A DNA stretch of 64,000 nt from Gloeobacterales cyanobacterium. Lineage in GTDB: Bacteria > Cyanobacteriota > Cyanobacteriia > Gloeobacterales > PMM-0068. Under the pieces are notes generated by a model. That model saw only the letters and a program-made list of their open reading frames with translations. It did no database searches and was not told the DNA's origin. The DNA lies in NCBI GenBank assembly GCA_038245785.1, contig JBBRSB010000008.1:32001-96000 (forward strand), given 5' to 3'. Of this stretch, positions 1 to 64,000 are shown in pieces; positions within the stretch are counted from its first letter, which is position 1; each line of letters begins with the position of its first letter. Position numbers and translations under genes: made by a program.

Positions 1-210
1 TCTGTTTCCGAGGTCATGTATCGCCTGGAAGGGCAAGATACAATCTCTCCTGGGCAATCTTTGGAAGAAGCCCTAAAGCGCATCAGAGCAAGGGGTTCGC
101 AGTTCTTGGTGATGGTTCGTCCCAATGGAGAATTTATGGGATTTGTGACTGAAGAGCAGATGCAATCTCATCTGGTTAGACAGTTACAATTTTCTGGAGC
201 CAAAGGCTAG
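1..210 (+). CDS. 3' end of a CBS-domain protein (partial)
   Basis: Open frame from base 1; TISPGQSLEEALKRI...LVMVRPNGEFMGFVTE is CBS-like. Confidence 0.6.
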   Translation, partial: SVSEVMYRLEGQDTISPGQSLEEALKRIRARGSQFLVMVRPNGEFMGFVTEEQMQSHLVRQLQFSGAKG

Positions 211-240
211 AATCAAGCTCCAATAAAGCACTAAGTAAGC

Positions 241-277
241 AAAGCGGGGGTTGCAGATAAAACTACCCCCGCTTTTT
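241..277 (+). terminator. Intrinsic terminator hairpin
   Basis: AAAGCGGGGGT...ACCCCCGCTTTTT just after the stop codon. Confidence 0.7.
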
Positions 278-385
278 GCTGAGGATGCGTACTTCTACGG
301 GCAACACCAATGCTGGAAGCGATGGCCGCTATTATTCTTATGGACCATACGCACTGTTAGCAATCCCTTTCTCCTCGATGGCTCT

Positions 386-1267
386 ATGCAAAAACGATTG
401 ATTCGGCAAGTGAATGCATTTACAAAAACGCCCTTTTCTGGAAATCCGGCGGGTGTTGTTCCCGAAGCCGATGGCCTGACCGATGCTCAGATGCAGCACA
501 TTGCACGAGAGATGAACTGTTCTGAAACGGCTTTTGTTTTAACGCCGAAGAACCCCGAAGCTGACCTAAAAATTCGCTGGTTTACGCCAGCGACTGAAGT
601 TGCCCTCTGCGGTCATGCAACGATAGCCACCTTCCATGTGCTCTCTGAAGAAGAACACTATCGTCTCGGTCCTGGAGCTTCCCAGATTCTTTATTTGGAA
701 ACGGAACAGGTTGGCATCTTGCCAATCACCGTGGATGCTCGTGGACCACGTCCCCAAATCTGGATGACCTTACCTACGCCTAAATTCGTGGAATTAACAG
801 AGCAACAAGTGCAGGCTTTATTGCCGACTCTGGGACTAGAGCGATCAGATTTGTTAGCGATTCCAGTGGTTGTAGATCAAGACCAGGATGTACTTTTAGG
901 GGTGAAAAACTTGAAGTTACTTCATCAACTGAAGCCGCAGATGTCAGAATTAAAAGCTTATAGCTTGGCCCAAAATTTTCGGGGAATCGATGTATTTACG
1001 ATGCAGACTTTAGACCCTGGAAATGACGCCCATGCTCGATTTTTTGGTCCAGCCGTTGGCATTGAAGAAGATCCGGTAACTGGTTCGGTGAGTGGACCTT
1101 TAGCTTATTGGTTACAGGAGCAGGGATTAGTTAAAAAATACATGGTGGCTCTAGAACAAGGAGATATTCTCCATCGTTCAGGCCGCGTCATCGTAGATCT
1201 TTCTGTTGCTCAGCCCCGCATTGGGGGAGAAGCCGTTACGGTTATGAGGGGAGAGTTAGTTTTTTAA
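386..1267 (+). CDS. PhzF-family isomerase/epimerase
   Basis: VNAFT..PFSGNPAGV, EMNCSETAF, EVALCGHAT and EEDPVTGS motifs; start moved to the ATG at 386. Confidence 0.9.
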   Translation: MQKRLIRQVNAFTKTPFSGNPAGVVPEADGLTDAQMQHIAREMNCSETAFVLTPKNPEADLKIRWFTPATEVALCGHATIATFHVLSEEEHYRLGPGASQILYLETEQVGILPITVDARGPRPQIWMTLPTPKFVELTEQQVQALLPTLGLERSDLLAIPVVVDQDQDVLLGVKNLKLLHQLKPQMSELKAYSLAQNFRGIDVFTMQTLDPGNDAHARFFGPAVGIEEDPVTGSVSGPLAYWLQEQGLVKKYMVALEQGDILHRSGRVIVDLSVAQPRIGGEAVTVMRGELVF

Positions 1268-1315
1268 CTTATCCCATCATCAGTAGTTCGGTTTTGCGAC
1301 AGTATGTTGGGTGTA

Positions 1316-1810
1316 TCAGGCAAACCAAAAGCTGTAATAGCTATAGCACAAGATAGCAAACCAAAATGAGCTTCCCAACCAATACGAGGTGGTGTCATGC
1401 TTACCTCTCCCTTCTTCTAAGGCTAGCCCTTCGCTATATTCTTCAATAGTCATGGTCATACTTCTAGAGTGTAAGTTTTTGCGCCGCTCATGCACTTCAA
1501 CTCGATACGGTTCATGCTGATTAAAGACCATCCACAGAAATATTATGAGCGCAACCGTTCTTAAGGAATGATTGGGAATTGCTAATGTCCCTATAGCCAG
1601 TCCAGCAAGCTCTAACGCTCTTTCATCATTGTGGGAGAGAGATAATAGATTAAAAGCCGTCTGAGGTAGATGTAGCCTATGGTTGAGCCCCAAAAATGAT
1701 ACCAGCAGCGCAATAATCTCGCTGCACGCCAACCGTATCAAGGTAGTCAGTAAGCCAAAGAGCCTTTTGGCAGTGGGTATGCTGGGGCGATAGCTTCAAA
1801 AGTCAATCAT
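1316..1810 (-). pseudogene. Hypothetical membrane protein, probable nonsense codon near the start
   Basis: ATG at 1810 is in frame with the hydrophobic ORF but is followed by TGA at 1796-1798. Confidence 0.35.
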
Positions 1811-1946
1811 AGCTGAGTGCTAGATGCTTAACTGTCGTGACTATCTAACATCAAAATCTGGGTTTCAGCTATGAAGAAGTAACTTCACTCCCTTTACCCC
1901 TGGTAGAAACAGCTGCATATTAGAGATAGCTTAGAGGATTTAAGCA

Positions 1947-2213
1947 ATGTCGATCGCCCTGACACCTACTCAAGAACAGTTGCTCGATCGCCTTATTCGC
2001 ACAGGTCGCTACAGCAGTGCTGCAGAGGTGCTGAGTGCCGCATTACAACTGCTTGAAGAACAAGAGCAGCACTATGAGCAATGGCTGGAGGAGACACGGC
2101 AAAAAGTCCAGGTTGGAATTGATGAGTTGGATCGCGGCGAAGGCTTGGATGGCGAAGTTGTGATCCAGCGATTGCGCGAGAAATTGCGGAATGCCCGTGC
2201 ATCAGATTTATGA
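1947..2213 (+). CDS. ParD-like antitoxin (RHH, CC2985 type)
   Basis: GRYSSAAEVLSAALQLL motif; overlaps the downstream toxin. Confidence 0.85.
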   Translation: MSIALTPTQEQLLDRLIRTGRYSSAAEVLSAALQLLEEQEQHYEQWLEETRQKVQVGIDELDRGEGLDGEVVIQRLREKLRNARASDL

Positions 2214-2521
2214 ACCGCTACATTATTTCGCCAATCGCCAGCCGAGATCTAGAAGAAATCATCGACTACTTTACAAAACAGGATATCGATGCTGGAGAAC
2301 GCTTCGTTGCGGAGTTCAACAAAAAATGTCGTAATCTGATGCAGTTCCCGAACCTGGGACGAAGTTATGCTGATCTTGCACCTTTGCTTAGAGGCATTTC
2401 TCTGGAAAAATACATCATCTTTATCTTTTACAAACCTGCTAACGATAGAATTGAAATCGTTCGGGTAGTAAGTGGTTATCGAGATTTGCCTGCATTGTTT
2501 TCGCTACCGGATGCCCCATGA
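2210..2521 (+). CDS. ParE/RelE-family toxin
   Basis: ASRDLEEIIDY...FPNLGRS...IEIVRVVSG; ATGA overlap with the antitoxin. Confidence 0.85.
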   Translation: MNRYIISPIASRDLEEIIDYFTKQDIDAGERFVAEFNKKCRNLMQFPNLGRSYADLAPLLRGISLEKYIIFIFYKPANDRIEIVRVVSGYRDLPALFSLPDAP

Positions 2522-2646
2522 TGGTATTTGTTGCAGCTTATAAATCCAGCGGATAGGAGAGTAAAAGGGATTTAGGCTTCCTGAGCGTCAGCCGAACGGG
2601 GGTGCAGCCTTCCCGAAGGATGGGGGATCTCGAATTGCAAGAGAAC

Positions 2647-3708
2647 TCAACAAATACGCGGTAATTGTTCACCGCTTAACATATCAACGATGCGTCGGGT
2701 GCCGATTCTACTGCGCATGGTCACAAGCGGTTGAGCGCCGACCTTCGTTTCCACGCGGCCAATTAGGCAAGCCTCCCTACCCAAAGGATGGGAACGAAGA
2801 ATCGCCAAGGCTCGTTCCGCCTCAGCCTCTGGAACGAAAGCAACGAACCTTCCCTCATTGGCGACATAGAGAGGATCTAAGCCCAGAATCTCACAGGCCC
2901 CTTGGACATCTTCACGCACAGGAATAAGGTTTTCAGCGATGGTAATTGTGATACCAGCGGCCTCGGCAATTTCATTTAAAGCACTGGATAAACCGCCACG
3001 GGTCAAGTCTCGCATACAGTGAATTTCAATCCGGGCAGCGAGTAGTTCTAATACCAGACTGGCAAGCGGTGCTGAATCACTTTCAATCGTGCTCTCAAAG
3101 GCCAATCCCTCTCTAACCGCCATAATGGCGATGCCGTGACGCCCAATATCTCCATTCAGCAGCAGAACATCCCCTGGCTGGACACTCCGAGGTTCTATCC
3201 GTTGAGTATGTTCGACGATGCCAATGCCAGCAGTGTTGATAAAAATGCCATCTCCTTTGCCCCTATCCACCACCTTGGTATCGCCCGTAATAATCTGCAC
3301 GTTGGCTTTCTGGGCAGCGTGCTGCATTGATTGCACTACCCGCCAAAGGGTCTCCATCGGCAGCCCTTCTTCCACGATGAATCCAGCACTGAGATAAAGC
3401 GGACGCGCTCCGCTCATCGCTAAATCATTAACCGTGCCGTTCACTGCGAGCGAACCAATATCACCGCCTGGGAAAAAGAGCGGTTGAACGACATAGGAAT
3501 CGGTTGTAAAAGCAAATCGTCCACCCTGGAGGTTGAGCGTAGCGGAGTCATGGCGGGCCGAAAGCATCGGATTGCCAAACGTTGGCACAAACATTTCTTC
3601 AATCAACTGATGCATCAACTTCCCACCCCCCCCATGAGCCATCAAAATCTGGGGATAGCGCTCAATCGGGATAGGACAAGACAAGGAAAAGTCTTCGTTT
3701 TTTTCCAT
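2647..3708 (-). CDS. hypE: Hydrogenase maturation carbamoyl dehydratase HypE
   Basis: [31 protein letters not shown] and C-terminal LPRIC. Confidence 0.97.
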
Positions 3709-4202
3709 TACTGGTCATCGAGCTGCTTGGGCGTCATCAACCAAGCAAGTTTTCCGGTATTGTCCTGGATCTCCTCCCAGTGGTCAACCTGAAACTCTAT
3801 ACATGCCACCGCAGCCGTAGGCATTTGTCTATAGGCTCCAGTCAATTGCTCGACCAATTCTTCAAAGCCTGGATTGTGTCCTACCAGCAGCACACAGGAA
3901 CTCCTGTCAGGGATCAGTCGCATGAGGGCGAGCAATTGATCCGAAGACGCACCGTAGAGGCTTTCGTCAAATTGAGGACTAAGGTCCAGTTGAGCCACTT
4001 GGATAACCGCTTCAATCGTCTCTTTGGCCCGAACCGCCGGTGAAGCAATGATTAGATCCGGCAGAAGCTTACGTTTTTTAAGCTCTTTTCCGATGCGTGG
4101 AGCGTCTTTTCTACCACGCGGTGCCAGAGGACGGTCAAAATCGAGCAATCCAAGATCATCCCGGCTCGATTTTGCATGGCGCAGAAGCAAGAGAGTTTTC
4201 AT
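3708..4202 (-). CDS. sixA: SixA-like phosphohistidine phosphatase
   Basis: [19 protein letters not shown]. Confidence 0.85.
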
Positions 4203-4238
4203 GGGTACCCCTTAGAATTCAGTTAGTTACTGATAGCG

Positions 4239-4481
4239 TTATGACTCAAGTTCAGGAGGCTCTGCGAGCAGATTCTTTTTCGAAAGCTTTAGCTCTTTCC
4301 ACAACTTACGGATTTCAGCATACGCATCCTCTGCCGAGAGCTTATCTCCTGTTTGTAAAGCACAGAGCAGGTCAACCTTATTGGCAAATTCCTGCAAGTT
4401 GGCATTGAACATGTACTGGGCGAGCGTGGGCTCTCCCTGATAGGAGGCGAGAGGATTAAAAAACTCATCTTTGATGTTCAT
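4239..4481 (-). CDS. Small conserved cyanobacterial protein
   Basis: FNANLQEFA..V...CAL.T..K....AY..I..LWK.LK pattern; start chosen at MNIKD. Confidence 0.7.
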   Translation of the reverse strand: MNIKDEFFNPLASYQGEPTLAQYMFNANLQEFANKVDLLCALQTGDKLSAEDAYAEIRKLWKELKLSKKNLLAEPPELES

Positions 4482-4629
4482 AAACATAAAACTAGATGAA
4501 AGTGTCAGCCTCATCCTAGCTTTCTCCCGATAGCTTGACACATTTACATTCCTCAATCTGTTTGGTCGGGTAGTCACGACTTTGTCTATAGTGATAACCT
4601 TTCAGGCTTTAGCCTCAATGTTAAACCTG

Positions 4630-4661
4630 CTCACAAGTTCTTCAAATTGTTGTTCTACTAT
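4630..4661 (+). promoter_or_regulatory. Shared promoter motif, copy 1 (towards pyk)
   Basis: CTCACAAGTTCTTCA-N11-TACTAT. Confidence 0.7.
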
Positions 4662-5049
4662 AGGGCATGTAAAAAACAGGAAATACATCTTATAAAAATA
4701 TTACAATTTATCGATTCTTAACTTTTTGGATAATCTTCTCTTAACCTTTAACCTTTTCACTTAGGAATTCTATCTTCTCTACAGAGAAAAGTTTATTGTT
4801 ACAATTCATGCGCTTTCTAGCTATACAGCAATCGCTTAGGAAGTTACGATCTAAGCTACTGCTAAAGATAGATTGATTTCATATTTTTACATACTAGGAT
4901 GAGGGGCGGACTTTTAAGACAGGGCTAATCTTATAGCTAAACCTACGACAGAACTGCCCCCTAAAAAAGCACCACTTCCTCAGTCGGTTGGTCAACAATC
5001 ATCGACGGTTGTATTGACTGATTTTGAACAGATCTTTCGAGAGGCATTT

Positions 5050-6576
5050 ATGTCAACTCCTACCGTAGAAAACAAGCAAGAAAACCTCTGCGATTATTCC
5101 CAGATGGATCTCTCAGATCCCCAGATCCTGCTAAACACCCTACAACAGTTGCGCCAGTTAGTTGTTCAAGAGGGAGACGAAATTTTTGATCAGTGGCAAT
5201 CACACATCCAGCGACAAGCATTTCTCAAGAGCGGTCTGAATCTTTCCTACTATTTGGCATTGCGGCGACACGATTTGCGCCCGCTCCAAATGGCTTTAAC
5301 TCCTTGGGGATTATCTTCTCTAGGGCGACTCGAAGCCCGTGTCTTGCCCAATCTCGATGCCGTCATTGCCACGCTGCAATCCGTGTCTCAGACCGATGCG
5401 GATTCGAGAGTTAGCCGTCCTTCAATCGAGGCATTCTTTGAAGGAGATCATTTACTGGAGCAACATACAAAAGATCTGTTTGGCAAGCGCTTGAGCAATC
5501 GTCGGGTCAGAATCATGGTCACCTTGCCAACAGAGGCGGCGAGTGATTATGAGTTCGTGCGGAATCTGATCCAGAGAGGAACGGATTGTGCCCGCATTAA
5601 TTGCGCCCATGATTCGGTTGCCGAGTGGTCAGTCATGGTTGATCATATCCATCAGGCAGAAGCTGAAACGGGAATTTCCTGCAAAATTCTGATGGATCTC
5701 GGTGGACCGAAACCGCGCATCGGCATAGTAATTGCGCCAGATTCTAAACAACTCATCTTTCGGGGCGACTCGCTCCTACTTACCCGTGACCTGCCGACAA
5801 CCAATGACTCTGACAGTTTCCAGGCAAATTGCACATTGCCTGAAGTGCTGGATCAGCTTCAAGTCAACACTAGAGTTTGGATTGATGATGGTCATATTGG
5901 TGCGTATGTTGAGTCGATCAGCGATAGAGGGGTATTGCTACGCATCACCGATGCCGCTTTGAAAGGGAGTAAACTTCGCCCTGACAAAGGACTCAACTTC
6001 CCCGATACCCATCTCAAGCTCTGTCCGCTCACCGATAAAGATTACCAAGACCTCGATTTTGTCGCGACCCATGCCGATATTGTGGGCTACTCTTTTGTTC
6101 AAGAAGCTGCAGATATTGAACTATTGCAGCGGGAGTTATCGGCTCGATGTTCACAAGTCCCAGCAATCGTGGCCAAGATCGAAACTCTGCAAGCGGTGCG
6201 CCATCTTCCAGAATTGATTGTGCAAGCGGCGGGCCAGCAGCCCTTTGGCATCATGATTGCGCGAGGCGATCTGGCCGTGGAGATTGGCTACCAACGACTT
6301 GCCGAAATCCAGGAAGAGATTCTCTGGCTGTGTGAGGCGGCTCATGTACCCGTAATCTGGGCAACTCAAGTATTAGAAACGCTCGTAAAGAAGGGAATTC
6401 CTTCCCGCGCTGAAATGACGGATGCTGCCATGTCGGAACGGGCAGAGTGCGTCATGCTCAATAAGGGTCCGTTTGTTGCGGAAGCCATCACGATCTTAGA
6501 CGACGTTTTGACGCGCATGCAGGAGCATCAGATGAAGAAAACTCCTCAATTACGTGCGCTACATGCTTGGAGATAG
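5050..6576 (+). CDS. pyk: Pyruvate kinase (variant with N-terminal extension, no C-terminal regulatory domain)
   Basis: ARINCAHD, MDLGGPK, KIET, MIARGDLAVE, ATQVLE, CVMLNKG. Confidence 0.9.
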   Translation: MSTPTVENKQENLCDYSQMDLSDPQILLNTLQQLRQLVVQEGDEIFDQWQSHIQRQAFLKSGLNLSYYLALRRHDLRPLQMALTPWGLSSLGRLEARVLPNLDAVIATLQSVSQTDADSRVSRPSIEAFFEGDHLLEQHTKDLFGKRLSNRRVRIMVTLPTEAASDYEFVRNLIQRGTDCARINCAHDSVAEWSVMVDHIHQAEAETGISCKILMDLGGPKPRIGIVIAPDSKQLIFRGDSLLLTRDLPTTNDSDSFQANCTLPEVLDQLQVNTRVWIDDGHIGAYVESISDRGVLLRITDAALKGSKLRPDKGLNFPDTHLKLCPLTDKDYQDLDFVATHADIVGYSFVQEAADIELLQRELSARCSQVPAIVAKIETLQAVRHLPELIVQAAGQQPFGIMIARGDLAVEIGYQRLAEIQEEILWLCEAAHVPVIWATQVLETLVKKGIPSRAEMTDAAMSERAECVMLNKGPFVAEAITILDDVLTRMQEHQMKKTPQLRALHAWR

Positions 6577-6587
6577 ATCTTGGAACG

Positions 6588-6989
6588 CTATGGGAACAAG
6601 TCCAAACGGATCCAGAGTTGTCGCGCTACACGTTGAGTCCGACTGTTCATTTCTAAACAGATGGTTGTTACTCTTCCAATTGGTGTTGTACCTGCAAGCC
6701 AGCCGGATTCCGTATTTGTCTGAAAATAGTCACTTCATTCATCGGCTCTAGGGTTGAACAAACGGATTTCAGTTTGAGTTTCAGAATCATTCCCCGTGAG
6801 CTATGTGCCTTTGCGGAGGTTACAAGAGCGACAGGCGAGGGCTAGATTCGATTCAGCATCAGCCTCACCTCGGCTGATTGGGATAATATGCTCTACTTCA
6901 AAGGGAAAATTGAAGACCAGTTCAGGCGCATGGCAATATTCACAGTGATGAGCAGCACGATCGGCAATCCGAGTGTAAAGCGGATTCAT
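6588..6989 (-). pseudogene. HNH endonuclease with two nonsense codons
   Basis: CEYC..EVEHIIP..NLALACRSCN; frame continues past TAG 6801-6803 and TGA 6735-6737 as RLFNPR...GTTPIGRVT...LFP*. Confidence 0.8.
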
Positions 6990-7348
6990 GGATTCAGTTG
7001 TTGCACTAAGGCGGCGGATCGGGCTGTCGCGGCTTTCAATTCAGCTTCAACCAGGCTATCCAACTCTGTTTGTTGCTCTGAAGGCAGGGTTTCGCCTCGA
7101 TCTCGTGTGGCTCGCCAGAGGTCCATGAGTTCTGATAATCGCTTTTGCTGCACAGCACTAAAGAACCAGTCAGCACGGAAGCTTTGAATCACCATGAGCG
7201 TATCAAATTCATCACTGTCTAACTGAGCAGCTAGAGCGTCCAACGCTTCACCCGCAGTTTTGCCAAGCGATTTCTTATCTCCAGCAATCGCTTGATAAAT
7301 CCGTTCTCCATTTGCATCCGAAGTGGGTAAAATCGCAACCGTAGTCAT
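6986..7348 (-). CDS. Hypothetical partner (putative antitoxin) of the HNH gene
   Basis: ATGA overlap with HNH; QQKRLSELM...EQQTELDSLVEAE. Confidence 0.65.
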   Translation of the reverse strand: MTTVAILPTSDANGERIYQAIAGDKKSLGKTAGEALDALAAQLDSDEFDTLMVIQSFRADWFFSAVQQKRLSELMDLWRATRDRGETLPSEQQTELDSLVEAELKAATARSAALVQQLNP

Positions 7349-7446
7349 AAGTTCATGTACGCCTTTTGCTTCGCCATTATTATAGTTGACTCAATCTTAC
7401 CAGACCCTGTGCAGACCTCCTCCTCGCCAGTGAAGTTCAGGTTCTT

Positions 7447-8529
7447 CTATTGCCGATAGCGATAGTAGGCAGCACAGGCTCCCTCTGAAGAAACCATCGG
7501 GGCCCCCAAGGGATTCTCCGGTGTGCAGCGGTTACCAAAGGCAGGACATTCATAAGGTTTTTTTATCCCTTGCAACACAAGTCCACTGATACATTCTGAT
7601 TCCTGCTGATTAGGCTCTACCTCGATTTCAAAGCGATGTTCTGCATCGAATTCAGCATATTTTTCACGCAACCCTAACCCACTTGCAGAAATCTCTCCAA
7701 TCCCACGCCACTGACGAGGGACTATTTCAAATACTTCACGCATTAGTTGTTGCGCTGTTTCATTTCCCAGGCGACGGACAGAACGGGCATATTGATTCTC
7801 TACTTGCGCTATTCCTGACTCTAGTTGCTTGATGCACAGATATATTCCTTGCAGAATATCTAAGGGTTCAAAACCTGTAACGACAATAGGAACTTGATAT
7901 TTTTGGACAATCGGTTCGTACTCGCTATATCCCATTACGGCACAGACATGTCCAGCCGCTAAAAATCCTTGAATACAGTTATTAGGGGAAGAAAGAATCG
8001 CTTCTATGGCAGGAGGAACAAGGACATGAGATACCAGCATCGAGAAGTTTTTAAGATCCTGCTGGTGAGCTTGATAAACAGTCATCGCCGTGGCAGGAGC
8101 GGTAGTCTCAAATCCGACGGCAAAGAAGACCACCTGCTTGTCAGGATGAGCTTGGGCAATTTTGAGGGCATCCAGCGGTGAGTACACTATACGAATATCA
8201 CCACCCCTGGCTTTAACAGTAAGCAGGTCTTTCTCTGAACCCGGTACCCGCAACATGTCCCCAAAAGAGCAGAGGATAATTTCCGCTCGTTCAGCAAGAG
8301 CGATCGCCTTATCAATCAATTCAATAGAGGTGACACAGACGGGGCAACCAGGACCATGAATGAGATTGACTTCTTTGGGTAACAACTCATCCAAGCCAAA
8401 TTTCACAATTGAATGCGTCTGTCCGCCACAGACTTCCATGATCTTCCAGGACTGAGTTGTAATCTGGGCGATAGCCTGGGCATATTGTTGCGCTGATTGA
8501 GCATCACGGTATTCATCTACAAATTTCAT
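7447..8529 (-). CDS. hypD: Hydrogenase maturation protein HypD
   Basis: [29 protein letters not shown]. Confidence 0.97.
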
Positions 8530-8544
8530 AGCGTTGTCCGTCTA

Positions 8545-9621
8545 TTAGCCCGCAAGATCACCCACATAGATGCCCAAGGCTTGGGCCGTTTGAATAAGAA
8601 AATTATGGGGGTCCACGGGCAGTGGGCTCTGCTCGATTACTTCTTTTAGCGGCACATCCACAACCTGTCCATTTTGCCAAGCGACCATGCGGTCATATTT
8701 CTCTTGAGCAATAAGGTCTACTGCCGCTTTGCCAAAGGTTGCTGCCACCAAACGGTCTAAAGCTGAGGGGATGCCTCCCCTTTGCGTGTGGCCCAAGACA
8801 GTTACCCGGACTTCCGGCTTAGTCTCTAAACCACTCTGCTTAATCTGGTCAGCAATATAGTGTCCAATTCCGTCTAGATGAAGTCTTTCCTTCTCTTTTT
8901 CGAGTAGTATTCCTGGATTTGGTTTCACCCCTTCTGCGACCACAATCATCGCAAATTCCCGTCCCCATTTATCCCTCAGCTCTGCGATGTGACGATACAC
9001 CTGGTCCAGCGAATAAGGGATTTCAGGGATCAAAATGGCATCTGCGCCCCCGGCAATCCCCGCGTGCAGGGCGAGATACCCAGCTTGTCGGCCCATGACC
9101 TCCACAATCATTACCCGGTCATGACTGGCTGCCGTGTAGGTCAAGCGAAAGAGGGAATCGGTAACGGTATTGACAGCGGTATCAAACCCCAGAGAGCGCT
9201 CAGTAAGCGCTACATCATTATCAATTGTCTTCGGTACAGCTACCAGATTCCAGCCCCCTGCTTGAGCAAGCTGGCGAAAAATTTTTAAACTGCCATCGCC
9301 ACCAATCGCAATCAAAGCATCTAGTTCCAAAGCCCGGTAGCCTTCTGTGACCGCTTCATCGAAAGGGTCTCCGCCGCTGACCGTTCCCAGAAAAGTTCCA
9401 CCCATACTGAGCAAGGGGTCTATGCCATGAATATCCATACCGTGCAGCGTCAAGGCAGCGGTTTTGGGAGGACGGGCACGTAGCCCTTGGGTGGCATGGG
9501 AAATACCGATTACATCCCAGTCGTAGGTTAGCTTGGCGTGATAGACCACCGCCCGAATCACGCCATTCAATCCAGGACAATCTCCTCCACTGGTAAGAAT
9601 GCCAATTCGTTTATGTCCCAT
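8545..9621 (-). CDS. pfkA: 6-phosphofructokinase (PfkA family)
   Basis: TSGGDCPGLN, GGDGS, PKTIDND, EVMGR, LGHTQRGG. Confidence 0.95.
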   Translation of the reverse strand: MGHKRIGILTSGGDCPGLNGVIRAVVYHAKLTYDWDVIGISHATQGLRARPPKTAALTLHGMDIHGIDPLLSMGGTFLGTVSGGDPFDEAVTEGYRALELDALIAIGGDGSLKIFRQLAQAGGWNLVAVPKTIDNDVALTERSLGFDTAVNTVTDSLFRLTYTAASHDRVMIVEVMGRQAGYLALHAGIAGGADAILIPEIPYSLDQVYRHIAELRDKWGREFAMIVVAEGVKPNPGILLEKEKERLHLDGIGHYIADQIKQSGLETKPEVRVTVLGHTQRGGIPSALDRLVAATFGKAAVDLIAQEKYDRMVAWQNGQVVDVPLKEVIEQSPLPVDPHNFLIQTAQALGIYVGDLAG

Positions 9622-9647
9622 CGAATCTCCCCACACAGGTTAGTTAT

Positions 9648-10643
9648 TTAAACAGGTCTGTAGCTCTGGAGCGCACGCGTATACTGGGCCCGCTCGAAGG
9701 CACTCGGGTCTGGGCAATTTTTCTGACTCATACTCCCCTGCAACTGCCGAACGGAGCTATATTCATGCTCCTCCATCCAAGCTTGCATTTCCTCTTCAAT
9801 CACCCGAATCTGACTAATGCCATGCCTGAGAAGCACCGAACAAAGCATGGTGACTTGAGCCCCGGCCATGAGCATCTTCAGGGCATCGGTAGCTTTATGA
9901 ATGCCGCTGGTAGCCGCTAAATCAGTCTGAAGGTGGCCATAGAGAATGGCAATCCAACGCAAAGGTAAACGCATGGAATGGGGCGTACTCAAAAGTACAT
10001 TCGGCTCGACTTCCAGGGTTTCAAGGTTGATATCCGGCTGATAAAAACGATTGAACAGCACCAGAGCATTGGCGCCTGCTGCATCCAGACGCTTAGCCAT
10101 GTGGGCCATATTGCTGAAATATGGACTGAGTTTGACGGCGACAGGAATCGTCACCACCGATTTGACCGCTTTCAGGATATCCAGATAGGTCTGCTCAACT
10201 CCTTCCCCGGTCAATTCCATATCCGTAGGGACATAGTAGATATTCAGTTCCAGGGCATCGGCCCCGGCTTGCTCAATTTGGCGGGCATAGTCTGTCCAAC
10301 CGCCGACGGTCGAACCATTGAGACTGGCGATGATTGGAATGTCTACCGATGCTTTCGCTCTCTGAATATGTTCTAAATACTCTTCCGGTCCAACATGGAA
10401 TAGGGCAGGTTCTGGAAAATAGGTCAGCGATTCCGCAAAACTTTCTGTTCCATAGGTCAAATGATGGTGTAGTTCATAGCGTTCAAGACGCAACTGCTCT
10501 TCAAAGAGCGAATGCATGACCACGGCTGCTGCCCCTGCTGCTTCCATCCGCTTGATATTGTCGATTTCTTCTGAAAGTGGAGAAGCCGAGGGCACAAGGG
10601 GCGTACGCAACGTTAAGCCCATATAGGTCGTTGTTAGATTCAT
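9648..10643 (-). CDS. Dihydroorotate dehydrogenase-like flavoprotein
   Basis: [33 protein letters not shown]; directly downstream of nifJ. Confidence 0.88.
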
Positions 10644-13600
10644 TCGGGCTGTCCCCCTTCTGTAGGAACTTGAACACCACGGGCCGCTAGATATTCGTAC
10701 AAATGCCAGTGGTCCGCCACATCTTGCTGGGCTTCTTTGAGTAACTGTTTAGCCACGGCTGGACTGCTCTTGGTCAGCATTTTGAAACGGTTTTCTAGGT
10801 ATAGATATTTTTCAAGAGGGATTTTCGGGGAGCGCGAGTCTAGCTGTAAAGGATTTTCTCCTCGCTCGGCTCGGCCCGGATGAAAACGATAGAGCAACCA
10901 TTGACCTGAATTGACGGCGGCTTTCTGGTTTTGCATAGCCGTAGCCATGTTGATGCCGTGAGCAATGCAGTGGGAGTAGGCAATGATCAGCGATGGGCCT
11001 TCATAGGCTTCCGCCTCCAAAAAGACTTTGAGGGTATGTTCATCCCGTGCTCCCATGGCAACACTGGCCACATAGACATTGCCATAGGTCATCGCCATCA
11101 GGCCCAAGTCCTTTTTGGGCGCAGGCTTACCGCCCGCAGCGAATTTAGCAACTGCAGCCCGAGGGGTTGCTTTGGACATTTGCCCACCCGTGTTGGAATA
11201 GACTTCCGTATCGAGGACAAGAACATTGACGTTGCGACCACTGGACAGCACATGGTCTAAACCCCCAAAGCCAATGTCATAGGCCCAGCCATCCCCACCA
11301 ATGATCCAAACACTTTTCTTGACCAGCAGGTCGGCCAGGCTTAGGAGCTGTTTGGCTTCTTCGGAATCTAGGGTTTGTAATCTCTGCTTAAGGACCGCTA
11401 CCCGCTCCCGTTGCTCGTAGATATCTGCTTCATCTTTTTGCTCTGCAGACACAATGGCTTGAACCAGATCATCACCCAACGCCCCAGACAATTTCTTCAG
11501 CAGCTCCACCGCGAATTCTTTCTGCTTATCAATTGACAGACGGAAACCCAGCCCAAATTCGGCATTGTCTTCAAATAAGGAATTGGACCAGGCTGGTCCC
11601 CGTCCTTCCGCATTCTTCGTCCAGGGTGTAGTAGGTAAGCTGCCTCCATAAATAGAAGAACAGCCCGTGGCATTGGCCACCACCATCCGGTCGCCAAACA
11701 GTTGGGAAGCCAGTTTGATATAAGGCGTTTCTCCACAGCCCGCACAGGCCCCAGAAAATTCAAACAGCGGTTCTTGCATCTGCTGCTGGCGAATCAGCGT
11801 TGTATTTAAGTCACGACGGTCCGGGTTGGGCACGCTCAAAAAGAAGTCCCAATTTTCCCGTTCCGGCTCTCGTAGGGGAGCTTGCGCCTGCATATTAATC
11901 GCTTTCAGCGAAGGAATAGATTTATTTTTCGCCGGACAGACATCCACACAAATTCCACAGCCCGTGCAGTCTTCCGCCGCCACTTGAATCGTGAACTTCA
12001 GTCCCTGCCAGTCATGGTCGTGGGCCTCTGCCGATTTAAAGGTTGCAGGTGCTCCCTCTAAGACCCCAGGCTCATAGACCTTACCCCGAATCACACTGTG
12101 GGGGCAGACCATCACGCACTTACCGCACTGGATACAAACATCTGGATCCCAGACCGGAATTTCCTGGGCAATATTGCGTTTTTCCCATTGGGCCGTTCCC
12201 GTGGGAAAGGTTCCATCCACAGGTAAGGCGCTGACAGGCAGGGTATCCCCCTGGCCGGAAATCATTTTGCCTAGAACGTCCCGCACAAATGCAGGGGCAT
12301 GATCGGACACCGGCGCATGTAGAGACGCGAAATTTCGCGTCTCTACGGTGCGTTCCGGGATTTCTACGGCGAATAGACGTTCCAACGTCTGGTCCACCGC
12401 ATTCAAATTCATCTGAACGATTTCATCGCCTTTCTTGCCATAGGTCTTTTGGATGGACTGTTTAATTTCGGAAATCGCTCCGTCTCTAGGCAAAATGCCC
12501 GCAAGGGCAAAGAAACAAACCTGCATCACGGTGTTGATCCGTCCGCCCATCCCACTTTCACGGGCCACTTTATGGGCATCAATTACATAGAATTTCAGAT
12601 GCTTGCTAACCAGCTGCTCTTGCATCGTTTGCGGCAGATGATTCCAGATTTCATCCGGTCCGTAGGCCGTATCTAGTAAAAAAGTCCCTCCTTCTACAAG
12701 GGGTTGCAGCATATCAAAGCGCTCAAGGAAGACAGACTGGTGACAACCTACAAAATTGGCTCGACTCACCAGATAGGTGGAATGAATCGGCTCAGGTCCG
12801 AACCGCAGATGGGAAATCGTGACCGAACCTGATTTCTTGGAATCGTAGACAAAATAGCCCTGGGCATAGTTATTCGTCTGTTCGCCAATAATTTTGATTG
12901 AATTCTTATTAGCGCCTACCGTGCCATCAGAACCAAGACCATAGAACACACAGCGGACTACATGATCCGCTTCCGTCGAAAATTCTGGGTCGTAGGGCAG
13001 GCTGGTATGACTGACATCATCGTTAATGCCAATCGTGAAATGATTCTTAGGATATTCCTGCGCAAGATTATCAAAAACCCCCTTGATCATGGCTGGGGTA
13101 AATTCTTTGGAGGATAGACCATAGCGCCCACCAACGATCCCCCCTTGATCCCCCCTTAGCAAGGGGGGAAAAGTCCTTGAAGCCTTATAGTTCTCTCTCT
13201 CTAGGGGGGTCTCATAAATCGCCATCGCACAGTCTAAATAAAGCGGTTCCCCGATACTGCCAGGCTCTTTGGTGCGGTCAAGAATAGCAATTGCCTTAGT
13301 CGTCTCAGGCAAAGCTGCGACAAACCGCTCTCTGTCAAAAGGTCGATATAGCCGTACTTTGATCAGGCCGACCTTTTTACCCCTTTGGTTGAGAAAGTCC
13401 ACGGTTTCCTGGACGGCTTCACAGCCAGAACCCATGAGCACGATCACCCGTTCTGCATCAGGTGCTCCGTAATATTCAAACAGTCGATAGTGTCGCCCTG
13501 TTAGCTGCCCAAACTGATCCATAGCCCTTTGGGTAATCTCTGGGCAGGCAGCGTAGAAAGGGTTCACCGTTTCCCGCGCCTGGAAGAATACATCTGGATT

Positions 13601-14281
13601 TTGGGATGTGCCCCGCAACACAGGGTGATCTGGGGAGAGAGCCCGGGCACGATGTTCCAGAATCCGCTGCGGATCGATCATCGCCCGCAGGTCATCGTCG
13701 GATAGCCGTTCGATTTTGGCAATCTCATGGGAGGTGCGGAAGCCATCAAAGAAATGCAAGAACGGAATCCGAGACTCCAGCGTGACCACTTGGGCAATCA
13801 GGGCAAAATCTTGAGCTTCCTGCACGGAGGCCGAACAGAGCAGGGCAAAACCTGTCGCACGGGTAGCCATCACATCACTGTGGTCCCCAAAAATAGAAAG
13901 GGCCTGTGTGGCCACTGAACGCGCTGCCACATGAAAGACCGTGGGCGTCAATTCCCCAGCAATCTTGTACATATTGGGAATCATCAACAGCAGTCCCTGC
14001 GATGCTGTGAACGTAGTAGCCAGCGAGCCGGTTTGCAGAGCACCATGCATGACCCCGGCGACACCCCCTTCTGACTGCATCTCTACTACTGAGGGGACGG
14101 TGCCCCAGAGGTTGGGCTTGCCTTCAGCAGCCCAGGCATCCGCCCACTCCCCAATTGGAGTGGATGGAGTAATCGGATAGAGGGCAATTACTTCATTCAA
14201 GCGATAGGTGACAGAGGCCACGGCCTCATCCCCATCCAAAGTCGCAAAAATCCTTTGCTGCAAAATACCTGTGCTCATCAT
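10640..14281 (-). CDS. nifJ: Pyruvate:ferredoxin/flavodoxin oxidoreductase
   Basis: YPITPS, two CxxCxxC ferredoxin motifs, [18 protein letters not shown]. Confidence 0.97.
12319..12346. repeat. Perfect 28-bp palindrome in frame inside nifJ
   Basis: GTAGAGACGCGAAATTTCGCGTCTCTAC, encoding VETRNFASL. Confidence 0.85.
13137..13210. repeat. Short dispersed repeat in frame inside nifJ
   Basis: CCCCCCTTGATCCCCCCTTAGCAAGGGGGG, encoding ...[11 protein letters not shown]. Confidence 0.75.
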
Positions 14282-14566
14282 TAAGATGCCTCTTGTCAGA
14301 GCTGCTATTTCGTCTTTTGCGTATCATCGGCACGTTGCTTCACCCTCTATATCTATCTAAATGCTCCTCAGGGTTAACTATTTGGCATATTTCTTAGCGT
14401 TTCTGCTAGCTTAATTTTTGTAAATCAACTCGACTTTTAATTTTGGCTATGGTCAGAATCGAAAAGTAATTGGCCAGAGAGCTAATAGAACCCCCGGCTA
14501 TCGCCGTCCCCCTTACCTTGGGCTAACGTGTACACAGATCTTGGATAAATTTGATGTTGCTGCATT

Positions 14567-14638
14567 TCGCCCCCCTGCCCCCCAATTCTGGGGGTTTCTG
14601 ACCTCAAAGTCCCCCAAAGTTGGGGGATTTAGGGGGCG
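14567..14638. repeat. Dispersed C/G-run palindromic repeat
   Basis: CCCCCAATTCTGGGGG and CCCCCAAAGTTGGGGG units; inverted relative at 60204-60275. Confidence 0.8.
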
Positions 14639-14667
14639 GTTCAGATCATTATTTTTTAGGATGGGAT

Positions 14668-15195
14668 ATGCAGGCTTCTACCATCGACAAAAAACCTATA
14701 GTTAGCCCTGATAAACGCTACAAAATACTCGATGCCACGATTAAGCGCTATCAGTATCAGCAAGATGCCCTGATTGAAGTGCTGCACAAAGCACAGGGAC
14801 TCTTTGGCTGTCTGAATGATGACCTGTTACGCTACGTTGCTCATAGTCTGAAGCTACCGCCTAGCCGCGTTTATGGCGTTGCCACCTTCTATCACCTCTT
14901 CTCTCTTACACCAAAAGGGCTTCATCAGTGCGTGGTCTGTCTGGGTACGGCCTGCTATGTCAAAGGGGCTGCTGCGGTAATGGGAACGCTTGAACAGCAA
15001 ACCCATATCCATGCAGGAGAGACCACTCCTGACGGAAAGCTCTCACTTCTGACGGCCCGTTGCATAGGGGCTTGTAGCTTAGCTCCAGTGGTCGTTATTG
15101 ACGGAGCGGTGTCAGGATATCAAACGCCAGAGTCAGCCCGTGAGCGCCTACAAGAAGTGCTTGAGACTCCAGCTCCCATTCCAGTTTTGGATTAG
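14668..15195 (+). CDS. hoxE: Bidirectional hydrogenase diaphorase subunit HoxE
   Basis: DALIEVLHKAQ, GVATFYHLF, CLGTACYVKG, RCIGACSLAP. Confidence 0.95.
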   Translation: MQASTIDKKPIVSPDKRYKILDATIKRYQYQQDALIEVLHKAQGLFGCLNDDLLRYVAHSLKLPPSRVYGVATFYHLFSLTPKGLHQCVVCLGTACYVKGAAAVMGTLEQQTHIHAGETTPDGKLSLLTARCIGACSLAPVVVIDGAVSGYQTPESARERLQEVLETPAPIPVLD

Positions 15196-15229
15196 GCCCC
15201 TCTAATCATCAGGTTTCAGATTTTTATTG

Positions 15230-15261
15230 CTCACAAGTTCCTCAAATTTCCTGCCTAATCT
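15230..15261 (+). promoter_or_regulatory. Shared promoter motif, copy 2 (TPR gene-hoxFUYH)
   Basis: CTCACAAGTTCCTCA-N11-TAATCT. Confidence 0.75.
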
Positions 15262-15284
15262 GCAAGGTAAGGAGAGAACCCTCA

Positions 15285-16274
15285 ATGGCACATTTATCCT
15301 TTGTAAACGTTCCCGCTATCTTTCGCTATAGCAGTTCAAGCGTAACTCTAGCGAGTATCTTGAGCATCGTTATGCTGGGAGGAACAGCGTCTATGCCAGC
15401 GTGGTCAGCGCCCATTCCTTCACTCGCGGCTATAAGCTCCGTGACTCAAATGAACGCTGAGGATTTCTATAACCGAGGCATTGATGAGATTAAGACAGGA
15501 AAAGTGAAGGAAGCGATTGATGATTTCTCCCAGGTCCTTCTCATCAATCCTAATCATGCCGCAGCGTTTTTCAATCGGGGTTCAGCCTATTCTCAAAATG
15601 GAGATAAGCAGAAAGCACTGGAAGATTTTAATCAGGCCATCCGCCTCAGTCCCTACTCGACGGCTGCCTATGATGGTCGGGCCTATGTGCGCAAGTCCCT
15701 GAAAGACTTCAAGGGCGCCATAGAAGATTACACCCAGATGCTGCAGATCACACCCTTTGATGCCGGGGTCTACTACAAAAGGGGGCTAGTCCACTACAGA
15801 CTAGGAGATCAGCAGAGTGCTCTGGAGAATTTTAAGGAAGCTATCCGTATCCAGCCAAGCTTCATTCAGCAAATTACGGGACATCTAGTCACCGTCGCTA
15901 TTATTCGCACCTCTGAGTTGGGAGATTACGAGGGCGCACTTGAGGACTTCTCCTTTCTCATTCATTTCAATCCCTCTGATGCCCAAGCCTATAGCGGTCG
16001 GGCCATCATACGCGCGGGACTAGGGGATAAGAAAGGGGCTGTGGAAGATTACACTCAAGCCATTCGTTTCAACCCGCTTGGCACAAATGCCTATTTAAAA
16101 CGGGGCCAGATTCTTTCTGAACTAGGAAATAAGCGAGGAGCCTTGAAAGATTTACGCAACGCCGAACGTCTTTTTGTCATAGCCTCCTCTGCAGAAACGG
16201 ATCCTCCCCTTCGAGATTTCTATCAAGAGATGCTGAAAGAAACTCGGAGCCTGCTTAGAAAACTTCAACGCTAG
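15285..16274 (+). CDS. TPR-repeat protein with probable signal peptide
   Basis: Repeated AY..RG......GD...A..DY.QAI...P units; hydrophobic N-terminus ending AWS. Confidence 0.9.
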   Translation: MAHLSFVNVPAIFRYSSSSVTLASILSIVMLGGTASMPAWSAPIPSLAAISSVTQMNAEDFYNRGIDEIKTGKVKEAIDDFSQVLLINPNHAAAFFNRGSAYSQNGDKQKALEDFNQAIRLSPYSTAAYDGRAYVRKSLKDFKGAIEDYTQMLQITPFDAGVYYKRGLVHYRLGDQQSALENFKEAIRIQPSFIQQITGHLVTVAIIRTSELGDYEGALEDFSFLIHFNPSDAQAYSGRAIIRAGLGDKKGAVEDYTQAIRFNPLGTNAYLKRGQILSELGNKRGALKDLRNAERLFVIASSAETDPPLRDFYQEMLKETRSLLRKLQR

Positions 16275-16283
16275 GTTGTCAAC

Positions 16284-17930
16284 ATGGATCTTGCTGAACT
16301 TTTGAACATTGCAGAACAAGAACGTCAGGCTGAAAAGAGCATCCATATTCGTTGTTGTATGGCGGCAGGTTGTCTGTCTTCTAATTCCTTAGCGGTCAAA
16401 CAGCGCCTTGAACAAGCGGTTACAGAAGCTGGTTTAGACAGTAGCGTGCAGGTCACTGGAGTCGGCTGTATGCGTCTATGCTGTCAGGGTCCTCTGGTTC
16501 AAGTTGATGGAGCAGGGGAGCGTGTAGCGACGGAGGACCTTACCCCTCTACAGTGCGAACTGATGACCCAACTCTACGAGAAGGTCACCCCCACCGACGC
16601 CCCTTCGATTGTGGCGGCATTGGAGGGAGGTACGGCCACCGCCCAACAGGGCGACCTTACACACCCATTTTTTACCCGTCAGCTGCCGATTGTGCTGGAA
16701 AATAGCGGCAAGATTGACCCTGAGCGCATCGAATCCTATATAGCCGCCAACGGCTATCAGGCGCTCCAGCGTGTTTTACAAGAAATGACGCCCTCAGAAG
16801 TGGTGAATAGCATTACTCGTAGTGGTCTGCGGGGACGGGGTGGAGCTGGTTATCCGACGGGGCTGAAATGGGCAACCGTAGCCAAGGCGACTAACCCACA
16901 AAAGTATGTCATCTGCAATGCCGATGAGGGCGATCCTGGGGCCTTTATGGACCGCAGCGTTTTAGAGAGTGACCCCCATCGGGTGCTGGAAGGGATGGCG
17001 ATTGCGGCCTATGCCGTGGGCGCGAACCAGGGTTACATTTACGTCCGCGCTGAATATCCTCTGGCCATTAGTCGCTTAGAAACCGCTATCCGGCAGGCCA
17101 AGCAACAGGGGCTTCTGGGCAGTCAAATCTTTGAATCCCCCTTTGACTTTCGAATTGACCTGAGGATGGGGGCAGGTGCTTTTGTCTGCGGAGAAGAAAC
17201 AGCGTTGATGGCTTCTATTGAGGGGAAGCGCGGTTTACCGAGTCCTCGCCCACCCTATCCAGCAGAATCAGGGCTCTGGGGATGTCCAACCCTAATTAAT
17301 AACGTCGAGACCTATGCCAATGTGCCCACGATTCTGCGCAAGGGAGCGGACTGGTTTGCCAGTATCGGGACGGAGAAAAGTAAAGGGACCAAGGTCTTCT
17401 CGCTGACGGGCAAAGTGCGCAATACAGGTCTGGTCGAAGTGCCCATGGGCACAACCCTGCGTCAGATTGTGGAAGAAATGGGAGGCGGGGCCCCGGATGG
17501 CAATGCTGTCAAAGCGGTGCAGACAGGCGGTCCTTCTGGCGGCTGTATCCCCACGGATGCCCTGGATACGCCCGTTGACTACGACTCTCTGCTCCAACTG
17601 GGCTCGATTATGGGTTCCGGTGGCATGATTGTCATGGACCAGAGCAACAACATGGTAGAAGTCGCCCGCTTCTTTATGGAATTCTGCATGGATGAATCTT
17701 GCGGTAAATGCATTCCCTGCCGTGCGGGTACCGTGCTGATGTATCGACTTTTAACCAAAATCCATGAGGGTAAGGCATCTCATGCAGACCTGGAACAGTT
17801 GGAATCGCTCTGCCCGATGGTGAAAGAAACCAGTCTCTGTGGGTTAGGCCAATCTGCCCCAAACCCGGTGCTGAGCACCCTGCGCTATTTCCGGGATGAA
17901 TATCTAGCCTTGATTCAAGACCACCGCTAA
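16284..17930 (+). CDS. hoxF: HoxF (NuoF-like FMN/NAD subunit)
   Basis: [38 protein letters not shown]. Confidence 0.96.
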
Positions 17931-18002
17931 TTCTATGGAGAAAAATCACTATTCCCCTTGCTCAACTGCTCAACAGACGGTCTACCTTGTCTATAGGAAA
18001 CA

Positions 18003-18722
18003 ATGATGGCAGTTAAAACCTTAACCATAGATGACCAAATGGTCAGTGCCCGTGAGGATGAGACCCTTCTAGAAGCGGCACGGGAGGCGGGGATTGATAT
18101 TCCTACTCTCTGCTATCTCGATGGAGTGTCTGCAGTAGGGGCCTGTCGGCTCTGTTTGGTGGAAGTAGCAGGCAGCAGCAGACTCCAGGCAGCCTGTGTC
18201 ACCAAGGTCGCTGAAGGGATGGAAATTCGCACAAATACGGAACGACTACAGCAGTATCGCCGCATGATTGTCGAAATGCTCTTTGCAGAAGGCAATCACA
18301 TCTGCTCCGTCTGTGTTTCTAACGGTCATTGTGAATTACAGGATATGGCTGTCACCGTCGGGATGGACCATGTGGATTTTGAATACTTCAATCCAAGCCG
18401 TCCGATGGACCTTTCCCATGAACACTTTGGCATGGACCACAATCGCTGTATCCTTTGCACACGCTGCATTCGTGTCTGTGATGAACTCGAAGGAGTCCAT
18501 ACCTGGGATATGGCCGGTCGAGGCACCCACGCTCATGTGATTACAGACCTGAATCAGCCCTGGGGAACCTCTCCAACCTGTACTTCCTGCGGCAAATGTG
18601 TAGAAGCCTGTCCCACAGGGTCCATTTTCCACCAGGGATCTAGTGTGGGAGAAATGGTCCATAACCGTTCCCGCATCGAATTTATTGCCACGGCAAAGAA
18701 GAAAAAACAATGGCTCGTCTAA
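18003..18722 (+). CDS. hoxU: HoxU Fe-S subunit
   Basis: [34 protein letters not shown]. Confidence 0.96.
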
Positions 18723-19252
18723 AACTAGCAACGGTATGGCTGGGAGGCTGTTCTGGCTGTCATATGTCCTTTCTGGATCTAGACGAATGGCTCTTTGATT
18801 TAGCGGCCCAAGTGGACCTGGTCTTTAGCCCTTTTGCCGATGTGAAAGAATATCCAGAAAATGTGGATGTGGTTTTAGTCGAAGGTGCCGTTGCCAATGA
18901 AGACAATCTTCACCTGATCCAAACCGTCCGCAAGCGCTCGAAAATCTTGGTTTCCTTCGGCGACTGTGCTGTAACTGGCAATGTCACCGCTTTGCGCAAT
19001 CCCTTAGGCAGTGCGGAACCTGTACTTCAACGCTGTTATGTCGAGGCAGCAGCGCTCCAAGCCCAGATTCCAAATGAGCCTGGCATTGTACCGGTCTTAT
19101 TAGACCGGGTAATCCCTGTGCATCAAGTTATCCCCGTGGACTTTTACCTGCCGGGTTGTCCACCGCCAGCTTCCCGGATTCGAGCGGTCTTAGAGTCCTT
19201 ACTAAAAGGGGAAAAACCTCATTTAGAAGGACAGGATATTAGGTTTGGATAG
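18710..19252 (+). CDS. hoxY: HoxY hydrogenase small subunit
   Basis: [20 protein letters not shown]. Confidence 0.96.
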
Positions 19253-19288
19253 CCCATAGCAAACCTGCAACCCAACAAGGAGACACTT

Positions 19289-20713
19289 ATGTCTCAGCGC
19301 ATTGTGATCGATCCTGTCACCCGCATTGAGGGTCACGCTAAAATCACCATTTACCTTGATGATGCCGGAGCAGTAGCGGATGCCCGTTTTCATGTGACGG
19401 AGTTTCGAGGATTTGAAAAGTTCTGCGAGGGTCGCTCTCTCTGGGAAATGCCAGCTATTACGTCCCGCATCTGTGGCATTTGCCCGGTTAGTCATTTGCT
19501 AGCCTCTGCTAAGGCTGGGGACCGAATTCTCTCCGTCACCATTCCACCCGCCGCTGTCAAACTGCGCCGGATTATGAATCTGGCCCAGATTATCCAATCC
19601 CATTCCCTCAGTTTCTTTCACCTCAGCGCTCCAGATTTACTCTTGGGCCTGGATAGCGATCCTGCTTCCCGCAATGTATTTGGTCTGATCGCCGCTGAGC
19701 CGGAACTGGCACGAGGGGGTATTCGCCTGCGCCAGTTTGGTCAAGAGATTATTGAAATCCTCGGTGGTCGTAAGATTCATCCCTCTTGGGCGGTTCCAGG
19801 GGGGGTACGAGAACCTCTAACCGAAGAGGGACGCTTCCATATTCGGGACCGCATTCCTGAAGCGCAGGCTACCGCCCTAAACGCTATCGACCGATTTAAA
19901 CGCCTACTGGATGACTACCAGCAAGAAACCGAAGTCTTTGGTAACTTCCCCAGTTTATTTATGGGTTTGGTCACTGCCGATGGAGCTTGGGAGCACTATG
20001 ACGGCTATCTCCGCTTTATGGATAGCGAAGGGAACATCCTGGCCGATGGACTCGACCCAACTCGCTTTGAAGAATTCCTTGGGGAAGCGGTCGAACCCTG
20101 GTCCTATCTAAAATTCCCCTACTACAAACCTCTCGGCTATCCAGCAGGTATGTATCGCGTTGGTCCCCTGGCCCGTCTTAATATTTGCACCCATATTGGC
20201 GTGCCCTTGGCAGACCAAGAGTTAAGAGAGTTCCGCGACCGAGGGAAGGGCACGGTCCTTTCTTCCTTTTTCTATCACTACGCGCGACTGATCGAGATTC
20301 TGGGGAGCATTGAACACATTGCTCAACTTCTGGATGACCCCGATATTCTTTCGAGCCATCTCCGTGCCCATGCGCGTATTAATCAGTTAGAAGGAATTGG
20401 CGTCAGTGAAGCGCCCCGTGGCACGCTGTTTCATCACTATCACGTAGATGAAAATGGCTTGATGAAAAAGATAAACCTGATGATTGCCACGGGACAAAAT
20501 AACCTAGCGATGAATCGTATTGTGACCCAGATTGCCCAACATTACATCCACGGTCCCGAAATTCCTGAGGGAATGCTGAATCGTGTTGAAGCGGGTATTC
20601 GTGCCTTCGATCCCTGTCTCAGTTGTTCAACTCATGCCGCAGGTCAGATGCCATTGCACGTTCAATTAATTGCAATGGATGGCAGCTTACTGGATGAGGT
20701 CTGGCGCGATTAA
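19289..20713 (+). CDS. hoxH: HoxH NiFe hydrogenase large subunit
   Basis: [24 protein letters not shown] plus a cleavable C-terminal tail. Confidence 0.97.
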
Positions 20714-20859
20714 TAGTTTTCTAAACAACAGCAGCAGCGCTAAAAATTTCAAAATAGATGATTGCTCGTCTATAGGAGAGAATTCATCATGCGGAACACT
20801 GATCCAAGAGAAACTTTTCAAATAGTCAAAAGGTATAATTTGTATTGCTTTTCTATCAC

Positions 20860-21050
20860 GGGATACAGATGAGCCGCGCTATCTGGTCATCGGCATGATC
20901 GAAGGTAAGTACTGGTCTGCCGTAATCACTTATCGCCGTGAACGCATCCGTCTGATCTCGGTCAGACGTTCAAGACCAGAGGAGATTAAACTTTATGAAA
21001 GCTTCTGATTTCGACAAGCGTTTCGACGAGGGCGAAGCGGATATGACTAC
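20860..21050 (+). pseudogene. Truncated BrnT/BrnA toxin-antitoxin remnant
   Basis: DEPRYLVIGMIEGKYWSAVITYR..RIRLISVRRSR..E...YES* (ends 21008) overlapping MKASDFDKRFDEGE (ATG 20995). Confidence 0.75.
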
Positions 21051-21079
21051 GGTGAGAGCCCAAGGTGAACGCTCTAAAC

Positions 21080-21099
21080 TGCAACTAAGTCTAGTTGCA
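21080..21099. promoter_or_regulatory. Probable HicB operator
   Basis: Perfect inverted repeat TGCAACTA-AGTC-TAGTTGCA upstream of hicA. Confidence 0.65.
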
Positions 21100-21146
21100 A
21101 TGTGGGCCTAAAGATCAGGTAATAGAGTCAAGCATGACAAAGGGGA

Positions 21147-21401
21147 ATGGCTCATAAAGAAAAGCTGCTGAAACGGCTACTCAGTGAACCCAAAGACTTT
21201 AGCTGGGAAGACCTCGTAACACTTCTGTCATGGCTAGGTTTTGAGGAAGCCAGCACGGGTAAAACAGGGGGGTCACGGAGGCGATTTTTAGATAACCGAG
21301 GAATTGTAATCAGTCTGCACAAACCTCACCCACACAATATTCTGAAGAGTTATCAAATTGAGCAGGTCATCGAGATTATAAAGCAGGAAGGATATCTATG
21401 A
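21147..21401 (+). CDS. HicA-family toxin
   Basis: GKTGGSRRRF...LHKPHP..LKSYQ. Confidence 0.88.
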   Translation: MAHKEKLLKRLLSEPKDFSWEDLVTLLSWLGFEEASTGKTGGSRRRFLDNRGIVISLHKPHPHNILKSYQIEQVIEIIKQEGYL

Positions 21402-21754
21402 AAGACATGATGGAGTACAAAAGCTATTTAGGTTCGGTTCACTACAATGATCAAGATGAAGTCTTCTACGGAAAAGTAGAGTACATTCGCAGTCTCATTA
21501 GCTACGAGGGTCATGATGTTGAAACCCTGCGAGCGAGCTTTCAAGAGGGCATTAATGATTATCTAGAGCTTTGCCAACAAAAAGGGATTGTGCCAGAGCA
21601 ACCGTTCAAAGGCAGCTTTAATATCAGACCTGGAACTGAGCTACATCGACGAGCGGCGATTGCGGCTCAAGAGCAGGGTATTAATTTGAACAAGCTGGTG
21701 AGCGAGGCTTTAGAACATTATCTAAACAATAGACAACCCTCATCTATTCTCTGA
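21398..21754 (+). CDS. HicB-family antitoxin
   Basis: MEYKSYLGSV...DYLELC...PFKGSFNIR..ELH. Confidence 0.9.
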   Translation: MKDMMEYKSYLGSVHYNDQDEVFYGKVEYIRSLISYEGHDVETLRASFQEGINDYLELCQQKGIVPEQPFKGSFNIRPGTELHRRAAIAAQEQGINLNKLVSEALEHYLNNRQPSSIL

Positions 21755-21822
21755 AGGAAGACTCTCTAGCTTCCTAAGAAAACTGGACCAAAAGGTTGTC
21801 ATTCAGATTTCGCAGCATCAGG
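21741..21822 (+). pseudogene. Fragment of an XRE antitoxin gene
   Basis: 82-bp diverged copy of 23907-23988. Confidence 0.8.
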
Positions 21823-21834
21823 AAGAAGCGAGTT

Positions 21835-22148
21835 ATGAGTCGATTGACCGTCCGATTACCTGAAACACTGCATCAACAACTGATCCATCTAGCGGAGAGG
21901 GAAGGAGTATCGCTGAATCAGTACATTGTTCATGCTTTGATTCATCAGGTTTCCCCAACTTATTCAGTGCAAGCCATTCCTGAAACAGAAGTTAAACAGC
22001 AGCAATAGGCTTTCAAGGCATTGGTCCAGAAACTGGGGAAAGCATCTTCCACGGAGATCGAATCAGTCCTAGCGGAACGGAACGAGTTGAACCAGAGGAA
22101 GAACTGAGTTCAGAAATGGTCGCCCGTTTACAGGAGTGAATTCGTCAT
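21835..22148 (+). pseudogene. Decayed copy of the RHH/HicB-like antitoxin at 26625
   Basis: Highly similar to 26625-26939; TAG at 22006-22008 and a later 1-nt loss; no PIN toxin upstream. Confidence 0.85.
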
Positions 22149-22185
22149 AAATAGCACCAGGGATGTTAACAGGCAGCTTATATAC

Positions 22186-22557
22186 TTACAATTCTGGAAT
22201 AGTTACCAGTAAAGAAGCCTTTTCTTTTGAAATTGGCTTTGGTCTCACTACGATCTCAACGTCCTGGTCAAGACGTGTCAGATATTCGATAAGCGTTGAA
22301 GTTGAGAACTCAGAGAGCCTACCTCGAACTAGCTTCGACACCTTCGCCTGATCGATTTTGAGGATAGCGCCAGCCTGCATCTGAGTGAGTTCTCGCTCCC
22401 TAATCACCGCAGAGATCCGTTGTACAAGCTGGGCTTTTGCCTGACGCTCTTCAGGATCAGGCAGTCCAAGATCAGCAAAAACATTCCCGCTCCCTGATAC
22501 AACAGTTTCCCCTGCATAAGTTTTGTCTTGTTTCGCTTTCATGATTGACCTCTTCAA
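22186..22557 (-). CDS. XRE/HigA-like HTH antitoxin
   Basis: SGNVFADLGLPD...LTQ.QAG.IL.IDQAKVS. Confidence 0.88.
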   Translation of the reverse strand: MKRSIMKAKQDKTYAGETVVSGSGNVFADLGLPDPEERQAKAQLVQRISAVIRERELTQMQAGAILKIDQAKVSKLVRGRLSEFSTSTLIEYLTRLDQDVEIVVRPKPISKEKASLLVTIPEL

Positions 22558-22913
22558 TAATTTTCCTTATAGTGCTCTTCTGCGGCCTTAAGCCTCTTTT
22601 TTACAAGATCGATTTCTTCCTTTGGTGTCGCTATGCCTTTCTTCGATTTTTTCTGAAATGCATGAAGAACATACACTACCCCTTTAAATTTCACTGTGTA
22701 TACGGCCCGGTAGGTATCTCCATCAAAATCGTCGATAACTTCAAGCACTCCAGCCCCTCCAAATCCCTGAAGAGGCTTGGTGGATTCATGCTTTTCTCCT
22801 TGTTGAGCAACATCAAGAGCCACACCTATGGAATCCTTGACCTCTTCGGGAAATGCTTTCAGATCTTTGAGGGAAGATCCTATCCATTCGATAGGTTTTC
22901 GTTCTCTTTACAC
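22554..22913 (-). pseudogene. RelE/HigB (Gp49-type) toxin with a stop at codon 2
   Basis: GTG TAA then RERKPIEWIGSSLKDLKAFP...YRAVY..VLHAFQKKS. Confidence 0.7.
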
Positions 22914-22944
22914 CTTATGACAATATTGTCATAAGGTGTAAAGA
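22905..22944. repeat. Perfect 40-bp palindrome
   Basis: TCTTTACACCTTATGACAAT|ATTGTCATAAGGTGTAAAGA. Confidence 0.95.
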
Positions 22945-22952
22945 TCAAGGCC

Positions 22953-23113
22953 CCATGAATGGAGGACGTATGAAGAAGAAAACTTCTGACCATCTGACTG
23001 CTGAACAAAAGGTAGAAATTGAAGCCTTAGCCGCTTTTCTAGAAGACCAGATCAAAACGGATGATATTCCCGAAGTGCAGGACTGGAGCGGTGCCACCCA
23101 TGGGATTTTTTAC
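22953..23113 (+). pseudogene. Truncated BrnA paralogue
   Basis: Diverged copy of c. 25662-25822; ATG at 22970. Confidence 0.8.
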
Positions 23114-23127
23114 CCGAAGGTCTCCTC

Positions 23128-23285
23128 TCATGGGGCAAAAAATAACGTGGGCGATAGATGAAAAAACGCTCCCAAACCCTTGGCCTGAGCTTTGCTAATA
23201 GACCGCTTACCATTCGAACAAAAATAGTGCCACTACGATAGTTAATCTCTGCAATTAACCAATAGTGATTTCCTTTAATTTTTGC
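23128..23285 (-). pseudogene. Collapsed higBA remnant
   Basis: IKGNHYWLIAEINYRSGTIFVR (HigB-like) joined to NGKRSISKAQAKGLGAFFHLSPTLFF* (HigA C-terminus). Confidence 0.7.
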
Positions 23286-23322
23286 TTTTATAAGCATTTA
23301 CTTATATTATAGAGATGTGAGT

Positions 23323-23694
23323 GTGTCAAACCAAAATGACCCAAACGTAAAATCCGTTGTCTGGGTAGGCGATAGTCTCAAACAGGTCAAAAATTTCCCG
23401 ATAGCTGTCCGTAAGGATATCGGAAGTTCCCTCTTCGATGTGTAGAGGGGCAGTGCCCCAGACAATGCAAAACCCTTTAAGGGCGTCGGTAGCGGTGTTT
23501 TTGAAATCGTTACCCGGTTTGATAAGGAGACCTATCGAACAGTTTATGCTGTTCAAATAGGGGAGCGAGTCTATATTCTGCATGCGTTTCAAAAGAAATC
23601 CCCGAAAGGGATAAAGACTGCACAGAAGGATATCGATTTGATTAAGAGCCGCTACAAACAGGCCATTGAGTTAGAACAGGAAGCAAAATCATGA
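23323..23694 (+). pseudogene. RelE/HigB (Gp49-type) toxin with an internal nonsense codon
   Basis: KSVVWVGDSL..FP...FDV*RG..AKPFKGVGSGVFEI..TYRTVY..LHAFQKKS; TAG at 23443-23445; missing from the ORF track. Confidence 0.85.
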
Positions 23695-24029
23695 ACGAAG
23701 CATCTACAACTGATGACTATGTTGAAAGCAGTGGCAATGTTTTTGCCGATATGGGTCTTGAAGAAGCTGATGAACTCTTGACGCGCGCGCAGCTTGGCTA
23801 TTCGGTGCGGCAAATTCTAAAGGATAGAGGTCTCAAACAACAGGACATTGCCACCTTATTGGATATCAAACAGCCAGAAGTTTCCAATCTCATGCAAGGA
23901 AAATATCATCTATTCTCTGAAGGAAGACTCTTTAGTTTCCTAAGGAAACTGAACCAGAAAGTTATCATCCAGATTTCGCAGCATCAGGACGGTGAACCTT
24001 TTCAACAAGTTGCGATGGGGAATATCTAA
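23691..24029 (+). CDS. XRE/HigA-like HTH antitoxin
   Basis: SSGNVFADMGL...LKQQDIA.LL.IKQPEVS. Confidence 0.88.
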   Translation: MNEASTTDDYVESSGNVFADMGLEEADELLTRAQLGYSVRQILKDRGLKQQDIATLLDIKQPEVSNLMQGKYHLFSEGRLFSFLRKLNQKVIIQISQHQDGEPFQQVAMGNI

Positions 24030-24060
24030 CAATATCGACAAGCTGTAGAGCAGATAAAAT

Positions 24061-24327
24061 ATGAACCATCCTAAAAAAAAACCCGTTTTTGAGCGCGGAA
24101 GTGGGAATGTCTACGCCGATCTCGGACTGGACGACGCTGAGGAACTGTTTGTGCGTTCACAACTAGGCTTTCAGGTCTGGAAAATTCTCAAAGAATCAGG
24201 CTTGAAACAATGGGAAATTGCAGAACTTTTGGGCATCAAACAATCTGAAGTCTCCCATTTGATGAATGAAGAGTTTAGCCGCTTCAGCGAAGGCAAACTG
24301 CTAAATTTTCTCAAGCGACTCGATTGA
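24061..24327 (+). CDS. Orphan XRE antitoxin, possibly 3'-truncated
   Basis: GSGNVYADLGL...; similarity continues past the TGA as EVTIQI. Confidence 0.75.
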   Translation: MNHPKKKPVFERGSGNVYADLGLDDAEELFVRSQLGFQVWKILKESGLKQWEIAELLGIKQSEVSHLMNEEFSRFSEGKLLNFLKRLD

Positions 24328-24441
24328 GAAGTCACTATTCAAATCACTACAGTAATACCTTCTCGAAATCCCAAGACTATAACCAAGAGGACGGCGACGC
24401 GTTAGTTCAGAAGTTTTCTCTGGAAATTTTGGTAGAGATGC

Positions 24442-24471
24442 TACTAAATTTTAGTACTATAAAATGGTACT
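24442..24471. promoter_or_regulatory. Probable tandem HicB operators
   Basis: TACTAAA-T-TTTAGTA overlapping AGTACTAT-AAA-ATGGTACT. Confidence 0.6.
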
Positions 24472-24479
24472 ATTAAAGC

Positions 24480-24734
24480 ATGAACCAAAAGCAGCGAAAC
24501 ACCTATAGCGCTCTTTTCGCTGAACCCATCCGACGCAACATTCTCTGGAATGAGGTTGTTTCTTTGATTCTTGCTTTAGATGGGCAGGTGCTTCAAGGCG
24601 ATGGTTCTAGGGTGCGCTTTGACTTAAATGAGGTTTCGCTGAACATTCACTCTCCTCACCCGCAAAAAGAATTAAAGCGCTATCAAGTCAAGGCTATTCG
24701 TGAGTTTTTAGTTAATGCAGGAGTTGAACTATGA
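24480..24734 (+). CDS. HicA-family toxin
   Basis: GDGSRVRF...IHSPHPQKELKRYQVKAIREFL. Confidence 0.88.
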   Translation: MNQKQRNTYSALFAEPIRRNILWNEVVSLILALDGQVLQGDGSRVRFDLNEVSLNIHSPHPQKELKRYQVKAIREFLVNAGVEL

Positions 24735-25057
24735 ACTATAAAGAGTATGAAGCGGTTGTTGAGTATGACGATCAAGACAAACTCTTTGTCGGGAAGGTCA
24801 TCAATACCCGCGATGTAATCGCTTTTGATGGCCTCTCTGTGGATGAGCTTGAAGCCTCTTTCCACGCTGCGGTTGATGATTATCTTCAGGACTGTGCTCG
24901 TCTTGGTAAGGATCCTGATAAGCCTTTTTCTGGGCGTTTTAATCTTCGTATCGCTCCTGAACTTCATCGTCAGGTTGTGATCCGTGCTGAGCAGGAAGGG
25001 GTTAGTCTCAATGCTTTTGTCGAAAAAACGCTTGCTCAGACCGTCTCTAGGCGTTGA
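24731..25057 (+). CDS. HicB-family antitoxin
   Basis: MNYKEY...VDDYL..C...PDKPFSGRFNLRIAPELH. Confidence 0.9.
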   Translation: MNYKEYEAVVEYDDQDKLFVGKVINTRDVIAFDGLSVDELEASFHAAVDDYLQDCARLGKDPDKPFSGRFNLRIAPELHRQVVIRAEQEGVSLNAFVEKTLAQTVSRR

Positions 25058-25076
25058 TCGTGACAGACTGGTGACG

Positions 25077-25153
25077 ACCCGCAGGGCGAAGGGTACCAAA
25101 CCAGCATCAATCGTGCCTTGCGCAAACACATCACGCAGCGTCATCAACTTTGA
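25077..25153 (+). pseudogene. 3' fragment of BrnA
   Basis: Diverged copy of 25890-25966. Confidence 0.8.
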
Positions 25154-25351
25154 ACGTAGTTTCAGGTGAACTTCATCCAAAAGCAACAGTGATGCCATAA
25201 CATTTCTCTTCCTCAGTATTAAATCCCAAAGAAAAATAGATATCACTCAAAAAATGGTGGCTACGGAGCCTTTGCCTGAATGGTGAAACGCACCTAGCCG
25301 CTACCAATCCTGCCCAGTTCGAAAAGCTCTGGTAGGAGGTTGATAAAACAA

Positions 25352-25389
25352 TTGACAGACAGCAAAAGTAGCTACATATTTGTAGTTAC
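25352..25389 (+). promoter_or_regulatory. brnTA promoter/operator
   Basis: TTGACA followed by the near-palindrome GTAGCTACA-TATT-TGTAGTTAC. Confidence 0.6.
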
Positions 25390-25395
25390 ATAAGG

Positions 25396-25698
25396 ATGAG
25401 GCTAAAATTGCGGTGGATATGGAGTGACGCCAAGAACAGGGCGAACAAGCTGAAACATCGCCTTAGCTTCGAGACTGCACAGCTTGTGTTCAATGACCCT
25501 CTCGCAAAGAGTCGGCGCGATCCATACCCCGACGAAGAACGCTGGCAAACCCTTGGTCTTATTGGTCCTGTAACCGTTTTTGTAGTGCATACATGGCCTA
25601 CCTATGACCCGGAAAAAGACGAAGAAGTCGGGCGGATCATTAGTGCCCGTAAAGCAACAAACCATGAACGGAGGGCGTATGAAGAAGACAACTTCTGA
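25396..25698 (+). CDS. BrnT-family toxin
   Basis: KNRANKLKH.LSFE.A..VF.DP...EERW.TLG...RIISARKAT. Confidence 0.9.
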   Translation: MRLKLRWIWSDAKNRANKLKHRLSFETAQLVFNDPLAKSRRDPYPDEERWQTLGLIGPVTVFVVHTWPTYDPEKDEEVGRIISARKATNHERRAYEEDNF

Positions 25699-25966
25699 TC
25701 AGCTGACTGACGAACAAAAGGCAGAAATTGAAGCGCTAGCTGCTTTGTCAGACGACCAGATCAAAACGGATGATATGCCCGAAGTTCGGGACTGGAGCGG
25801 TGCAACCCGTGGGATGTTTTATCGTCCGGTGAAGCAGCAAATCACGCTACGCCTTGATGCTGACCTCATCGACTGGTTCAAGACGCATCACCCGCAGGGC
25901 GAAGGGTACCAGACCAGCATCAACCGTGCCTTGCGCGAATACATTACGCAGCGTCATCAACCTTGA
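25679..25966 (+). CDS. BrnA-family antitoxin
   Basis: YRPVKQQITLRLDADLIDWFK...GYQTSINRALR. Confidence 0.9.
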   Translation: MKKTTSDQLTDEQKAEIEALAALSDDQIKTDDMPEVRDWSGATRGMFYRPVKQQITLRLDADLIDWFKTHHPQGEGYQTSINRALREYITQRHQP

Positions 25967-26000
25967 CTATGGTCTATATGGTCTACCTGAAGGCTCCCTT

Positions 26001-26115
26001 TCATGGGGCAAAAAATAACGTGGGGGATAGATGAAAAAACGCTCCCAAGTTCTTGGCCTGAGCTTTGCTAATAGACCGCTTTCCACTGATCACTTCTGAA
26101 GCTATTCCTTGAGAG
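26001..26115 (-). pseudogene. HigA C-terminal remnant
   Basis: SQGIASEVISGKRSISKAQAKNLGAFFHLSPTLFF*. Confidence 0.7.
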
Positions 26116-26187
26116 CCAGCGGCTACTCAACAGTTTTGTTAATCGATGCTCACAGAGTGACACCACATACAGTGCTATAGTAGTGTC

Positions 26188-26628
26188 ATGCCCGCTGCAC
26201 CATTACTTCGAGTTGTCATTGATACTAATGTTGTATTTGAGGGCTTAACTAAGCAGGGTGGGGCTGCGGGTCTCATTATTGATGCTTGGTTGGCTAGTTT
26301 GATGGAAGTCTGCATTTCTAATGCTCTTGCCTATGAATACAAAGATGTGTTGTCACGCAAACTCTCAGCAGCTCGTTGGGGTCAGTTGCAGCCTGTATTG
26401 GGATCACTTCTCAAGGTGGCTCAATTTACGCCAATTTATTTTTCATGGCGACCGACTTCACCGGATGCAGGTGATGATCTGGTCATTGACTGCGCGATGA
26501 ATGCAGATGCAGTAGTTATTACATCAAATCTTCGAGATTTTCGGAGTGCAAAAGAGTCACTGGGTATGCGGGTGATGACACCAGCACAATTAGTCGTCGA
26601 ATTAGCATCAAGAGGAAGCGAGTTATGA
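26188..26628 (+). CDS. PIN-domain (VapC-like) toxin
   Basis: RVVIDTNV...EY..VL...D.GDDLVIDCA...VITSNLRDF. Confidence 0.9.
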   Translation: MPAAPLLRVVIDTNVVFEGLTKQGGAAGLIIDAWLASLMEVCISNALAYEYKDVLSRKLSAARWGQLQPVLGSLLKVAQFTPIYFSWRPTSPDAGDDLVIDCAMNADAVVITSNLRDFRSAKESLGMRVMTPAQLVVELASRGSEL

Positions 26629-26969
26629 GCCGATTGACCGTCCGATTACCTGAAACATTGCACCAACAACTGATCCATCTGGCGGAAGGTGAGGGAGTGT
26701 CGCTGAATCAGTACATTGTTTATGCTTTGACTCGTCAGGCGACTTTGGGTTACTCAGTGCAAGTCATTCCTGAAGCAGAAGTTGAACAGCAGCGACAGGC
26801 TTTCAAGGCATTGGTCCAGAAACTGGGGCAAGCATCTTCCACGGAGATCCAATCAGTCCTAGCGGAACGTGAACGGGTCGAGCCAGAGGCAGAACTGAGT
26901 TCAGAAATGGTCGCCCGTCTACAGGAACGAATTCGTCATGGGTCAAAAAATAACGTGGGGAATACATGA
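26625..26969 (+). CDS. RHH/HicB-like antitoxin
   Basis: MSRLTVRLPETLH..L...A..EGVSLNQYIV. Confidence 0.85.
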   Translation: MSRLTVRLPETLHQQLIHLAEGEGVSLNQYIVYALTRQATLGYSVQVIPEAEVEQQRQAFKALVQKLGQASSTEIQSVLAERERVEPEAELSSEMVARLQERIRHGSKNNVGNT

Positions 26970-27011
26970 ACAAGCGCATGTGAGTTCATTAAACCAACTT
27001 TACTGACTAAC

Positions 27012-28940
27012 CTATGTTTTCACTTCCTTCGTTTTCGCCTCGAGCTTTGTGATAACTTCATTTAGATAATGTTCAATATACGACTTCAAAAAGTATCCGC
27101 TGAGCTTTCCCTGTCTGTGGCTAACCTCCAACAGCAATAAACACCGAACAGATTTAAGCCATTCTAATTCTTCAATCAAATTAGTGCCACCAAATTCATA
27201 TCGCTTTTTTAACACTCGAAAGACTTCTTTTTGGTCTTTAGGATCTATGGATAATAACTGTTCTACAAATGCACTTTCCTGTATATATTTTAGGACTGGC
27301 CTATACTGATATTCATGTACAAAAGTATCCCCGTTATCTCGATAAAGCATTCTATAAAAATTCCGAACATCACTTTGCATGGTAACAAGTAAATCTTGAC
27401 CATTGCCAGGCATCCTTTCTTCTCTTCTTACTAGTTCTTGGACTGTATCAAGATATGAGGATAATTCTCTGAATTCCTCAAAATCTTTTCCCTGAAAGCC
27501 AAGACCAACATAACTATCAGAGATATCTCCAACTGTTGAAAGAGAAGCAGGAGCAAATTTGTCACTGCATTTTAGCTGATCGATATAAAGCTTAGAATCT
27601 TTAAGAAGCTCTTCTTTAGATTTATGATAAAGCCCAATACTGGAGAGGGTTAAAAACAGTCCAAAAACATGTTTAATAACTCCAATCTCAACATACTCTC
27701 TATTGTTCCATCCTGACTCCACTGTATGAATAATATTATCAAAATCATTATCAGAAAGGTTATAAAGATGCCATAATCTAACCCAGTTTGGGGTATTTTC
27801 ATCCTGGAAGTATTTACTGTTTAATATTGATTGCTCTAGTTCTTTTGCATTTATGATACCTCTGTCAAAAAACATTTGCCACCATAGTTCACTTGGAAAA
27901 ATATCATACGGATTAAGGAAGGTATACCTACTAAAAATTGTTTGAATTGGAGTCAGTTCTTCACTATTACCTTTAATGTTAGTACTGGCTGATTGGCGCA
28001 AACTAATCTGAGTTGAATAGGCAGATAAATATGCCTCTCGTAGTTGGCTAATATCTTTTGCAAGCATATCTCCCCGTTTGATCTCAATGGAAAAAACCGT
28101 GAGTAATTTCAACAGGTCTTTCAAAAGCTCTGGCTCCCGTTTTGCCTTTTTTGGCAAGTCATCAAAGATCCTCGCAAAATCTAAAATAATTTGCTTCAAA
28201 CTCCTTAAATTCTCATATTCAGCTTCTTTGTACAAATCTTGTACCAATTCAGTATTATTAGATAAGAACGCTCTGACATCTTGCTGCTTTACCATGGTAA
28301 TAAAGTCCTCTAAAGCACTCTCAAAATCTAGAGACACACCAAAAGTTTTTCCTATTAATTTTTCTTTAATAGCTTTATAACTAGAATTTTTCAATAATTC
28401 ATCTTCATTTGCAATGAGAATTACTTTTAATTCTTGATGTTCAACAAAATAATTGATATAGCCTAATATATTGCTGAGATCTATGTTACAGCGTTCTAAA
28501 TCATCAAAAACTAAAATACATTTATCGGTATTTTTAAGATATTCGGGAAGATTAATGTCTGGAATTCCAACGTTTATTGCTCCATCATCTCTATTGTCAT
28601 TATTCAAGTCAATTTTTAACGTGCCTTTTAGTAATCCTTTAAAGATCTTACTTGTTATTGCCATTCCTTTTGATGAGAGTATAGGATGCAATTGTTGAAA
28701 AAAAGCATCTTCTATCTCAGAAAAGCTTGTCATTCCATAAAGGCTAACGTACAAAAATCTTTGTTGTTTGCCTTTGAAGTTTTTACAATATTTATTGATA
28801 AACCACGTCTTTCCAGATCCCCACTGACCTTTTAATAGAACAGCAAATCCAGGTGCATGAGATAATTTACAGTAATAATCTAAATATTCTTCTATATGGC
28901 TGTTAACCATTCGCTTGCTTTGACTCATTACTCTCCTCAC
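27012..28940 (-). CDS. KAP-family P-loop NTPase
   Basis: Walker A GQWGSGKT, YVSLYG, Walker B ILVFDDLER, KEKLIG; AT-rich. Confidence 0.85.
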   Translation of the reverse strand: MRRVMSQSKRMVNSHIEEYLDYYCKLSHAPGFAVLLKGQWGSGKTWFINKYCKNFKGKQQRFLYVSLYGMTSFSEIEDAFFQQLHPILSSKGMAITSKIFKGLLKGTLKIDLNNDNRDDGAINVGIPDINLPEYLKNTDKCILVFDDLERCNIDLSNILGYINYFVEHQELKVILIANEDELLKNSSYKAIKEKLIGKTFGVSLDFESALEDFITMVKQQDVRAFLSNNTELVQDLYKEAEYENLRSLKQIILDFARIFDDLPKKAKREPELLKDLLKLLTVFSIEIKRGDMLAKDISQLREAYLSAYSTQISLRQSASTNIKGNSEELTPIQTIFSRYTFLNPYDIFPSELWWQMFFDRGIINAKELEQSILNSKYFQDENTPNWVRLWHLYNLSDNDFDNIIHTVESGWNNREYVEIGVIKHVFGLFLTLSSIGLYHKSKEELLKDSKLYIDQLKCSDKFAPASLSTVGDISDSYVGLGFQGKDFEEFRELSSYLDTVQELVRREERMPGNGQDLLVTMQSDVRNFYRMLYRDNGDTFVHEYQYRPVLKYIQESAFVEQLLSIDPKDQKEVFRVLKKRYEFGGTNLIEELEWLKSVRCLLLLEVSHRQGKLSGYFLKSYIEHYLNEVITKLEAKTKEVKT

Positions 28941-29000
28941 TTTGTCTTGTGCTGTTACTAGGAACTGTTAGTTTTTAGGACTTTTATCCAGCCGCAAATC

Positions 29001-29055
29001 TACGGTCTAGTCTTGTAATATCCTAGATTATCCTGCACCTCTGCGCTTTAACTCC
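29001..29055. repeat. ~55-bp direct repeat, copy 1
   Basis: About 43/55 identical to 29809-29862 by manual alignment. Confidence 0.75.
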
Positions 29056-29774
29056 GAGATTTTGGAGTTGTTGCGATGGCATTGACAATCACTAGTGTCC
29101 AGGCGAGTTTGGCTTGATGATATGTTTAACAATTTTTCTAACTCGGGAGCAGTAGTGCTTAGAACTACACCAACGAAAAGCCAAAACGCACCAATTGCGG
29201 AGATGTGGAGCCCACCTGTACCAAGGTTCAGGATAGAATCTCTCAATTTCGACACTTCTTGTAATCGTTCAGAACTTTCTTTCTTCAACAACTCATTCTG
29301 TGCTTGATTTTGCTCATCAATTCTATTGTGCATGTTCTTGATGGATGAACGTAGAATGTTCAGATTCTTTTCTGCCGCGTGAACTCTGTCTTCTAAAGTC
29401 GGGTTCTCATGCAAGTCATCCCAATTTTTAAATTCTAATCTACCAGTACTACTATTTTCTCCAGATAGCTCGCCCATAATTGTTTTCCCCTTATGATATG
29501 TCGGGAATCTTTTCAGCCAGTCTACAACAACTGATGTGAGAGACGGCTGATTAAATTGACTACGGGTTATGTGTATTCCCCAAATCACGGTCAGGATACT
29601 AAAGCATTGAAGCACCAGTCCAGATAATCTAAAAATCAGCTCTGAAGCACCAAATATTTGTAGTGGTATGCAAATCAAAAAAATAGTGACAAAGCTGAGC
29701 CAAAATAGCTTTGGGATCAGCATCCAATCTACTACCCGCTTAAGCCAGCAGAGGAATTGTCTCAATTTGTACAT
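29028..29774 (-). CDS. Hypothetical membrane protein with a coiled-coil
   Basis: Two N-terminal and one C-terminal hydrophobic segments; AT-rich. Confidence 0.7.
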   Translation of the reverse strand: MYKLRQFLCWLKRVVDWMLIPKLFWLSFVTIFLICIPLQIFGASELIFRLSGLVLQCFSILTVIWGIHITRSQFNQPSLTSVVVDWLKRFPTYHKGKTIMGELSGENSSTGRLEFKNWDDLHENPTLEDRVHAAEKNLNILRSSIKNMHNRIDEQNQAQNELLKKESSERLQEVSKLRDSILNLGTGGLHISAIGAFWLFVGVVLSTTAPELEKLLNISSSQTRLDTSDCQCHRNNSKISELKRRGAG

Positions 29775-29808
29775 TTTTTACACTCAACTATTTATTCAAA
29801 TGCACTTG

Positions 29809-29862
29809 TACGGTCTAATTCTGGGATATGCGAGCTTATCCCACACTCTGCGATTTAACTCC
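29809..29862. repeat. ~55-bp direct repeat, copy 2
   Basis: TACGGTCTA...ATAT.C.AG.TTATCC..CAC.TCTGCG.TTTAACTCC. Confidence 0.75.
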
Positions 29863-30212
29863 AAAAAAGATGAGCCAGAAAATCTAGCTCATCTTTTCTC
29901 AAACATATCTTTGGGTAATGCATCGGAGAAAATATGAATCTGTCCCATACTTTCTACAAAGGTCAACTTTTCCAACAGGTTAATAATTTCTCTTTGAAAA
30001 AATTTTTCGTTTGCCATTACTACGCACTTTCCAGAGAAGACTACGTAATTTTACGGGTATAAGGGTGTAGAAAGCAACATGTCTATTTTTCACATACCCA
30101 AAGCTCAATCTCTAAAATCTAATCGAAGGGACACATTATCCTCTCCCTCACACTCATACTTTGGAAACGAAGCTGCACCAGCAGCAGGCTTAGTCTCGTT
30201 GTATTGCTAACC

Positions 30213-30776
30213 TTAATCAAGTAACCAGCTAAACAAGCCCTCAACGGTGAGATTGAAATCTTTAGCAAACTCCGGCACGGGTAAACGTGCTCCTGGTTCA
30301 TCGTAAAAACTGGTTGGCTGATCTTTCAAGTAGACAAACACAGATTGTTCGTCTGGATCAATCAGCCATCCCATCTGAGTTCCATACTTAAGGCAATGTA
30401 GAATGTTCTTAGTTACTTTCGTTTGACTCTGGTCTGGAGATAGGATTTCGATTGTCCAATCTGGAGCAGTGGAGAAGACATTAGCAACACCATCATTTTC
30501 CTTGCGCGGGATCCTGTCCCACAAAAACACAGAAATGTCAGGGATGATGGAACGTCCACCAAAAGTACAGCGAAGCTCTGAGAACGCTCGTGCAATTTGT
30601 TTAGGTTTTACAACCAAGTTGATTGCAGGTGCTAATTCAGTCTGAATTACACTGTGCTCTCCCTGCGGCATCGGTTTTTGGGTAATGTACCCATCCATAT
30701 ACTCGCTGGCAGGTTCTGTCTCTGGCAGTTCCAGGAACTCTTCTAAAGTCAGAAGTTTAGTAGGGGTCTGGACCAT
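30213..30776 (-). CDS. Uma2-family (DUF820) endonuclease-like protein
   Basis: LTLEEFL.LPE..PASE...PDISVF...PDWTIEILSP...GWLIDP. Confidence 0.92.
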   Translation of the reverse strand: MVQTPTKLLTLEEFLELPETEPASEYMDGYITQKPMPQGEHSVIQTELAPAINLVVKPKQIARAFSELRCTFGGRSIIPDISVFLWDRIPRKENDGVANVFSTAPDWTIEILSPDQSQTKVTKNILHCLKYGTQMGWLIDPDEQSVFVYLKDQPTSFYDEPGARLPVPEFAKDFNLTVEGLFSWLLD

Positions 30777-30845
30777 TTAAGTTAAGGTTTCCGTGAGAGG
30801 AGCGAGTTGTGCTGCTTCTATCTGTCATTCTACAAAATCCTCTCC

Positions 30846-30877
30846 CTCACAAGTTCCTCAATTTTTCCCCATACCTT
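30846..30877 (+). promoter_or_regulatory. Shared promoter motif, copy 3 (hoxW-hypA-ligase)
   Basis: CTCACAAGTTCCTCA-N11-TACCTT. Confidence 0.75.
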
Positions 30878-30944
30878 GGAAACGAAGCTACGCTATAGCC
30901 TGCGGCCCAGTGGAGAGCGATGTAGTCAGTCTGGAATAAAGATT

Positions 30945-31433
30945 ATGCTCACCAAAACATCTCAGAAAGCACTGCTGATTGGTTATGGCAATGATTTGCG
31001 GGGTGATGATGCGATTGGAAAGCGGGTCGCTGATGCGGTTGCCGCTCGGAAATTGGCTGATGTGGAGACTTTGGCGGTCCATCAATTAACCCCTGAACTG
31101 GCGGCAACCCTGGCAAAATTTGAGCGGGCCATTTTTGTGGATGCTTATATCGCTGCCGATGAAGAAGACGTAGGGGTTCATCCTCTTAAACCTGCTCACA
31201 CTGGAGGGATAGCAGGACACACCGGAGATCCGCAGTCTTTGCTAAGCCTTACCCAAGCGCTTTATGAACACTGTCCTCAGGCTTGGTGGGTGACGGTCCC
31301 AGGAGTCAATTTTGAAGTGGGAGATAGCCTTTCTCTCAAAGCTGAACAGGGAGTCACTAAAGCACTGGAACGAATCGAGCTGCTGCTTAAAGATGCCAAA
31401 GGAGGCCATGAGCCATGCACGAAGTCGGATTGA
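30945..31433 (+). CDS. hoxW: Hydrogenase maturation protease HoxW
   Basis: LIGYGNDLRGDDAIG, HQLTPELA, IFVDA. Confidence 0.9.
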   Translation: MLTKTSQKALLIGYGNDLRGDDAIGKRVADAVAARKLADVETLAVHQLTPELAATLAKFERAIFVDAYIAADEEDVGVHPLKPAHTGGIAGHTGDPQSLLSLTQALYEHCPQAWWVTVPGVNFEVGDSLSLKAEQGVTKALERIELLLKDAKGGHEPCTKSD

Positions 31434-31759
31434 TGCACCGTATCCTGGACCATGCCCTGGAACAGGCACGAGCGCAGGGAGCTCAACAAATTAACGAGAT
31501 TCACGTGCGGGTGGGAATAGCCTCTGGGGTCGCACCTGAGAGCTTAGATTTAGCTTTTCAGGTAGTCAAAAAAGGGACGATTGCAGAAAAGGCTCAGTTC
31601 AAAATAGAAGAGGTTCCGATTATTTGCCACTGCCCCAGATGCAAACAGGATTTCCAGCCGCTGGACTCCTGGCTCTATGAATGTCCGCAATGCCATCAAA
31701 TCAGTACGGAAATACGTCAAGGGAAAGAATTGGAACTGGCCTCTCTCGAAATTTCTTGA
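31415..31759 (+). CDS. hypA: Nickel metallochaperone HypA
   Basis: MHE, two CxxC motifs, GKEL. Confidence 0.95.
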   Translation: MHEVGLMHRILDHALEQARAQGAQQINEIHVRVGIASGVAPESLDLAFQVVKKGTIAEKAQFKIEEVPIICHCPRCKQDFQPLDSWLYECPQCHQISTEIRQGKELELASLEIS

Positions 31760-31767
31760 GGTAGAAA

Positions 31768-34572
31768 ATGCAAAAGCCGATCCCCTTAGCCTCCTCAAAA
31801 GTTGACCCTGCCCACGATATTCTCCGCACCGAAGGTCAACCCCTAGATATCATCTTTGCCCCAAAGAGCGTGGCGGTGATTGGGGCATCAGAGCGCGTCG
31901 GTAGTGTTGGGCGCACGATTCTATGGAATTTAGTCAGCAATCCGTTTGGAGGAACCGTTTTCCCCGTTAATCCGAAACGGCACAGCGTTCTTGGCATCAA
32001 AGCTTATCCAACCATCGCCCACGTACCTGAACCTGTGGATTTAGCGGTCATAGCTACTCCTGCTGCCAGCGTACCCGCCATCATCCAGGAATGTGTGGAG
32101 GCAGGCGTCAAAGGAGCGATTATTCTCTCTGCGGGTTTTAGGGAATCGGGAGCAGTTGGAGCGACCTTAGAGCAGCAAATCTTGGAAGAAGCCCGTCGGG
32201 GCAAAATGCGCATTATTGGTCCTAACTGTTTGGGTGTCATGCTTCCACGCACAGGACTCAACGCCACCTTTGCCAGTGCCATGGCCCGTTCAGGCAACGT
32301 TGCGTTCATTAGCCAAAGTGGTGCCCTCTGCACCTCTATCCTGGATTGGAGTTTCCGAGAGAATGTGGGCTTTAGCGCTTTTATCTCGATTGGCTCGATG
32401 CTGGATGTCGGTTGGGGAGATTTGATTTCTTACCTGGGGGATGATCCACACACCCAGAGCATCGTTATCTATATGGAATCGGTCGGGGATGCGCGGTCCT
32501 TTCTGTCTGCCGCTCGGGAGGTCGCTTTGACCAAACCGATTATCGTAATCAAAGCGGGACGAACAGAAGCCGCTGCCAAGGCTTCAGCTTCGCACACGGG
32601 AGCCTTAACGGGCAGTGATGAAGTGCTTGATGCTGCCTTCCGTCGCTGTGGCGTCCTCCGCGTCACCAAAATCTCTGAACTGTTCAATATGGCGGAAGTC
32701 TTGGCGAAACAGTCCCGCCCTAAAGGGCCACGCCTCACGCTTATCACCAACGCCGGAGGACCAGGGGTATTGGCGACAGACTATTTAATCGCGACTGGAG
32801 GACAACTGGCCGAACTATCCAAAGAAACAGTCACCGCCTTGGACCAAGTACTACCTCCTTATTGGAGTCATGGCAATCCGATTGACATCCTGGGGGATGC
32901 AGGCCCAGAACGGTACACCCAAGCCCTGGAAATTGCGGCGCAGGACCCGAATACAGACGGATTGCTGGTGATTCTTACCCCTCAGGCGATGACCGATCCG
33001 ACTCAGACCGCAGAGCAGTTGAAATCCCAAGTAGAAAAGACTGCACAGGCCATGACTCACCCGAAACCAATCCTGGCTAGCTGGATGGGCGGCGCTGAAG
33101 TAATGGCAGGAGAATCTATCCTCAACCGTGCGGGTATCCCCACCTATCCCTATCCCGATTCTGCCGCTCGTGTCTTTAGCTATATGTGGCAGTACAGCTA
33201 TAACCTGCATGGCATTTACGAAACCCCAATGCTGGCGGACTGGGATGGAAAACCGGACCGGGATCTAGCAGAAAAGATTATCGCTCAGGCGCACCAGGCA
33301 GGTCGGACCCTCTTGACCGAAGTGGAATCGAAACAAGTTTTGACCGCCTATGGTATTCCTACTGTTAAGACTGAAACCGCGACCAGCGAAGAAGAGGCCC
33401 TTCAATGTGCTGAGGCCATCGGTTATCCCGTTGTCTTAAAACTTTTGTCTGAAACCATCACCCATAAAACAGATGTAGGCGGAGTGCAGTTGAATCTAGC
33501 GGACGCTCAGGCTGTGCGTCGGGCCTATCAAAGCATTGAATCTTCCGTCCGTGAAAAAGTGGGCGCCCAGCATTTCCAGGGAGTTACGGTTCAGCCGATG
33601 GTGCCGATAGACCGTGATGGCTATGAGCTGATTCTAGGTAGTACGGTGGACCCACAGTTTGGCCCGGTATTACTTTTTGGTCTTGGAGGACAACTGGTAG
33701 AAGTCTTCAAAGACCGTGCCTTAGCTCTTCCCCCTCTGAATACCACCCTGGCTCGACGGATGATGGAGCAGACCCGGATCTATACCGCTTTGCAAGGAGT
33801 ACGGGGGCGTGAACCTGTGGATCTGGCAGCTCTTGAGCAAATCCTTGTTCGCTTTAGTCAGTTGGTGGCAGAACAGCGTTGGATTAAAGAAATTGACATT
33901 AATCCGCTGCTTGCTCCTCCTATGCAGCAAGAGCGGTCTGGACTGATCGCTCTGGATGCTCGGATTGTGCTGCATGAACCGACCCTCTCAGAAAATAACC
34001 TCCCTAAGCTCTCTATTCGCCCCTATCCTGCGCAATACGTGGCTTCGTGGACGATGAAAGATGACACGGCAGTTACGATTCGTCCCATCCGTCCAGAAGA
34101 TGAGCCCTTGCTTGTGCAGTTCCACAAAAACTTATCCGAAGAGAGTGTCTATTTCCGCTACTTCCATCTGATTAAGCTAAGTCAGCGGGTCGCCCATGAA
34201 CGGCTCACCCGCATTTGTTTCATTGACTATGACCGTGAAATGGCACTGGTGGCTGAGCGCAAAGACCCGCATACAGGAGAGCCTGAAATTTTAGCCGTAG
34301 GTCGATTAAGCAAAATGCATGGCACCCATGAGGCAGAATTTGCCCTCTTAGTCAGTGACCAGTATCAAGGGCTTGGATTGGGGACCGAACTCTTGCAGAG
34401 GCTCTTAAAGGTGGGACGAAATGAACAGATTCAACGGATCAATGCCGCTATCCTTTTTGACAATCACGCCATGCAGCATATTTGTGAAAAGCTTGGTTTT
34501 CAGCTCCATCATTCAATTGCTGACTCACTGGTAACTGCTGAAATCGAGCTGGGAGAAAAGAGTACGGATTAG
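31768..34572 (+). CDS. Acetate-CoA ligase (ADP-forming family) / GNAT fusion
   Basis: GPNCLG, SQSGA, SHTGAL, ATP-grasp HKTDVGGV, C-terminal GNAT with QGLGLG. Confidence 0.92.
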
Positions 34573-34604
34573 TTCACAAGTTCCTCAAAGTGTTTCTCTA
34601 TAAC
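34573..34604 (+). promoter_or_regulatory. Shared promoter motif, copy 4 (P-type ATPase)
   Basis: TTCACAAGTTCCTCA-N11-TATAAC. Confidence 0.7.
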
Positions 34605-34668
34605 TATTGCTATAGGACTTAAAAGCAAATCTGCTTACGAAGTCAAAAAGTCATGAGGAATCAGCCCA

Positions 34669-37329
34669 ATGATCGAGGACATCAGCAGTAAAACCACGGT
34701 CCCTGACCTCGATCTAAACACGGTCACGGGCTTAACGGAAAAAGAAGCCCTGATTCGGCTGAAACAAGAAGGTGGCAATGAACTTCCATCCTCTCAACTT
34801 CGTAGTTTCTGGGCCATTGCTTGGGACATTGTTCAAGATCCAATCTTCCTCTTGTTGGTCGGTGGTGGTGTCATTTATCTGGTCTTAGGGGATGTCCAAG
34901 AGGCCCTGATCTTGCTGGGGTTCGTCTTTTTTATCATGGGTATCGGCCTTTATCAGGAAAGCAAAACCGAACACGCCCTGGAAGCCCTACGAGATCTTTC
35001 GAGTCCGCGTGCTCTGGTAATTCGAGATGGGCAGCAGAAGCGGATTGCAGGACGAGAAGTAGTGCGCGGTGATTTTTTAGTGCTGGCAGAGGGCGATCGC
35101 GTTCCGGCAGATGCCAAGCTACTGTCCTGTACAAATCTCTCAACCGATGAATCGTTATTAACGGGTGAAGCCCTACCTGTGCGTAAGGTTGCAGCCGTAG
35201 GCAGTGCAGAAATCAGTCGTCCCGGTGGCGATGACTTGCCCTTTGTTTATTCTGGGACATTGGTGGTTCAAGGACAGGGGATAGCGGAAGTTCAGGCGAT
35301 CGGCGCGCAGACTGAAATGGGTAAGATTGGCAACGCCTTGCAAAAAGTGAAGCCGGTCGCAACCGCACTGCAACAGGAAATGAATCGCCTGGTGAGCAAT
35401 TTATTGGGCATCGCTTTAGCCTTGTGCGTTTTGGTAGTGGTAGTTTATGGCCTCACAAGAGGGGATTGGCTGAAAGGATTTCTTGCGGGCATTACGTTGG
35501 CCATGGCCATTTTGCCGAATGAATTTCCTGTGGTTGTCACCATCTTTTTAGCCTTGGGTGCCTGGCGCATTTCCCAAAAACACGTTCTCGCTCGTCGCGC
35601 TTCAGCCGTTGAGACCTTGGGTTCAGCCACCGTGCTCTGCGTTGATAAAACGGGGACCCTAACCCTCAATCAGATGTCTGTTCAACAACTCCGCGCCTCG
35701 GACAATTCAGACCATCAGGAAAACCCGCTCTACTCCTATGTTTTGCCCTCAAATATACAAGCGCATCCACAAGAGCCCTTGCCAGAAGCCGTACATCCGT
35801 TGGTCGAGTTCGGCATTCTGGCCAGCCAAAGAGACCCCTTTGATCCGATGGAAAAAGCGTTTAAAAAATTGGGAGATGACTATCTCGCAGAAACCGAACA
35901 CCTGCATAACGATTGGAAACTGCTGCGAGAATATCCCCTCTCGCCTCATTTGCTGGCGATGACGCGTGTTTGGCAGTCAGCGGATAGTAAGCATTATGAC
36001 ATCGCAGCCAAAGGAGCCCCGGAAGCGATCGCGGATCTCTGTCACTTCACCCCTCAGCAGAGACAAACGCTTGCAGCGCAGGTTAGCGAAATGGCAGACC
36101 AGGGATTGCGGATCTTGGGAGTTGCCAAAGCCTCTCTTCTCGGTGCGCCTCCCCCATTTCTACCGCCTCATTCCTCGCTTAGTCCCGATCGTTTACCCGA
36201 TACACAACATGACTTCCCCTTTCAGTTTCTAGGCTTGGTCGGACTCTCTGATCCCGTGCGTCCAAGCGTTGCAGCGGCTATTCAAGAATGCTACACAGCG
36301 GGCATTAGAGTCGTCATGATTACCGGTGATTACCCTGGCACTGCCCAGAACATTGCTCGACAGATTGGACTAATGGATGGGGAAGCGATCATGACCGGAG
36401 CGGAGTTAGACCAGATGAGCGACGCAGAACTCCAGCAGCGCATTCAAAGCATCAATATCTTTGCTCGGGTCGTGCCTGAACAAAAGCTACGCTTAGTCAA
36501 TGCCCTCAAAGCGAGGGGTGAAGTCGTCGCCATGACGGGGGATGGCGTCAATGATGCACCTGCCTTGAAATCCGCCCAAATCGGGATTGCCATGGGAGAA
36601 CGAGGCACGGACGTGGCCCGAGAGTCGGCAGCCTTAGTCTTACTAGATGATGATTTTTCATCTATCGTTGAATCCGTGAAACTCGGACGACGAATTTTTG
36701 ACAATCTCCGTAAAGCGATGGCCTATCTCCTGGCCATTCACCTTCCCATTGCTGGAATGTCTTTAATCCCAGTGCTATTTAAGCTGCCGCTGGTATTGCT
36801 TCCGGTTCACATTGCCTTTCTCCATCTGATTATTGATCCGGCCTGTTCCATAGTTTTAGAAGCCGAACCTGCCGAAGCGAATGTGATGAATCGCCCCCCG
36901 CGTGACCCGAAAGAACCCCTGTTTGGCAGGAAAACACTGGGTTTAGCCTTGTTGCAGGGGGCGGGAATCTTGGTGATTATTCTAGTAATCTTCGTCGTTG
37001 CCCTGTATCGCGGACAAGGTGAATTAGATGCCCGTGCGCTAACTTTTACAACTTTAATCCTGGCTAATTTGGGGTTGATTTTGAGTGAGCGCTCGTCATC
37101 CAGCACGAGTCTGAAAACATTGGAGTCTCCCAACTCTGCGCTCTGGTGGGTGATTAGTGGAGGATTGCTCTTCCTGATACTCGTGCTATATGTCCCGTTC
37201 CTGCGCCATCTGTTCAGTTTCTCTTTTCTACACCCGCTCGACCTGGCCATTTGTTTCGGGGGTGGAGCAATCAGTCTGCTCTGGTTTGAACTGCTAAAGG
37301 CTCTGAATAGGCAAGAGATCAAACTGTAG
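34669..37329 (+). CDS. Cation-transporting P-type ATPase (P2-like)
   Basis: TGE, DKTGTLT, KGAPE, TGDGVNDAPAL; TM4 reads PNEFP. Confidence 0.95.
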   Translation: MIEDISSKTTVPDLDLNTVTGLTEKEALIRLKQEGGNELPSSQLRSFWAIAWDIVQDPIFLLLVGGGVIYLVLGDVQEALILLGFVFFIMGIGLYQESKTEHALEALRDLSSPRALVIRDGQQKRIAGREVVRGDFLVLAEGDRVPADAKLLSCTNLSTDESLLTGEALPVRKVAAVGSAEISRPGGDDLPFVYSGTLVVQGQGIAEVQAIGAQTEMGKIGNALQKVKPVATALQQEMNRLVSNLLGIALALCVLVVVVYGLTRGDWLKGFLAGITLAMAILPNEFPVVVTIFLALGAWRISQKHVLARRASAVETLGSATVLCVDKTGTLTLNQMSVQQLRASDNSDHQENPLYSYVLPSNIQAHPQEPLPEAVHPLVEFGILASQRDPFDPMEKAFKKLGDDYLAETEHLHNDWKLLREYPLSPHLLAMTRVWQSADSKHYDIAAKGAPEAIADLCHFTPQQRQTLAAQVSEMADQGLRILGVAKASLLGAPPPFLPPHSSLSPDRLPDTQHDFPFQFLGLVGLSDPVRPSVAAAIQECYTAGIRVVMITGDYPGTAQNIARQIGLMDGEAIMTGAELDQMSDAELQQRIQSINIFARVVPEQKLRLVNALKARGEVVAMTGDGVNDAPALKSAQIGIAMGERGTDVARESAALVLLDDDFSSIVESVKLGRRIFDNLRKAMAYLLAIHLPIAGMSLIPVLFKLPLVLLPVHIAFLHLIIDPACSIVLEAEPAEANVMNRPPRDPKEPLFGRKTLGLALLQGAGILVIILVIFVVALYRGQGELDARALTFTTLILANLGLILSERSSSSTSLKTLESPNSALWWVISGGLLFLILVLYVPFLRHLFSFSFLHPLDLAICFGGGAISLLWFELLKALNRQEIKL

Positions 37330-37456
37330 ATCCCAAGATCCCAGTTACTCCTCCCGGTATAAGACGGTATCGCTGTGAGGAATTACAGTACAGGTAGTGG
37401 CCCTCTAAGCCAGTAACTACAGAGCGACATAGAGACTTTTGAGAAGAGGCAAGTTT

Positions 37457-37906
37457 ATGAGTGACGAAGCTAATAGAAAAAAGGCCGAAGCGCGAGAAAT
37501 CCCTGAAGAACCCGAATCCGAGGCTCCTCCAGAAAAAATATTGGAAGACGAAGAATTAATGGAACTGATTTCTGAGGCGGAGCCTCCTAACGATCCTATG
37601 TGGGAAGGTCTAAGCGACCGTGATACAGGGATGGCAAGAACCCTTGAAGATTTGGCGGGGTCTGATTCATCGGCCACAGGAGGGGATATTGACACGGACC
37701 AATATTTGGCTGAAGTTAGTGGAGAAGAAGCGGTTGGCGGAACAACGTCTACTCCAGAACAGAACATAGTTGATGATTTAGCAAGATCGGCAGGTGTTGA
37801 GATAGACGATAAAAGAACATTGCATATAAGTGAAATGGTAGAAAAGCGCGATGATCAGCGATGGGAACTAGATGCTGAATCTGCTGAAGATTACCCGGAG
37901 CACTAG
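37457..37906 (+). CDS. Acidic hypothetical protein (DUF6335-like)
   Basis: TGGDID...GEEAVGGT.STPEQN.VD...R..RWELD.ES. Confidence 0.7.
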   Translation: MSDEANRKKAEAREIPEEPESEAPPEKILEDEELMELISEAEPPNDPMWEGLSDRDTGMARTLEDLAGSDSSATGGDIDTDQYLAEVSGEEAVGGTTSTPEQNIVDDLARSAGVEIDDKRTLHISEMVEKRDDQRWELDAESAEDYPEH

Positions 37907-37915
37907 GAGGATTTT

Positions 37916-39079
37916 ATGCGTTCCCAATCCTTTATCATTTCTTCATTGAGCCTTAGTTTTTCACTTGGAATTTCAATCGTCCCTGTGCCCCGCATGGGCT
38001 TAGAACACGTTCAAAAAGTTCAGGCGCAAGCTGCGACCACCCTTTATGTAGATACGACAAAGGGGAATAGTGGTGGCCTAGGCAATGCCCAAGCTCCTTT
38101 TAAAACGATTACAGCCGCGCTCCAAGCTACTGTTCCCGGCACGGTGATTCAAGTGCAACCAGGAAAATATGATGAAGTCAACGGTGAGATATTCCCGTTG
38201 GTCGTTGGTTCTGGCGTCACGCTCCAAGGCGATATGAATAGCCGGGGTAAAAACACCTTGATTGAGGGTGGTGGTAAGTTCCTGAGCCCTACCGTTGCTG
38301 GACAAATTGTTGGCATCGTCGCCCAAAAGGGGGCGACTATTCAAGGATTGACCATTTCTAACCCTCAAAAAAGAGGGTACGGTATTTGGGTTGAAGGGAC
38401 TGATCCCACTATTAATCGCAATACCTTTGTCTGCTCAGGAAATGACGGCATTATGCTGACGGGTACGGCCGCAGGCAAAATCACCGACAATTTCTTCTAC
38501 AAGAATCTCTCGAATGGCATCACCATGCTGCGTATGGCTAGTCCTCTCATTCAAGACAATGTTTTTGAAGACACCGGATTTGCGTTAAATATCGACGAAA
38601 AGAGTAGTCCTGTTGTCAAAGATAATCTGGTGGTCAACAATACTGATGGGATTGTGATCCTTGGCAAATCAACGCCTACGCTTCGGAGCAATCGCATTGA
38701 GCGCAACCGTCGCAGCGGGATTGCCATTGTCGGCGAAGCACAGCCTAACCTGGGCACGGCTACAGAACGGGGTGGGAACTACTTCTATCAAAATCTCAAG
38801 TCAGACATTAATAATGCCACCCGTTCTCAAATCTCTATAGTGGCAATGGGCAATGAGCACACCGCCAAACGGAAGTTCCTAGGCAATATTCAGAGTGATA
38901 ATACCCCTTTGGTAGCGGCTAAGAGTGCCCCTAACCTTGCTTCCGCTTCTGTACAGAAAGTCCAAATACAGAAGGATGTTAGGCCGTCTAAGCGATCGCC
39001 CAAATTATCAAAAATTGTTGATTCCTCAAAAATTGTTAATTCCTCTTGGTGTAAGGCTTTCAGAGCCATCAAATTTTGA
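37916..39079 (+). CDS. Secreted parallel beta-helix protein (DUF1565-like)
   Basis: Signal peptide; APFKTITAAL, GEIFPL, repeated P.I..N.F..N..GI. Confidence 0.8.
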   Translation: MRSQSFIISSLSLSFSLGISIVPVPRMGLEHVQKVQAQAATTLYVDTTKGNSGGLGNAQAPFKTITAALQATVPGTVIQVQPGKYDEVNGEIFPLVVGSGVTLQGDMNSRGKNTLIEGGGKFLSPTVAGQIVGIVAQKGATIQGLTISNPQKRGYGIWVEGTDPTINRNTFVCSGNDGIMLTGTAAGKITDNFFYKNLSNGITMLRMASPLIQDNVFEDTGFALNIDEKSSPVVKDNLVVNNTDGIVILGKSTPTLRSNRIERNRRSGIAIVGEAQPNLGTATERGGNYFYQNLKSDINNATRSQISIVAMGNEHTAKRKFLGNIQSDNTPLVAAKSAPNLASASVQKVQIQKDVRPSKRSPKLSKIVDSSKIVNSSWCKAFRAIKF

Positions 39080-39186
39080 ATTTGGAATTGCTGGCCTCTA
39101 TATTGGTTCCAAGCGCCGCTCCCAGTTTTCTGTAGCTAGCAAGTACCAGAGAACACATCGAGTTTTACAACTCAGTATGCGAGGTC

Positions 39187-39417
39187 CTACTTTTCCAAAC
39201 GGTAATACTGATGGCGACCCAGAACGGCTACACCGAAATCAGGTACCCATGAAACCCATTGTCCGTCTGCTTCTTTGCATAGGAGCAGGGCCTCATCACT
39301 ACTGAAGTCAGATAGAGGCTCACGCAACTTAACCCAGAGGTTTTCCTGAGGGGTAAACTCAGCGAACTCAGCAGTTGAAGTCGCTAGTGGCAATATAGGT
39401 GAAGTAGAAAAATCCAT
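39187..39417 (-). CDS. Small hypothetical protein
   Basis: WVKL....S.FS.DEALLLC....WVSWVPDFG resembles a conserved cyanobacterial small protein. Confidence 0.65.
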   Translation of the reverse strand: MDFSTSPILPLATSTAEFAEFTPQENLWVKLREPLSDFSSDEALLLCKEADGQWVSWVPDFGVAVLGRHQYYRLEK

Positions 39418-39467
39418 AAATTCATTGATGATTCTGTAGTTTATGCTACAAAACTATCAATGAATTT
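39418..39467. promoter_or_regulatory. Long inverted repeat with a central GTA-N8-TAC (NtcA-like) box
   Basis: AAATTCATTGAT...TGTAGTTTATGCTACA...ATCAATGAATTT. Confidence 0.55.
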
Positions 39468-39624
39468 CAAGCATTTGTCTTAGAACTTAATTCTGGTCTT
39501 CTTCGAGCAGCGGAATAGCCACGAAATGAGCAAACCGAAGATTTGCCGCCCTCAAGAGGCTTGAGCCGAACGTGCTGGCTAATCGGCAGTATGTTCGGCA
39601 GCGAAGCCAGCCGCTGCGATCAAT

Positions 39625-39833
39625 AAGCAGGTGATAGCGGCTGAGGTGATGGTAATCCCTTTTTCACGCTCCAGCTCCACGTAATCCATGGTGGCACCAT
39701 CTTCGTCATCCCCCACTGCACCCATTTTATGGATTTTGCCGGTATAGAACAGAATCCGCTCAGAAAGAGTAGTTTTTTCAGCATCAATGTGCGCAGAAAT
39801 TCCGATGTTGCGAATATTGTTGCGACGACTCAT
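39625..39833 (-). pseudogene. 5' fragment of an elongation factor G paralogue
   Basis: [26 protein letters not shown]...[17 protein letters not shown]-loop Gly replaced by Glu; truncated after ~70 aa. Confidence 0.85.
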
Positions 39834-39961
39834 TCCACACGCTCCTAGACAGCTAGAGAGCCATGATACACGAGACAATTTTAAGCTTTATTCGAGATTA
39901 GATAAAAAACTTAAAGAGCGTTCTAGTATCAAAGTATTCAAGCACTCTAGAGGCTATCTAT

Positions 39962-40438
39962 ATGAACCAATATATCGTTGCTGTAGTGGATAGCGCAAAA
40001 GCACGCCTTTTAACCTTACAATCTGCCACATCATCTGAGTCTGGACCTCATTTGATTGAACATGAAGGTCTAGTCAGTCCGGCAGGTGAACTTAAAGGGC
40101 AAGAGCTTTGGTCAAGTAGCAAGACTGGACGCAATCGAGGTTCTTCCGGTCAAGCCCACAGCTATGATGATCACCGGGAAAATCATATCGTTGAATTTGA
40201 GCGACACTTTGGTCATTCAATTACGACTCGAATTATTGATTTAATTCAGACTCATCAGGCTCAACAACTCTTCCTCAATTAGTGAGACAAAATCCTCGGA
40301 CTGATGCGGGAATCTCTCATGCCTTTATTACCCAAAGATATCAAGATTAATGAATTAGCCAAGAATCTTTGCCAACTCAAACCTCATGAACTCTATGAGT
40401 ATCTTGTGAACAAAGAGTTGCTTCCTGCTAGAGTTTAG
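39962..40438 (+). pseudogene. Host-attachment (AtsE/baeRF-like) protein, interrupted
   Basis: VAVVDSAKARL...GRNR...H.YDDHR..H..EFER.F; TAG TGA at 40280-40285, frame resumes ILGLMR...ELAKNL..L. Confidence 0.75.
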
Positions 40439-40439
40439 A

Positions 40440-41306
40440 CTAATAAGCCGATCTTATGTAGCCCGTTTCCTTGTCGATGAGGATTCTGTCAACGAGGTCG
40501 TTCTTCTGCGTCAATATCTCGGCTTCAAAGGCCCCTGCCGCGTCTTTTATTTTTCCCAGCTTCAGGTTGGGGTTCTTCGTAGAATTCAAATAGTCTTTGA
40601 TCAGGGCCTCGGCTCCCTTTGCATCAATAGATTTGCCCGTTGACGGGGATTGCCGTCTATAGCTGCGGCCCATGCCGTAATTGTATCCACCCATCATGCC
40701 AGGCCCCATGCCGGAACCGTATCCACCCATCATGCCCGATCCCCTGCTGTATCCATAGCCAGTACCCATGCTCAAGGCATGCTGAAACATTGCCAGATGC
40801 CAGCGGCTTTGAAGAAGGATGGTATTCAACACCTGAGCCGTATCGCGATCGGCTGCCTTTTTTACAAGCTCCTCATAACGGGGTAATAAATCGCTTTCCA
40901 CTTTTGTGCCGAGTTCGTAGGCCTCTCTCAAGGTCTTATTCTGCACGACTGGTTCTGCCTTCCCATCGGCAGGCAGCCCATAGGCTTCAAACAGTTGCCC
41001 GATCCACGCAATGTGATTCTCCTCCTGAGGGATGACCATCACGTAAGGCATATGGGCGTTGAATTTTTCCTGATCGGCCTGATATTGGGCCAAAGATTGT
41101 TTTTCAAGCGTCAAAATCTCCTTCAGTTTTTGTATCCATTCTGCGTTTTTGGGTGCGGGCAATTTAGCCGGAACATTGACCTGACCTCCCATCATTCCCG
41201 GTCCCATGCCGTAGCCGCCTCTGCCGGGTTGACTCTGCGCCGTAGGGGTTCCAAGACCAAAGGCCACAGCCAGTGCCAATGGAATAATGAAAATGCTCTT
41301 GTTCAT
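40440..41306 (-). CDS. Exported ferritin-like protein with Gly/Met-rich linkers and a PepSY-like C-terminus
   Basis: Signal peptide; E..H motif (QEENH), GMGPGMMGG repeats, FEAEI...ILIDKETG. Confidence 0.65.
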   Translation of the reverse strand: MNKSIFIIPLALAVAFGLGTPTAQSQPGRGGYGMGPGMMGGQVNVPAKLPAPKNAEWIQKLKEILTLEKQSLAQYQADQEKFNAHMPYVMVIPQEENHIAWIGQLFEAYGLPADGKAEPVVQNKTLREAYELGTKVESDLLPRYEELVKKAADRDTAQVLNTILLQSRWHLAMFQHALSMGTGYGYSRGSGMMGGYGSGMGPGMMGGYNYGMGRSYRRQSPSTGKSIDAKGAEALIKDYLNSTKNPNLKLGKIKDAAGAFEAEILTQKNDLVDRILIDKETGYIRSAY

Positions 41307-41506
41307 AGATTTTTCCTTTAGGATGTGTAAAAGTAGCGGAGGCAAATTTTGCCGCCATGCACAGTGTGAAACCCTTGCTGGGGAAAAGCTATAAAAGTGA
41401 CTTTTCACCATGGCATTACAGCTAGAGCATTCCTGAAAGGTATGTGTGAATCACGGAGGATTTGCTCCAGAGATTGAGAAAAGGGTGCCTGCTAACGCCC
41501 TTGGTT

Positions 41507-44251
41507 TCAAGGCTTAGTACCCTGATTCAATTTCTGCAAGATATTCTCAAGCTCTTGTTGATAGCGACCATAGTCAGCCCAATTCCCCTGACGTGCTGCG
41601 GTGGTTGCCTTTTGATAAATTTCTAGAGCAGATTGGACGAGGGTGAGAATCTTGCCTGTTACGGGACTGAGCACTTTCTTCTCTGCGGAGACACCCCCAA
41701 AGATCGCAGCCAGGGATTTTTCTAGCGTTTCTTCCATCACCACGGCCTTGTCATAGGAGACAATTACCCGCTTCAGCTCAGGCAGTTCACCCTGTTCAGC
41801 CCGCAGATAGATGGGCTCCACGTACAACAAAGATTCCTGAATTGGAATAACTAACAAATCCCCACGAATGACCTTGGAACCTGCCTGACTCCACAAAGTA
41901 AACTGCTGGGAAATTTGAGTATCCTGGTCAATCCGCGCCTCAATTTGCCGGGGACCATAGACCAGCTTTCGTTTTGAAAACTCATACAACAGCAACTTGC
42001 CATAGTCCTTGCCGTTGGAACGGGCTGCCATCCAGGCAATCATGTTGTCTTTATTCGTAGGTGTAAACGGCAGAATCAAAATAAATCCGGCCTTTGCTTC
42101 CCCCGGCAAACGCATGACCACGTAGTAGGGCTGCATGATCTGCTCACTGCCTTCATAGGTCTGGATTGGGAATCGCCATAAGTCTTCCCGGTTATAAAAC
42201 GCCTCCGGATCCGTCATGTGGTAAGACAAGTACATCTGTGCCTGAATTTTGAAGAGATCAAGGGGGTAGCGAAAATGGGCTTTAACCTCTGTAGGAATGG
42301 CTGCATTAGGTTCAAATAGATGAGGGAATATCTTGCGGTAGGTCGCGAGGATCGGGTCAGTCTCATCGACGACGAAAAACCGTAGGGTGCCGTCATAAGC
42401 ATCGACCAGCACCTTGACGGAGTTACGGATATAGTTGACATCCCCGCGCAGAATTCTTCCGGTATCCTCATCTTTTAGAAGGGCTGCCGCATCCTTGCTT
42501 TGGGCAGCGGGTTCGGAATAGGGGTAGTGATTGCTCACGGTGTAGGCATCGACAATCCACTGGAGTCTGCCGTTGATGACCGTGAGGTAAGGGTCATTAT
42601 CAAACCGTAAAAAGGGTGCGACATGAGCTACCCGTTCCTGAAACTGCCGATAGTAATGGATGCGCGACTGGTCGGTAAAGTAATTGGAGATTAGAATTTG
42701 GATGCTGTTTAGGTCATAGGCATAGGCCAGTCTGTGCCAGAGCGAGGGAAGCAGCACGCCGCCTTTGCCGCTGTATTGGGTAAAAGCATTGGTACCCCCT
42801 AGCGGATAGTCAAATTCTTTAGTGGAAGTACCTGTAAAGATATAGTTATCGGTTTCTTCACCGTAGTAAATGGCGGGCTGACGCACAGACAGACCGCTCC
42901 GGGATACGGGCGGAATATCTTTGATATACAGTTCAGGTAAACCATCGACAGTAATCTGATTGACCGGGCTCATCACCAGACCATAGCCGTGGGTATATTT
43001 CAAGCGCTGGTTGACCCAGGTACGGGCCTCTTGCGGTAGCTGGGAATAGGCCAATTCTCGTGCTGATAGCATCACCTGTTGGTAATCGCCGTTGAGGGTG
43101 TAGCGATCGACATCTACCCCCTTAAATCGGTAGTAGAGACGAATCTCCTGGAGCTGGCGGTAGGTGCTGAGCAGGGGACGGTAGTCCCATAAACGAATGT
43201 TGCGGATAGTCGGCTGGTTTTCCTGCAAAACCTGGCGGTTGAGTTGAGCTTCGGCAGCAAAGCTTTGCCTTTGCACGTCCTTCAACCGATAGGCAGCCTG
43301 GGTAAATTGGATATTGTGTTCGAGATAGGGCTTTTCCTTGGCTAATTCATTGGGGTCAACAATAAATTGCTGCTGAAACCAGGGATAAATGCCGTTGGCC
43401 AGCACCGAGGTAATCAGGAATAACCCAATCCCATAAATGGGTAAAGTAGAATCTCTTTGCAAAATCGAGAAAACAAGCAGGACTGCCACGGCTAACGCGA
43501 GGAAGCTCATCATCTGGTAGGCAAAAAGCTGAGCATGGACATCGGTATAGCCAGCACCAAAGACGACGCCACCGGGAGCGTACAGCATCTGGTAACGTTC
43601 GAGCCAGAATCCCCAGGCAATCAGGGCGCTAATACCTGCCAGCAGCAGGCTCACATGGGTTTTGACTTTGCCCGTCAGGATATTTTCCCAACCCCACTCC
43701 AACGTAATTTTGCCCTTCAGCGCGTAGACCAGAGCAGATAGGGTCAGTCCACAAACGAAGAGAACCAATAGCCAATTCCGAATGTCTTCATAAAGCGGCA
43801 GGCTAAAGATATAAAAGCTAATGTCTTGCTGAAAAATGGGGTCACGGCTACCGAAATCAGTGGGATGCAGATACTTTAAGATAGTCTCCCAGTCTGAGGC
43901 GCTTACCGTTGCGGCAATCAAAGAAATAAGAAAAATTACACCTGAAGCCAGGTAGTTCAAAAACGTCTCAGCATAGGCTCCTAATTTGCTGTCCTCAAAA
44001 AAGCGAAACGTCTCTTCACCAGCCCAGCGCATAGCAATCTGGTAATTTCCCCAGAGAAAAAGGGTATAGAGGCCAAAGGTGACGACCCAGGCAAGAATTT
44101 GCCAGGTCAGTTTAGTCCAAAAGATCTCAGAAAAACTGACCGCATCGAACCACCATGACTCGGTGAGTATATGGACCAGCAATTTAGACAGAGGTAGACC
44201 AATAACCACAATCAGGATTACGAGTGCAGTACCTCTCTGCCAAGCGTTCAT
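41507..44251 (-). CDS. UPF0182-family membrane protein
   Basis: DPIF..DISFY.F.LP, NIRLWD, YTHGYG, NYIRNSVK, VIRGDLLVIP. Confidence 0.93.
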   Translation of the reverse strand: MNAWQRGTALVILIVVIGLPLSKLLVHILTESWWFDAVSFSEIFWTKLTWQILAWVVTFGLYTLFLWGNYQIAMRWAGEETFRFFEDSKLGAYAETFLNYLASGVIFLISLIAATVSASDWETILKYLHPTDFGSRDPIFQQDISFYIFSLPLYEDIRNWLLVLFVCGLTLSALVYALKGKITLEWGWENILTGKVKTHVSLLLAGISALIAWGFWLERYQMLYAPGGVVFGAGYTDVHAQLFAYQMMSFLALAVAVLLVFSILQRDSTLPIYGIGLFLITSVLANGIYPWFQQQFIVDPNELAKEKPYLEHNIQFTQAAYRLKDVQRQSFAAEAQLNRQVLQENQPTIRNIRLWDYRPLLSTYRQLQEIRLYYRFKGVDVDRYTLNGDYQQVMLSARELAYSQLPQEARTWVNQRLKYTHGYGLVMSPVNQITVDGLPELYIKDIPPVSRSGLSVRQPAIYYGEETDNYIFTGTSTKEFDYPLGGTNAFTQYSGKGGVLLPSLWHRLAYAYDLNSIQILISNYFTDQSRIHYYRQFQERVAHVAPFLRFDNDPYLTVINGRLQWIVDAYTVSNHYPYSEPAAQSKDAAALLKDEDTGRILRGDVNYIRNSVKVLVDAYDGTLRFFVVDETDPILATYRKIFPHLFEPNAAIPTEVKAHFRYPLDLFKIQAQMYLSYHMTDPEAFYNREDLWRFPIQTYEGSEQIMQPYYVVMRLPGEAKAGFILILPFTPTNKDNMIAWMAARSNGKDYGKLLLYEFSKRKLVYGPRQIEARIDQDTQISQQFTLWSQAGSKVIRGDLLVIPIQESLLYVEPIYLRAEQGELPELKRVIVSYDKAVVMEETLEKSLAAIFGGVSAEKKVLSPVTGKILTLVQSALEIYQKATTAARQGNWADYGRYQQELENILQKLNQGTKP

Positions 44252-44577
44252 AATTTTAGAGTTAGTTTCTTAGTGCTCTCTTTCTTAAGCTGGTGGCTAG
44301 TGTTCACCCTACTTAGAATGTACCTTCGGAACAAAAATTCAGCTCTTAAAAGGAACAGATCTTGACGGCTATGTAAGGAAATTTAAAATGTCAAAAACAA
44401 CATGGAAATTTTAGGAGCTAAGAGCTAAGATTCATATCACTTTTGAAGCAATTTGAATACAGTTCTGATCCTCTCTATGTTTGTAAGTGTTGAGCACATA
44501 ATATGCGGAGCATGAACAAGAGGAGACAACAGAGGAAAGTCCATACATGGCAGACGTTTGTGCTACAGGAGTAGCCC

Positions 44578-45783
44578 ATGCCAGAAATCATTATCGAAGA
44601 ATTGGAACGAATCCCCATTGATCAGCAACGGATAGAAATAGTGGAACGCAAAGGGCTCGGTCATCCTGATTCGATGTGTGATGCCATGCTGGAGCAGATT
44701 TCTATCGCTCTATGCCGCGAGTATAGGACTACATTCGGTCGCATCCTTCACCACAACATCGATAAAGGACTGCTAGTCGCCGGACGTACTGCGCCACGTC
44801 TGGGTGGGGGCACAGTGCTGGAACCGATGCGGCTCGTGATCGGTGATCGGGCCACGGCTGAATATCAAGGGAAACGCATTGATGTCAATGCCATTGCCGA
44901 GGCAAACGTTAAGGAATGGCTAGGCGAGAACCTCCGCTTCGTGGATCCTGATCGGCATCTGATTATCCAGAACGAACTCAAGGAAGGCGCTCCAGAACTT
45001 ACCGATCTCTTCGAACGCGCGGTAATGGGTGCTAACGATACTTCGGCGGCTGTCGGATATGCACCCTTAACCGAGACGGAGCAGATTGTTCTAGCGACCG
45101 AGCGATATCTGAATGCTCCTGAATTCAAACAACGCTTTCCAGAAGCAGGTGAGGATGTGAAGGTAATGGGGTACCGCCGTGACCGAGAACTGGTGCTAAC
45201 GGTTGCACTAGCCTTTGTCGATCGCTTTATTCCTGATATTCAGACGTATTTTGCGCGGAAAGCAGAGATTCAGCATGCCCTGGAAGCGCACTTAGCAGGA
45301 AAGAAACAGACGTTAGAGAAAGTGACTATCTATCTCAACGCCCTAGACGACCCAGCTCGCGCAGAGGGAGGAATGTACCTGACAGTTCTGGGAACTTCAG
45401 CAGAAGGGGGCGACGGAGGACAAGTCGGACGAGGTAATCGAGTGAATGGGTTGATTGCCCTGAACCGCCCGATGGACACGGAAGCTGCAGCAGGAAAAAA
45501 TCCAGTCAGTCACGTCGGCAAAATTTACTCTGTCCTTACTCATCACCTTGCAGCAGCGCTATCTGTTCAAGTGCCAGGATTGCGTGAGGTATATGTCTGT
45601 CTGGGTAGCCAAATTGGACAACCTATTGACCAGCCGTTAATAGTCTCAGCACAGGTAATGTTACATCCAGGAGTCGCCTTAGCAGATGTCCAATCTACCG
45701 TCACAGCGATTATCGAACATGAGTTGTCAAACATGAGTGCGTTTACAGCACGGTTAGCGCAAGGAGAATTAGCTGTATGGTAA
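44578..45783 (+). CDS. mat: Archaeal-type methionine adenosyltransferase
   Basis: EIVERKGLGHPDS, ANDTS, GEDVKVMG, GQVGRGNR, AAGKNPVSHVGKIY. Confidence 0.92.
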   Translation: MPEIIIEELERIPIDQQRIEIVERKGLGHPDSMCDAMLEQISIALCREYRTTFGRILHHNIDKGLLVAGRTAPRLGGGTVLEPMRLVIGDRATAEYQGKRIDVNAIAEANVKEWLGENLRFVDPDRHLIIQNELKEGAPELTDLFERAVMGANDTSAAVGYAPLTETEQIVLATERYLNAPEFKQRFPEAGEDVKVMGYRRDRELVLTVALAFVDRFIPDIQTYFARKAEIQHALEAHLAGKKQTLEKVTIYLNALDDPARAEGGMYLTVLGTSAEGGDGGQVGRGNRVNGLIALNRPMDTEAAAGKNPVSHVGKIYSVLTHHLAAALSVQVPGLREVYVCLGSQIGQPIDQPLIVSAQVMLHPGVALADVQSTVTAIIEHELSNMSAFTARLAQGELAVW

Positions 45784-45809
45784 GCGTTCATTATCCCAAT
45801 TGCTGCTGC

Positions 45810-45841
45810 CTCACAAGTTGCTCATATTTTTCTCCTACCTT
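45810..45841 (+). promoter_or_regulatory. Shared promoter motif, copy 5
   Basis: CTCACAAGTTGCTCA-N11-TACCTT. Confidence 0.7.
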
Positions 45842-45888
45842 CAAGATAGGGTAAATGCAAAAATCGGCCCGTTGGGGGAACTACTCTG

Positions 45889-46131
45889 ATGAACCAACAA
45901 AGAGTCAATGTCTATCTGAATTTGATTCCAGGGTTGCTGGATTATCCAAAAAGGGAAGAATGGGCCATATTGGGGCAGGACAGGTTGATCAAGCAGCCCC
46001 CTCCTGAACCTATTGAGTTTGATGATGTCGAGCAAGGAGAAAATCAGCCCCCACCTGAACCCATTGAATTTGATGATATTGAACAAGGAGACGATCGGCC
46101 TCCTCCTGAACCCGTCGAATTTGAAGAATGA
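45889..46131 (+). CDS. Small protein with ~2.7 copies of a 17-aa acidic repeat
   Basis: QPPPEPIEFDD(V/I)EQG repeats; many differences between the 51-nt units are synonymous. Confidence 0.7.
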   Translation: MNQQRVNVYLNLIPGLLDYPKREEWAILGQDRLIKQPPPEPIEFDDVEQGENQPPPEPIEFDDIEQGDDRPPPEPVEFEE

Positions 46132-46201
46132 TGTTTAGTTTCAGCGCATTCCGCATTTATCCAAATTTGATGATGAGCGATCGCCCTACACAATAGTAAA
46201 T

Positions 46202-47173
46202 ATGCCAATGTCACCAAAACCAACCGTCCTGGTTACGCGCACATTGCCGGATGCCGTCGAGGAGCGATTGGCGAGGGACTACACGCCTCGATTTAACGAT
46301 GCCGATAAGCTTTACCCGACGGAAGAGTTCCTGACCAAAGCACAGGGAGCCGATGCTCTGCTGATCACCATGAATGATCGTCTGCCCGCCGAGGTGATGG
46401 AGCAATTGCCAGAGAGTGTGCAGGCGATCGCCACCTTTTCAGTTGGCTATGACCATATCGACATAGCAGCAGCAAGAAAGCGGGGAATTGTCGTCACGAA
46501 CACGCCGGATGTGCTGACTGATTCAACGGCGGATGTCACTTTGTTGCTGCTACTAGCGGCTTCTCGTCGCGCCCATGAAGGGGAAACTTTAGTACGCCAG
46601 GGACTCTGGTCAGACCCGCGCCCCACAGAATTACTCGGTATTCAATTGACGGGGAAGCGATTGGGTATCCTGGGTATGGGCCGGATTGGGCGGGCTGTCG
46701 CCCAGCGAGCGCGTGCGTTTGGGATGACTGTTCATTATCATAACCATCGCCGACTCCCCCCAGAAACAGAGTTGGGTGCCATTTTCCATGAACAACCCGA
46801 AGACCTGCTAAGGGTCAGTGAGTTCTTTTCGTTTCATTGTCCTGCGACTCCACAAACCGAGAAATTCCTGAATGCCCAACGAATTGCTCTACTTCCAGAT
46901 GGGGCAGTTGTTATCAATGCAGCGCGCGGTTCTCTGATTGTGGATGATGACCTGATTGCGGCATTGCGCTCTGGCAAGATCGCTGCTGCTGGTTTAGATG
47001 TCTACAATGGTGAGCCCTACATCCACCCTGCTTATCAGACACTGCCTAACACATTTCTCCTCCCTCACATCGGCAGTGCAACGGTAGAAACCCGCACTGA
47101 GATGGGATTTATCGCTTTAGATAATCTGGATGCTGTCTTCGCAGGGAAGCAGCCGCCTAACCTGATTCGCTAG
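46202..47173 (+). CDS. D-2-hydroxyacid dehydrogenase (glyoxylate/hydroxypyruvate reductase type)
   Basis: SVGYDHID, GMGRIG, INAARG, GLDV..EP, LPHIGSAT. Confidence 0.92.
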   Translation: MPMSPKPTVLVTRTLPDAVEERLARDYTPRFNDADKLYPTEEFLTKAQGADALLITMNDRLPAEVMEQLPESVQAIATFSVGYDHIDIAAARKRGIVVTNTPDVLTDSTADVTLLLLLAASRRAHEGETLVRQGLWSDPRPTELLGIQLTGKRLGILGMGRIGRAVAQRARAFGMTVHYHNHRRLPPETELGAIFHEQPEDLLRVSEFFSFHCPATPQTEKFLNAQRIALLPDGAVVINAARGSLIVDDDLIAALRSGKIAAAGLDVYNGEPYIHPAYQTLPNTFLLPHIGSATVETRTEMGFIALDNLDAVFAGKQPPNLIR

Positions 47174-47210
47174 AATATCTTGACAACACGCAGCTTAAAG
47201 ACAGCCCACA

Positions 47211-47873
47211 CTAACGATGGAGATACTGGCCGAACCATAAACTTGCCAGCCGTGCAGCCTCCTCTAGCGTGCCCGGCTCTTCAAAAAGGTGAGTAGCTCC
47301 AGGGACAATGGTGAGTTGTTTGGCGACATGCAGCTGGTCTAAAGCTTCTTGGTTCATCTTGATGATGGGGAGATCATATCCCCCGACAATCAGGAGCGTG
47401 GGAGCCTGGACCCGTGCGAGGGCTGAACCCGCCAGATCAGGTCTTCCTCCCCGCGAGACAATCGCACCAATATCCTTGGGACGTTCTGCAGCGGCGACCA
47501 AAGCGGCACCCGCCCCCGTACTGGCCCCAAAGTAGCCAATCCGGAGATGTTCTGCCTCAGAGTTATGTTTGAGCCAGTCTGTAGCACCCACCAACCGTTC
47601 TGCCAAAAGACCAATATTGAAACGGAGGTGTCTGGTCCATCGCTCCGCAGCCTCTTCGTTTGCGGTAAGCAGATCAATTAACAGAGTGGCTAACCCTGCA
47701 TCAGAGAGCACTTGGGCAACGTAGCGATTGCGGGGACTATGTCGGCTGCTGCCACTGCCATGGGCGAAAAGCACAATTCCCTGAGCTCCTTCGGGCAAGG
47801 TTAGGCTGCCTTCAAGGACAATGTGCCCTGCCAAAACGCGCACTAAGTGTTCTTTTTTCATGGTTGTTGTCAT
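47211..47873 (-). CDS. Dienelactone-hydrolase-like alpha/beta hydrolase
   Basis: FAHGSGSSRHSPRN, GASTG, SRGGRPDLA, HLFEE. Confidence 0.9.
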   Translation of the reverse strand: MTTTMKKEHLVRVLAGHIVLEGSLTLPEGAQGIVLFAHGSGSSRHSPRNRYVAQVLSDAGLATLLIDLLTANEEAAERWTRHLRFNIGLLAERLVGATDWLKHNSEAEHLRIGYFGASTGAGAALVAAAERPKDIGAIVSRGGRPDLAGSALARVQAPTLLIVGGYDLPIIKMNQEALDQLHVAKQLTIVPGATHLFEEPGTLEEAARLASLWFGQYLHR

Positions 47874-47889
47874 GGGGATATCCTCCTTC

Positions 47890-48318
47890 TTAGAAGAGAT
47901 CGTTGATGGACTCAATCTGGGGAGTATGCAGGTCCAGGGTCAGGACCTGATTCACGCCAACAGCCTGCAGCAAATCAGCCACCATTCTGGCTGTAATAGG
48001 CTCACGATGACCATTCCGCTTATCTGCACGGGCATAGCCAAAGTAGGGAATGACCGCCGTAATATGGGCAGCGGCTGCCCGACGACAGGCATCGGCAAGG
48101 GCTAAAAGCTCCATCAAGTGCTCGTCCACAGGCGGAGAAGTTGATTGCACAATGAAGACTTCTTTTCGACGAACTCTCTCCAGAAGACGCACAGAAACTT
48201 CGCTATCAGGAAATCGCTCACAAATACAGGCCCCAAGCTCCACTCCAAGTTCATGAGCAACTTTGGAAGCCAAGTCTGGAGTGGCCGTGCCAGCAAAGAT
48301 AACGAAATCATGCGTCAT
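47890..48318 (-). pseudogene. prs: Ribose-phosphate pyrophosphokinase with a large internal deletion
   Basis: FPDSE, PYFGYARADK and LDLHTPQIE, then directly SINDLF*; PRPP-binding half absent. Confidence 0.8.
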
Positions 48319-48373
48319 CGTGAAATCCCACGGGAGTGTTGTTTTTAGCGGTCTTAATGAACCCTCTGCATGA

Positions 48374-48483
48374 CCCCCCTTAATCCCCCCCACCCTCCGG
48401 GAAGGCTACACCTAGTGGCTAAGGGGGGAAATGGAGATCTGGTTCCCTCCCCTTACCAAAGGGAGGGCTAGGGTGGGGTGGGG
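48374..48483. repeat. Short dispersed C/G-run repeat
   Basis: CCCCCCTTAATCCCCCC...AAGGGGGGA...CCCTCCCCTTACCAAAGGGAGGG. Confidence 0.7.
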
Positions 48484-48505
48484 CAAGACTATTTACAGCT
48501 CAAAC

Positions 48506-49084
48506 TTACTTTTTAGCTAGGGGGATCTTGGCGTACTTGCCCATCAATCTAACGGTGCTCGCTTGAGGCCCCCGCTCACCTTCCTCTTCAACAAAACTGA
48601 CCTCACTACCGATTTCTAGTTCATCAAAAGCGTTGTCGAGGACGCTGTGCTGATGGAAATAAACTTCATAACCATCCAATGTCTCAATGAATCCGTAGCC
48701 CTCGTCTGGGAATAACTTCGCAACGCGTCCCTGGAGTTGTGGAGGTTCGTGTGTTTTGACATCACCCCGTTGGCGGCGAACATAATCCTGTAATTCACGC
48801 TTTGCCGCGTCAAAGGCATCACGGAGGGCTACATAGATATCTTCATGGGCCTGATGTCCTGACGGAGTGCGGTTCACGACTAGTTCCCCACCAGGGACCG
48901 TCAAGTCGATGCGAATGTGATAAAGGTTCCCTTGGTGATGCCGATGAGGAGCCTCGACCGCTACTCGACACCCCATCAATCGGCTATAAAGCTTATTGAG
49001 CTTCTCAGTCTTCTCACGGATTTTTGCTTCAATAGCCACGGACGACGGAACATTACGAAAGGTGATTTGCAAGGGTAATTGCAT
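48506..49084 (-). CDS. HPF/RaiA ribosome-associated protein fused to a cold-shock domain
   Basis: LQITFRN..SS.AIE..IREK...DAFDAA.R.L; GYGFI..EVYFH. Confidence 0.92.
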   Translation of the reverse strand: MQLPLQITFRNVPSSVAIEAKIREKTEKLNKLYSRLMGCRVAVEAPHRHHQGNLYHIRIDLTVPGGELVVNRTPSGHQAHEDIYVALRDAFDAAKRELQDYVRRQRGDVKTHEPPQLQGRVAKLFPDEGYGFIETLDGYEVYFHQHSVLDNAFDELEIGSEVSFVEEEGERGPQASTVRLMGKYAKIPLAKK

Positions 49085-49208
49085 AATCTAGCCTCCCTAA
49101 AACGTTGGGTTGAGGAAAATAGTTTTTGATATCTAAATTGATGAGCTATTTTTCTGTTTTTACTAGACAAAACTTCTAGTTAATTGAGTTTAATTGCGAA
49201 AGGAACCA

Positions 49209-49242
49209 ACAGGAAAGCTAGTTTTCACGCTAGCCTTCCTGT
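49209..49242 (-). terminator. Hairpin downstream of hsp20
   Basis: ACAGGAAAGCTAG / CTAGCCTTCCTGT. Confidence 0.5.
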
Positions 49243-49298
49243 CATGCTAGACTTCCATCTCTTTAGCTATTCCAGGCTTTACCTTAGTAAGTCCAGAA

Positions 49299-49760
49299 TT
49301 AGTGAACACTGACCTTCACGGTTTTGTGCTTCTCTTCCTCCGCCTTCGGTAGGGTGAGGGTAAGAATGCCATCTTTGTATTCAGCATTCACCACGTCATT
49401 CTTAATCCGCGCAGGAAGAGGAATGACCCGCTGGAACCTACCATAGCGGAACTCAGAGTGCACCATGCCTTTTTCTTCCGTCTTGGTTTCAGACTTGCGC
49501 TCACCGCTAATCGAGACCGATTGCTCTGTCACTTCAATATCCAAGTCCTTAGCTTCTAGACCTGGAATCTCCAGCTTAAGATGAATTTCCTCAGGGGTTT
49601 CTTTCATCTCAGCAGAAGGGGTAAATATGAACTTCTCCCCCTCACCCATAGGTCTAAACTGCTCAAACAAGCGGTCCATCTCGTCCCTCAGGCTTTCCAT
49701 TTGCCGACGAGGTTCCCAACGTTCGATTCCTCGGAAGGGTTCCCAACGAGTAATTGCCAT
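49299..49760 (-). CDS. Hsp20 small heat-shock protein
   Basis: EIPG...D..I.V...V.ISGER, EFRYG.F.R.I.LP, A.YKDGIL.L.LPK. Confidence 0.95.
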   Translation of the reverse strand: MAITRWEPFRGIERWEPRRQMESLRDEMDRLFEQFRPMGEGEKFIFTPSAEMKETPEEIHLKLEIPGLEAKDLDIEVTEQSVSISGERKSETKTEEKGMVHSEFRYGRFQRVIPLPARIKNDVVNAEYKDGILTLTLPKAEEEKHKTVKVSVH

Positions 49761-49848
49761 ATGCTTTCTCCTATACGTTCAGTAGAGAGCCATCATCCAG
49801 TTGCCAGGTAATCGTTGAATTTATAGCTGAGGTGGTCCTCTACTTTCG

Positions 49849-49880
49849 AGGTTAGAGAAGGAATATGAGGAACTCGTGAA
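49849..49880 (-). promoter_or_regulatory. Shared promoter motif, copy 6 (hsp20)
   Basis: TTCACGAGTTCCTCA-N11-TAACCT on the minus strand. Confidence 0.75.
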
Positions 49881-49894
49881 GAGGGTTTGCGTCC

Positions 49895-50533
49895 GTGCGC
49901 AACTACTACAAAGATGGTGTGGACACTGCAACGCCGGACGAGACAAATTTTACAATTCATGAGGCGACGACGACATTAGCCTGTTTAGCAAGGTCGTCTG
50001 ACTGCGGTGACTTTTGTACCCGAATTTTAGCGAATCGGGTTTCTCTGTGGTCGATGGATGAGGTCTATCCGTCTGAGGGTTTGCTGCGTTCTCGATATTC
50101 GCGGGTGTTTTGAGCGGACAGATCGGCGCGGACGGTCTGGCGGGCTGTGCAGACTCAGCGGTTAGTTATCAAAGCAATGCAAGATAGGGGTAGGTCTAGC
50201 AGTGGGGTTCGCAAGGCTTTCTTTGAAAATGCGCGATGGTTGGTACTTAATGTGATTTTTATCAAACTGCGTCCTGAGCAGGGTATTGATCTAAATCTGA
50301 GAACTGATGAGGCAAATGCGGTATCGCAACGTACTATAGAATTCGTTGAGGAGCTTTGGACTATATGTGAGGCGAAGGGGTATGTGTCACGGCAAGCTTC
50401 TGCGGGTGGATTTGAGCAAACTCGACATTTTCGTTCTGTCTTCAATAGTGCCGCTGACTGTCAGCAGCTACATGGTACTTTGTTGGCAAAGTTAGCGCAG
50501 GTTCCACCGAAAACCCCAGATTCTGATTCATGA
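49895..50533 (+). pseudogene. 3' remnant of a larger gene, possibly AIPR family
   Basis: Two ORFs in one frame split by TGA 50111-50113 (YSRVF*ADRSARTVWRAVQ); family call from recalled resemblance only. Confidence 0.45.
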
Positions 50534-50561
50534 CCTCAAACAGTAAAATTAGATTTGCACT

Positions 50562-50978
50562 ATGCCAGCCAAAGACATCTTTCATGACTGTGTAAAAGTA
50601 GCCCTCGTTAGAGACGGGTGGCAGATCAGCCATGATCCATACAGCTTAAAGGTTGGCAAAAAGGATCTTTTTATCGATCTTGGAGCAGAGAAATTAATTG
50701 CCGCTGAAAAAGATTCTGTAAAGATTGCCGTTGAAATTAAGAGCTTTGTTAGTCCTTCGGAAATTCAAGATCTAGAAAATGCCTTGGGTCAATATATTCT
50801 TTATCAAAATGTTCTGCAAAGAATAGAGCCTGATCGCATTCTGCATCTGGCAATTAGAGAAGCAGTTTTTCGTAAATTATTTGAGCAGGAAGTTGGGCAA
50901 ATTCTCTTAGAGAACAAAGTTCTTAAACTTTTGACTTTTAACCCTGAAACTGAGGTGATCACCAAATGGATCAGCTAA
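50562..50978 (+). CDS. xisH: XisH-family protein
   Basis: MPAKDIFH..VK.AL..DGW.I..DP, DLGAEK, EIKSF, ALGQY. Confidence 0.93.
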   Translation: MPAKDIFHDCVKVALVRDGWQISHDPYSLKVGKKDLFIDLGAEKLIAAEKDSVKIAVEIKSFVSPSEIQDLENALGQYILYQNVLQRIEPDRILHLAIREAVFRKLFEQEVGQILLENKVLKLLTFNPETEVITKWIS

Positions 50979-51301
50979 ATAGATATCGTCAAATTATCCG
51001 TTCCGCACTGAAATCTTATGCGGATATCAGTTACGCCAACGTGAGTGTTAAAAACCGTTCTGCTTTTGATGTCGAGACTGATCAATACATTATTCTTTCG
51101 GAAGGATGGGATAACGATCAGCATCTTCATGGTGTTTTAATTCATGTTGAGATTATTGATGGTAAGGTCTGGATTCAGTTAGATGGCACAGAGGATGGCA
51201 TTGCCGAAGAGTTGATCCAAGCGGGCATCCCGAAGGAAGACATCGTACTAGGATTCCATGAGCCAGAAGTTCGTAAATATACTGGATTCGCAGTTGCTTA
51301 A
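50966..51301 (+). CDS. xisI: XisI-family protein
   Basis: HVEI.DGKVWIQ.DGTE.GIA.EL...GIPKEDIVLGF. Confidence 0.93.
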   Translation: MDQLNRYRQIIRSALKSYADISYANVSVKNRSAFDVETDQYIILSEGWDNDQHLHGVLIHVEIIDGKVWIQLDGTEDGIAEELIQAGIPKEDIVLGFHEPEVRKYTGFAVA

Positions 51302-51458
51302 TCTTGAGAACGCGCTCAGCCCTCAAATCTCAGATTGGTGTGGATTGAGCGACTTGCCCTGAGCCTTGTGGTCCCCAAGCATCCTGCCCTCAGCTCTGTC
51401 GTGTCTGGCACAAGGTACTGCGCTCCGTTAGTAGTAAAAAGTGCACAACGGTAAAAAT

Positions 51459-51543
51459 CGGAAGGGGGGGGATTCGAACCCCCGATGAGTTTCCCCATAA
51501 CAGTTTTCGAGACTGCCGCATTCAACCGCTCTGCCACCCTTCC
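51459..51543 (-). tRNA. tRNA-Ser(CGA)
   Basis: GGAAGGG acceptor stem, anticodon loop CTCGAAA, long variable arm, GGTTCGAATCC; CCA not encoded. Confidence 0.96.
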
Positions 51544-51622
51544 ACGGTCTATCCACCTATAATACGGCGGTGCTTACCAAGGGGAAAGCACTATCTTGCA
51601 AGATTGCCTCCCAGTCCTAGGT

Positions 51623-52468
51623 CTAAGCACTGAGGTGCTGTCGCAGCGCCTTTTCCATCACTACAAGCAAAGCAGCATCTTCCTGCCCAGGATGAAGCCA
51701 AAGTTGCAGAGCCTTCCAGCCTTGATATACCAGCATTTCCAGACCACCCTGTGTCGCTAGTCCTCGTTCTTGGGACCAAGTGAGGAGTTGGGTCACTTCT
51801 GGTTTGTAGACCAAGTCATAGACTAAGGCATCCTTCGGCAATAACGCCAGTTCTTCCTGATTGAGCGGTGAAGCCTCTGGATGGGGGTCCATCCCCAGCG
51901 GTGTCGTGTTTACGACCAGGTGCGTATCAGAAAGAACCGAAGCGACAGACTGTTCTGGTCCCAAAAGTTGAATATGCGGAAACTGTACGTGTATCGCCTG
52001 TAGATTGGCTAGAGTCCTTCCCTGAACATATATTCGCTTCATGCCCAAAGCTTGGCAGCCTGCAATCACGGCCCTAGCCGCTCCTCCACAGCCGAGAATG
52101 AGGACCTGAGCTTCTGACCAATCTGGTTGATATCTTTGCAAGGGAGCGATAAAGCCTGCCCTATCGGTATTGTCTCCGAGCCATCCATGCTCAGTACGCA
52201 AAACCGTATTCACGGCACCAATCTGTCGGGCGAGGGGCGTACAGTCCTGCATCAGGGGCATCACTGCCTGTTTATGAGGAATCGTGATATTGAATCCTCC
52301 ACAGCCCAACACCCAAAGTCCTGATGCCGCCTCTTTTATATTTTCTGGAGCCACGGGAAAGGCCAAATAATGAGCATCCAAGCCCAGATATTCCAACGCG
52401 GCCCGATGCATCACCGGCGAAAGAGAATGAGCGATAGGATAGCCCAGTAGACCAAAGAAACGCGTCAT
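51623..52468 (-). CDS. aroE: Shikimate dehydrogenase
   Basis: HSLSP.MH, NITIPHK, GAVNT, NTD, GCGGAA, DLVY. Confidence 0.95.
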   Translation of the reverse strand: MTRFFGLLGYPIAHSLSPVMHRAALEYLGLDAHYLAFPVAPENIKEAASGLWVLGCGGFNITIPHKQAVMPLMQDCTPLARQIGAVNTVLRTEHGWLGDNTDRAGFIAPLQRYQPDWSEAQVLILGCGGAARAVIAGCQALGMKRIYVQGRTLANLQAIHVQFPHIQLLGPEQSVASVLSDTHLVVNTTPLGMDPHPEASPLNQEELALLPKDALVYDLVYKPEVTQLLTWSQERGLATQGGLEMLVYQGWKALQLWLHPGQEDAALLVVMEKALRQHLSA

Positions 52469-52611
52469 CTTGTCACACCGTCCCATACCCACGTAGAGGC
52501 GCAAAGTTTTGCGCCTCCGTTAAAGGATATCCATAATTGGCATCGGATTTGACATGGTGATCCTATAGGCGTTGTAAATTTTAAAGTATCCATATCCCGT
52601 TGGAAGTGCCG

Positions 52612-53184
52612 ATGGAACTGACACATACCCTCAAAGAATGGGCCATCGCAGTCCAGGCGTTAGAAAAAGGTGAAACCATCTTGCTTCTACGTAAAGGAGG
52701 TATCCGTGAAAAAGGAGGAGCGTTCACCATTCCCCATCGCGAGATTTTGCTCTATCCAACTTATGAGCATCAAAAACCCCATCTTCTTAAACCAGCTTAT
52801 GCAAACCAAGTAAAACCTGTCGCTTCTGGTTGGCATCCAGCCAGTGTCCCGCTGGGTTCTTGGGCCAAGATTACTGATATTTTCCAGGTGAGCGAAGAAG
52901 AAACAGTATCAGCCCTCCTGCCGTTTCATATTTGGAATGAGCAGTTTGTGCAGGAACGTTTTGGGTGGAAACCCCGTCAACCCCTAACCGTTATTTTGTT
53001 ACGGGTTTATAAATTCTCTCAGGCAAAAACGATACCGTTCCTTCCAGAATACGGAGGATGTCGCTCGTGGATTGATGTCGTCGAACCAATCGCTCTTGAA
53101 GAGTCTAAACCCGTTTTAGGAGATTCAGAGTACATTCGAAAAACTGCTGAGGTTCGTGGACTGATAGCCGAACTTCAAATCTGA
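52612..53184 (+). CDS. DUF1802-family protein
   Basis: LKEWA, LLRKGGI.E, YPTYEHQ, YGGCRSW. Confidence 0.85.
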   Translation: MELTHTLKEWAIAVQALEKGETILLLRKGGIREKGGAFTIPHREILLYPTYEHQKPHLLKPAYANQVKPVASGWHPASVPLGSWAKITDIFQVSEEETVSALLPFHIWNEQFVQERFGWKPRQPLTVILLRVYKFSQAKTIPFLPEYGGCRSWIDVVEPIALEESKPVLGDSEYIRKTAEVRGLIAELQI

Positions 53185-53189
53185 GCTGC

Positions 53190-53957
53190 TCAAACATCAA
53201 ATTGGGCAATCACAGGCGTGTGGTCTGAAGGCTTTTCCCAACCTCTTGGTACTTTATCAATCCAACAGGTTGTGCACAGCTTGGCTAAAGGTTCGGATAC
53301 CCAGATATGGTCAATCCGCAGACCCCGATTGCGGCGGAAGGATACGGCCCGATAATCCCACCAGCTAAATGCTATTTCTTGATTGTGGAGGCGGAAAGCA
53401 TCGACAAAGCCCCAGTCTTTCACTTTTTGCAAAGCCTGATGCTCCTCAGGATGAAAACCAACCTGATTGGTCATCTCCTGGACGGAGAATACATCCCGCT
53501 CTTCTGGAGCAATATTAAAATCCCCGCATAGCAAAACTAACTGTTTGGGGTCGTATTGCTCCTTCAGAAAAGTCTGCAATCTGGCCAGCCAATCTAATTT
53601 ATAAGCAAATTTTTCGGAACTGACTTCAGAACCATTGGGAATATAAGCATTGACAATTTTTATGTTATTCACAGTGGCCATAATCAGACGCTTCTGAGCA
53701 TCTTCCCCATCTTCAGGCAGCCCCTTGCTAACCTCTGTGATTTCTGTTTTGGAAAGAATAGCCACGCCATTAAACGTTTTTTGACCAACGTAGGCTAAGT
53801 GATAGCCCAAAGCTGCTAAAGGCTCAACGGGAAATTTATCATTGATAGTCTTTGTCTCCTGCAAACAGACAACATCTGGATGATGTTCTTTTAGCCAATC
53901 CAAAAGGACGGGCAGGCGAGCATTGATTGAATTTACGTTCCAGGTGGCAATATCCAT
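53190..53957 (-). CDS. xth: Exodeoxyribonuclease III
   Basis: ATWNVNSI, LQETK, GDFN, WWDYR, RIDH, PSDH. Confidence 0.95.
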   Translation of the reverse strand: MDIATWNVNSINARLPVLLDWLKEHHPDVVCLQETKTINDKFPVEPLAALGYHLAYVGQKTFNGVAILSKTEITEVSKGLPEDGEDAQKRLIMATVNNIKIVNAYIPNGSEVSSEKFAYKLDWLARLQTFLKEQYDPKQLVLLCGDFNIAPEERDVFSVQEMTNQVGFHPEEHQALQKVKDWGFVDAFRLHNQEIAFSWWDYRAVSFRRNRGLRIDHIWVSEPLAKLCTTCWIDKVPRGWEKPSDHTPVIAQFDV

Positions 53958-54005
53958 TGAGGCATTTTCCCACAGCGTAAACAAGTCTGGTTATAATTCG
54001 CTCTG

Positions 54006-54575
54006 ATGAGTCTTGTCACCGACCACGGACTGCTTACAGAAGCCTTTGACCTCTATACCGAGGTCAATCAGACTTGGTTCAAAGGGCATCTCCCCCCTAT
54101 CCATATCGATTCCAGAAAAAAAAGAAGCTCGATCCCAGAGGCGCAGGAACGTTTCTTACTCTGTCTGAGCACCAAACAGATGCTGCGCACAGCGGGGCTT
54201 TTCCGCTATCAGGTGCGCCGTCAGGGTCCCAGAATCACCTATTATCCGCTTGCGATTATTTTGAGCAGTCCATTATTCAGCAATCCGGTCTATCGCCAGC
54301 AAGAACTGGCCAGCACCCTGAAGCATGAGATGTTGCACTGTGCCCAAGCGATTGGCTACCTGGAAGGCCAACCCGTAAAACCTTGCCATAACGCAGAATT
54401 CAAATGGTGGGCAGAGCATATCGGCACCACGGTCCGCCATACGATGACCGCAGAACAACCCTGGATCTACCGCTGTGCTCAATGCACTCAAATTTTTCGC
54501 CGCAGTCGCCGGATTAGTGCTCGCTATGTTTGTGGTCGCTGCCGAGGTGCCCTGGAGTGCATTCATAGTCTCTAA
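54006..54575 (+). CDS. SprT-like zinc metalloprotease
   Basis: HEMLH, H..EF, two C-terminal CxxC motifs. Confidence 0.85.
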   Translation: MSLVTDHGLLTEAFDLYTEVNQTWFKGHLPPIHIDSRKKRSSIPEAQERFLLCLSTKQMLRTAGLFRYQVRRQGPRITYYPLAIILSSPLFSNPVYRQQELASTLKHEMLHCAQAIGYLEGQPVKPCHNAEFKWWAEHIGTTVRHTMTAEQPWIYRCAQCTQIFRRSRRISARYVCGRCRGALECIHSL

Positions 54576-55417
54576 AGAGCAGGGATTGCAGAAAGGATGG
54601 GTATCGGTGTGATTTTGCCTAGTGTCTGGCTGATTGCTTCATGCAGTAAGCCATTGGTTGCCAAAACTCGGCCAGAAGCTATATCGAGTGAGCTTAGGTC
54701 ATAGCTGCTCAACTGTCCTCCTGCTTCCAGAACGAGCACAATACCTGCCACCATATCCCAAGGAGAAAGCCCACGCTCCCAATAGCCATCAAACCTGCCT
54801 GCAGCCACATAAGCCAGGTCTAGGGCGGCTGACCCTAGCCGTCTCACCCCTTGGGTTACCTGAGTAAAGTGACAAAATTCAGCGTAGTTATTGTCTTTTA
54901 CTTTTGCACGGTCATAGGCAAAGCCTGTTGCCAGGAGGCTATCAGCCACCTGTTTTGTGCTGGAAACCCGAAGGGGCTGTGTCTGTCCATCCTGGGTCAG
55001 AAAAGCGCCAAGTCCTAATCCTGCGGTAAATAATTCATCCGTAATCGGGTTGTAGACCACCCCAACGATAGGTTGTCCATCGAGTAATAGACCGATAGAA
55101 ACCGAAAAGACAGGAAAGTGATGGGCATAGTTAGTTGTTCCATCCAGGGGGTCTACCGCCCAGACATAGGAGCTGCTCAGGTCTCCCGAGGCTCCAGATT
55201 CTTCCGCTAAAATTCGATGCTCTGGAAAGGCCGCTTTCAAAATATCTAAAACTTCTTTTTCAGAAGCCGTATCTGCTTCTGTGACCAAGTTTCCTGGCGT
55301 TTTCTCCTGAATATTCTCCAGCTTGCCCCAGAAGTCTTTAAGTTTTTCACCTCCAGCATGAGCCGCCTGAGTGGCAACTGTTAGATACTGCTGAATGTCT
55401 TGCGCTGATGGATGCAT
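54572..55417 (-). CDS. suhB: Inositol monophosphatase family protein
   Basis: AEE, DPLDGTTN, GSAALD, WD.AG. Confidence 0.9.
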   Translation of the reverse strand: MHPSAQDIQQYLTVATQAAHAGGEKLKDFWGKLENIQEKTPGNLVTEADTASEKEVLDILKAAFPEHRILAEESGASGDLSSSYVWAVDPLDGTTNYAHHFPVFSVSIGLLLDGQPIVGVVYNPITDELFTAGLGLGAFLTQDGQTQPLRVSSTKQVADSLLATGFAYDRAKVKDNNYAEFCHFTQVTQGVRRLGSAALDLAYVAAGRFDGYWERGLSPWDMVAGIVLVLEAGGQLSSYDLSSLDIASGRVLATNGLLHEAISQTLGKITPIPILSAIPAL

Positions 55418-55474
55418 CCTAGATTTAGCCTCATGATTTTTTTAGTGCTTATTTGTCTTAGCTAAACCTAGGGT

Positions 55475-56455
55475 TTAGATTGCATTTTCCACCTGAGTAA
55501 GGTCTACGCTTTCTAATCGTGGGCCTAGCTGCGCTACTACTCTAGAAGCCAGATAAGAGGCAATCCGTCCTGTCCTTTCTAGAGGGAGATGATGGGTTAG
55601 GCCATAGAGTAGACCCGCAGCGTACATATCGCCAGCACCCGTACTGTCGATGGCCTCCACCGCATAGGCTGGGATTTCATAAACCTCGTCGCCGTGTTGA
55701 ATCAAGGAGCCTTGACCGCTCATAGTGACTACCGCCGTTTCACAGTAACCCTTGAGGACTTCCAGTACTTCTTTCGGATCTTTCGTGTAGGTAAACAGTT
55801 CCATCTCCTCTTGGTTCCCAAACAGGAGGTCTACATGGGCTTGCACAATTCTGCGGAAATCATCTCTGTGGCGCTGAACACAGAAAGGGTCAGAGAGGCT
55901 CATAGCCGTCTTGACTCCGTAGCTACGGGCTGTCTCCAGGGCCAACAAAACGGTCTCTTTTTGAGATTCGGTATCCCATAGGTACCCTGTGACATAGAGA
56001 TAGCGACTGGATTTGAGGTCCTCTAAATTCAAATCTTTCGGACTTAGCTGACGACACATTCCCAGATAGGTATTCATCGTCCTTTGCGCATCTGGCGTAA
56101 TCAAAATCACGCTCAAACCCGTTTTGCCATCGCCAAGGCTAATCTTGGAATGCACTCCCTGCCTTTCCATATCAGCAACGTATTGGTGCCCGTAGTCATC
56201 ATTGCCAGCTTTGCCCGTAAAACAAACCTTCCCTCCCAGTTGCGCAAGGCCAATAGCAGTATTAGCAGCAGAGCCGCCAGACGTAGTATTAACCAAATAT
56301 TCTCTGATTTGGGGAACTAAACTGTCGTAACCTTCTTCATCGATAAGAGCGACGCTCCCTTTGGCTAACCCCAATTGGTTCACCAATCCGTCTTGGACCT
56401 TCGCTTGAAGGTCAAATAATGGGTTTCCAATGGCAAAAACATCCCAGCGTGTCAT
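55475..56455 (-). CDS. PfkB-family (adenosine kinase-like) carbohydrate kinase
   Basis: GGSAAN, RTMNTYLG, DSTGAGD. Confidence 0.9.
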   Translation of the reverse strand: MTRWDVFAIGNPLFDLQAKVQDGLVNQLGLAKGSVALIDEEGYDSLVPQIREYLVNTTSGGSAANTAIGLAQLGGKVCFTGKAGNDDYGHQYVADMERQGVHSKISLGDGKTGLSVILITPDAQRTMNTYLGMCRQLSPKDLNLEDLKSSRYLYVTGYLWDTESQKETVLLALETARSYGVKTAMSLSDPFCVQRHRDDFRRIVQAHVDLLFGNQEEMELFTYTKDPKEVLEVLKGYCETAVVTMSGQGSLIQHGDEVYEIPAYAVEAIDSTGAGDMYAAGLLYGLTHHLPLERTGRIASYLASRVVAQLGPRLESVDLTQVENAI

Positions 56456-56629
56456 GGTACTCCCATAGGTTGCGTCTTTACTTTAACGTCCTCTTTGAGA
56501 CATGGGAAATTTCGATTCTTTACACTTATGTCCTATGATCCAAAAGGGGGACGTGAAGTTTCCATAAGAAGAGTAAACTGACTTTTGCGATATACACAAG
56601 TCAACACGAGTTTAAGGAGTGATAATCTC

Positions 56630-56926
56630 ATGCGTTATTTGAAACAAGTAGGAACATTGGTAAGCCTTGGTACTCTGATGCTGGGCTTGGCCGCCTGCAG
56701 TGGTGAAAAGAAAACTGAAGAGACCACGACAAATACAACCACTACAGCTCCTGCTGATGGTGCTGCAGCTCCAGGTTCTTCTACCTCCACAACCACTACA
56801 GCTCCTGCTGAAGGTAGTAGTACTATGGCTCCAGGTTCTAGCTCTACAACTACTACCACTCCTGCTGAAGGTACTCCTACCAAAGAAACTACCTCTACAA
56901 CCACTAAAGCAACTGAGAAGAAGTAA
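56630..56926 (+). CDS. Small Thr/Ser-rich lipoprotein
   Basis: RBS AAGGAG; lipobox LAAC; TTTTAPA repeats. Confidence 0.85.
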   Translation: MRYLKQVGTLVSLGTLMLGLAACSGEKKTEETTTNTTTTAPADGAAAPGSSTSTTTTAPAEGSSTMAPGSSSTTTTTPAEGTPTKETTSTTTKATEKK

Positions 56927-56946
56927 TTTTCTTTTCGCTAATTCTG

Positions 56947-56986
56947 AAATGGAGACAGAAGCTAAACGCCCTGCCTCCATTTTTTT
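56947..56986 (+). terminator. Intrinsic terminator
   Basis: AAATGGAGACAG...CTGCCTCCATTTTTTT. Confidence 0.65.
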
Positions 56987-57347
56987 AAACTAAACGATAC
57001 GTCATTTTCATAATTATTTAAACCAACTAGATATTTTAGATCAAGAAAACCTGTACTAAATAAACTAAAAATTTGTCCGATGCCTTTTTTACCAATATTA
57101 ATAATTATTCCCTGTCTGCCCATAGACTAGCTACTAATTGCATCGTGCATAGTAACAACATCCAAGTGTGCCGTAGTACTCTGATAGGTTGCGTCTCTTC
57201 TTCTAACTTTCTCTGTAAGACATAGGAAATTTCGATTCTTTACACATATGTCCTATGATTCAATGGGAACTTTAAGTTTCCATAAGAAGAGTAAACTGAC
57301 TTTTGCGTTATACACAAGTCAACACGAGTTTAAGGAGTGATAATCTC

Positions 57348-57794
57348 ATGCGTTATTTGAAACAAGCAGGAACATTGGTAAGCCTTGGTGCGCTTATGTT
57401 GGGCTTGGCTGCCTGCGGGGGTGAAAAGAAAACTGAAGAGACCACGACAACCACAACGGTAGTTCCTGGGGCTGCGGCGCCTAGCACTTCAACAACAACG
57501 GTGGTTCCTGGTGCCGCAGCACCTAGCACTGCTGCTACGGATTCTGCGGCGAAGGCGGGAGCAGGTGCCCAACAAGCCAGTGATGCGGCCAAAGAAGCTA
57601 GCAGCGCGGCCAAGGAAGCTAGCAGCGCGGCAAAGAATGCCAGTACGGCCAAGACTGAAGCAGCTGGAGATTCTGCGATGAAGGCGGGTGATGCCGCCAA
57701 GGACGCTGGTGCTGCTGCTGGCGGTGCGGCTGGAGATTCTGCGATGAAGGCGGGCGATGCTGCTAAAGAAGCAGGCGAAGCTGCTAAGAAGTAA
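57348..57794 (+). CDS. Small Ala-rich lipoprotein, paralogue of 56630
   Basis: Same signal peptide and lipobox; AAKEASS and GDSAMKAGDAAK repeats. Confidence 0.85.
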   Translation: MRYLKQAGTLVSLGALMLGLAACGGEKKTEETTTTTTVVPGAAAPSTSTTTVVPGAAAPSTAATDSAAKAGAGAQQASDAAKEASSAAKEASSAAKNASTAKTEAAGDSAMKAGDAAKDAGAAAGGAAGDSAMKAGDAAKEAGEAAKK

Positions 57795-57816
57795 CAGTTA
57801 AAATCTCAAAGATGCT

Positions 57817-57844
57817 AAAAAAGGGGCCTGTTGGGCCCTTTTTT
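57817..57844. terminator. Bidirectional terminator
   Basis: AAAAAAGGGGCC-TGTT-GGGCCCTTTTTT between convergent genes. Confidence 0.7.
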
Positions 57845-57866
57845 GATGGTCTGATTGTCTGGGGCT

Positions 57867-60077
57867 CTAGCCGATTAGCTCCATGGCCCGCTTGGCAATT
57901 GCTGATGCGGTTATACCGTTAAATTCCATTAATTGCGCAGGACTGGCGGTAGTTTCTCCCCGCTTCCAGGCAAAGGTATCTCGTTTTGGGGCAGTAGTTC
58001 TGAGCATAACGGGTTCAAGAGATGCACTCGCTCCTCCGGTAACGCCGATAAGGGCATCGGCTCCAAAGAACGCCTCAAATTCGGCATCGCCCAAGAAATC
58101 ACCATCAGGCTCAGAACAGGTGTCCCAAGCTACATCATGCGTACGGTAAAGACGGCGAGGATTGACTACAGAGACAATCTTCACCCCGATACCCTGATTT
58201 TCTAACTGAGTAGCCGCTTCAAAAACAGGAAGCAGAGCCATGTCGCCAATAACGGCAAACACAACTTTCTTGGTCCCAGCGGTTTCCTTTAGGACAATCG
58301 CTCCGTCCTTAAGGGCTTGACGCGCTTGGTCGAGGGTTGTGCGAATCGGCAGCGGAGATTTACTGGTAGTGATCACGATGCCTTTATTTTTCGTGGTTAG
58401 CGCCCATTCATAGGCGGCTTGAATTCCGTTGGCATCGGTAGGGAATAGCGGAAAGATATTGCCATTGCGCATCATCGCTGCAAAATAAGCTTCGATTTCA
58501 GGGCGTTGATGGGTCCAGCCATTACGACCTTGCTCCAAAGCTCCCGCCGTAAACAGGGTGATGGTTGAAGGGGTAGGACGACGTAGTTCTGCCATCGCTT
58601 GTGTCACCGTTTGCCAAATCGGAAGACCATTGATCGCAAAAGATTCGTAGGAGCACCAGAGGCTACGGCTGCCCATAAGAGCCAGCCCAACCGCCAACCC
58701 GGCACAGGCATCTTCACTCAGAGGTTCATAGACTTGGCCGTCAGGACTCTGAAAATAGAGGGGGTCTGTGGTTGGATGGATAATTTTGAGGGCCTGGTTG
58801 ATATTGGCCAGTCCTGAAGCTTCGTTGCCATCAGCATTGGAGACAACAAACTTGGGGTCTTTCTGGCCGACTTGAGCAACGAGGAGACCCATGGCTGTGG
58901 TCGGAACTTTTGGCTCACCGCCTACGGGAAAATCTTGCAGAGTAAGTTCACCTAGTTCCTGAAGCGGCAGCACAAATTCTGTAACCGCTGTCTTACCCGC
59001 AGGCCCGCCCCCAGCCCGCTCACAGTTGGTCCGCACCAAGGCCCAGGCTTCTGGGGATAGCGCACGTTCTTTTAGGGCACCGACGATATCTTCATTGTCT
59101 AGGGTGTGGTGAGCATAGAGATTATGGGATTTAGCGCCCCGTGCATGGACTCCTGCTCCTTTGAGCTGTTTGATAATTAAGACTGTAAGTTTACCGCTCA
59201 GGGCAGAGCGGGCTGCTTCATCGGCGGCTACGAGCACGGCCTCTGTGAATTCCATGCGCTGCTCGAACGAAAAAATCGTGCTATCGACAAAGGGACCGGG
59301 CTGGTTTTGGTCATCAAAATCTTTAGCATCGACCAAAATCACTTCTTCAAAGCTATTCCCCGTCCAGTAATCCATCATTTGTTCATCAGCAAAGGTGGAG
59401 ACCATACTGTGATGCTCTTGGCTGAAGCCATTCCAGACCAGAACGGGTAGAAAATTAGTGATGTTAGGATAGGCCGTGTGGAAATGCATCATCGAACTCA
59501 TGATGTAGGGCTCACCCAAACCACCATCACCGACGGTAAAGGGAAAAAGCTTTCCAGGATGCAAAAAGGCAGCAGCCATCGCAAAGTGCTGTCCTTGTCC
59601 AAGAGGACCCGCTGGAGCCAGAATTCCAGGGATATAGCCCGACAGGTGCCCAAGCAATCCATGTTTCTCGCGATAGCCTTCCCGTAGCTGCGCGACTGTA
59701 TGGATACCCATATCTTCCAGGGAACGGTCCATGAACATCGCACTATAGAACCCAGGAGCATGGTGACCGACTTCCGTCGGGATATTTTTGTGGCCGAGCA
59801 TCACTAGCGAGGCATAGGCTTCTACTGAGCTAGCAAAACCGCCAGGGTGTCCTGAAGCTTTACTGGCTGTGATTTGTAGAGTAAGGTAACGTAGCGCATC
59901 CGCCGCCAGCAAAGTCTGAAATACCGCCGCATCATCGGTAGGATCCGTGATGCTATGGCTTCCTTCGGCTATCGCAGGAGTTTTCCCATAGCGGTCAAAG
60001 CCAGGAAGTGGTTTACCGAAGTATTGCACTCCTTCACAGAAAGCGGGGGTGGAAGTTTGGCTGGCAGTCGTCGTCAT
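57867..60077 (-). CDS. Phosphoketolase/transketolase-like ThDP enzyme
   Basis: SGHPGG, GHHAPG, GDG ThDP motif, SYESF, QGRNGWTHQ. Confidence 0.85.
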   Translation of the reverse strand: MTTTASQTSTPAFCEGVQYFGKPLPGFDRYGKTPAIAEGSHSITDPTDDAAVFQTLLAADALRYLTLQITASKASGHPGGFASSVEAYASLVMLGHKNIPTEVGHHAPGFYSAMFMDRSLEDMGIHTVAQLREGYREKHGLLGHLSGYIPGILAPAGPLGQGQHFAMAAAFLHPGKLFPFTVGDGGLGEPYIMSSMMHFHTAYPNITNFLPVLVWNGFSQEHHSMVSTFADEQMMDYWTGNSFEEVILVDAKDFDDQNQPGPFVDSTIFSFEQRMEFTEAVLVAADEAARSALSGKLTVLIIKQLKGAGVHARGAKSHNLYAHHTLDNEDIVGALKERALSPEAWALVRTNCERAGGGPAGKTAVTEFVLPLQELGELTLQDFPVGGEPKVPTTAMGLLVAQVGQKDPKFVVSNADGNEASGLANINQALKIIHPTTDPLYFQSPDGQVYEPLSEDACAGLAVGLALMGSRSLWCSYESFAINGLPIWQTVTQAMAELRRPTPSTITLFTAGALEQGRNGWTHQRPEIEAYFAAMMRNGNIFPLFPTDANGIQAAYEWALTTKNKGIVITTSKSPLPIRTTLDQARQALKDGAIVLKETAGTKKVVFAVIGDMALLPVFEAATQLENQGIGVKIVSVVNPRRLYRTHDVAWDTCSEPDGDFLGDAEFEAFFGADALIGVTGGASASLEPVMLRTTAPKRDTFAWKRGETTASPAQLMEFNGITASAIAKRAMELIG

Positions 60078-60203
60078 ACGTAGATACCTAATGCAGCATG
60101 GGCTAGCTTTTTATCGTACATCCGCTTCTGAACAGGACTAGTTAAATTTGGAGATCCCCCGGCCAAAATGCTATTCGAAGCAATAGGCAGCGTTGCTAAT
60201 ATG

Positions 60204-60275
60204 CGCCCCCTAAATCCCCCAATGCTGGGGGACTTTGAATGTAGCACCCCCCAAAGTTGGGGGGCAGGGGGGCGA
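60204..60275. repeat. Dispersed C/G-run palindromic repeat
   Basis: Inverted relative of 14567-14638. Confidence 0.8.
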
Positions 60276-60333
60276 GGAGAGCGCGGGGGGATGCAGTCAA
60301 AAACCCAATAATTTCTACAAAAGATTTAAAGAC

Positions 60334-61659
60334 TCACTTTACATCTTTAAGCTTAATTCCCCGAATCGAATAATCCAGTAATTCCATAGGATGCATAATC
60401 GGTACTGTTTTCCCTTGGAGTTCTAAATGCTTCCGTATTTGTAGTCCACAGCCAGGATTTGGAGAAGCAATCAGTTCTGCCCCTGTGTTAACAAGATTGG
60501 TTACTTTCTGCTGGCCTAATTCATCGGCAATTTCTGGTTGCAAGATGTTATAGACTCCAGCACTACCGCAGCATAGAGCTGCATCGATAGGTTCTTTAAG
60601 CTTCAAACCAGGAATCTTTTGGAGGAGTCTACGCGGTTGCATACTAATTTTTTGGCCATGTAATAGATGACAGGCATCTTGATAGACCACGGTTAAAGCC
60701 TGGTCTGACAGAGGAGAAAGCGGAACCGTTAAACCAACATCATGTAGAAATTCTTGGACATCTCTAACTCGATTAGCAAATTGCTTAGCTTTTTCTCGAT
60801 AGTTCGGGTCGTCCTGCAAAATATGACCATATTCTTTCAGAGTATGACCACATCCTGCTGCATTGATGATGATGTAATCTACCCCAGTATTTTCAAAGCT
60901 ATCGATCATTTGGCGGGCCATCTCTTGGGCCTGCGCTTCTTGTCCTTGATGGTGAGGTAAAGCTGCGCAGCAGCCCTGACTTTGAGGAACAACCACTTCA
61001 CAGCCATTGGCCGTTAAGACTCTAGCCGTAGCTTCGTTGACATTGGTAAAAAGAAGCCGTTGGATACAGCCCAAGATCATGCCGACTCGATAGCGTTTTT
61101 CTCCCTGTGCAGGTATTAAAGCTGGCAAACTATCGCGAAAAGCACTCATCGGAATCTCTGGCAAAATCGATTCCATACTGGCTAGACGAGGGAATACTTT
61201 TCTAAAGATTCCCGTTGAGCGGATTACCTTCTGTAGCCCCAGTTTTTGATAGGGAATCATCGGAGCCATTAAGACCCGCAGCCTTTTGGGATAGGGCAAG
61301 AGGCTAAACATAAGCTTACGCAGTATGCGGTCTGGCAAACTGCGAGAATAATTCCGTTCTACTTGAAATCGTGTAGCAGAAATCAGTTGGTCATACTGTA
61401 CGCCCGAAGGACAAGTAGAGACACAGGCCAAGCAGCCTAAACAGGAATCAAAATGTTGGCTGGAGGTGGGCGAAAGAGGCATCTCTCCTTTATTAATCTG
61501 CTCCATAAGATAGATGCGCCCTCTTGGCGAATCCATTTCAGTCCCTAAGACTCGATAGCTAGGACAGGTCGATAGACAAAATCCACAGTGCACACAGGAA
61601 CTAATCAGTTTTGGGTCTGGAGGATGCTCTGTATCAAATCCTTTAGCTTGTGTTTCCAC
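60334..61659 (-). CDS. glcF: Glycolate oxidase Fe-S subunit
   Basis: CVHCGFC..CP, SPRGRI, CLGCLAC, two CCG domains. Confidence 0.92.
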   Translation of the reverse strand: METQAKGFDTEHPPDPKLISSCVHCGFCLSTCPSYRVLGTEMDSPRGRIYLMEQINKGEMPLSPTSSQHFDSCLGCLACVSTCPSGVQYDQLISATRFQVERNYSRSLPDRILRKLMFSLLPYPKRLRVLMAPMIPYQKLGLQKVIRSTGIFRKVFPRLASMESILPEIPMSAFRDSLPALIPAQGEKRYRVGMILGCIQRLLFTNVNEATARVLTANGCEVVVPQSQGCCAALPHHQGQEAQAQEMARQMIDSFENTGVDYIIINAAGCGHTLKEYGHILQDDPNYREKAKQFANRVRDVQEFLHDVGLTVPLSPLSDQALTVVYQDACHLLHGQKISMQPRRLLQKIPGLKLKEPIDAALCCGSAGVYNILQPEIADELGQQKVTNLVNTGAELIASPNPGCGLQIRKHLELQGKTVPIMHPMELLDYSIRGIKLKDVK

Positions 61660-63005
61660 TAAATATCCCCTACAAAACGATTGGGATTGAGTAACTTTCC
61701 TGGATCAAACTGATTCTTCAAGGAACGCATAAGGCCCAATGAATTGGAGGTATAACCCCAAACATCGAACTTTTGCTTGAGGGCAACAGGGGCTTCCAGA
61801 ATGCTAAGAAATCCTTGTTGAGTCTGATAATAAGTCCGGAGTTCCATAAGGAAACGCTGGAGGTTATCTGCCGATGAATCTTCTACCTGTATAACACCAA
61901 CGCCACTACCTGCATGAAGGATGCCCAACGTTTTTTCTACAGACAAATTATGTTTTTTGGCCATAGTTTCTAGCATCGTGAGCGCTTCTACTGCATGGGA
62001 AGGTAAGACCCCTATCTTGCATGTTACTGCCGGATTTTTAGGTTCTCGTACTTCTTGTACGCTTTTCCACAAGCGAACTTCTTCTTGTTCAACGAAAGAT
62101 ATACTCGATAAGCGCAATTCCTGAGTGATTGCTTGCCATTGGCGAGATTGCTCCTGCACGCTGGCCTCTAATCCCTGAAAGCGAATGAGCAGCCCTGAGG
62201 CTCGTTCAGCGCCTAGACGAGATACAAGATTCGGCGAAAGAAGATCTGCCGTCGTTGGGGTCAGCACTGAACGAAATAGAATTTCTCTAGCCTGCGTGAT
62301 TTTTGTCATATCCCCCGTCATCAATAGGGTCTTGGAAGTTTCTGGCAAGGGATAGAGGCGCAAAGTCACCTGTGCTATAAATCCCAAGGTGCCATAGGCT
62401 CCGGTAAAGAGTTTCATCAAGTCATAGCCTGCAACATTCTTGACGACGCGCCCTCCTGCTTTCGCCACTTGACCATCCGCCCGAATAAAGGAAATGCCCA
62501 GCAACAGGTCACGGACGCCCCCATAGCGTTGACGTAAAGAGCCTGTATCTGCTGTGGCGATGATGCCTCCAAGCGTTGCTGTACCGCTATAGGTCGGGTC
62601 CAACGGCAGGAATTGGCCTTCTTTCGCCAAAATCGCCTGTAGATAGGCAAAGGGGATTCCTGCTTCCACCGTAACGGTCAGATCTCCCACGGCATGATCT
62701 ATCAAGCGAATAAGACCCTTACTGCTGACTACGATCTGAGGTTCTTTAACCAGTCCGCCCCAGCCAAGCTTACTTCCCTTGCCTGCCAGCAACATCCGCC
62801 ATTTATGACGCTGAGCACAGGCTATGACTTCAGCCAGCTCTTCCTGGCTACTGGGAGAAACCATACAGGCTATGGCAGATGAGGGCGTAACCGCCTGCTC
62901 TATTTTTGCTTGCCAAGCAGGTTCTAGATCTATAGGCGAATGAACGAGCGTTGACCCGACCATGGATTCCAGTTTTTCTACAATAAGCGCTTGATCCACT
63001 ACCAC
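61659..63005 (-). CDS. glcE: Glycolate oxidase FAD subunit
   Basis: DLTVTVEAG, ATLGG, GGRVVKNVAGYDL, FDP..LNP. Confidence 0.9.
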   Translation of the reverse strand: MVVDQALIVEKLESMVGSTLVHSPIDLEPAWQAKIEQAVTPSSAIACMVSPSSQEELAEVIACAQRHKWRMLLAGKGSKLGWGGLVKEPQIVVSSKGLIRLIDHAVGDLTVTVEAGIPFAYLQAILAKEGQFLPLDPTYSGTATLGGIIATADTGSLRQRYGGVRDLLLGISFIRADGQVAKAGGRVVKNVAGYDLMKLFTGAYGTLGFIAQVTLRLYPLPETSKTLLMTGDMTKITQAREILFRSVLTPTTADLLSPNLVSRLGAERASGLLIRFQGLEASVQEQSRQWQAITQELRLSSISFVEQEEVRLWKSVQEVREPKNPAVTCKIGVLPSHAVEALTMLETMAKKHNLSVEKTLGILHAGSGVGVIQVEDSSADNLQRFLMELRTYYQTQQGFLSILEAPVALKQKFDVWGYTSNSLGLMRSLKNQFDPGKLLNPNRFVGDI

Positions 63006-63298
63006 CTATCTGACTGCAGAGATGGTTTCAATATAAAGCTATTTCTCTGCTTGAAGGCTTATGTTTTTAAAAGTATCAGGGTGGGAAAATCATACGAGGA
63101 AATAGATAGTGAAAGTAATAGTAACAAGAATTGCAGAATAATAAATCCTAGTCTGAATCAATGGAGATTCTGGAATTAACGATATAAAAGGGCTAATAAG
63201 ATACAAGGCTAAATGACGTTTCTCTAGAACAGGATATGTCTATTGTAATCCTAGTTAAATTGAAAAATTTTGTGTTATGGCAAGGTTTGATTAGACCA

Positions 63299-63327
63299 AC
63301 CCCTCAGTCCCTACGGGACTGAGGGGT
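63299..63327. repeat. Perfect hairpin (terminator or REP-like)
   Basis: ACCCCTCAGTCCC-TAC-GGGACTGAGGGGT just after the ABC gene stop. Confidence 0.7.
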
Positions 63328-63330
63328 AGA

Positions 63331-64000
63331 TCAAGCTGCAATCATTTGAAGACGATATAGACTCGCATATAGCCCATTTTGCTGCATGAGCTGCTCATGA
63401 CTCCCCTCTTCCACCAGTTCACCCCGCTTCAACACTAAGATACGGTCTACATTGCGAATCGTTGTTAAACGGTGGGCAATGATGATTGCTGTTCGGCCTT
63501 CTAATAATCGGTCTAAAGCCTCTTGAACCAACGCTTCTGTCCTGACATCCAGACTGGCGGTGGCTTCATCCAATACCAGAATCGGAGGATAGCGTACGGC
63601 AGCTCGGGCAAATGCCAAAAGCTGCTTTTGGCCAGAGGAAAGGTTATTGCCCCGCTCTCTGATTTCCGTTTGATAGCCTTGAGGTAAGTGCTGAATAAAA
63701 CTATCTACATTCATTCTTTGAGCAGCAGATTCAATCTTCTCTTGGGGATAATCGTCTCCAAGAGCAATATTAGAGGCGACATCTCCTGAGAAGAGAAACC
63801 CTTCCTGCAAAATCACACCGACATAGTTGCGCAGTTCTGCTTGTGTAACCTGAGTGATATCGACACCATCAATTAAAATTCGACCTTCACTAGGCTCATA
63901 CAAGCGAGAAAGAAGACGAATAATTGAACTCTTGCCTGCTCCCGTGGGACCAACCAGTGCTACTTTTTCTCCAGGCTTAATCTTAAAACTTAAATCCTTA
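63331..64000 (-). CDS. ABC exporter ATP-binding domain (partial; 5' end outside the window)
   Basis: GPTGAGKS, LSSGQKQ, LVLDEAT, IAHRL. Confidence 0.92.
   Translation of the reverse strand, partial: KDLSFKIKPGEKVALVGPTGAGKSSIIRLLSRLYEPSEGRILIDGVDITQVTQAELRNYVGVILQEGFLFSGDVASNIALGDDYPQEKIESAAQRMNVDSFIQHLPQGYQTEIRERGNNLSSGQKQLLAFARAAVRYPPILVLDEATASLDVRTEALVQEALDRLLEGRTAIIIAHRLTTIRNVDRILVLKRGELVEEGSHEQLMQQNGLYASLYRLQMIAA

Follow-up and report, generated by a model that had tools for sequence, protein, structure and literature searches.

The window, that is, the whole 64,000-nt stretch of a Gloeobacterales genome analysed here, contains six copies of an 18-bp box, the 7+4+7 direct repeat TTCCTCA-CAAG-TTCCTCA with an 11-bp period, whose end is separated by 11 nt from a TAnnnT –10 hexamer. 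The box is almost certainly a real activator-type promoter element, and it is very probably bound by a family of RcaC-like response regulators, represented in this genome by P0001. The explanation by the box and a P0001-type regulator, taken as a whole, is a probable one. The regulator is an unstudied one and in most cases coupled to a predicted haem-based gas sensor. That low O2 specifically switches the activator on is a tentative reading, weighed below against other signals.

The box and its target genes

The earlier note had reported six copies of a 15-bp motif, and all of them are found at the reported positions and strands, with no matches in 100 dinucleotide shuffles. The –10-like hexamers at 11 nt also have the reported letters, five of the six fitting TAnnnT. 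With up to two mismatches allowed, the window yields 9 matches compared to a chance mean of 1.55, the three additional ones having no –10 hexamer at 11 nt. The repeat, described in the note as yTCA-N7-yTCA, is indeed direct and has an 11-bp period, but its unit is refined to 7 bp with a 4-bp spacer.

The target genes named in the note agree with NCBIfam assignments. Box 1 (4628–4645, + strand), with the hexamer TACTAT at 4656–4661 and a start predicted at about 4667, precedes pyk, encoding pyruvate kinase (5014–6576, +), by about 380 nt, which implies a long leader; a pyk-like gene is also found downstream of the box at one further locus. Box 2 (15228–15245, +; TAATCT at 15256–15261, predicted start about 15267) is located upstream of the genes for a TPR protein and for hoxF, hoxU, hoxY and hoxH (15285–20713, +). 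Box 3 (30844–30861, +; TACCTT at 30872–30877, predicted start about 30883) leads hoxW, with a probable ATG at 30945, hypA and the acetate--CoA ligase gene (30945–34572, +), and hoxW is preceded by the same box at six further loci. Box 4 (34571–34588, +) overlaps the ligase stop codon upstream of a type II P-type ATPase gene (34669–37329, +), and its –10-like hexamer, TATAAC (34599–34604, +), is the one lacking the final T. Box 5 (45808–45825, +; TACCTT at 45836–45841, predicted start about 45847) precedes genes for an 80-aa Pro/Glu-repeat protein and a D-2-hydroxyacid dehydrogenase (45889–47173, +).

Box 6 (49865–49882, – strand), with TAACCT at 49849–49854 (read from 49854 to 49849) and a start predicted at about 49843, is located upstream of hsp20, a hibernation factor/cold-shock fusion, a truncated prs and a dienelactone-hydrolase-like gene (47211–49760, –). 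These four genes are a probable target run and would be transcribed together; their orthologs in another genome, G300, are preceded by the same box. The nifJ-DHOD-like-pfkA-hypD run (7447–14281, –), which is part of the island, shows no box at its promoter; the divergent nifJ/hoxE region (14281–14620) contains none within four mismatches plus TAnnnT. Both nifJ and hoxE lack the box in this genome and in G300, and nifJ is boxed in other cyanobacteria.

Genome-wide, 13 exact copies of the motif are present. In a scan of the same genome with a matrix built from the 15 motif columns only, 16 sites rank first. In every one of them TA follows at exactly 11 nt, and in 15 the full TAnnnT is present, compared to 3 of the next 56 matches. 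In five other genomes, 44 of 50 matches to the motif alone are followed by TA at this distance; a higher count, 83 of 87, has been set aside, as those loci were picked around TA-bearing sites. Only one of 82 site rows falls inside a long ORF, and single sites in two further genomes, lying inside ORFs, have been treated as chance matches.

The box is carried by 93 of 330 sampled cyanobacterial genomes, where the boxed genes include hox, nifJ, ppsA, pflA-adhE-pfl, PTOX, hsp20 and USP genes. Of the fermentation/hypoxia regulon proposed in the note, the shared fermentation, hydrogenase and stress genes are retained, while hypoxia is only a tentative trigger: the one microoxic data set compared with box-led genes, from Acaryochloris marina, showed no induction.

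Candidate regulator and sensor kinase

As the note had stated, the window encodes no candidate regulator. A candidate is found on another contig of the same genome, C18, where P0001, an RcaC-like REC-wHTH-Hpt regulator (C18:22134–23189), is a neighbor of a small receiver and of the kinase P0003, so that a kinase, a single receiver and a REC-wHTH-Hpt regulator are encoded together, as in RcaE/F/C-type systems. The genome has 12 OmpR-type domains, two of them in the C18 cluster, which also holds five further sites. In other genomes P0001 and P0003 are often fused into one protein. The tractable strain Nostoc PCC 7120 appears to have an ortholog of P0001, the uncharacterised Alr2428.

The box and the regulator co-occur. 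Among fresh genomes, 42 of the 43 that have at least two strict sites show a regulator match, against 6 of the 37 that have none (AUC 0.975), and within several genera some members have the regulator and others lack it. Of the six genomes having the regulator and no strict site, five were retested and yielded 6, 3, 7, 13, and 3 relaxed sites against 2, 1, 1, 1, and 0 in the reversed control, whereas five genomes without the regulator show no excess (0, 1, 0, 1, and 6 against 3, 2, 2, 1, and 4). In eight genomes the regulator gene is divergent from a boxed USP-hoxE promoter. Against the link, only 9 of the 20 regulator loci examined show a site in the 12 kb covered. On the A. marina plasmid pREB4, the regulator and 20 relaxed sites, 18 of them with TAnnnT, are contained in the same 100 kb and travel together. 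The direct repeat, the fixed –10 spacing and the co-occurring winged-helix regulator all agree with the note's suggestion of an OmpR/PhoB-class activator box replacing the –35 element.

P0003 has the REC-PAS-PAS-HisKA-HATPase architecture with no GAF domain. The best solved relatives of its PAS-A domain by sequence are FixL (E 7e-22) and DosP, and its best match by fold is FixL. A PAS domain of the FixL/DosP class is present in 118 of 120 fused homologs, and all 118 retain the His residue aligned with the haem ligand of FixL, while the FixL Arg220 position is occupied by Gln in this genome and by Arg in 107 of the 118. The haem-PAS is a weaker correlate of the box than the regulator (28 of 43 versus 15 of 37 genomes, scoring being limited to 54 candidates in each); one genome has a neighboring kinase that lacks the haem-PAS. 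With some reserve, we favor the predicted haem-PAS as the main input; given a FixL-like haem-PAS in the kinase, the likeliest signal would be O2, another haem ligand or the haem redox state. A structure considered as this kinase, PDB 10jx, was rejected, being a one-component factor (FG214).

All four relay residue types (His, Asp, the Hpt residue and the receiver Asp position) are seen in the sequences, and, by analogy with RcaE-F-C, phosphate would flow from the His of P0003 via the Asp of the small receiver and the Hpt domain to the N-terminal receiver of the regulator. Two winged-helix domains would then occupy the two TTCCTCA units in head-to-tail orientation at the –35 position, and the geometry and family knowledge suggest that the bound activator would recruit a sigma-70-type polymerase to TAnnnT 11 nt downstream. 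The output, perhaps on when O2 is low, would comprise the genes for hydrogenase and its maturation, for pyruvate/acetate fermentation, and for Hsp20, USP, the hibernation factor and a sigma factor of group 2.

The signal and alternative readings

In PCC 7120, ppsA, hox, ptox and nifJ show the four largest drops in Table 2 of PMC7699953 (–107, –74, –65, and –42), and each of these genes has a box upstream in other cyanobacteria, an observation made on promoters other than those of PCC 7120. The box and its regulator may explain this joint collapse. The switch in that study was, however, a CO2 step-down in light and not an O2 shift (PMC7699953). In the same strain, all0635 (ppsA) is reported to be strongly down in heterocysts (PMC6616624), a further point against. 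In A. marina MBIC11017 kept for seven days under N2, nine box-led first genes are listed (Table S3, PMC5295598), of which seven fell, one was flat, and one rose; hoxE, the third gene after a site, was up about 4-fold (PMC5295598). On its plasmids, to which the comparison was confined, MBIC11017 has no counterpart of the haem-PAS kinase located next to hypE in strain S15. Starts are predicted 6–7 nt after the hexamer; coverage-based starts of AM1_D0214 and D0238 fall beyond the predicted positions, by about 13 and 18 nt, on the downstream side, and at D0152 the start is upstream of the site, in a transcript running on from the previous gene. The RNA runs found consist of assembled contigs with shares of 0.25 or less, which are of no use for mapping starts.

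These data bear on two readings of the same box and regulator. In the first, which we put forward tentatively, this may be an undescribed direct O2-sensing master switch, shared by many cyanobacteria from the Gloeobacterales record to Nostocales. A FixL-type haem kinase might act through an RcaC-type relay (Alr2428/Alr2429 in PCC 7120) on one box, and this box might activate the hydrogenase, fermentation by PFOR/PFL and a dormancy set resembling that of DosR. If true, this would provide hox and nifJ of these organisms with the O2 sensor that has so far been missing, one traveling in part as a mobile island.

In the second reading, possible although rather doubtful, the signal is a carbon or reductant surplus, haem oxidation by ROS, or CO/NO. 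Under the carbon/reductant variant the regulon would be an electron-overflow program (Hox, PFOR, PTOX), on when carbon is plentiful; this agrees with the PCC 7120 putative targets being high at 3% CO2 and collapsing 1 h after the shift to air-level CO2, and with the A. marina box-led genes falling both under N2 bubbling (7 of 9) and under high O2 (8 of 9), two treatments that both differ from the control in gas exchange. PTOX, a target, needs O2, and the fused kinases carry additional PAS and GAF inputs. Against this second reading, most targets are O2-sensitive or fermentative (PFOR, PFL/PflA, AdhE, Hox), the aligned His is invariant, and the A. marina strain may have no sensor; moreover, hoxH falls in PCC 7120 mutants lacking the O2-consuming flavodiiron proteins (10.1101/2021.12.15.472848).

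It is unlikely that the box is bound by a different OmpR-family protein, such as the RcaC-like P0002 of the same C18 cluster or a commoner regulator, with P0001 merely riding the island. Islands do move genes together, so that co-occurrence alone does not amount to binding, and four genomes of the first sample have 1–3 strict sites and no regulator with the P0001-type recognition helix was found in them. However, in Nostocales the box is dispersed over many loci and still tracks the P0001-type regulator, and a universal regulator would not vanish together with the box within genera. The recognition helix of P0002 differs, and this protein is outside the starred 16-row group containing P0001. 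A paralogous regulator group, with R-A-H instead of R-T-H in the recognition helix, occurs among variant boxes ending in TTTTCA; this joint variation of helix and box between paralogs counts against a different binder. Two other candidates were rejected, all0729, which is the c-di-GMP kinase CdgKA, and an RpaB-like gene following a box at one locus, which forms a long outlying branch in the tree.

The note had also allowed for an alternative sigma element, which is now disfavored: it is very improbable that the 15-mer is the –35 element of, e.g., the group 2 sigma factor on C18. The spacing is rigid, and this sigma gene and its homolog on pREB4 each have a site upstream, but a sigma gene downstream of the box fits a target, the element is not a hexamer but a tandem repeat of 18 bp with an 11-bp period, the –10 hexamer is of the ordinary TAnnnT type, and the box tracks a response regulator.

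A CRP/FNR half-site used by a CRP-like protein, or a dispersed mobile repeat, is hardly credible: the motif includes TCACA, and CRP-like genes are present on C18 and pREB4, but there is no conserved inverted half-site upstream and no inverted repeat with a 6-bp spacer, in line with the note, the 16 sites have no flanking sequence in common (mean identity 0.26, with a single pair sharing downstream DNA), the placement is not random, the Rfam search at every site gave no match, and the genes into which the sites point belong to one functional class.

Relation to known systems

A literature search brought up no account of the box, and the motif as a literal string matched only an unrelated mouse paper; the tag alr2428, looked for in PMC13421787 and PMC6616624, is absent from both, and the supplements of PMC4183373 and PMC3610870 yielded no promoter sequences. 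The known cyanobacterial regulators of hox and nifJ are LexA, cyAbrB1/2, SigE, RpaA, and ChlR; as far as the accessible text of the sources goes, they share target operons with the box regulon, and none is described with this box or a haem-PAS relay (PMC13421787, PMC11368403, PMC3091678). The published hox and fermentation regulators LexA, cyAbrB, SigE and RpaA are general factors, known mostly from Synechocystis and Synechococcus. The box, the regulator and the sensor domain constitute a specific, testable candidate for switching on hydrogenase and fermentation genes, and the box promoter would give hydrogen-production work a compact, inducible tool.

Like our box, the L-box begins with TT and has the 7+4+7 direct-repeat layout, and in PhoB promoters the distance to the –10 box equals that observed here. 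A close parallel is RcaE-RcaF-RcaC, likewise a kinase, a single receiver, and a REC-wHTH-Hpt regulator; in type III chromatic acclimation of Fremyella diplosiphon, the regulator in its phosphorylated form binds a promoter box and activates (PMC8256508). Unlike that system, P0003 has a FixL-like PAS and not a bilin GAF as its input, the kinase and the regulator are often one polypeptide, and the box is TTCCTCA, with hydrogenase, fermentation and stress genes but no phycobiliprotein genes as targets. The PHO box, a pair of 7-nt repeats that are 4 nt apart and replace the –35 element (PMC4415409), shares with our box the layout, the position, and the OmpR/PhoB winged helix, whereas its repeat differs (CTGTCAT in E. 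coli), the box targets include no phosphate genes, and the relay here is multi-step.

FixL-FixJ (PDB 8js5, 1dp6, 1y28) and E. coli DosP are similar in the best-matching PAS and the aligned haem-ligand His, while the regulator here is OmpR-type, reached via a receiver and Hpt, and not a LuxR-type FixJ or a FixK cascade; haem binding by P0003, with its Gln at the Arg220 position, is putative. The mycobacterial DosR regulon and the Burkholderia lxa locus contain hsp20, USPs, an Acg-like nitroreductase, a P-type ATPase, a phosphoribosyltransferase, and a hibernation factor, a target set similar to that of the box. In DosS and DosT the haem is bound by GAF domains, and the NarL-type DosR recognizes a palindromic site; unlike the DosR regulon, the box regulon also covers Hox, PFOR, and PFL.

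Box and spacing in the genome and in other cyanobacteria

The pattern matches the window at exactly six places, those where the earlier note had reported a promoter motif, and not once in 100 shuffles. The box is a direct repeat, TTCCTCA-CAAG-TTCCTCA (7+4+7), ending 11 nt before a –10 hexamer of the form TAnnnT. The window sits on contig C8 of a 5.0 Mb genome with 47.8% GC (G000), which contains 13 exact copies, six of them in the window and four on contig C18. With a matrix built from the 15 motif columns only, 16 sites of this genome stand above a clear score gap, and a TA is located at exactly 11 nt in all 16 and the TAnnnT hexamer in 15, confirming the fixed distance noted previously; among the next 56 matches below the gap, just three have the downstream hexamer feature. 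The sequences around the G000 sites are dissimilar (mean identity 0.26), except that one pair has common downstream DNA; the box is therefore a promoter element rather than a mobile repeat. This pair, C16:93939 and C18:31197, is 92% alike over 60 nt past the hexamer and precedes different genes (YHS-DUF2933 and a sigma factor, respectively), and hence represents a duplicated promoter. The gene content of G000 is cyanobacterial; kaiA was not found (98% completeness), an absence that would fit an early-branching lineage.

As the earlier note had proposed, other cyanobacterial genomes and promoters were scanned: of 330 genomes from the class, 93 carry the pattern followed by TA (five matches in the reversed control), as do 36 of 251 from the phylum (four control matches). 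When the motif was searched alone in five genomes, TA accompanied 44 of 50 matches. The public-genome scan yielded at least 121 loci; among the matches listed, 118 have cyanobacterial titles, including one Gloeobacterales record, and three are titled "uncultured bacterium" only. The consensus over 80 loci among the matches listed is TTCCTCA-CAAG-TTCCTCA-AATT, with the last hexamer base, not required by the search pattern, being T in 72% of rows. The same 7+4+7 layout is described for PHO boxes (PMC4415409).

Candidate regulator and its co-occurrence with the box

No regulator is encoded in the window, as noted before; the candidate is located on contig C18. Out of 12 OmpR-type DNA-binding domains in G000, two are found there among five further sites, in the RcaC-like proteins P0001 (REC-wHTH-Hpt, 351 aa) and P0002 (620 aa). 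P0001 is accompanied by the kinase P0003 (REC-PAS-PAS-HisKA-HATPase) and a 122-aa receiver, and this cluster matches the anatomy of the RcaE-F-C relay, that is, an RcaC-like regulator with a kinase and a receiver. Next to P0002, CheB and a PAS kinase, the CheR gene is broken into two overlapping frames (L002:4236-5542, on C18).

Among the 80 genomes searched first, it was mainly box-bearing ones that gave the best matches to the P0001 winged helix. A site was found within the 12 kb examined at 9 of 20 regulator loci, and at six of the 20 the regulator is divergent from a boxed USP-hoxE promoter, an arrangement also seen in genomes G020 and G059. On plasmid pREB4 of Acaryochloris marina MBIC11017, a regulator 59% identical to P0001, with the same recognition helix, occurs with 20 relaxed sites inside the 100 kb examined of 227 kb (a raw count without shuffle control), and the sites and the regulator adjoin hox, hyp, pfkA, and hsp20.

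For a test on fresh genomes we took all 43 new genomes of the class with at least two strict sites, set them against 37 zero-site genomes picked by hand from the same families, and left out new one-site genomes. The regulator was matched in 42 of 43 box genomes and 6 of 37 zero-site genomes over the whole range of cut-offs between 1e-25 and 3e-27, and in 37 and three, respectively, at 1e-28 (AUC 0.975), the cut-offs being chosen after the search and related genomes not being independent. Regulator presence also splits within genera, e.g., g162, g155, g154, and g167. In five of the six exceptions having the regulator and zero strict sites, sites exceed the control at two mismatches, some of them flanking the regulator gene, while in five regulator-less genomes retested in the same way they do not. 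G177 and G231 have a regulator match without a strict site; G099, G191, G026, and G189 contain one to three strict sites, yet no regulator with the P0001-type helix was found in them. Beyond the box, spacing, targets, relay anatomy, and co-occurrence observed here, we consider it highly probable that a P0001-family regulator binds the box.

A paralogous group has R-A-H instead of R-T-H in the recognition helix and occurs amid signaling clusters and variant boxes ending in TTTTCA; at L195–L199 such regulators are ringed by variant boxes (TTCACAAGTTTTTCA type) pointing at receivers and kinases, and constitute a sister regulon. In a 32-row tree these paralogues form a separate branch (93/92, not starred), and P0001 falls inside a starred 16-row group, with four same-helix rows (G420, G463, G097, G038) outside it. 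Outside Nostocales, the regulator often has a C-terminal GGDEF domain in place of the fused kinase (L184, L225, L229).

P0174 (BAB74127.1), the predicted Nostoc PCC 7120 orthologue of P0001, belongs to the same cluster as the homologue from Trichormus variabilis ATCC 29413 and appears to be Alr2428; we take the accession numbering to correspond to this tag. The domain order of P0174 agrees with the Alr2428 description in the supplement of PMC13156569, where Alr2428 and Alr2429 are classed as uncharacterized regulators and are both approximately 3-fold up in biofilms, together with alr1912.

Genes behind the box

Window targets are, as proposed earlier, pyk, TPR-hoxFUYH, hoxW-hypA-acetate–CoA ligase, the P-type ATPase, 2-hydroxyacid dehydrogenase, and hsp20, the latter followed by a hibernation-factor gene. 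Elsewhere in G000 the box precedes a second hsp20, a group 2 sigma factor, USP-OsmC-phosphoribosyltransferase, efflux operons, and a flavoprotein that we label as sulfide:quinone-reductase-like. In other cyanobacteria, boxed genes comprise USP-hoxEFUYH, hoxW, nifJ-DHOD-like-pfkA, ppsA, pflA-adhE-pfl, and PTOX, as well as lon, nitroreductases, hsp20, and USPs. The divergent nifJ/hoxE region has no detectable box in G000 or its congener G300, and thus the regulon varies by lineage.

Several local features accompany these genes. The box and the TPR gene stand between hoxE and hoxF (14281–15230), which are adjacent in G300, and a G/C-rich inverted-repeat-like stretch lies upstream of hoxE. The hydrogenase cluster is split between hoxH and hoxW by approximately 8 kb (21147–28940) holding a toxin-antitoxin run (HicAB, Gp49/HTH_37, BrnTA, PIN) and a KAP NTPase. 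A truncated prs (47890–48393, minus strand) matches only residues 1–137 of the 311-aa G300 orthologue, and no match to the remainder was found nearby; an archaeal-type methionine adenosyltransferase (44578–45783) lies inside the island, and no box was found for this gene. In many genomes (L011, L049, L053, L035, and relatives) the box is immediately followed by members of several small unnamed protein families (about 80–135 aa), which have no Pfam match or a weak phosphatase-like one, and in one genome an RpaB-like OmpR regulator gene follows it (L084:573-1349).

Expression and the candidate signal

The targets had been read as a fermentation/hypoxia regulon, and the joint movement of hox, ppsA, ptox, and nifJ agrees with a shared regulon. 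When PCC 7120 was moved from 3% CO2 to air, the four largest falls listed in Table 2 of PMC7699953 were those of ppsA, the hox clusters, ptox, and nifJ; this is co-regulation of the predicted target set, with carbon as the trigger. In a calcium study, hox and nifJ cluster together (PMC4915528). Of nine box-led first genes of MBIC11017 listed in Table S3 of PMC5295598, seven fell after 7 days under N2, one was flat, and one rose, and eight fell under high O2, hoxE being approximately 4-fold up under N2. Hence box genes move together, not as a simple low-oxygen response, and the decrease of ppsA in heterocysts (PMC6616624) points the same way. The text of PMC5295598 gives plasmid ATPase genes as slightly up, at odds with its own atpD table row.

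The main rival to low oxygen is a carbon or redox surplus as the signal: the joint fall in PCC 7120 followed a CO2 step-down (PMC7699953), but the lower hoxH in flavodiiron mutants (10.1101/2021.12.15.472848) is compatible with O2 control. We propose low oxygen as the switch tentatively, at slightly less than even chance.

The first PAS domain of P0003 has FixL as the best solved-structure match (E 7e-22), followed by DosP, and FixL also ranks first for its predicted fold (pLDDT 74). The histidine at the position of the FixL haem ligand is conserved in 21 of 21 aligned PAS domains; among 120 long homologues, chosen by the regulator part, 118 have a FixL-like PAS, all with this histidine. At the FixL Arg220 position, Arg is found in 107 and Gln in eight of the 118, and unlike FixL, G000 has Gln. 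Haem binding by an Anabaena PAS protein was reportedly studied in the early 2000s.

As a correlate of the box, the haem-PAS is looser than the regulator (28 of 43 box genomes vs. 15 of 37 zero-site ones), and in 27 of these 28 it lies at most about 3.2 kb from the regulator match. In some box-bearing genomes the regulator is flanked by sites with no haem-PAS kinase nearby, so the input may vary; we still somewhat favor the haem-PAS as the main input of the relay. Two regulator units would sit in tandem at the –35 position, phosphate would pass along the relay as in RcaE-F-C (PMC8256508), and the P0003 PAS would bind haem, the direction of control being likewise something we infer.

Each part is of a known kind: a PHO-like box, an RcaC-like relay, and a FixL-like PAS. 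Neither this box nor its wiring to the relay was found described in the literature searched. Cyanobacterial redox signaling was reviewed in 2026, and that review names other hox regulators; earlier work on Alr2428 itself may exist outside the literature covered.

In A. marina S15, hypE and ppsA are separated by a gene for a haem-PAS kinase and one for a receiver-kinase (L183:19599-22968). The pREB4-bearing MBIC11017 lacks this haem-PAS kinase beside hypE, and at L184:26008-26202 neither gene is present, making the two strains a natural deletion pair.
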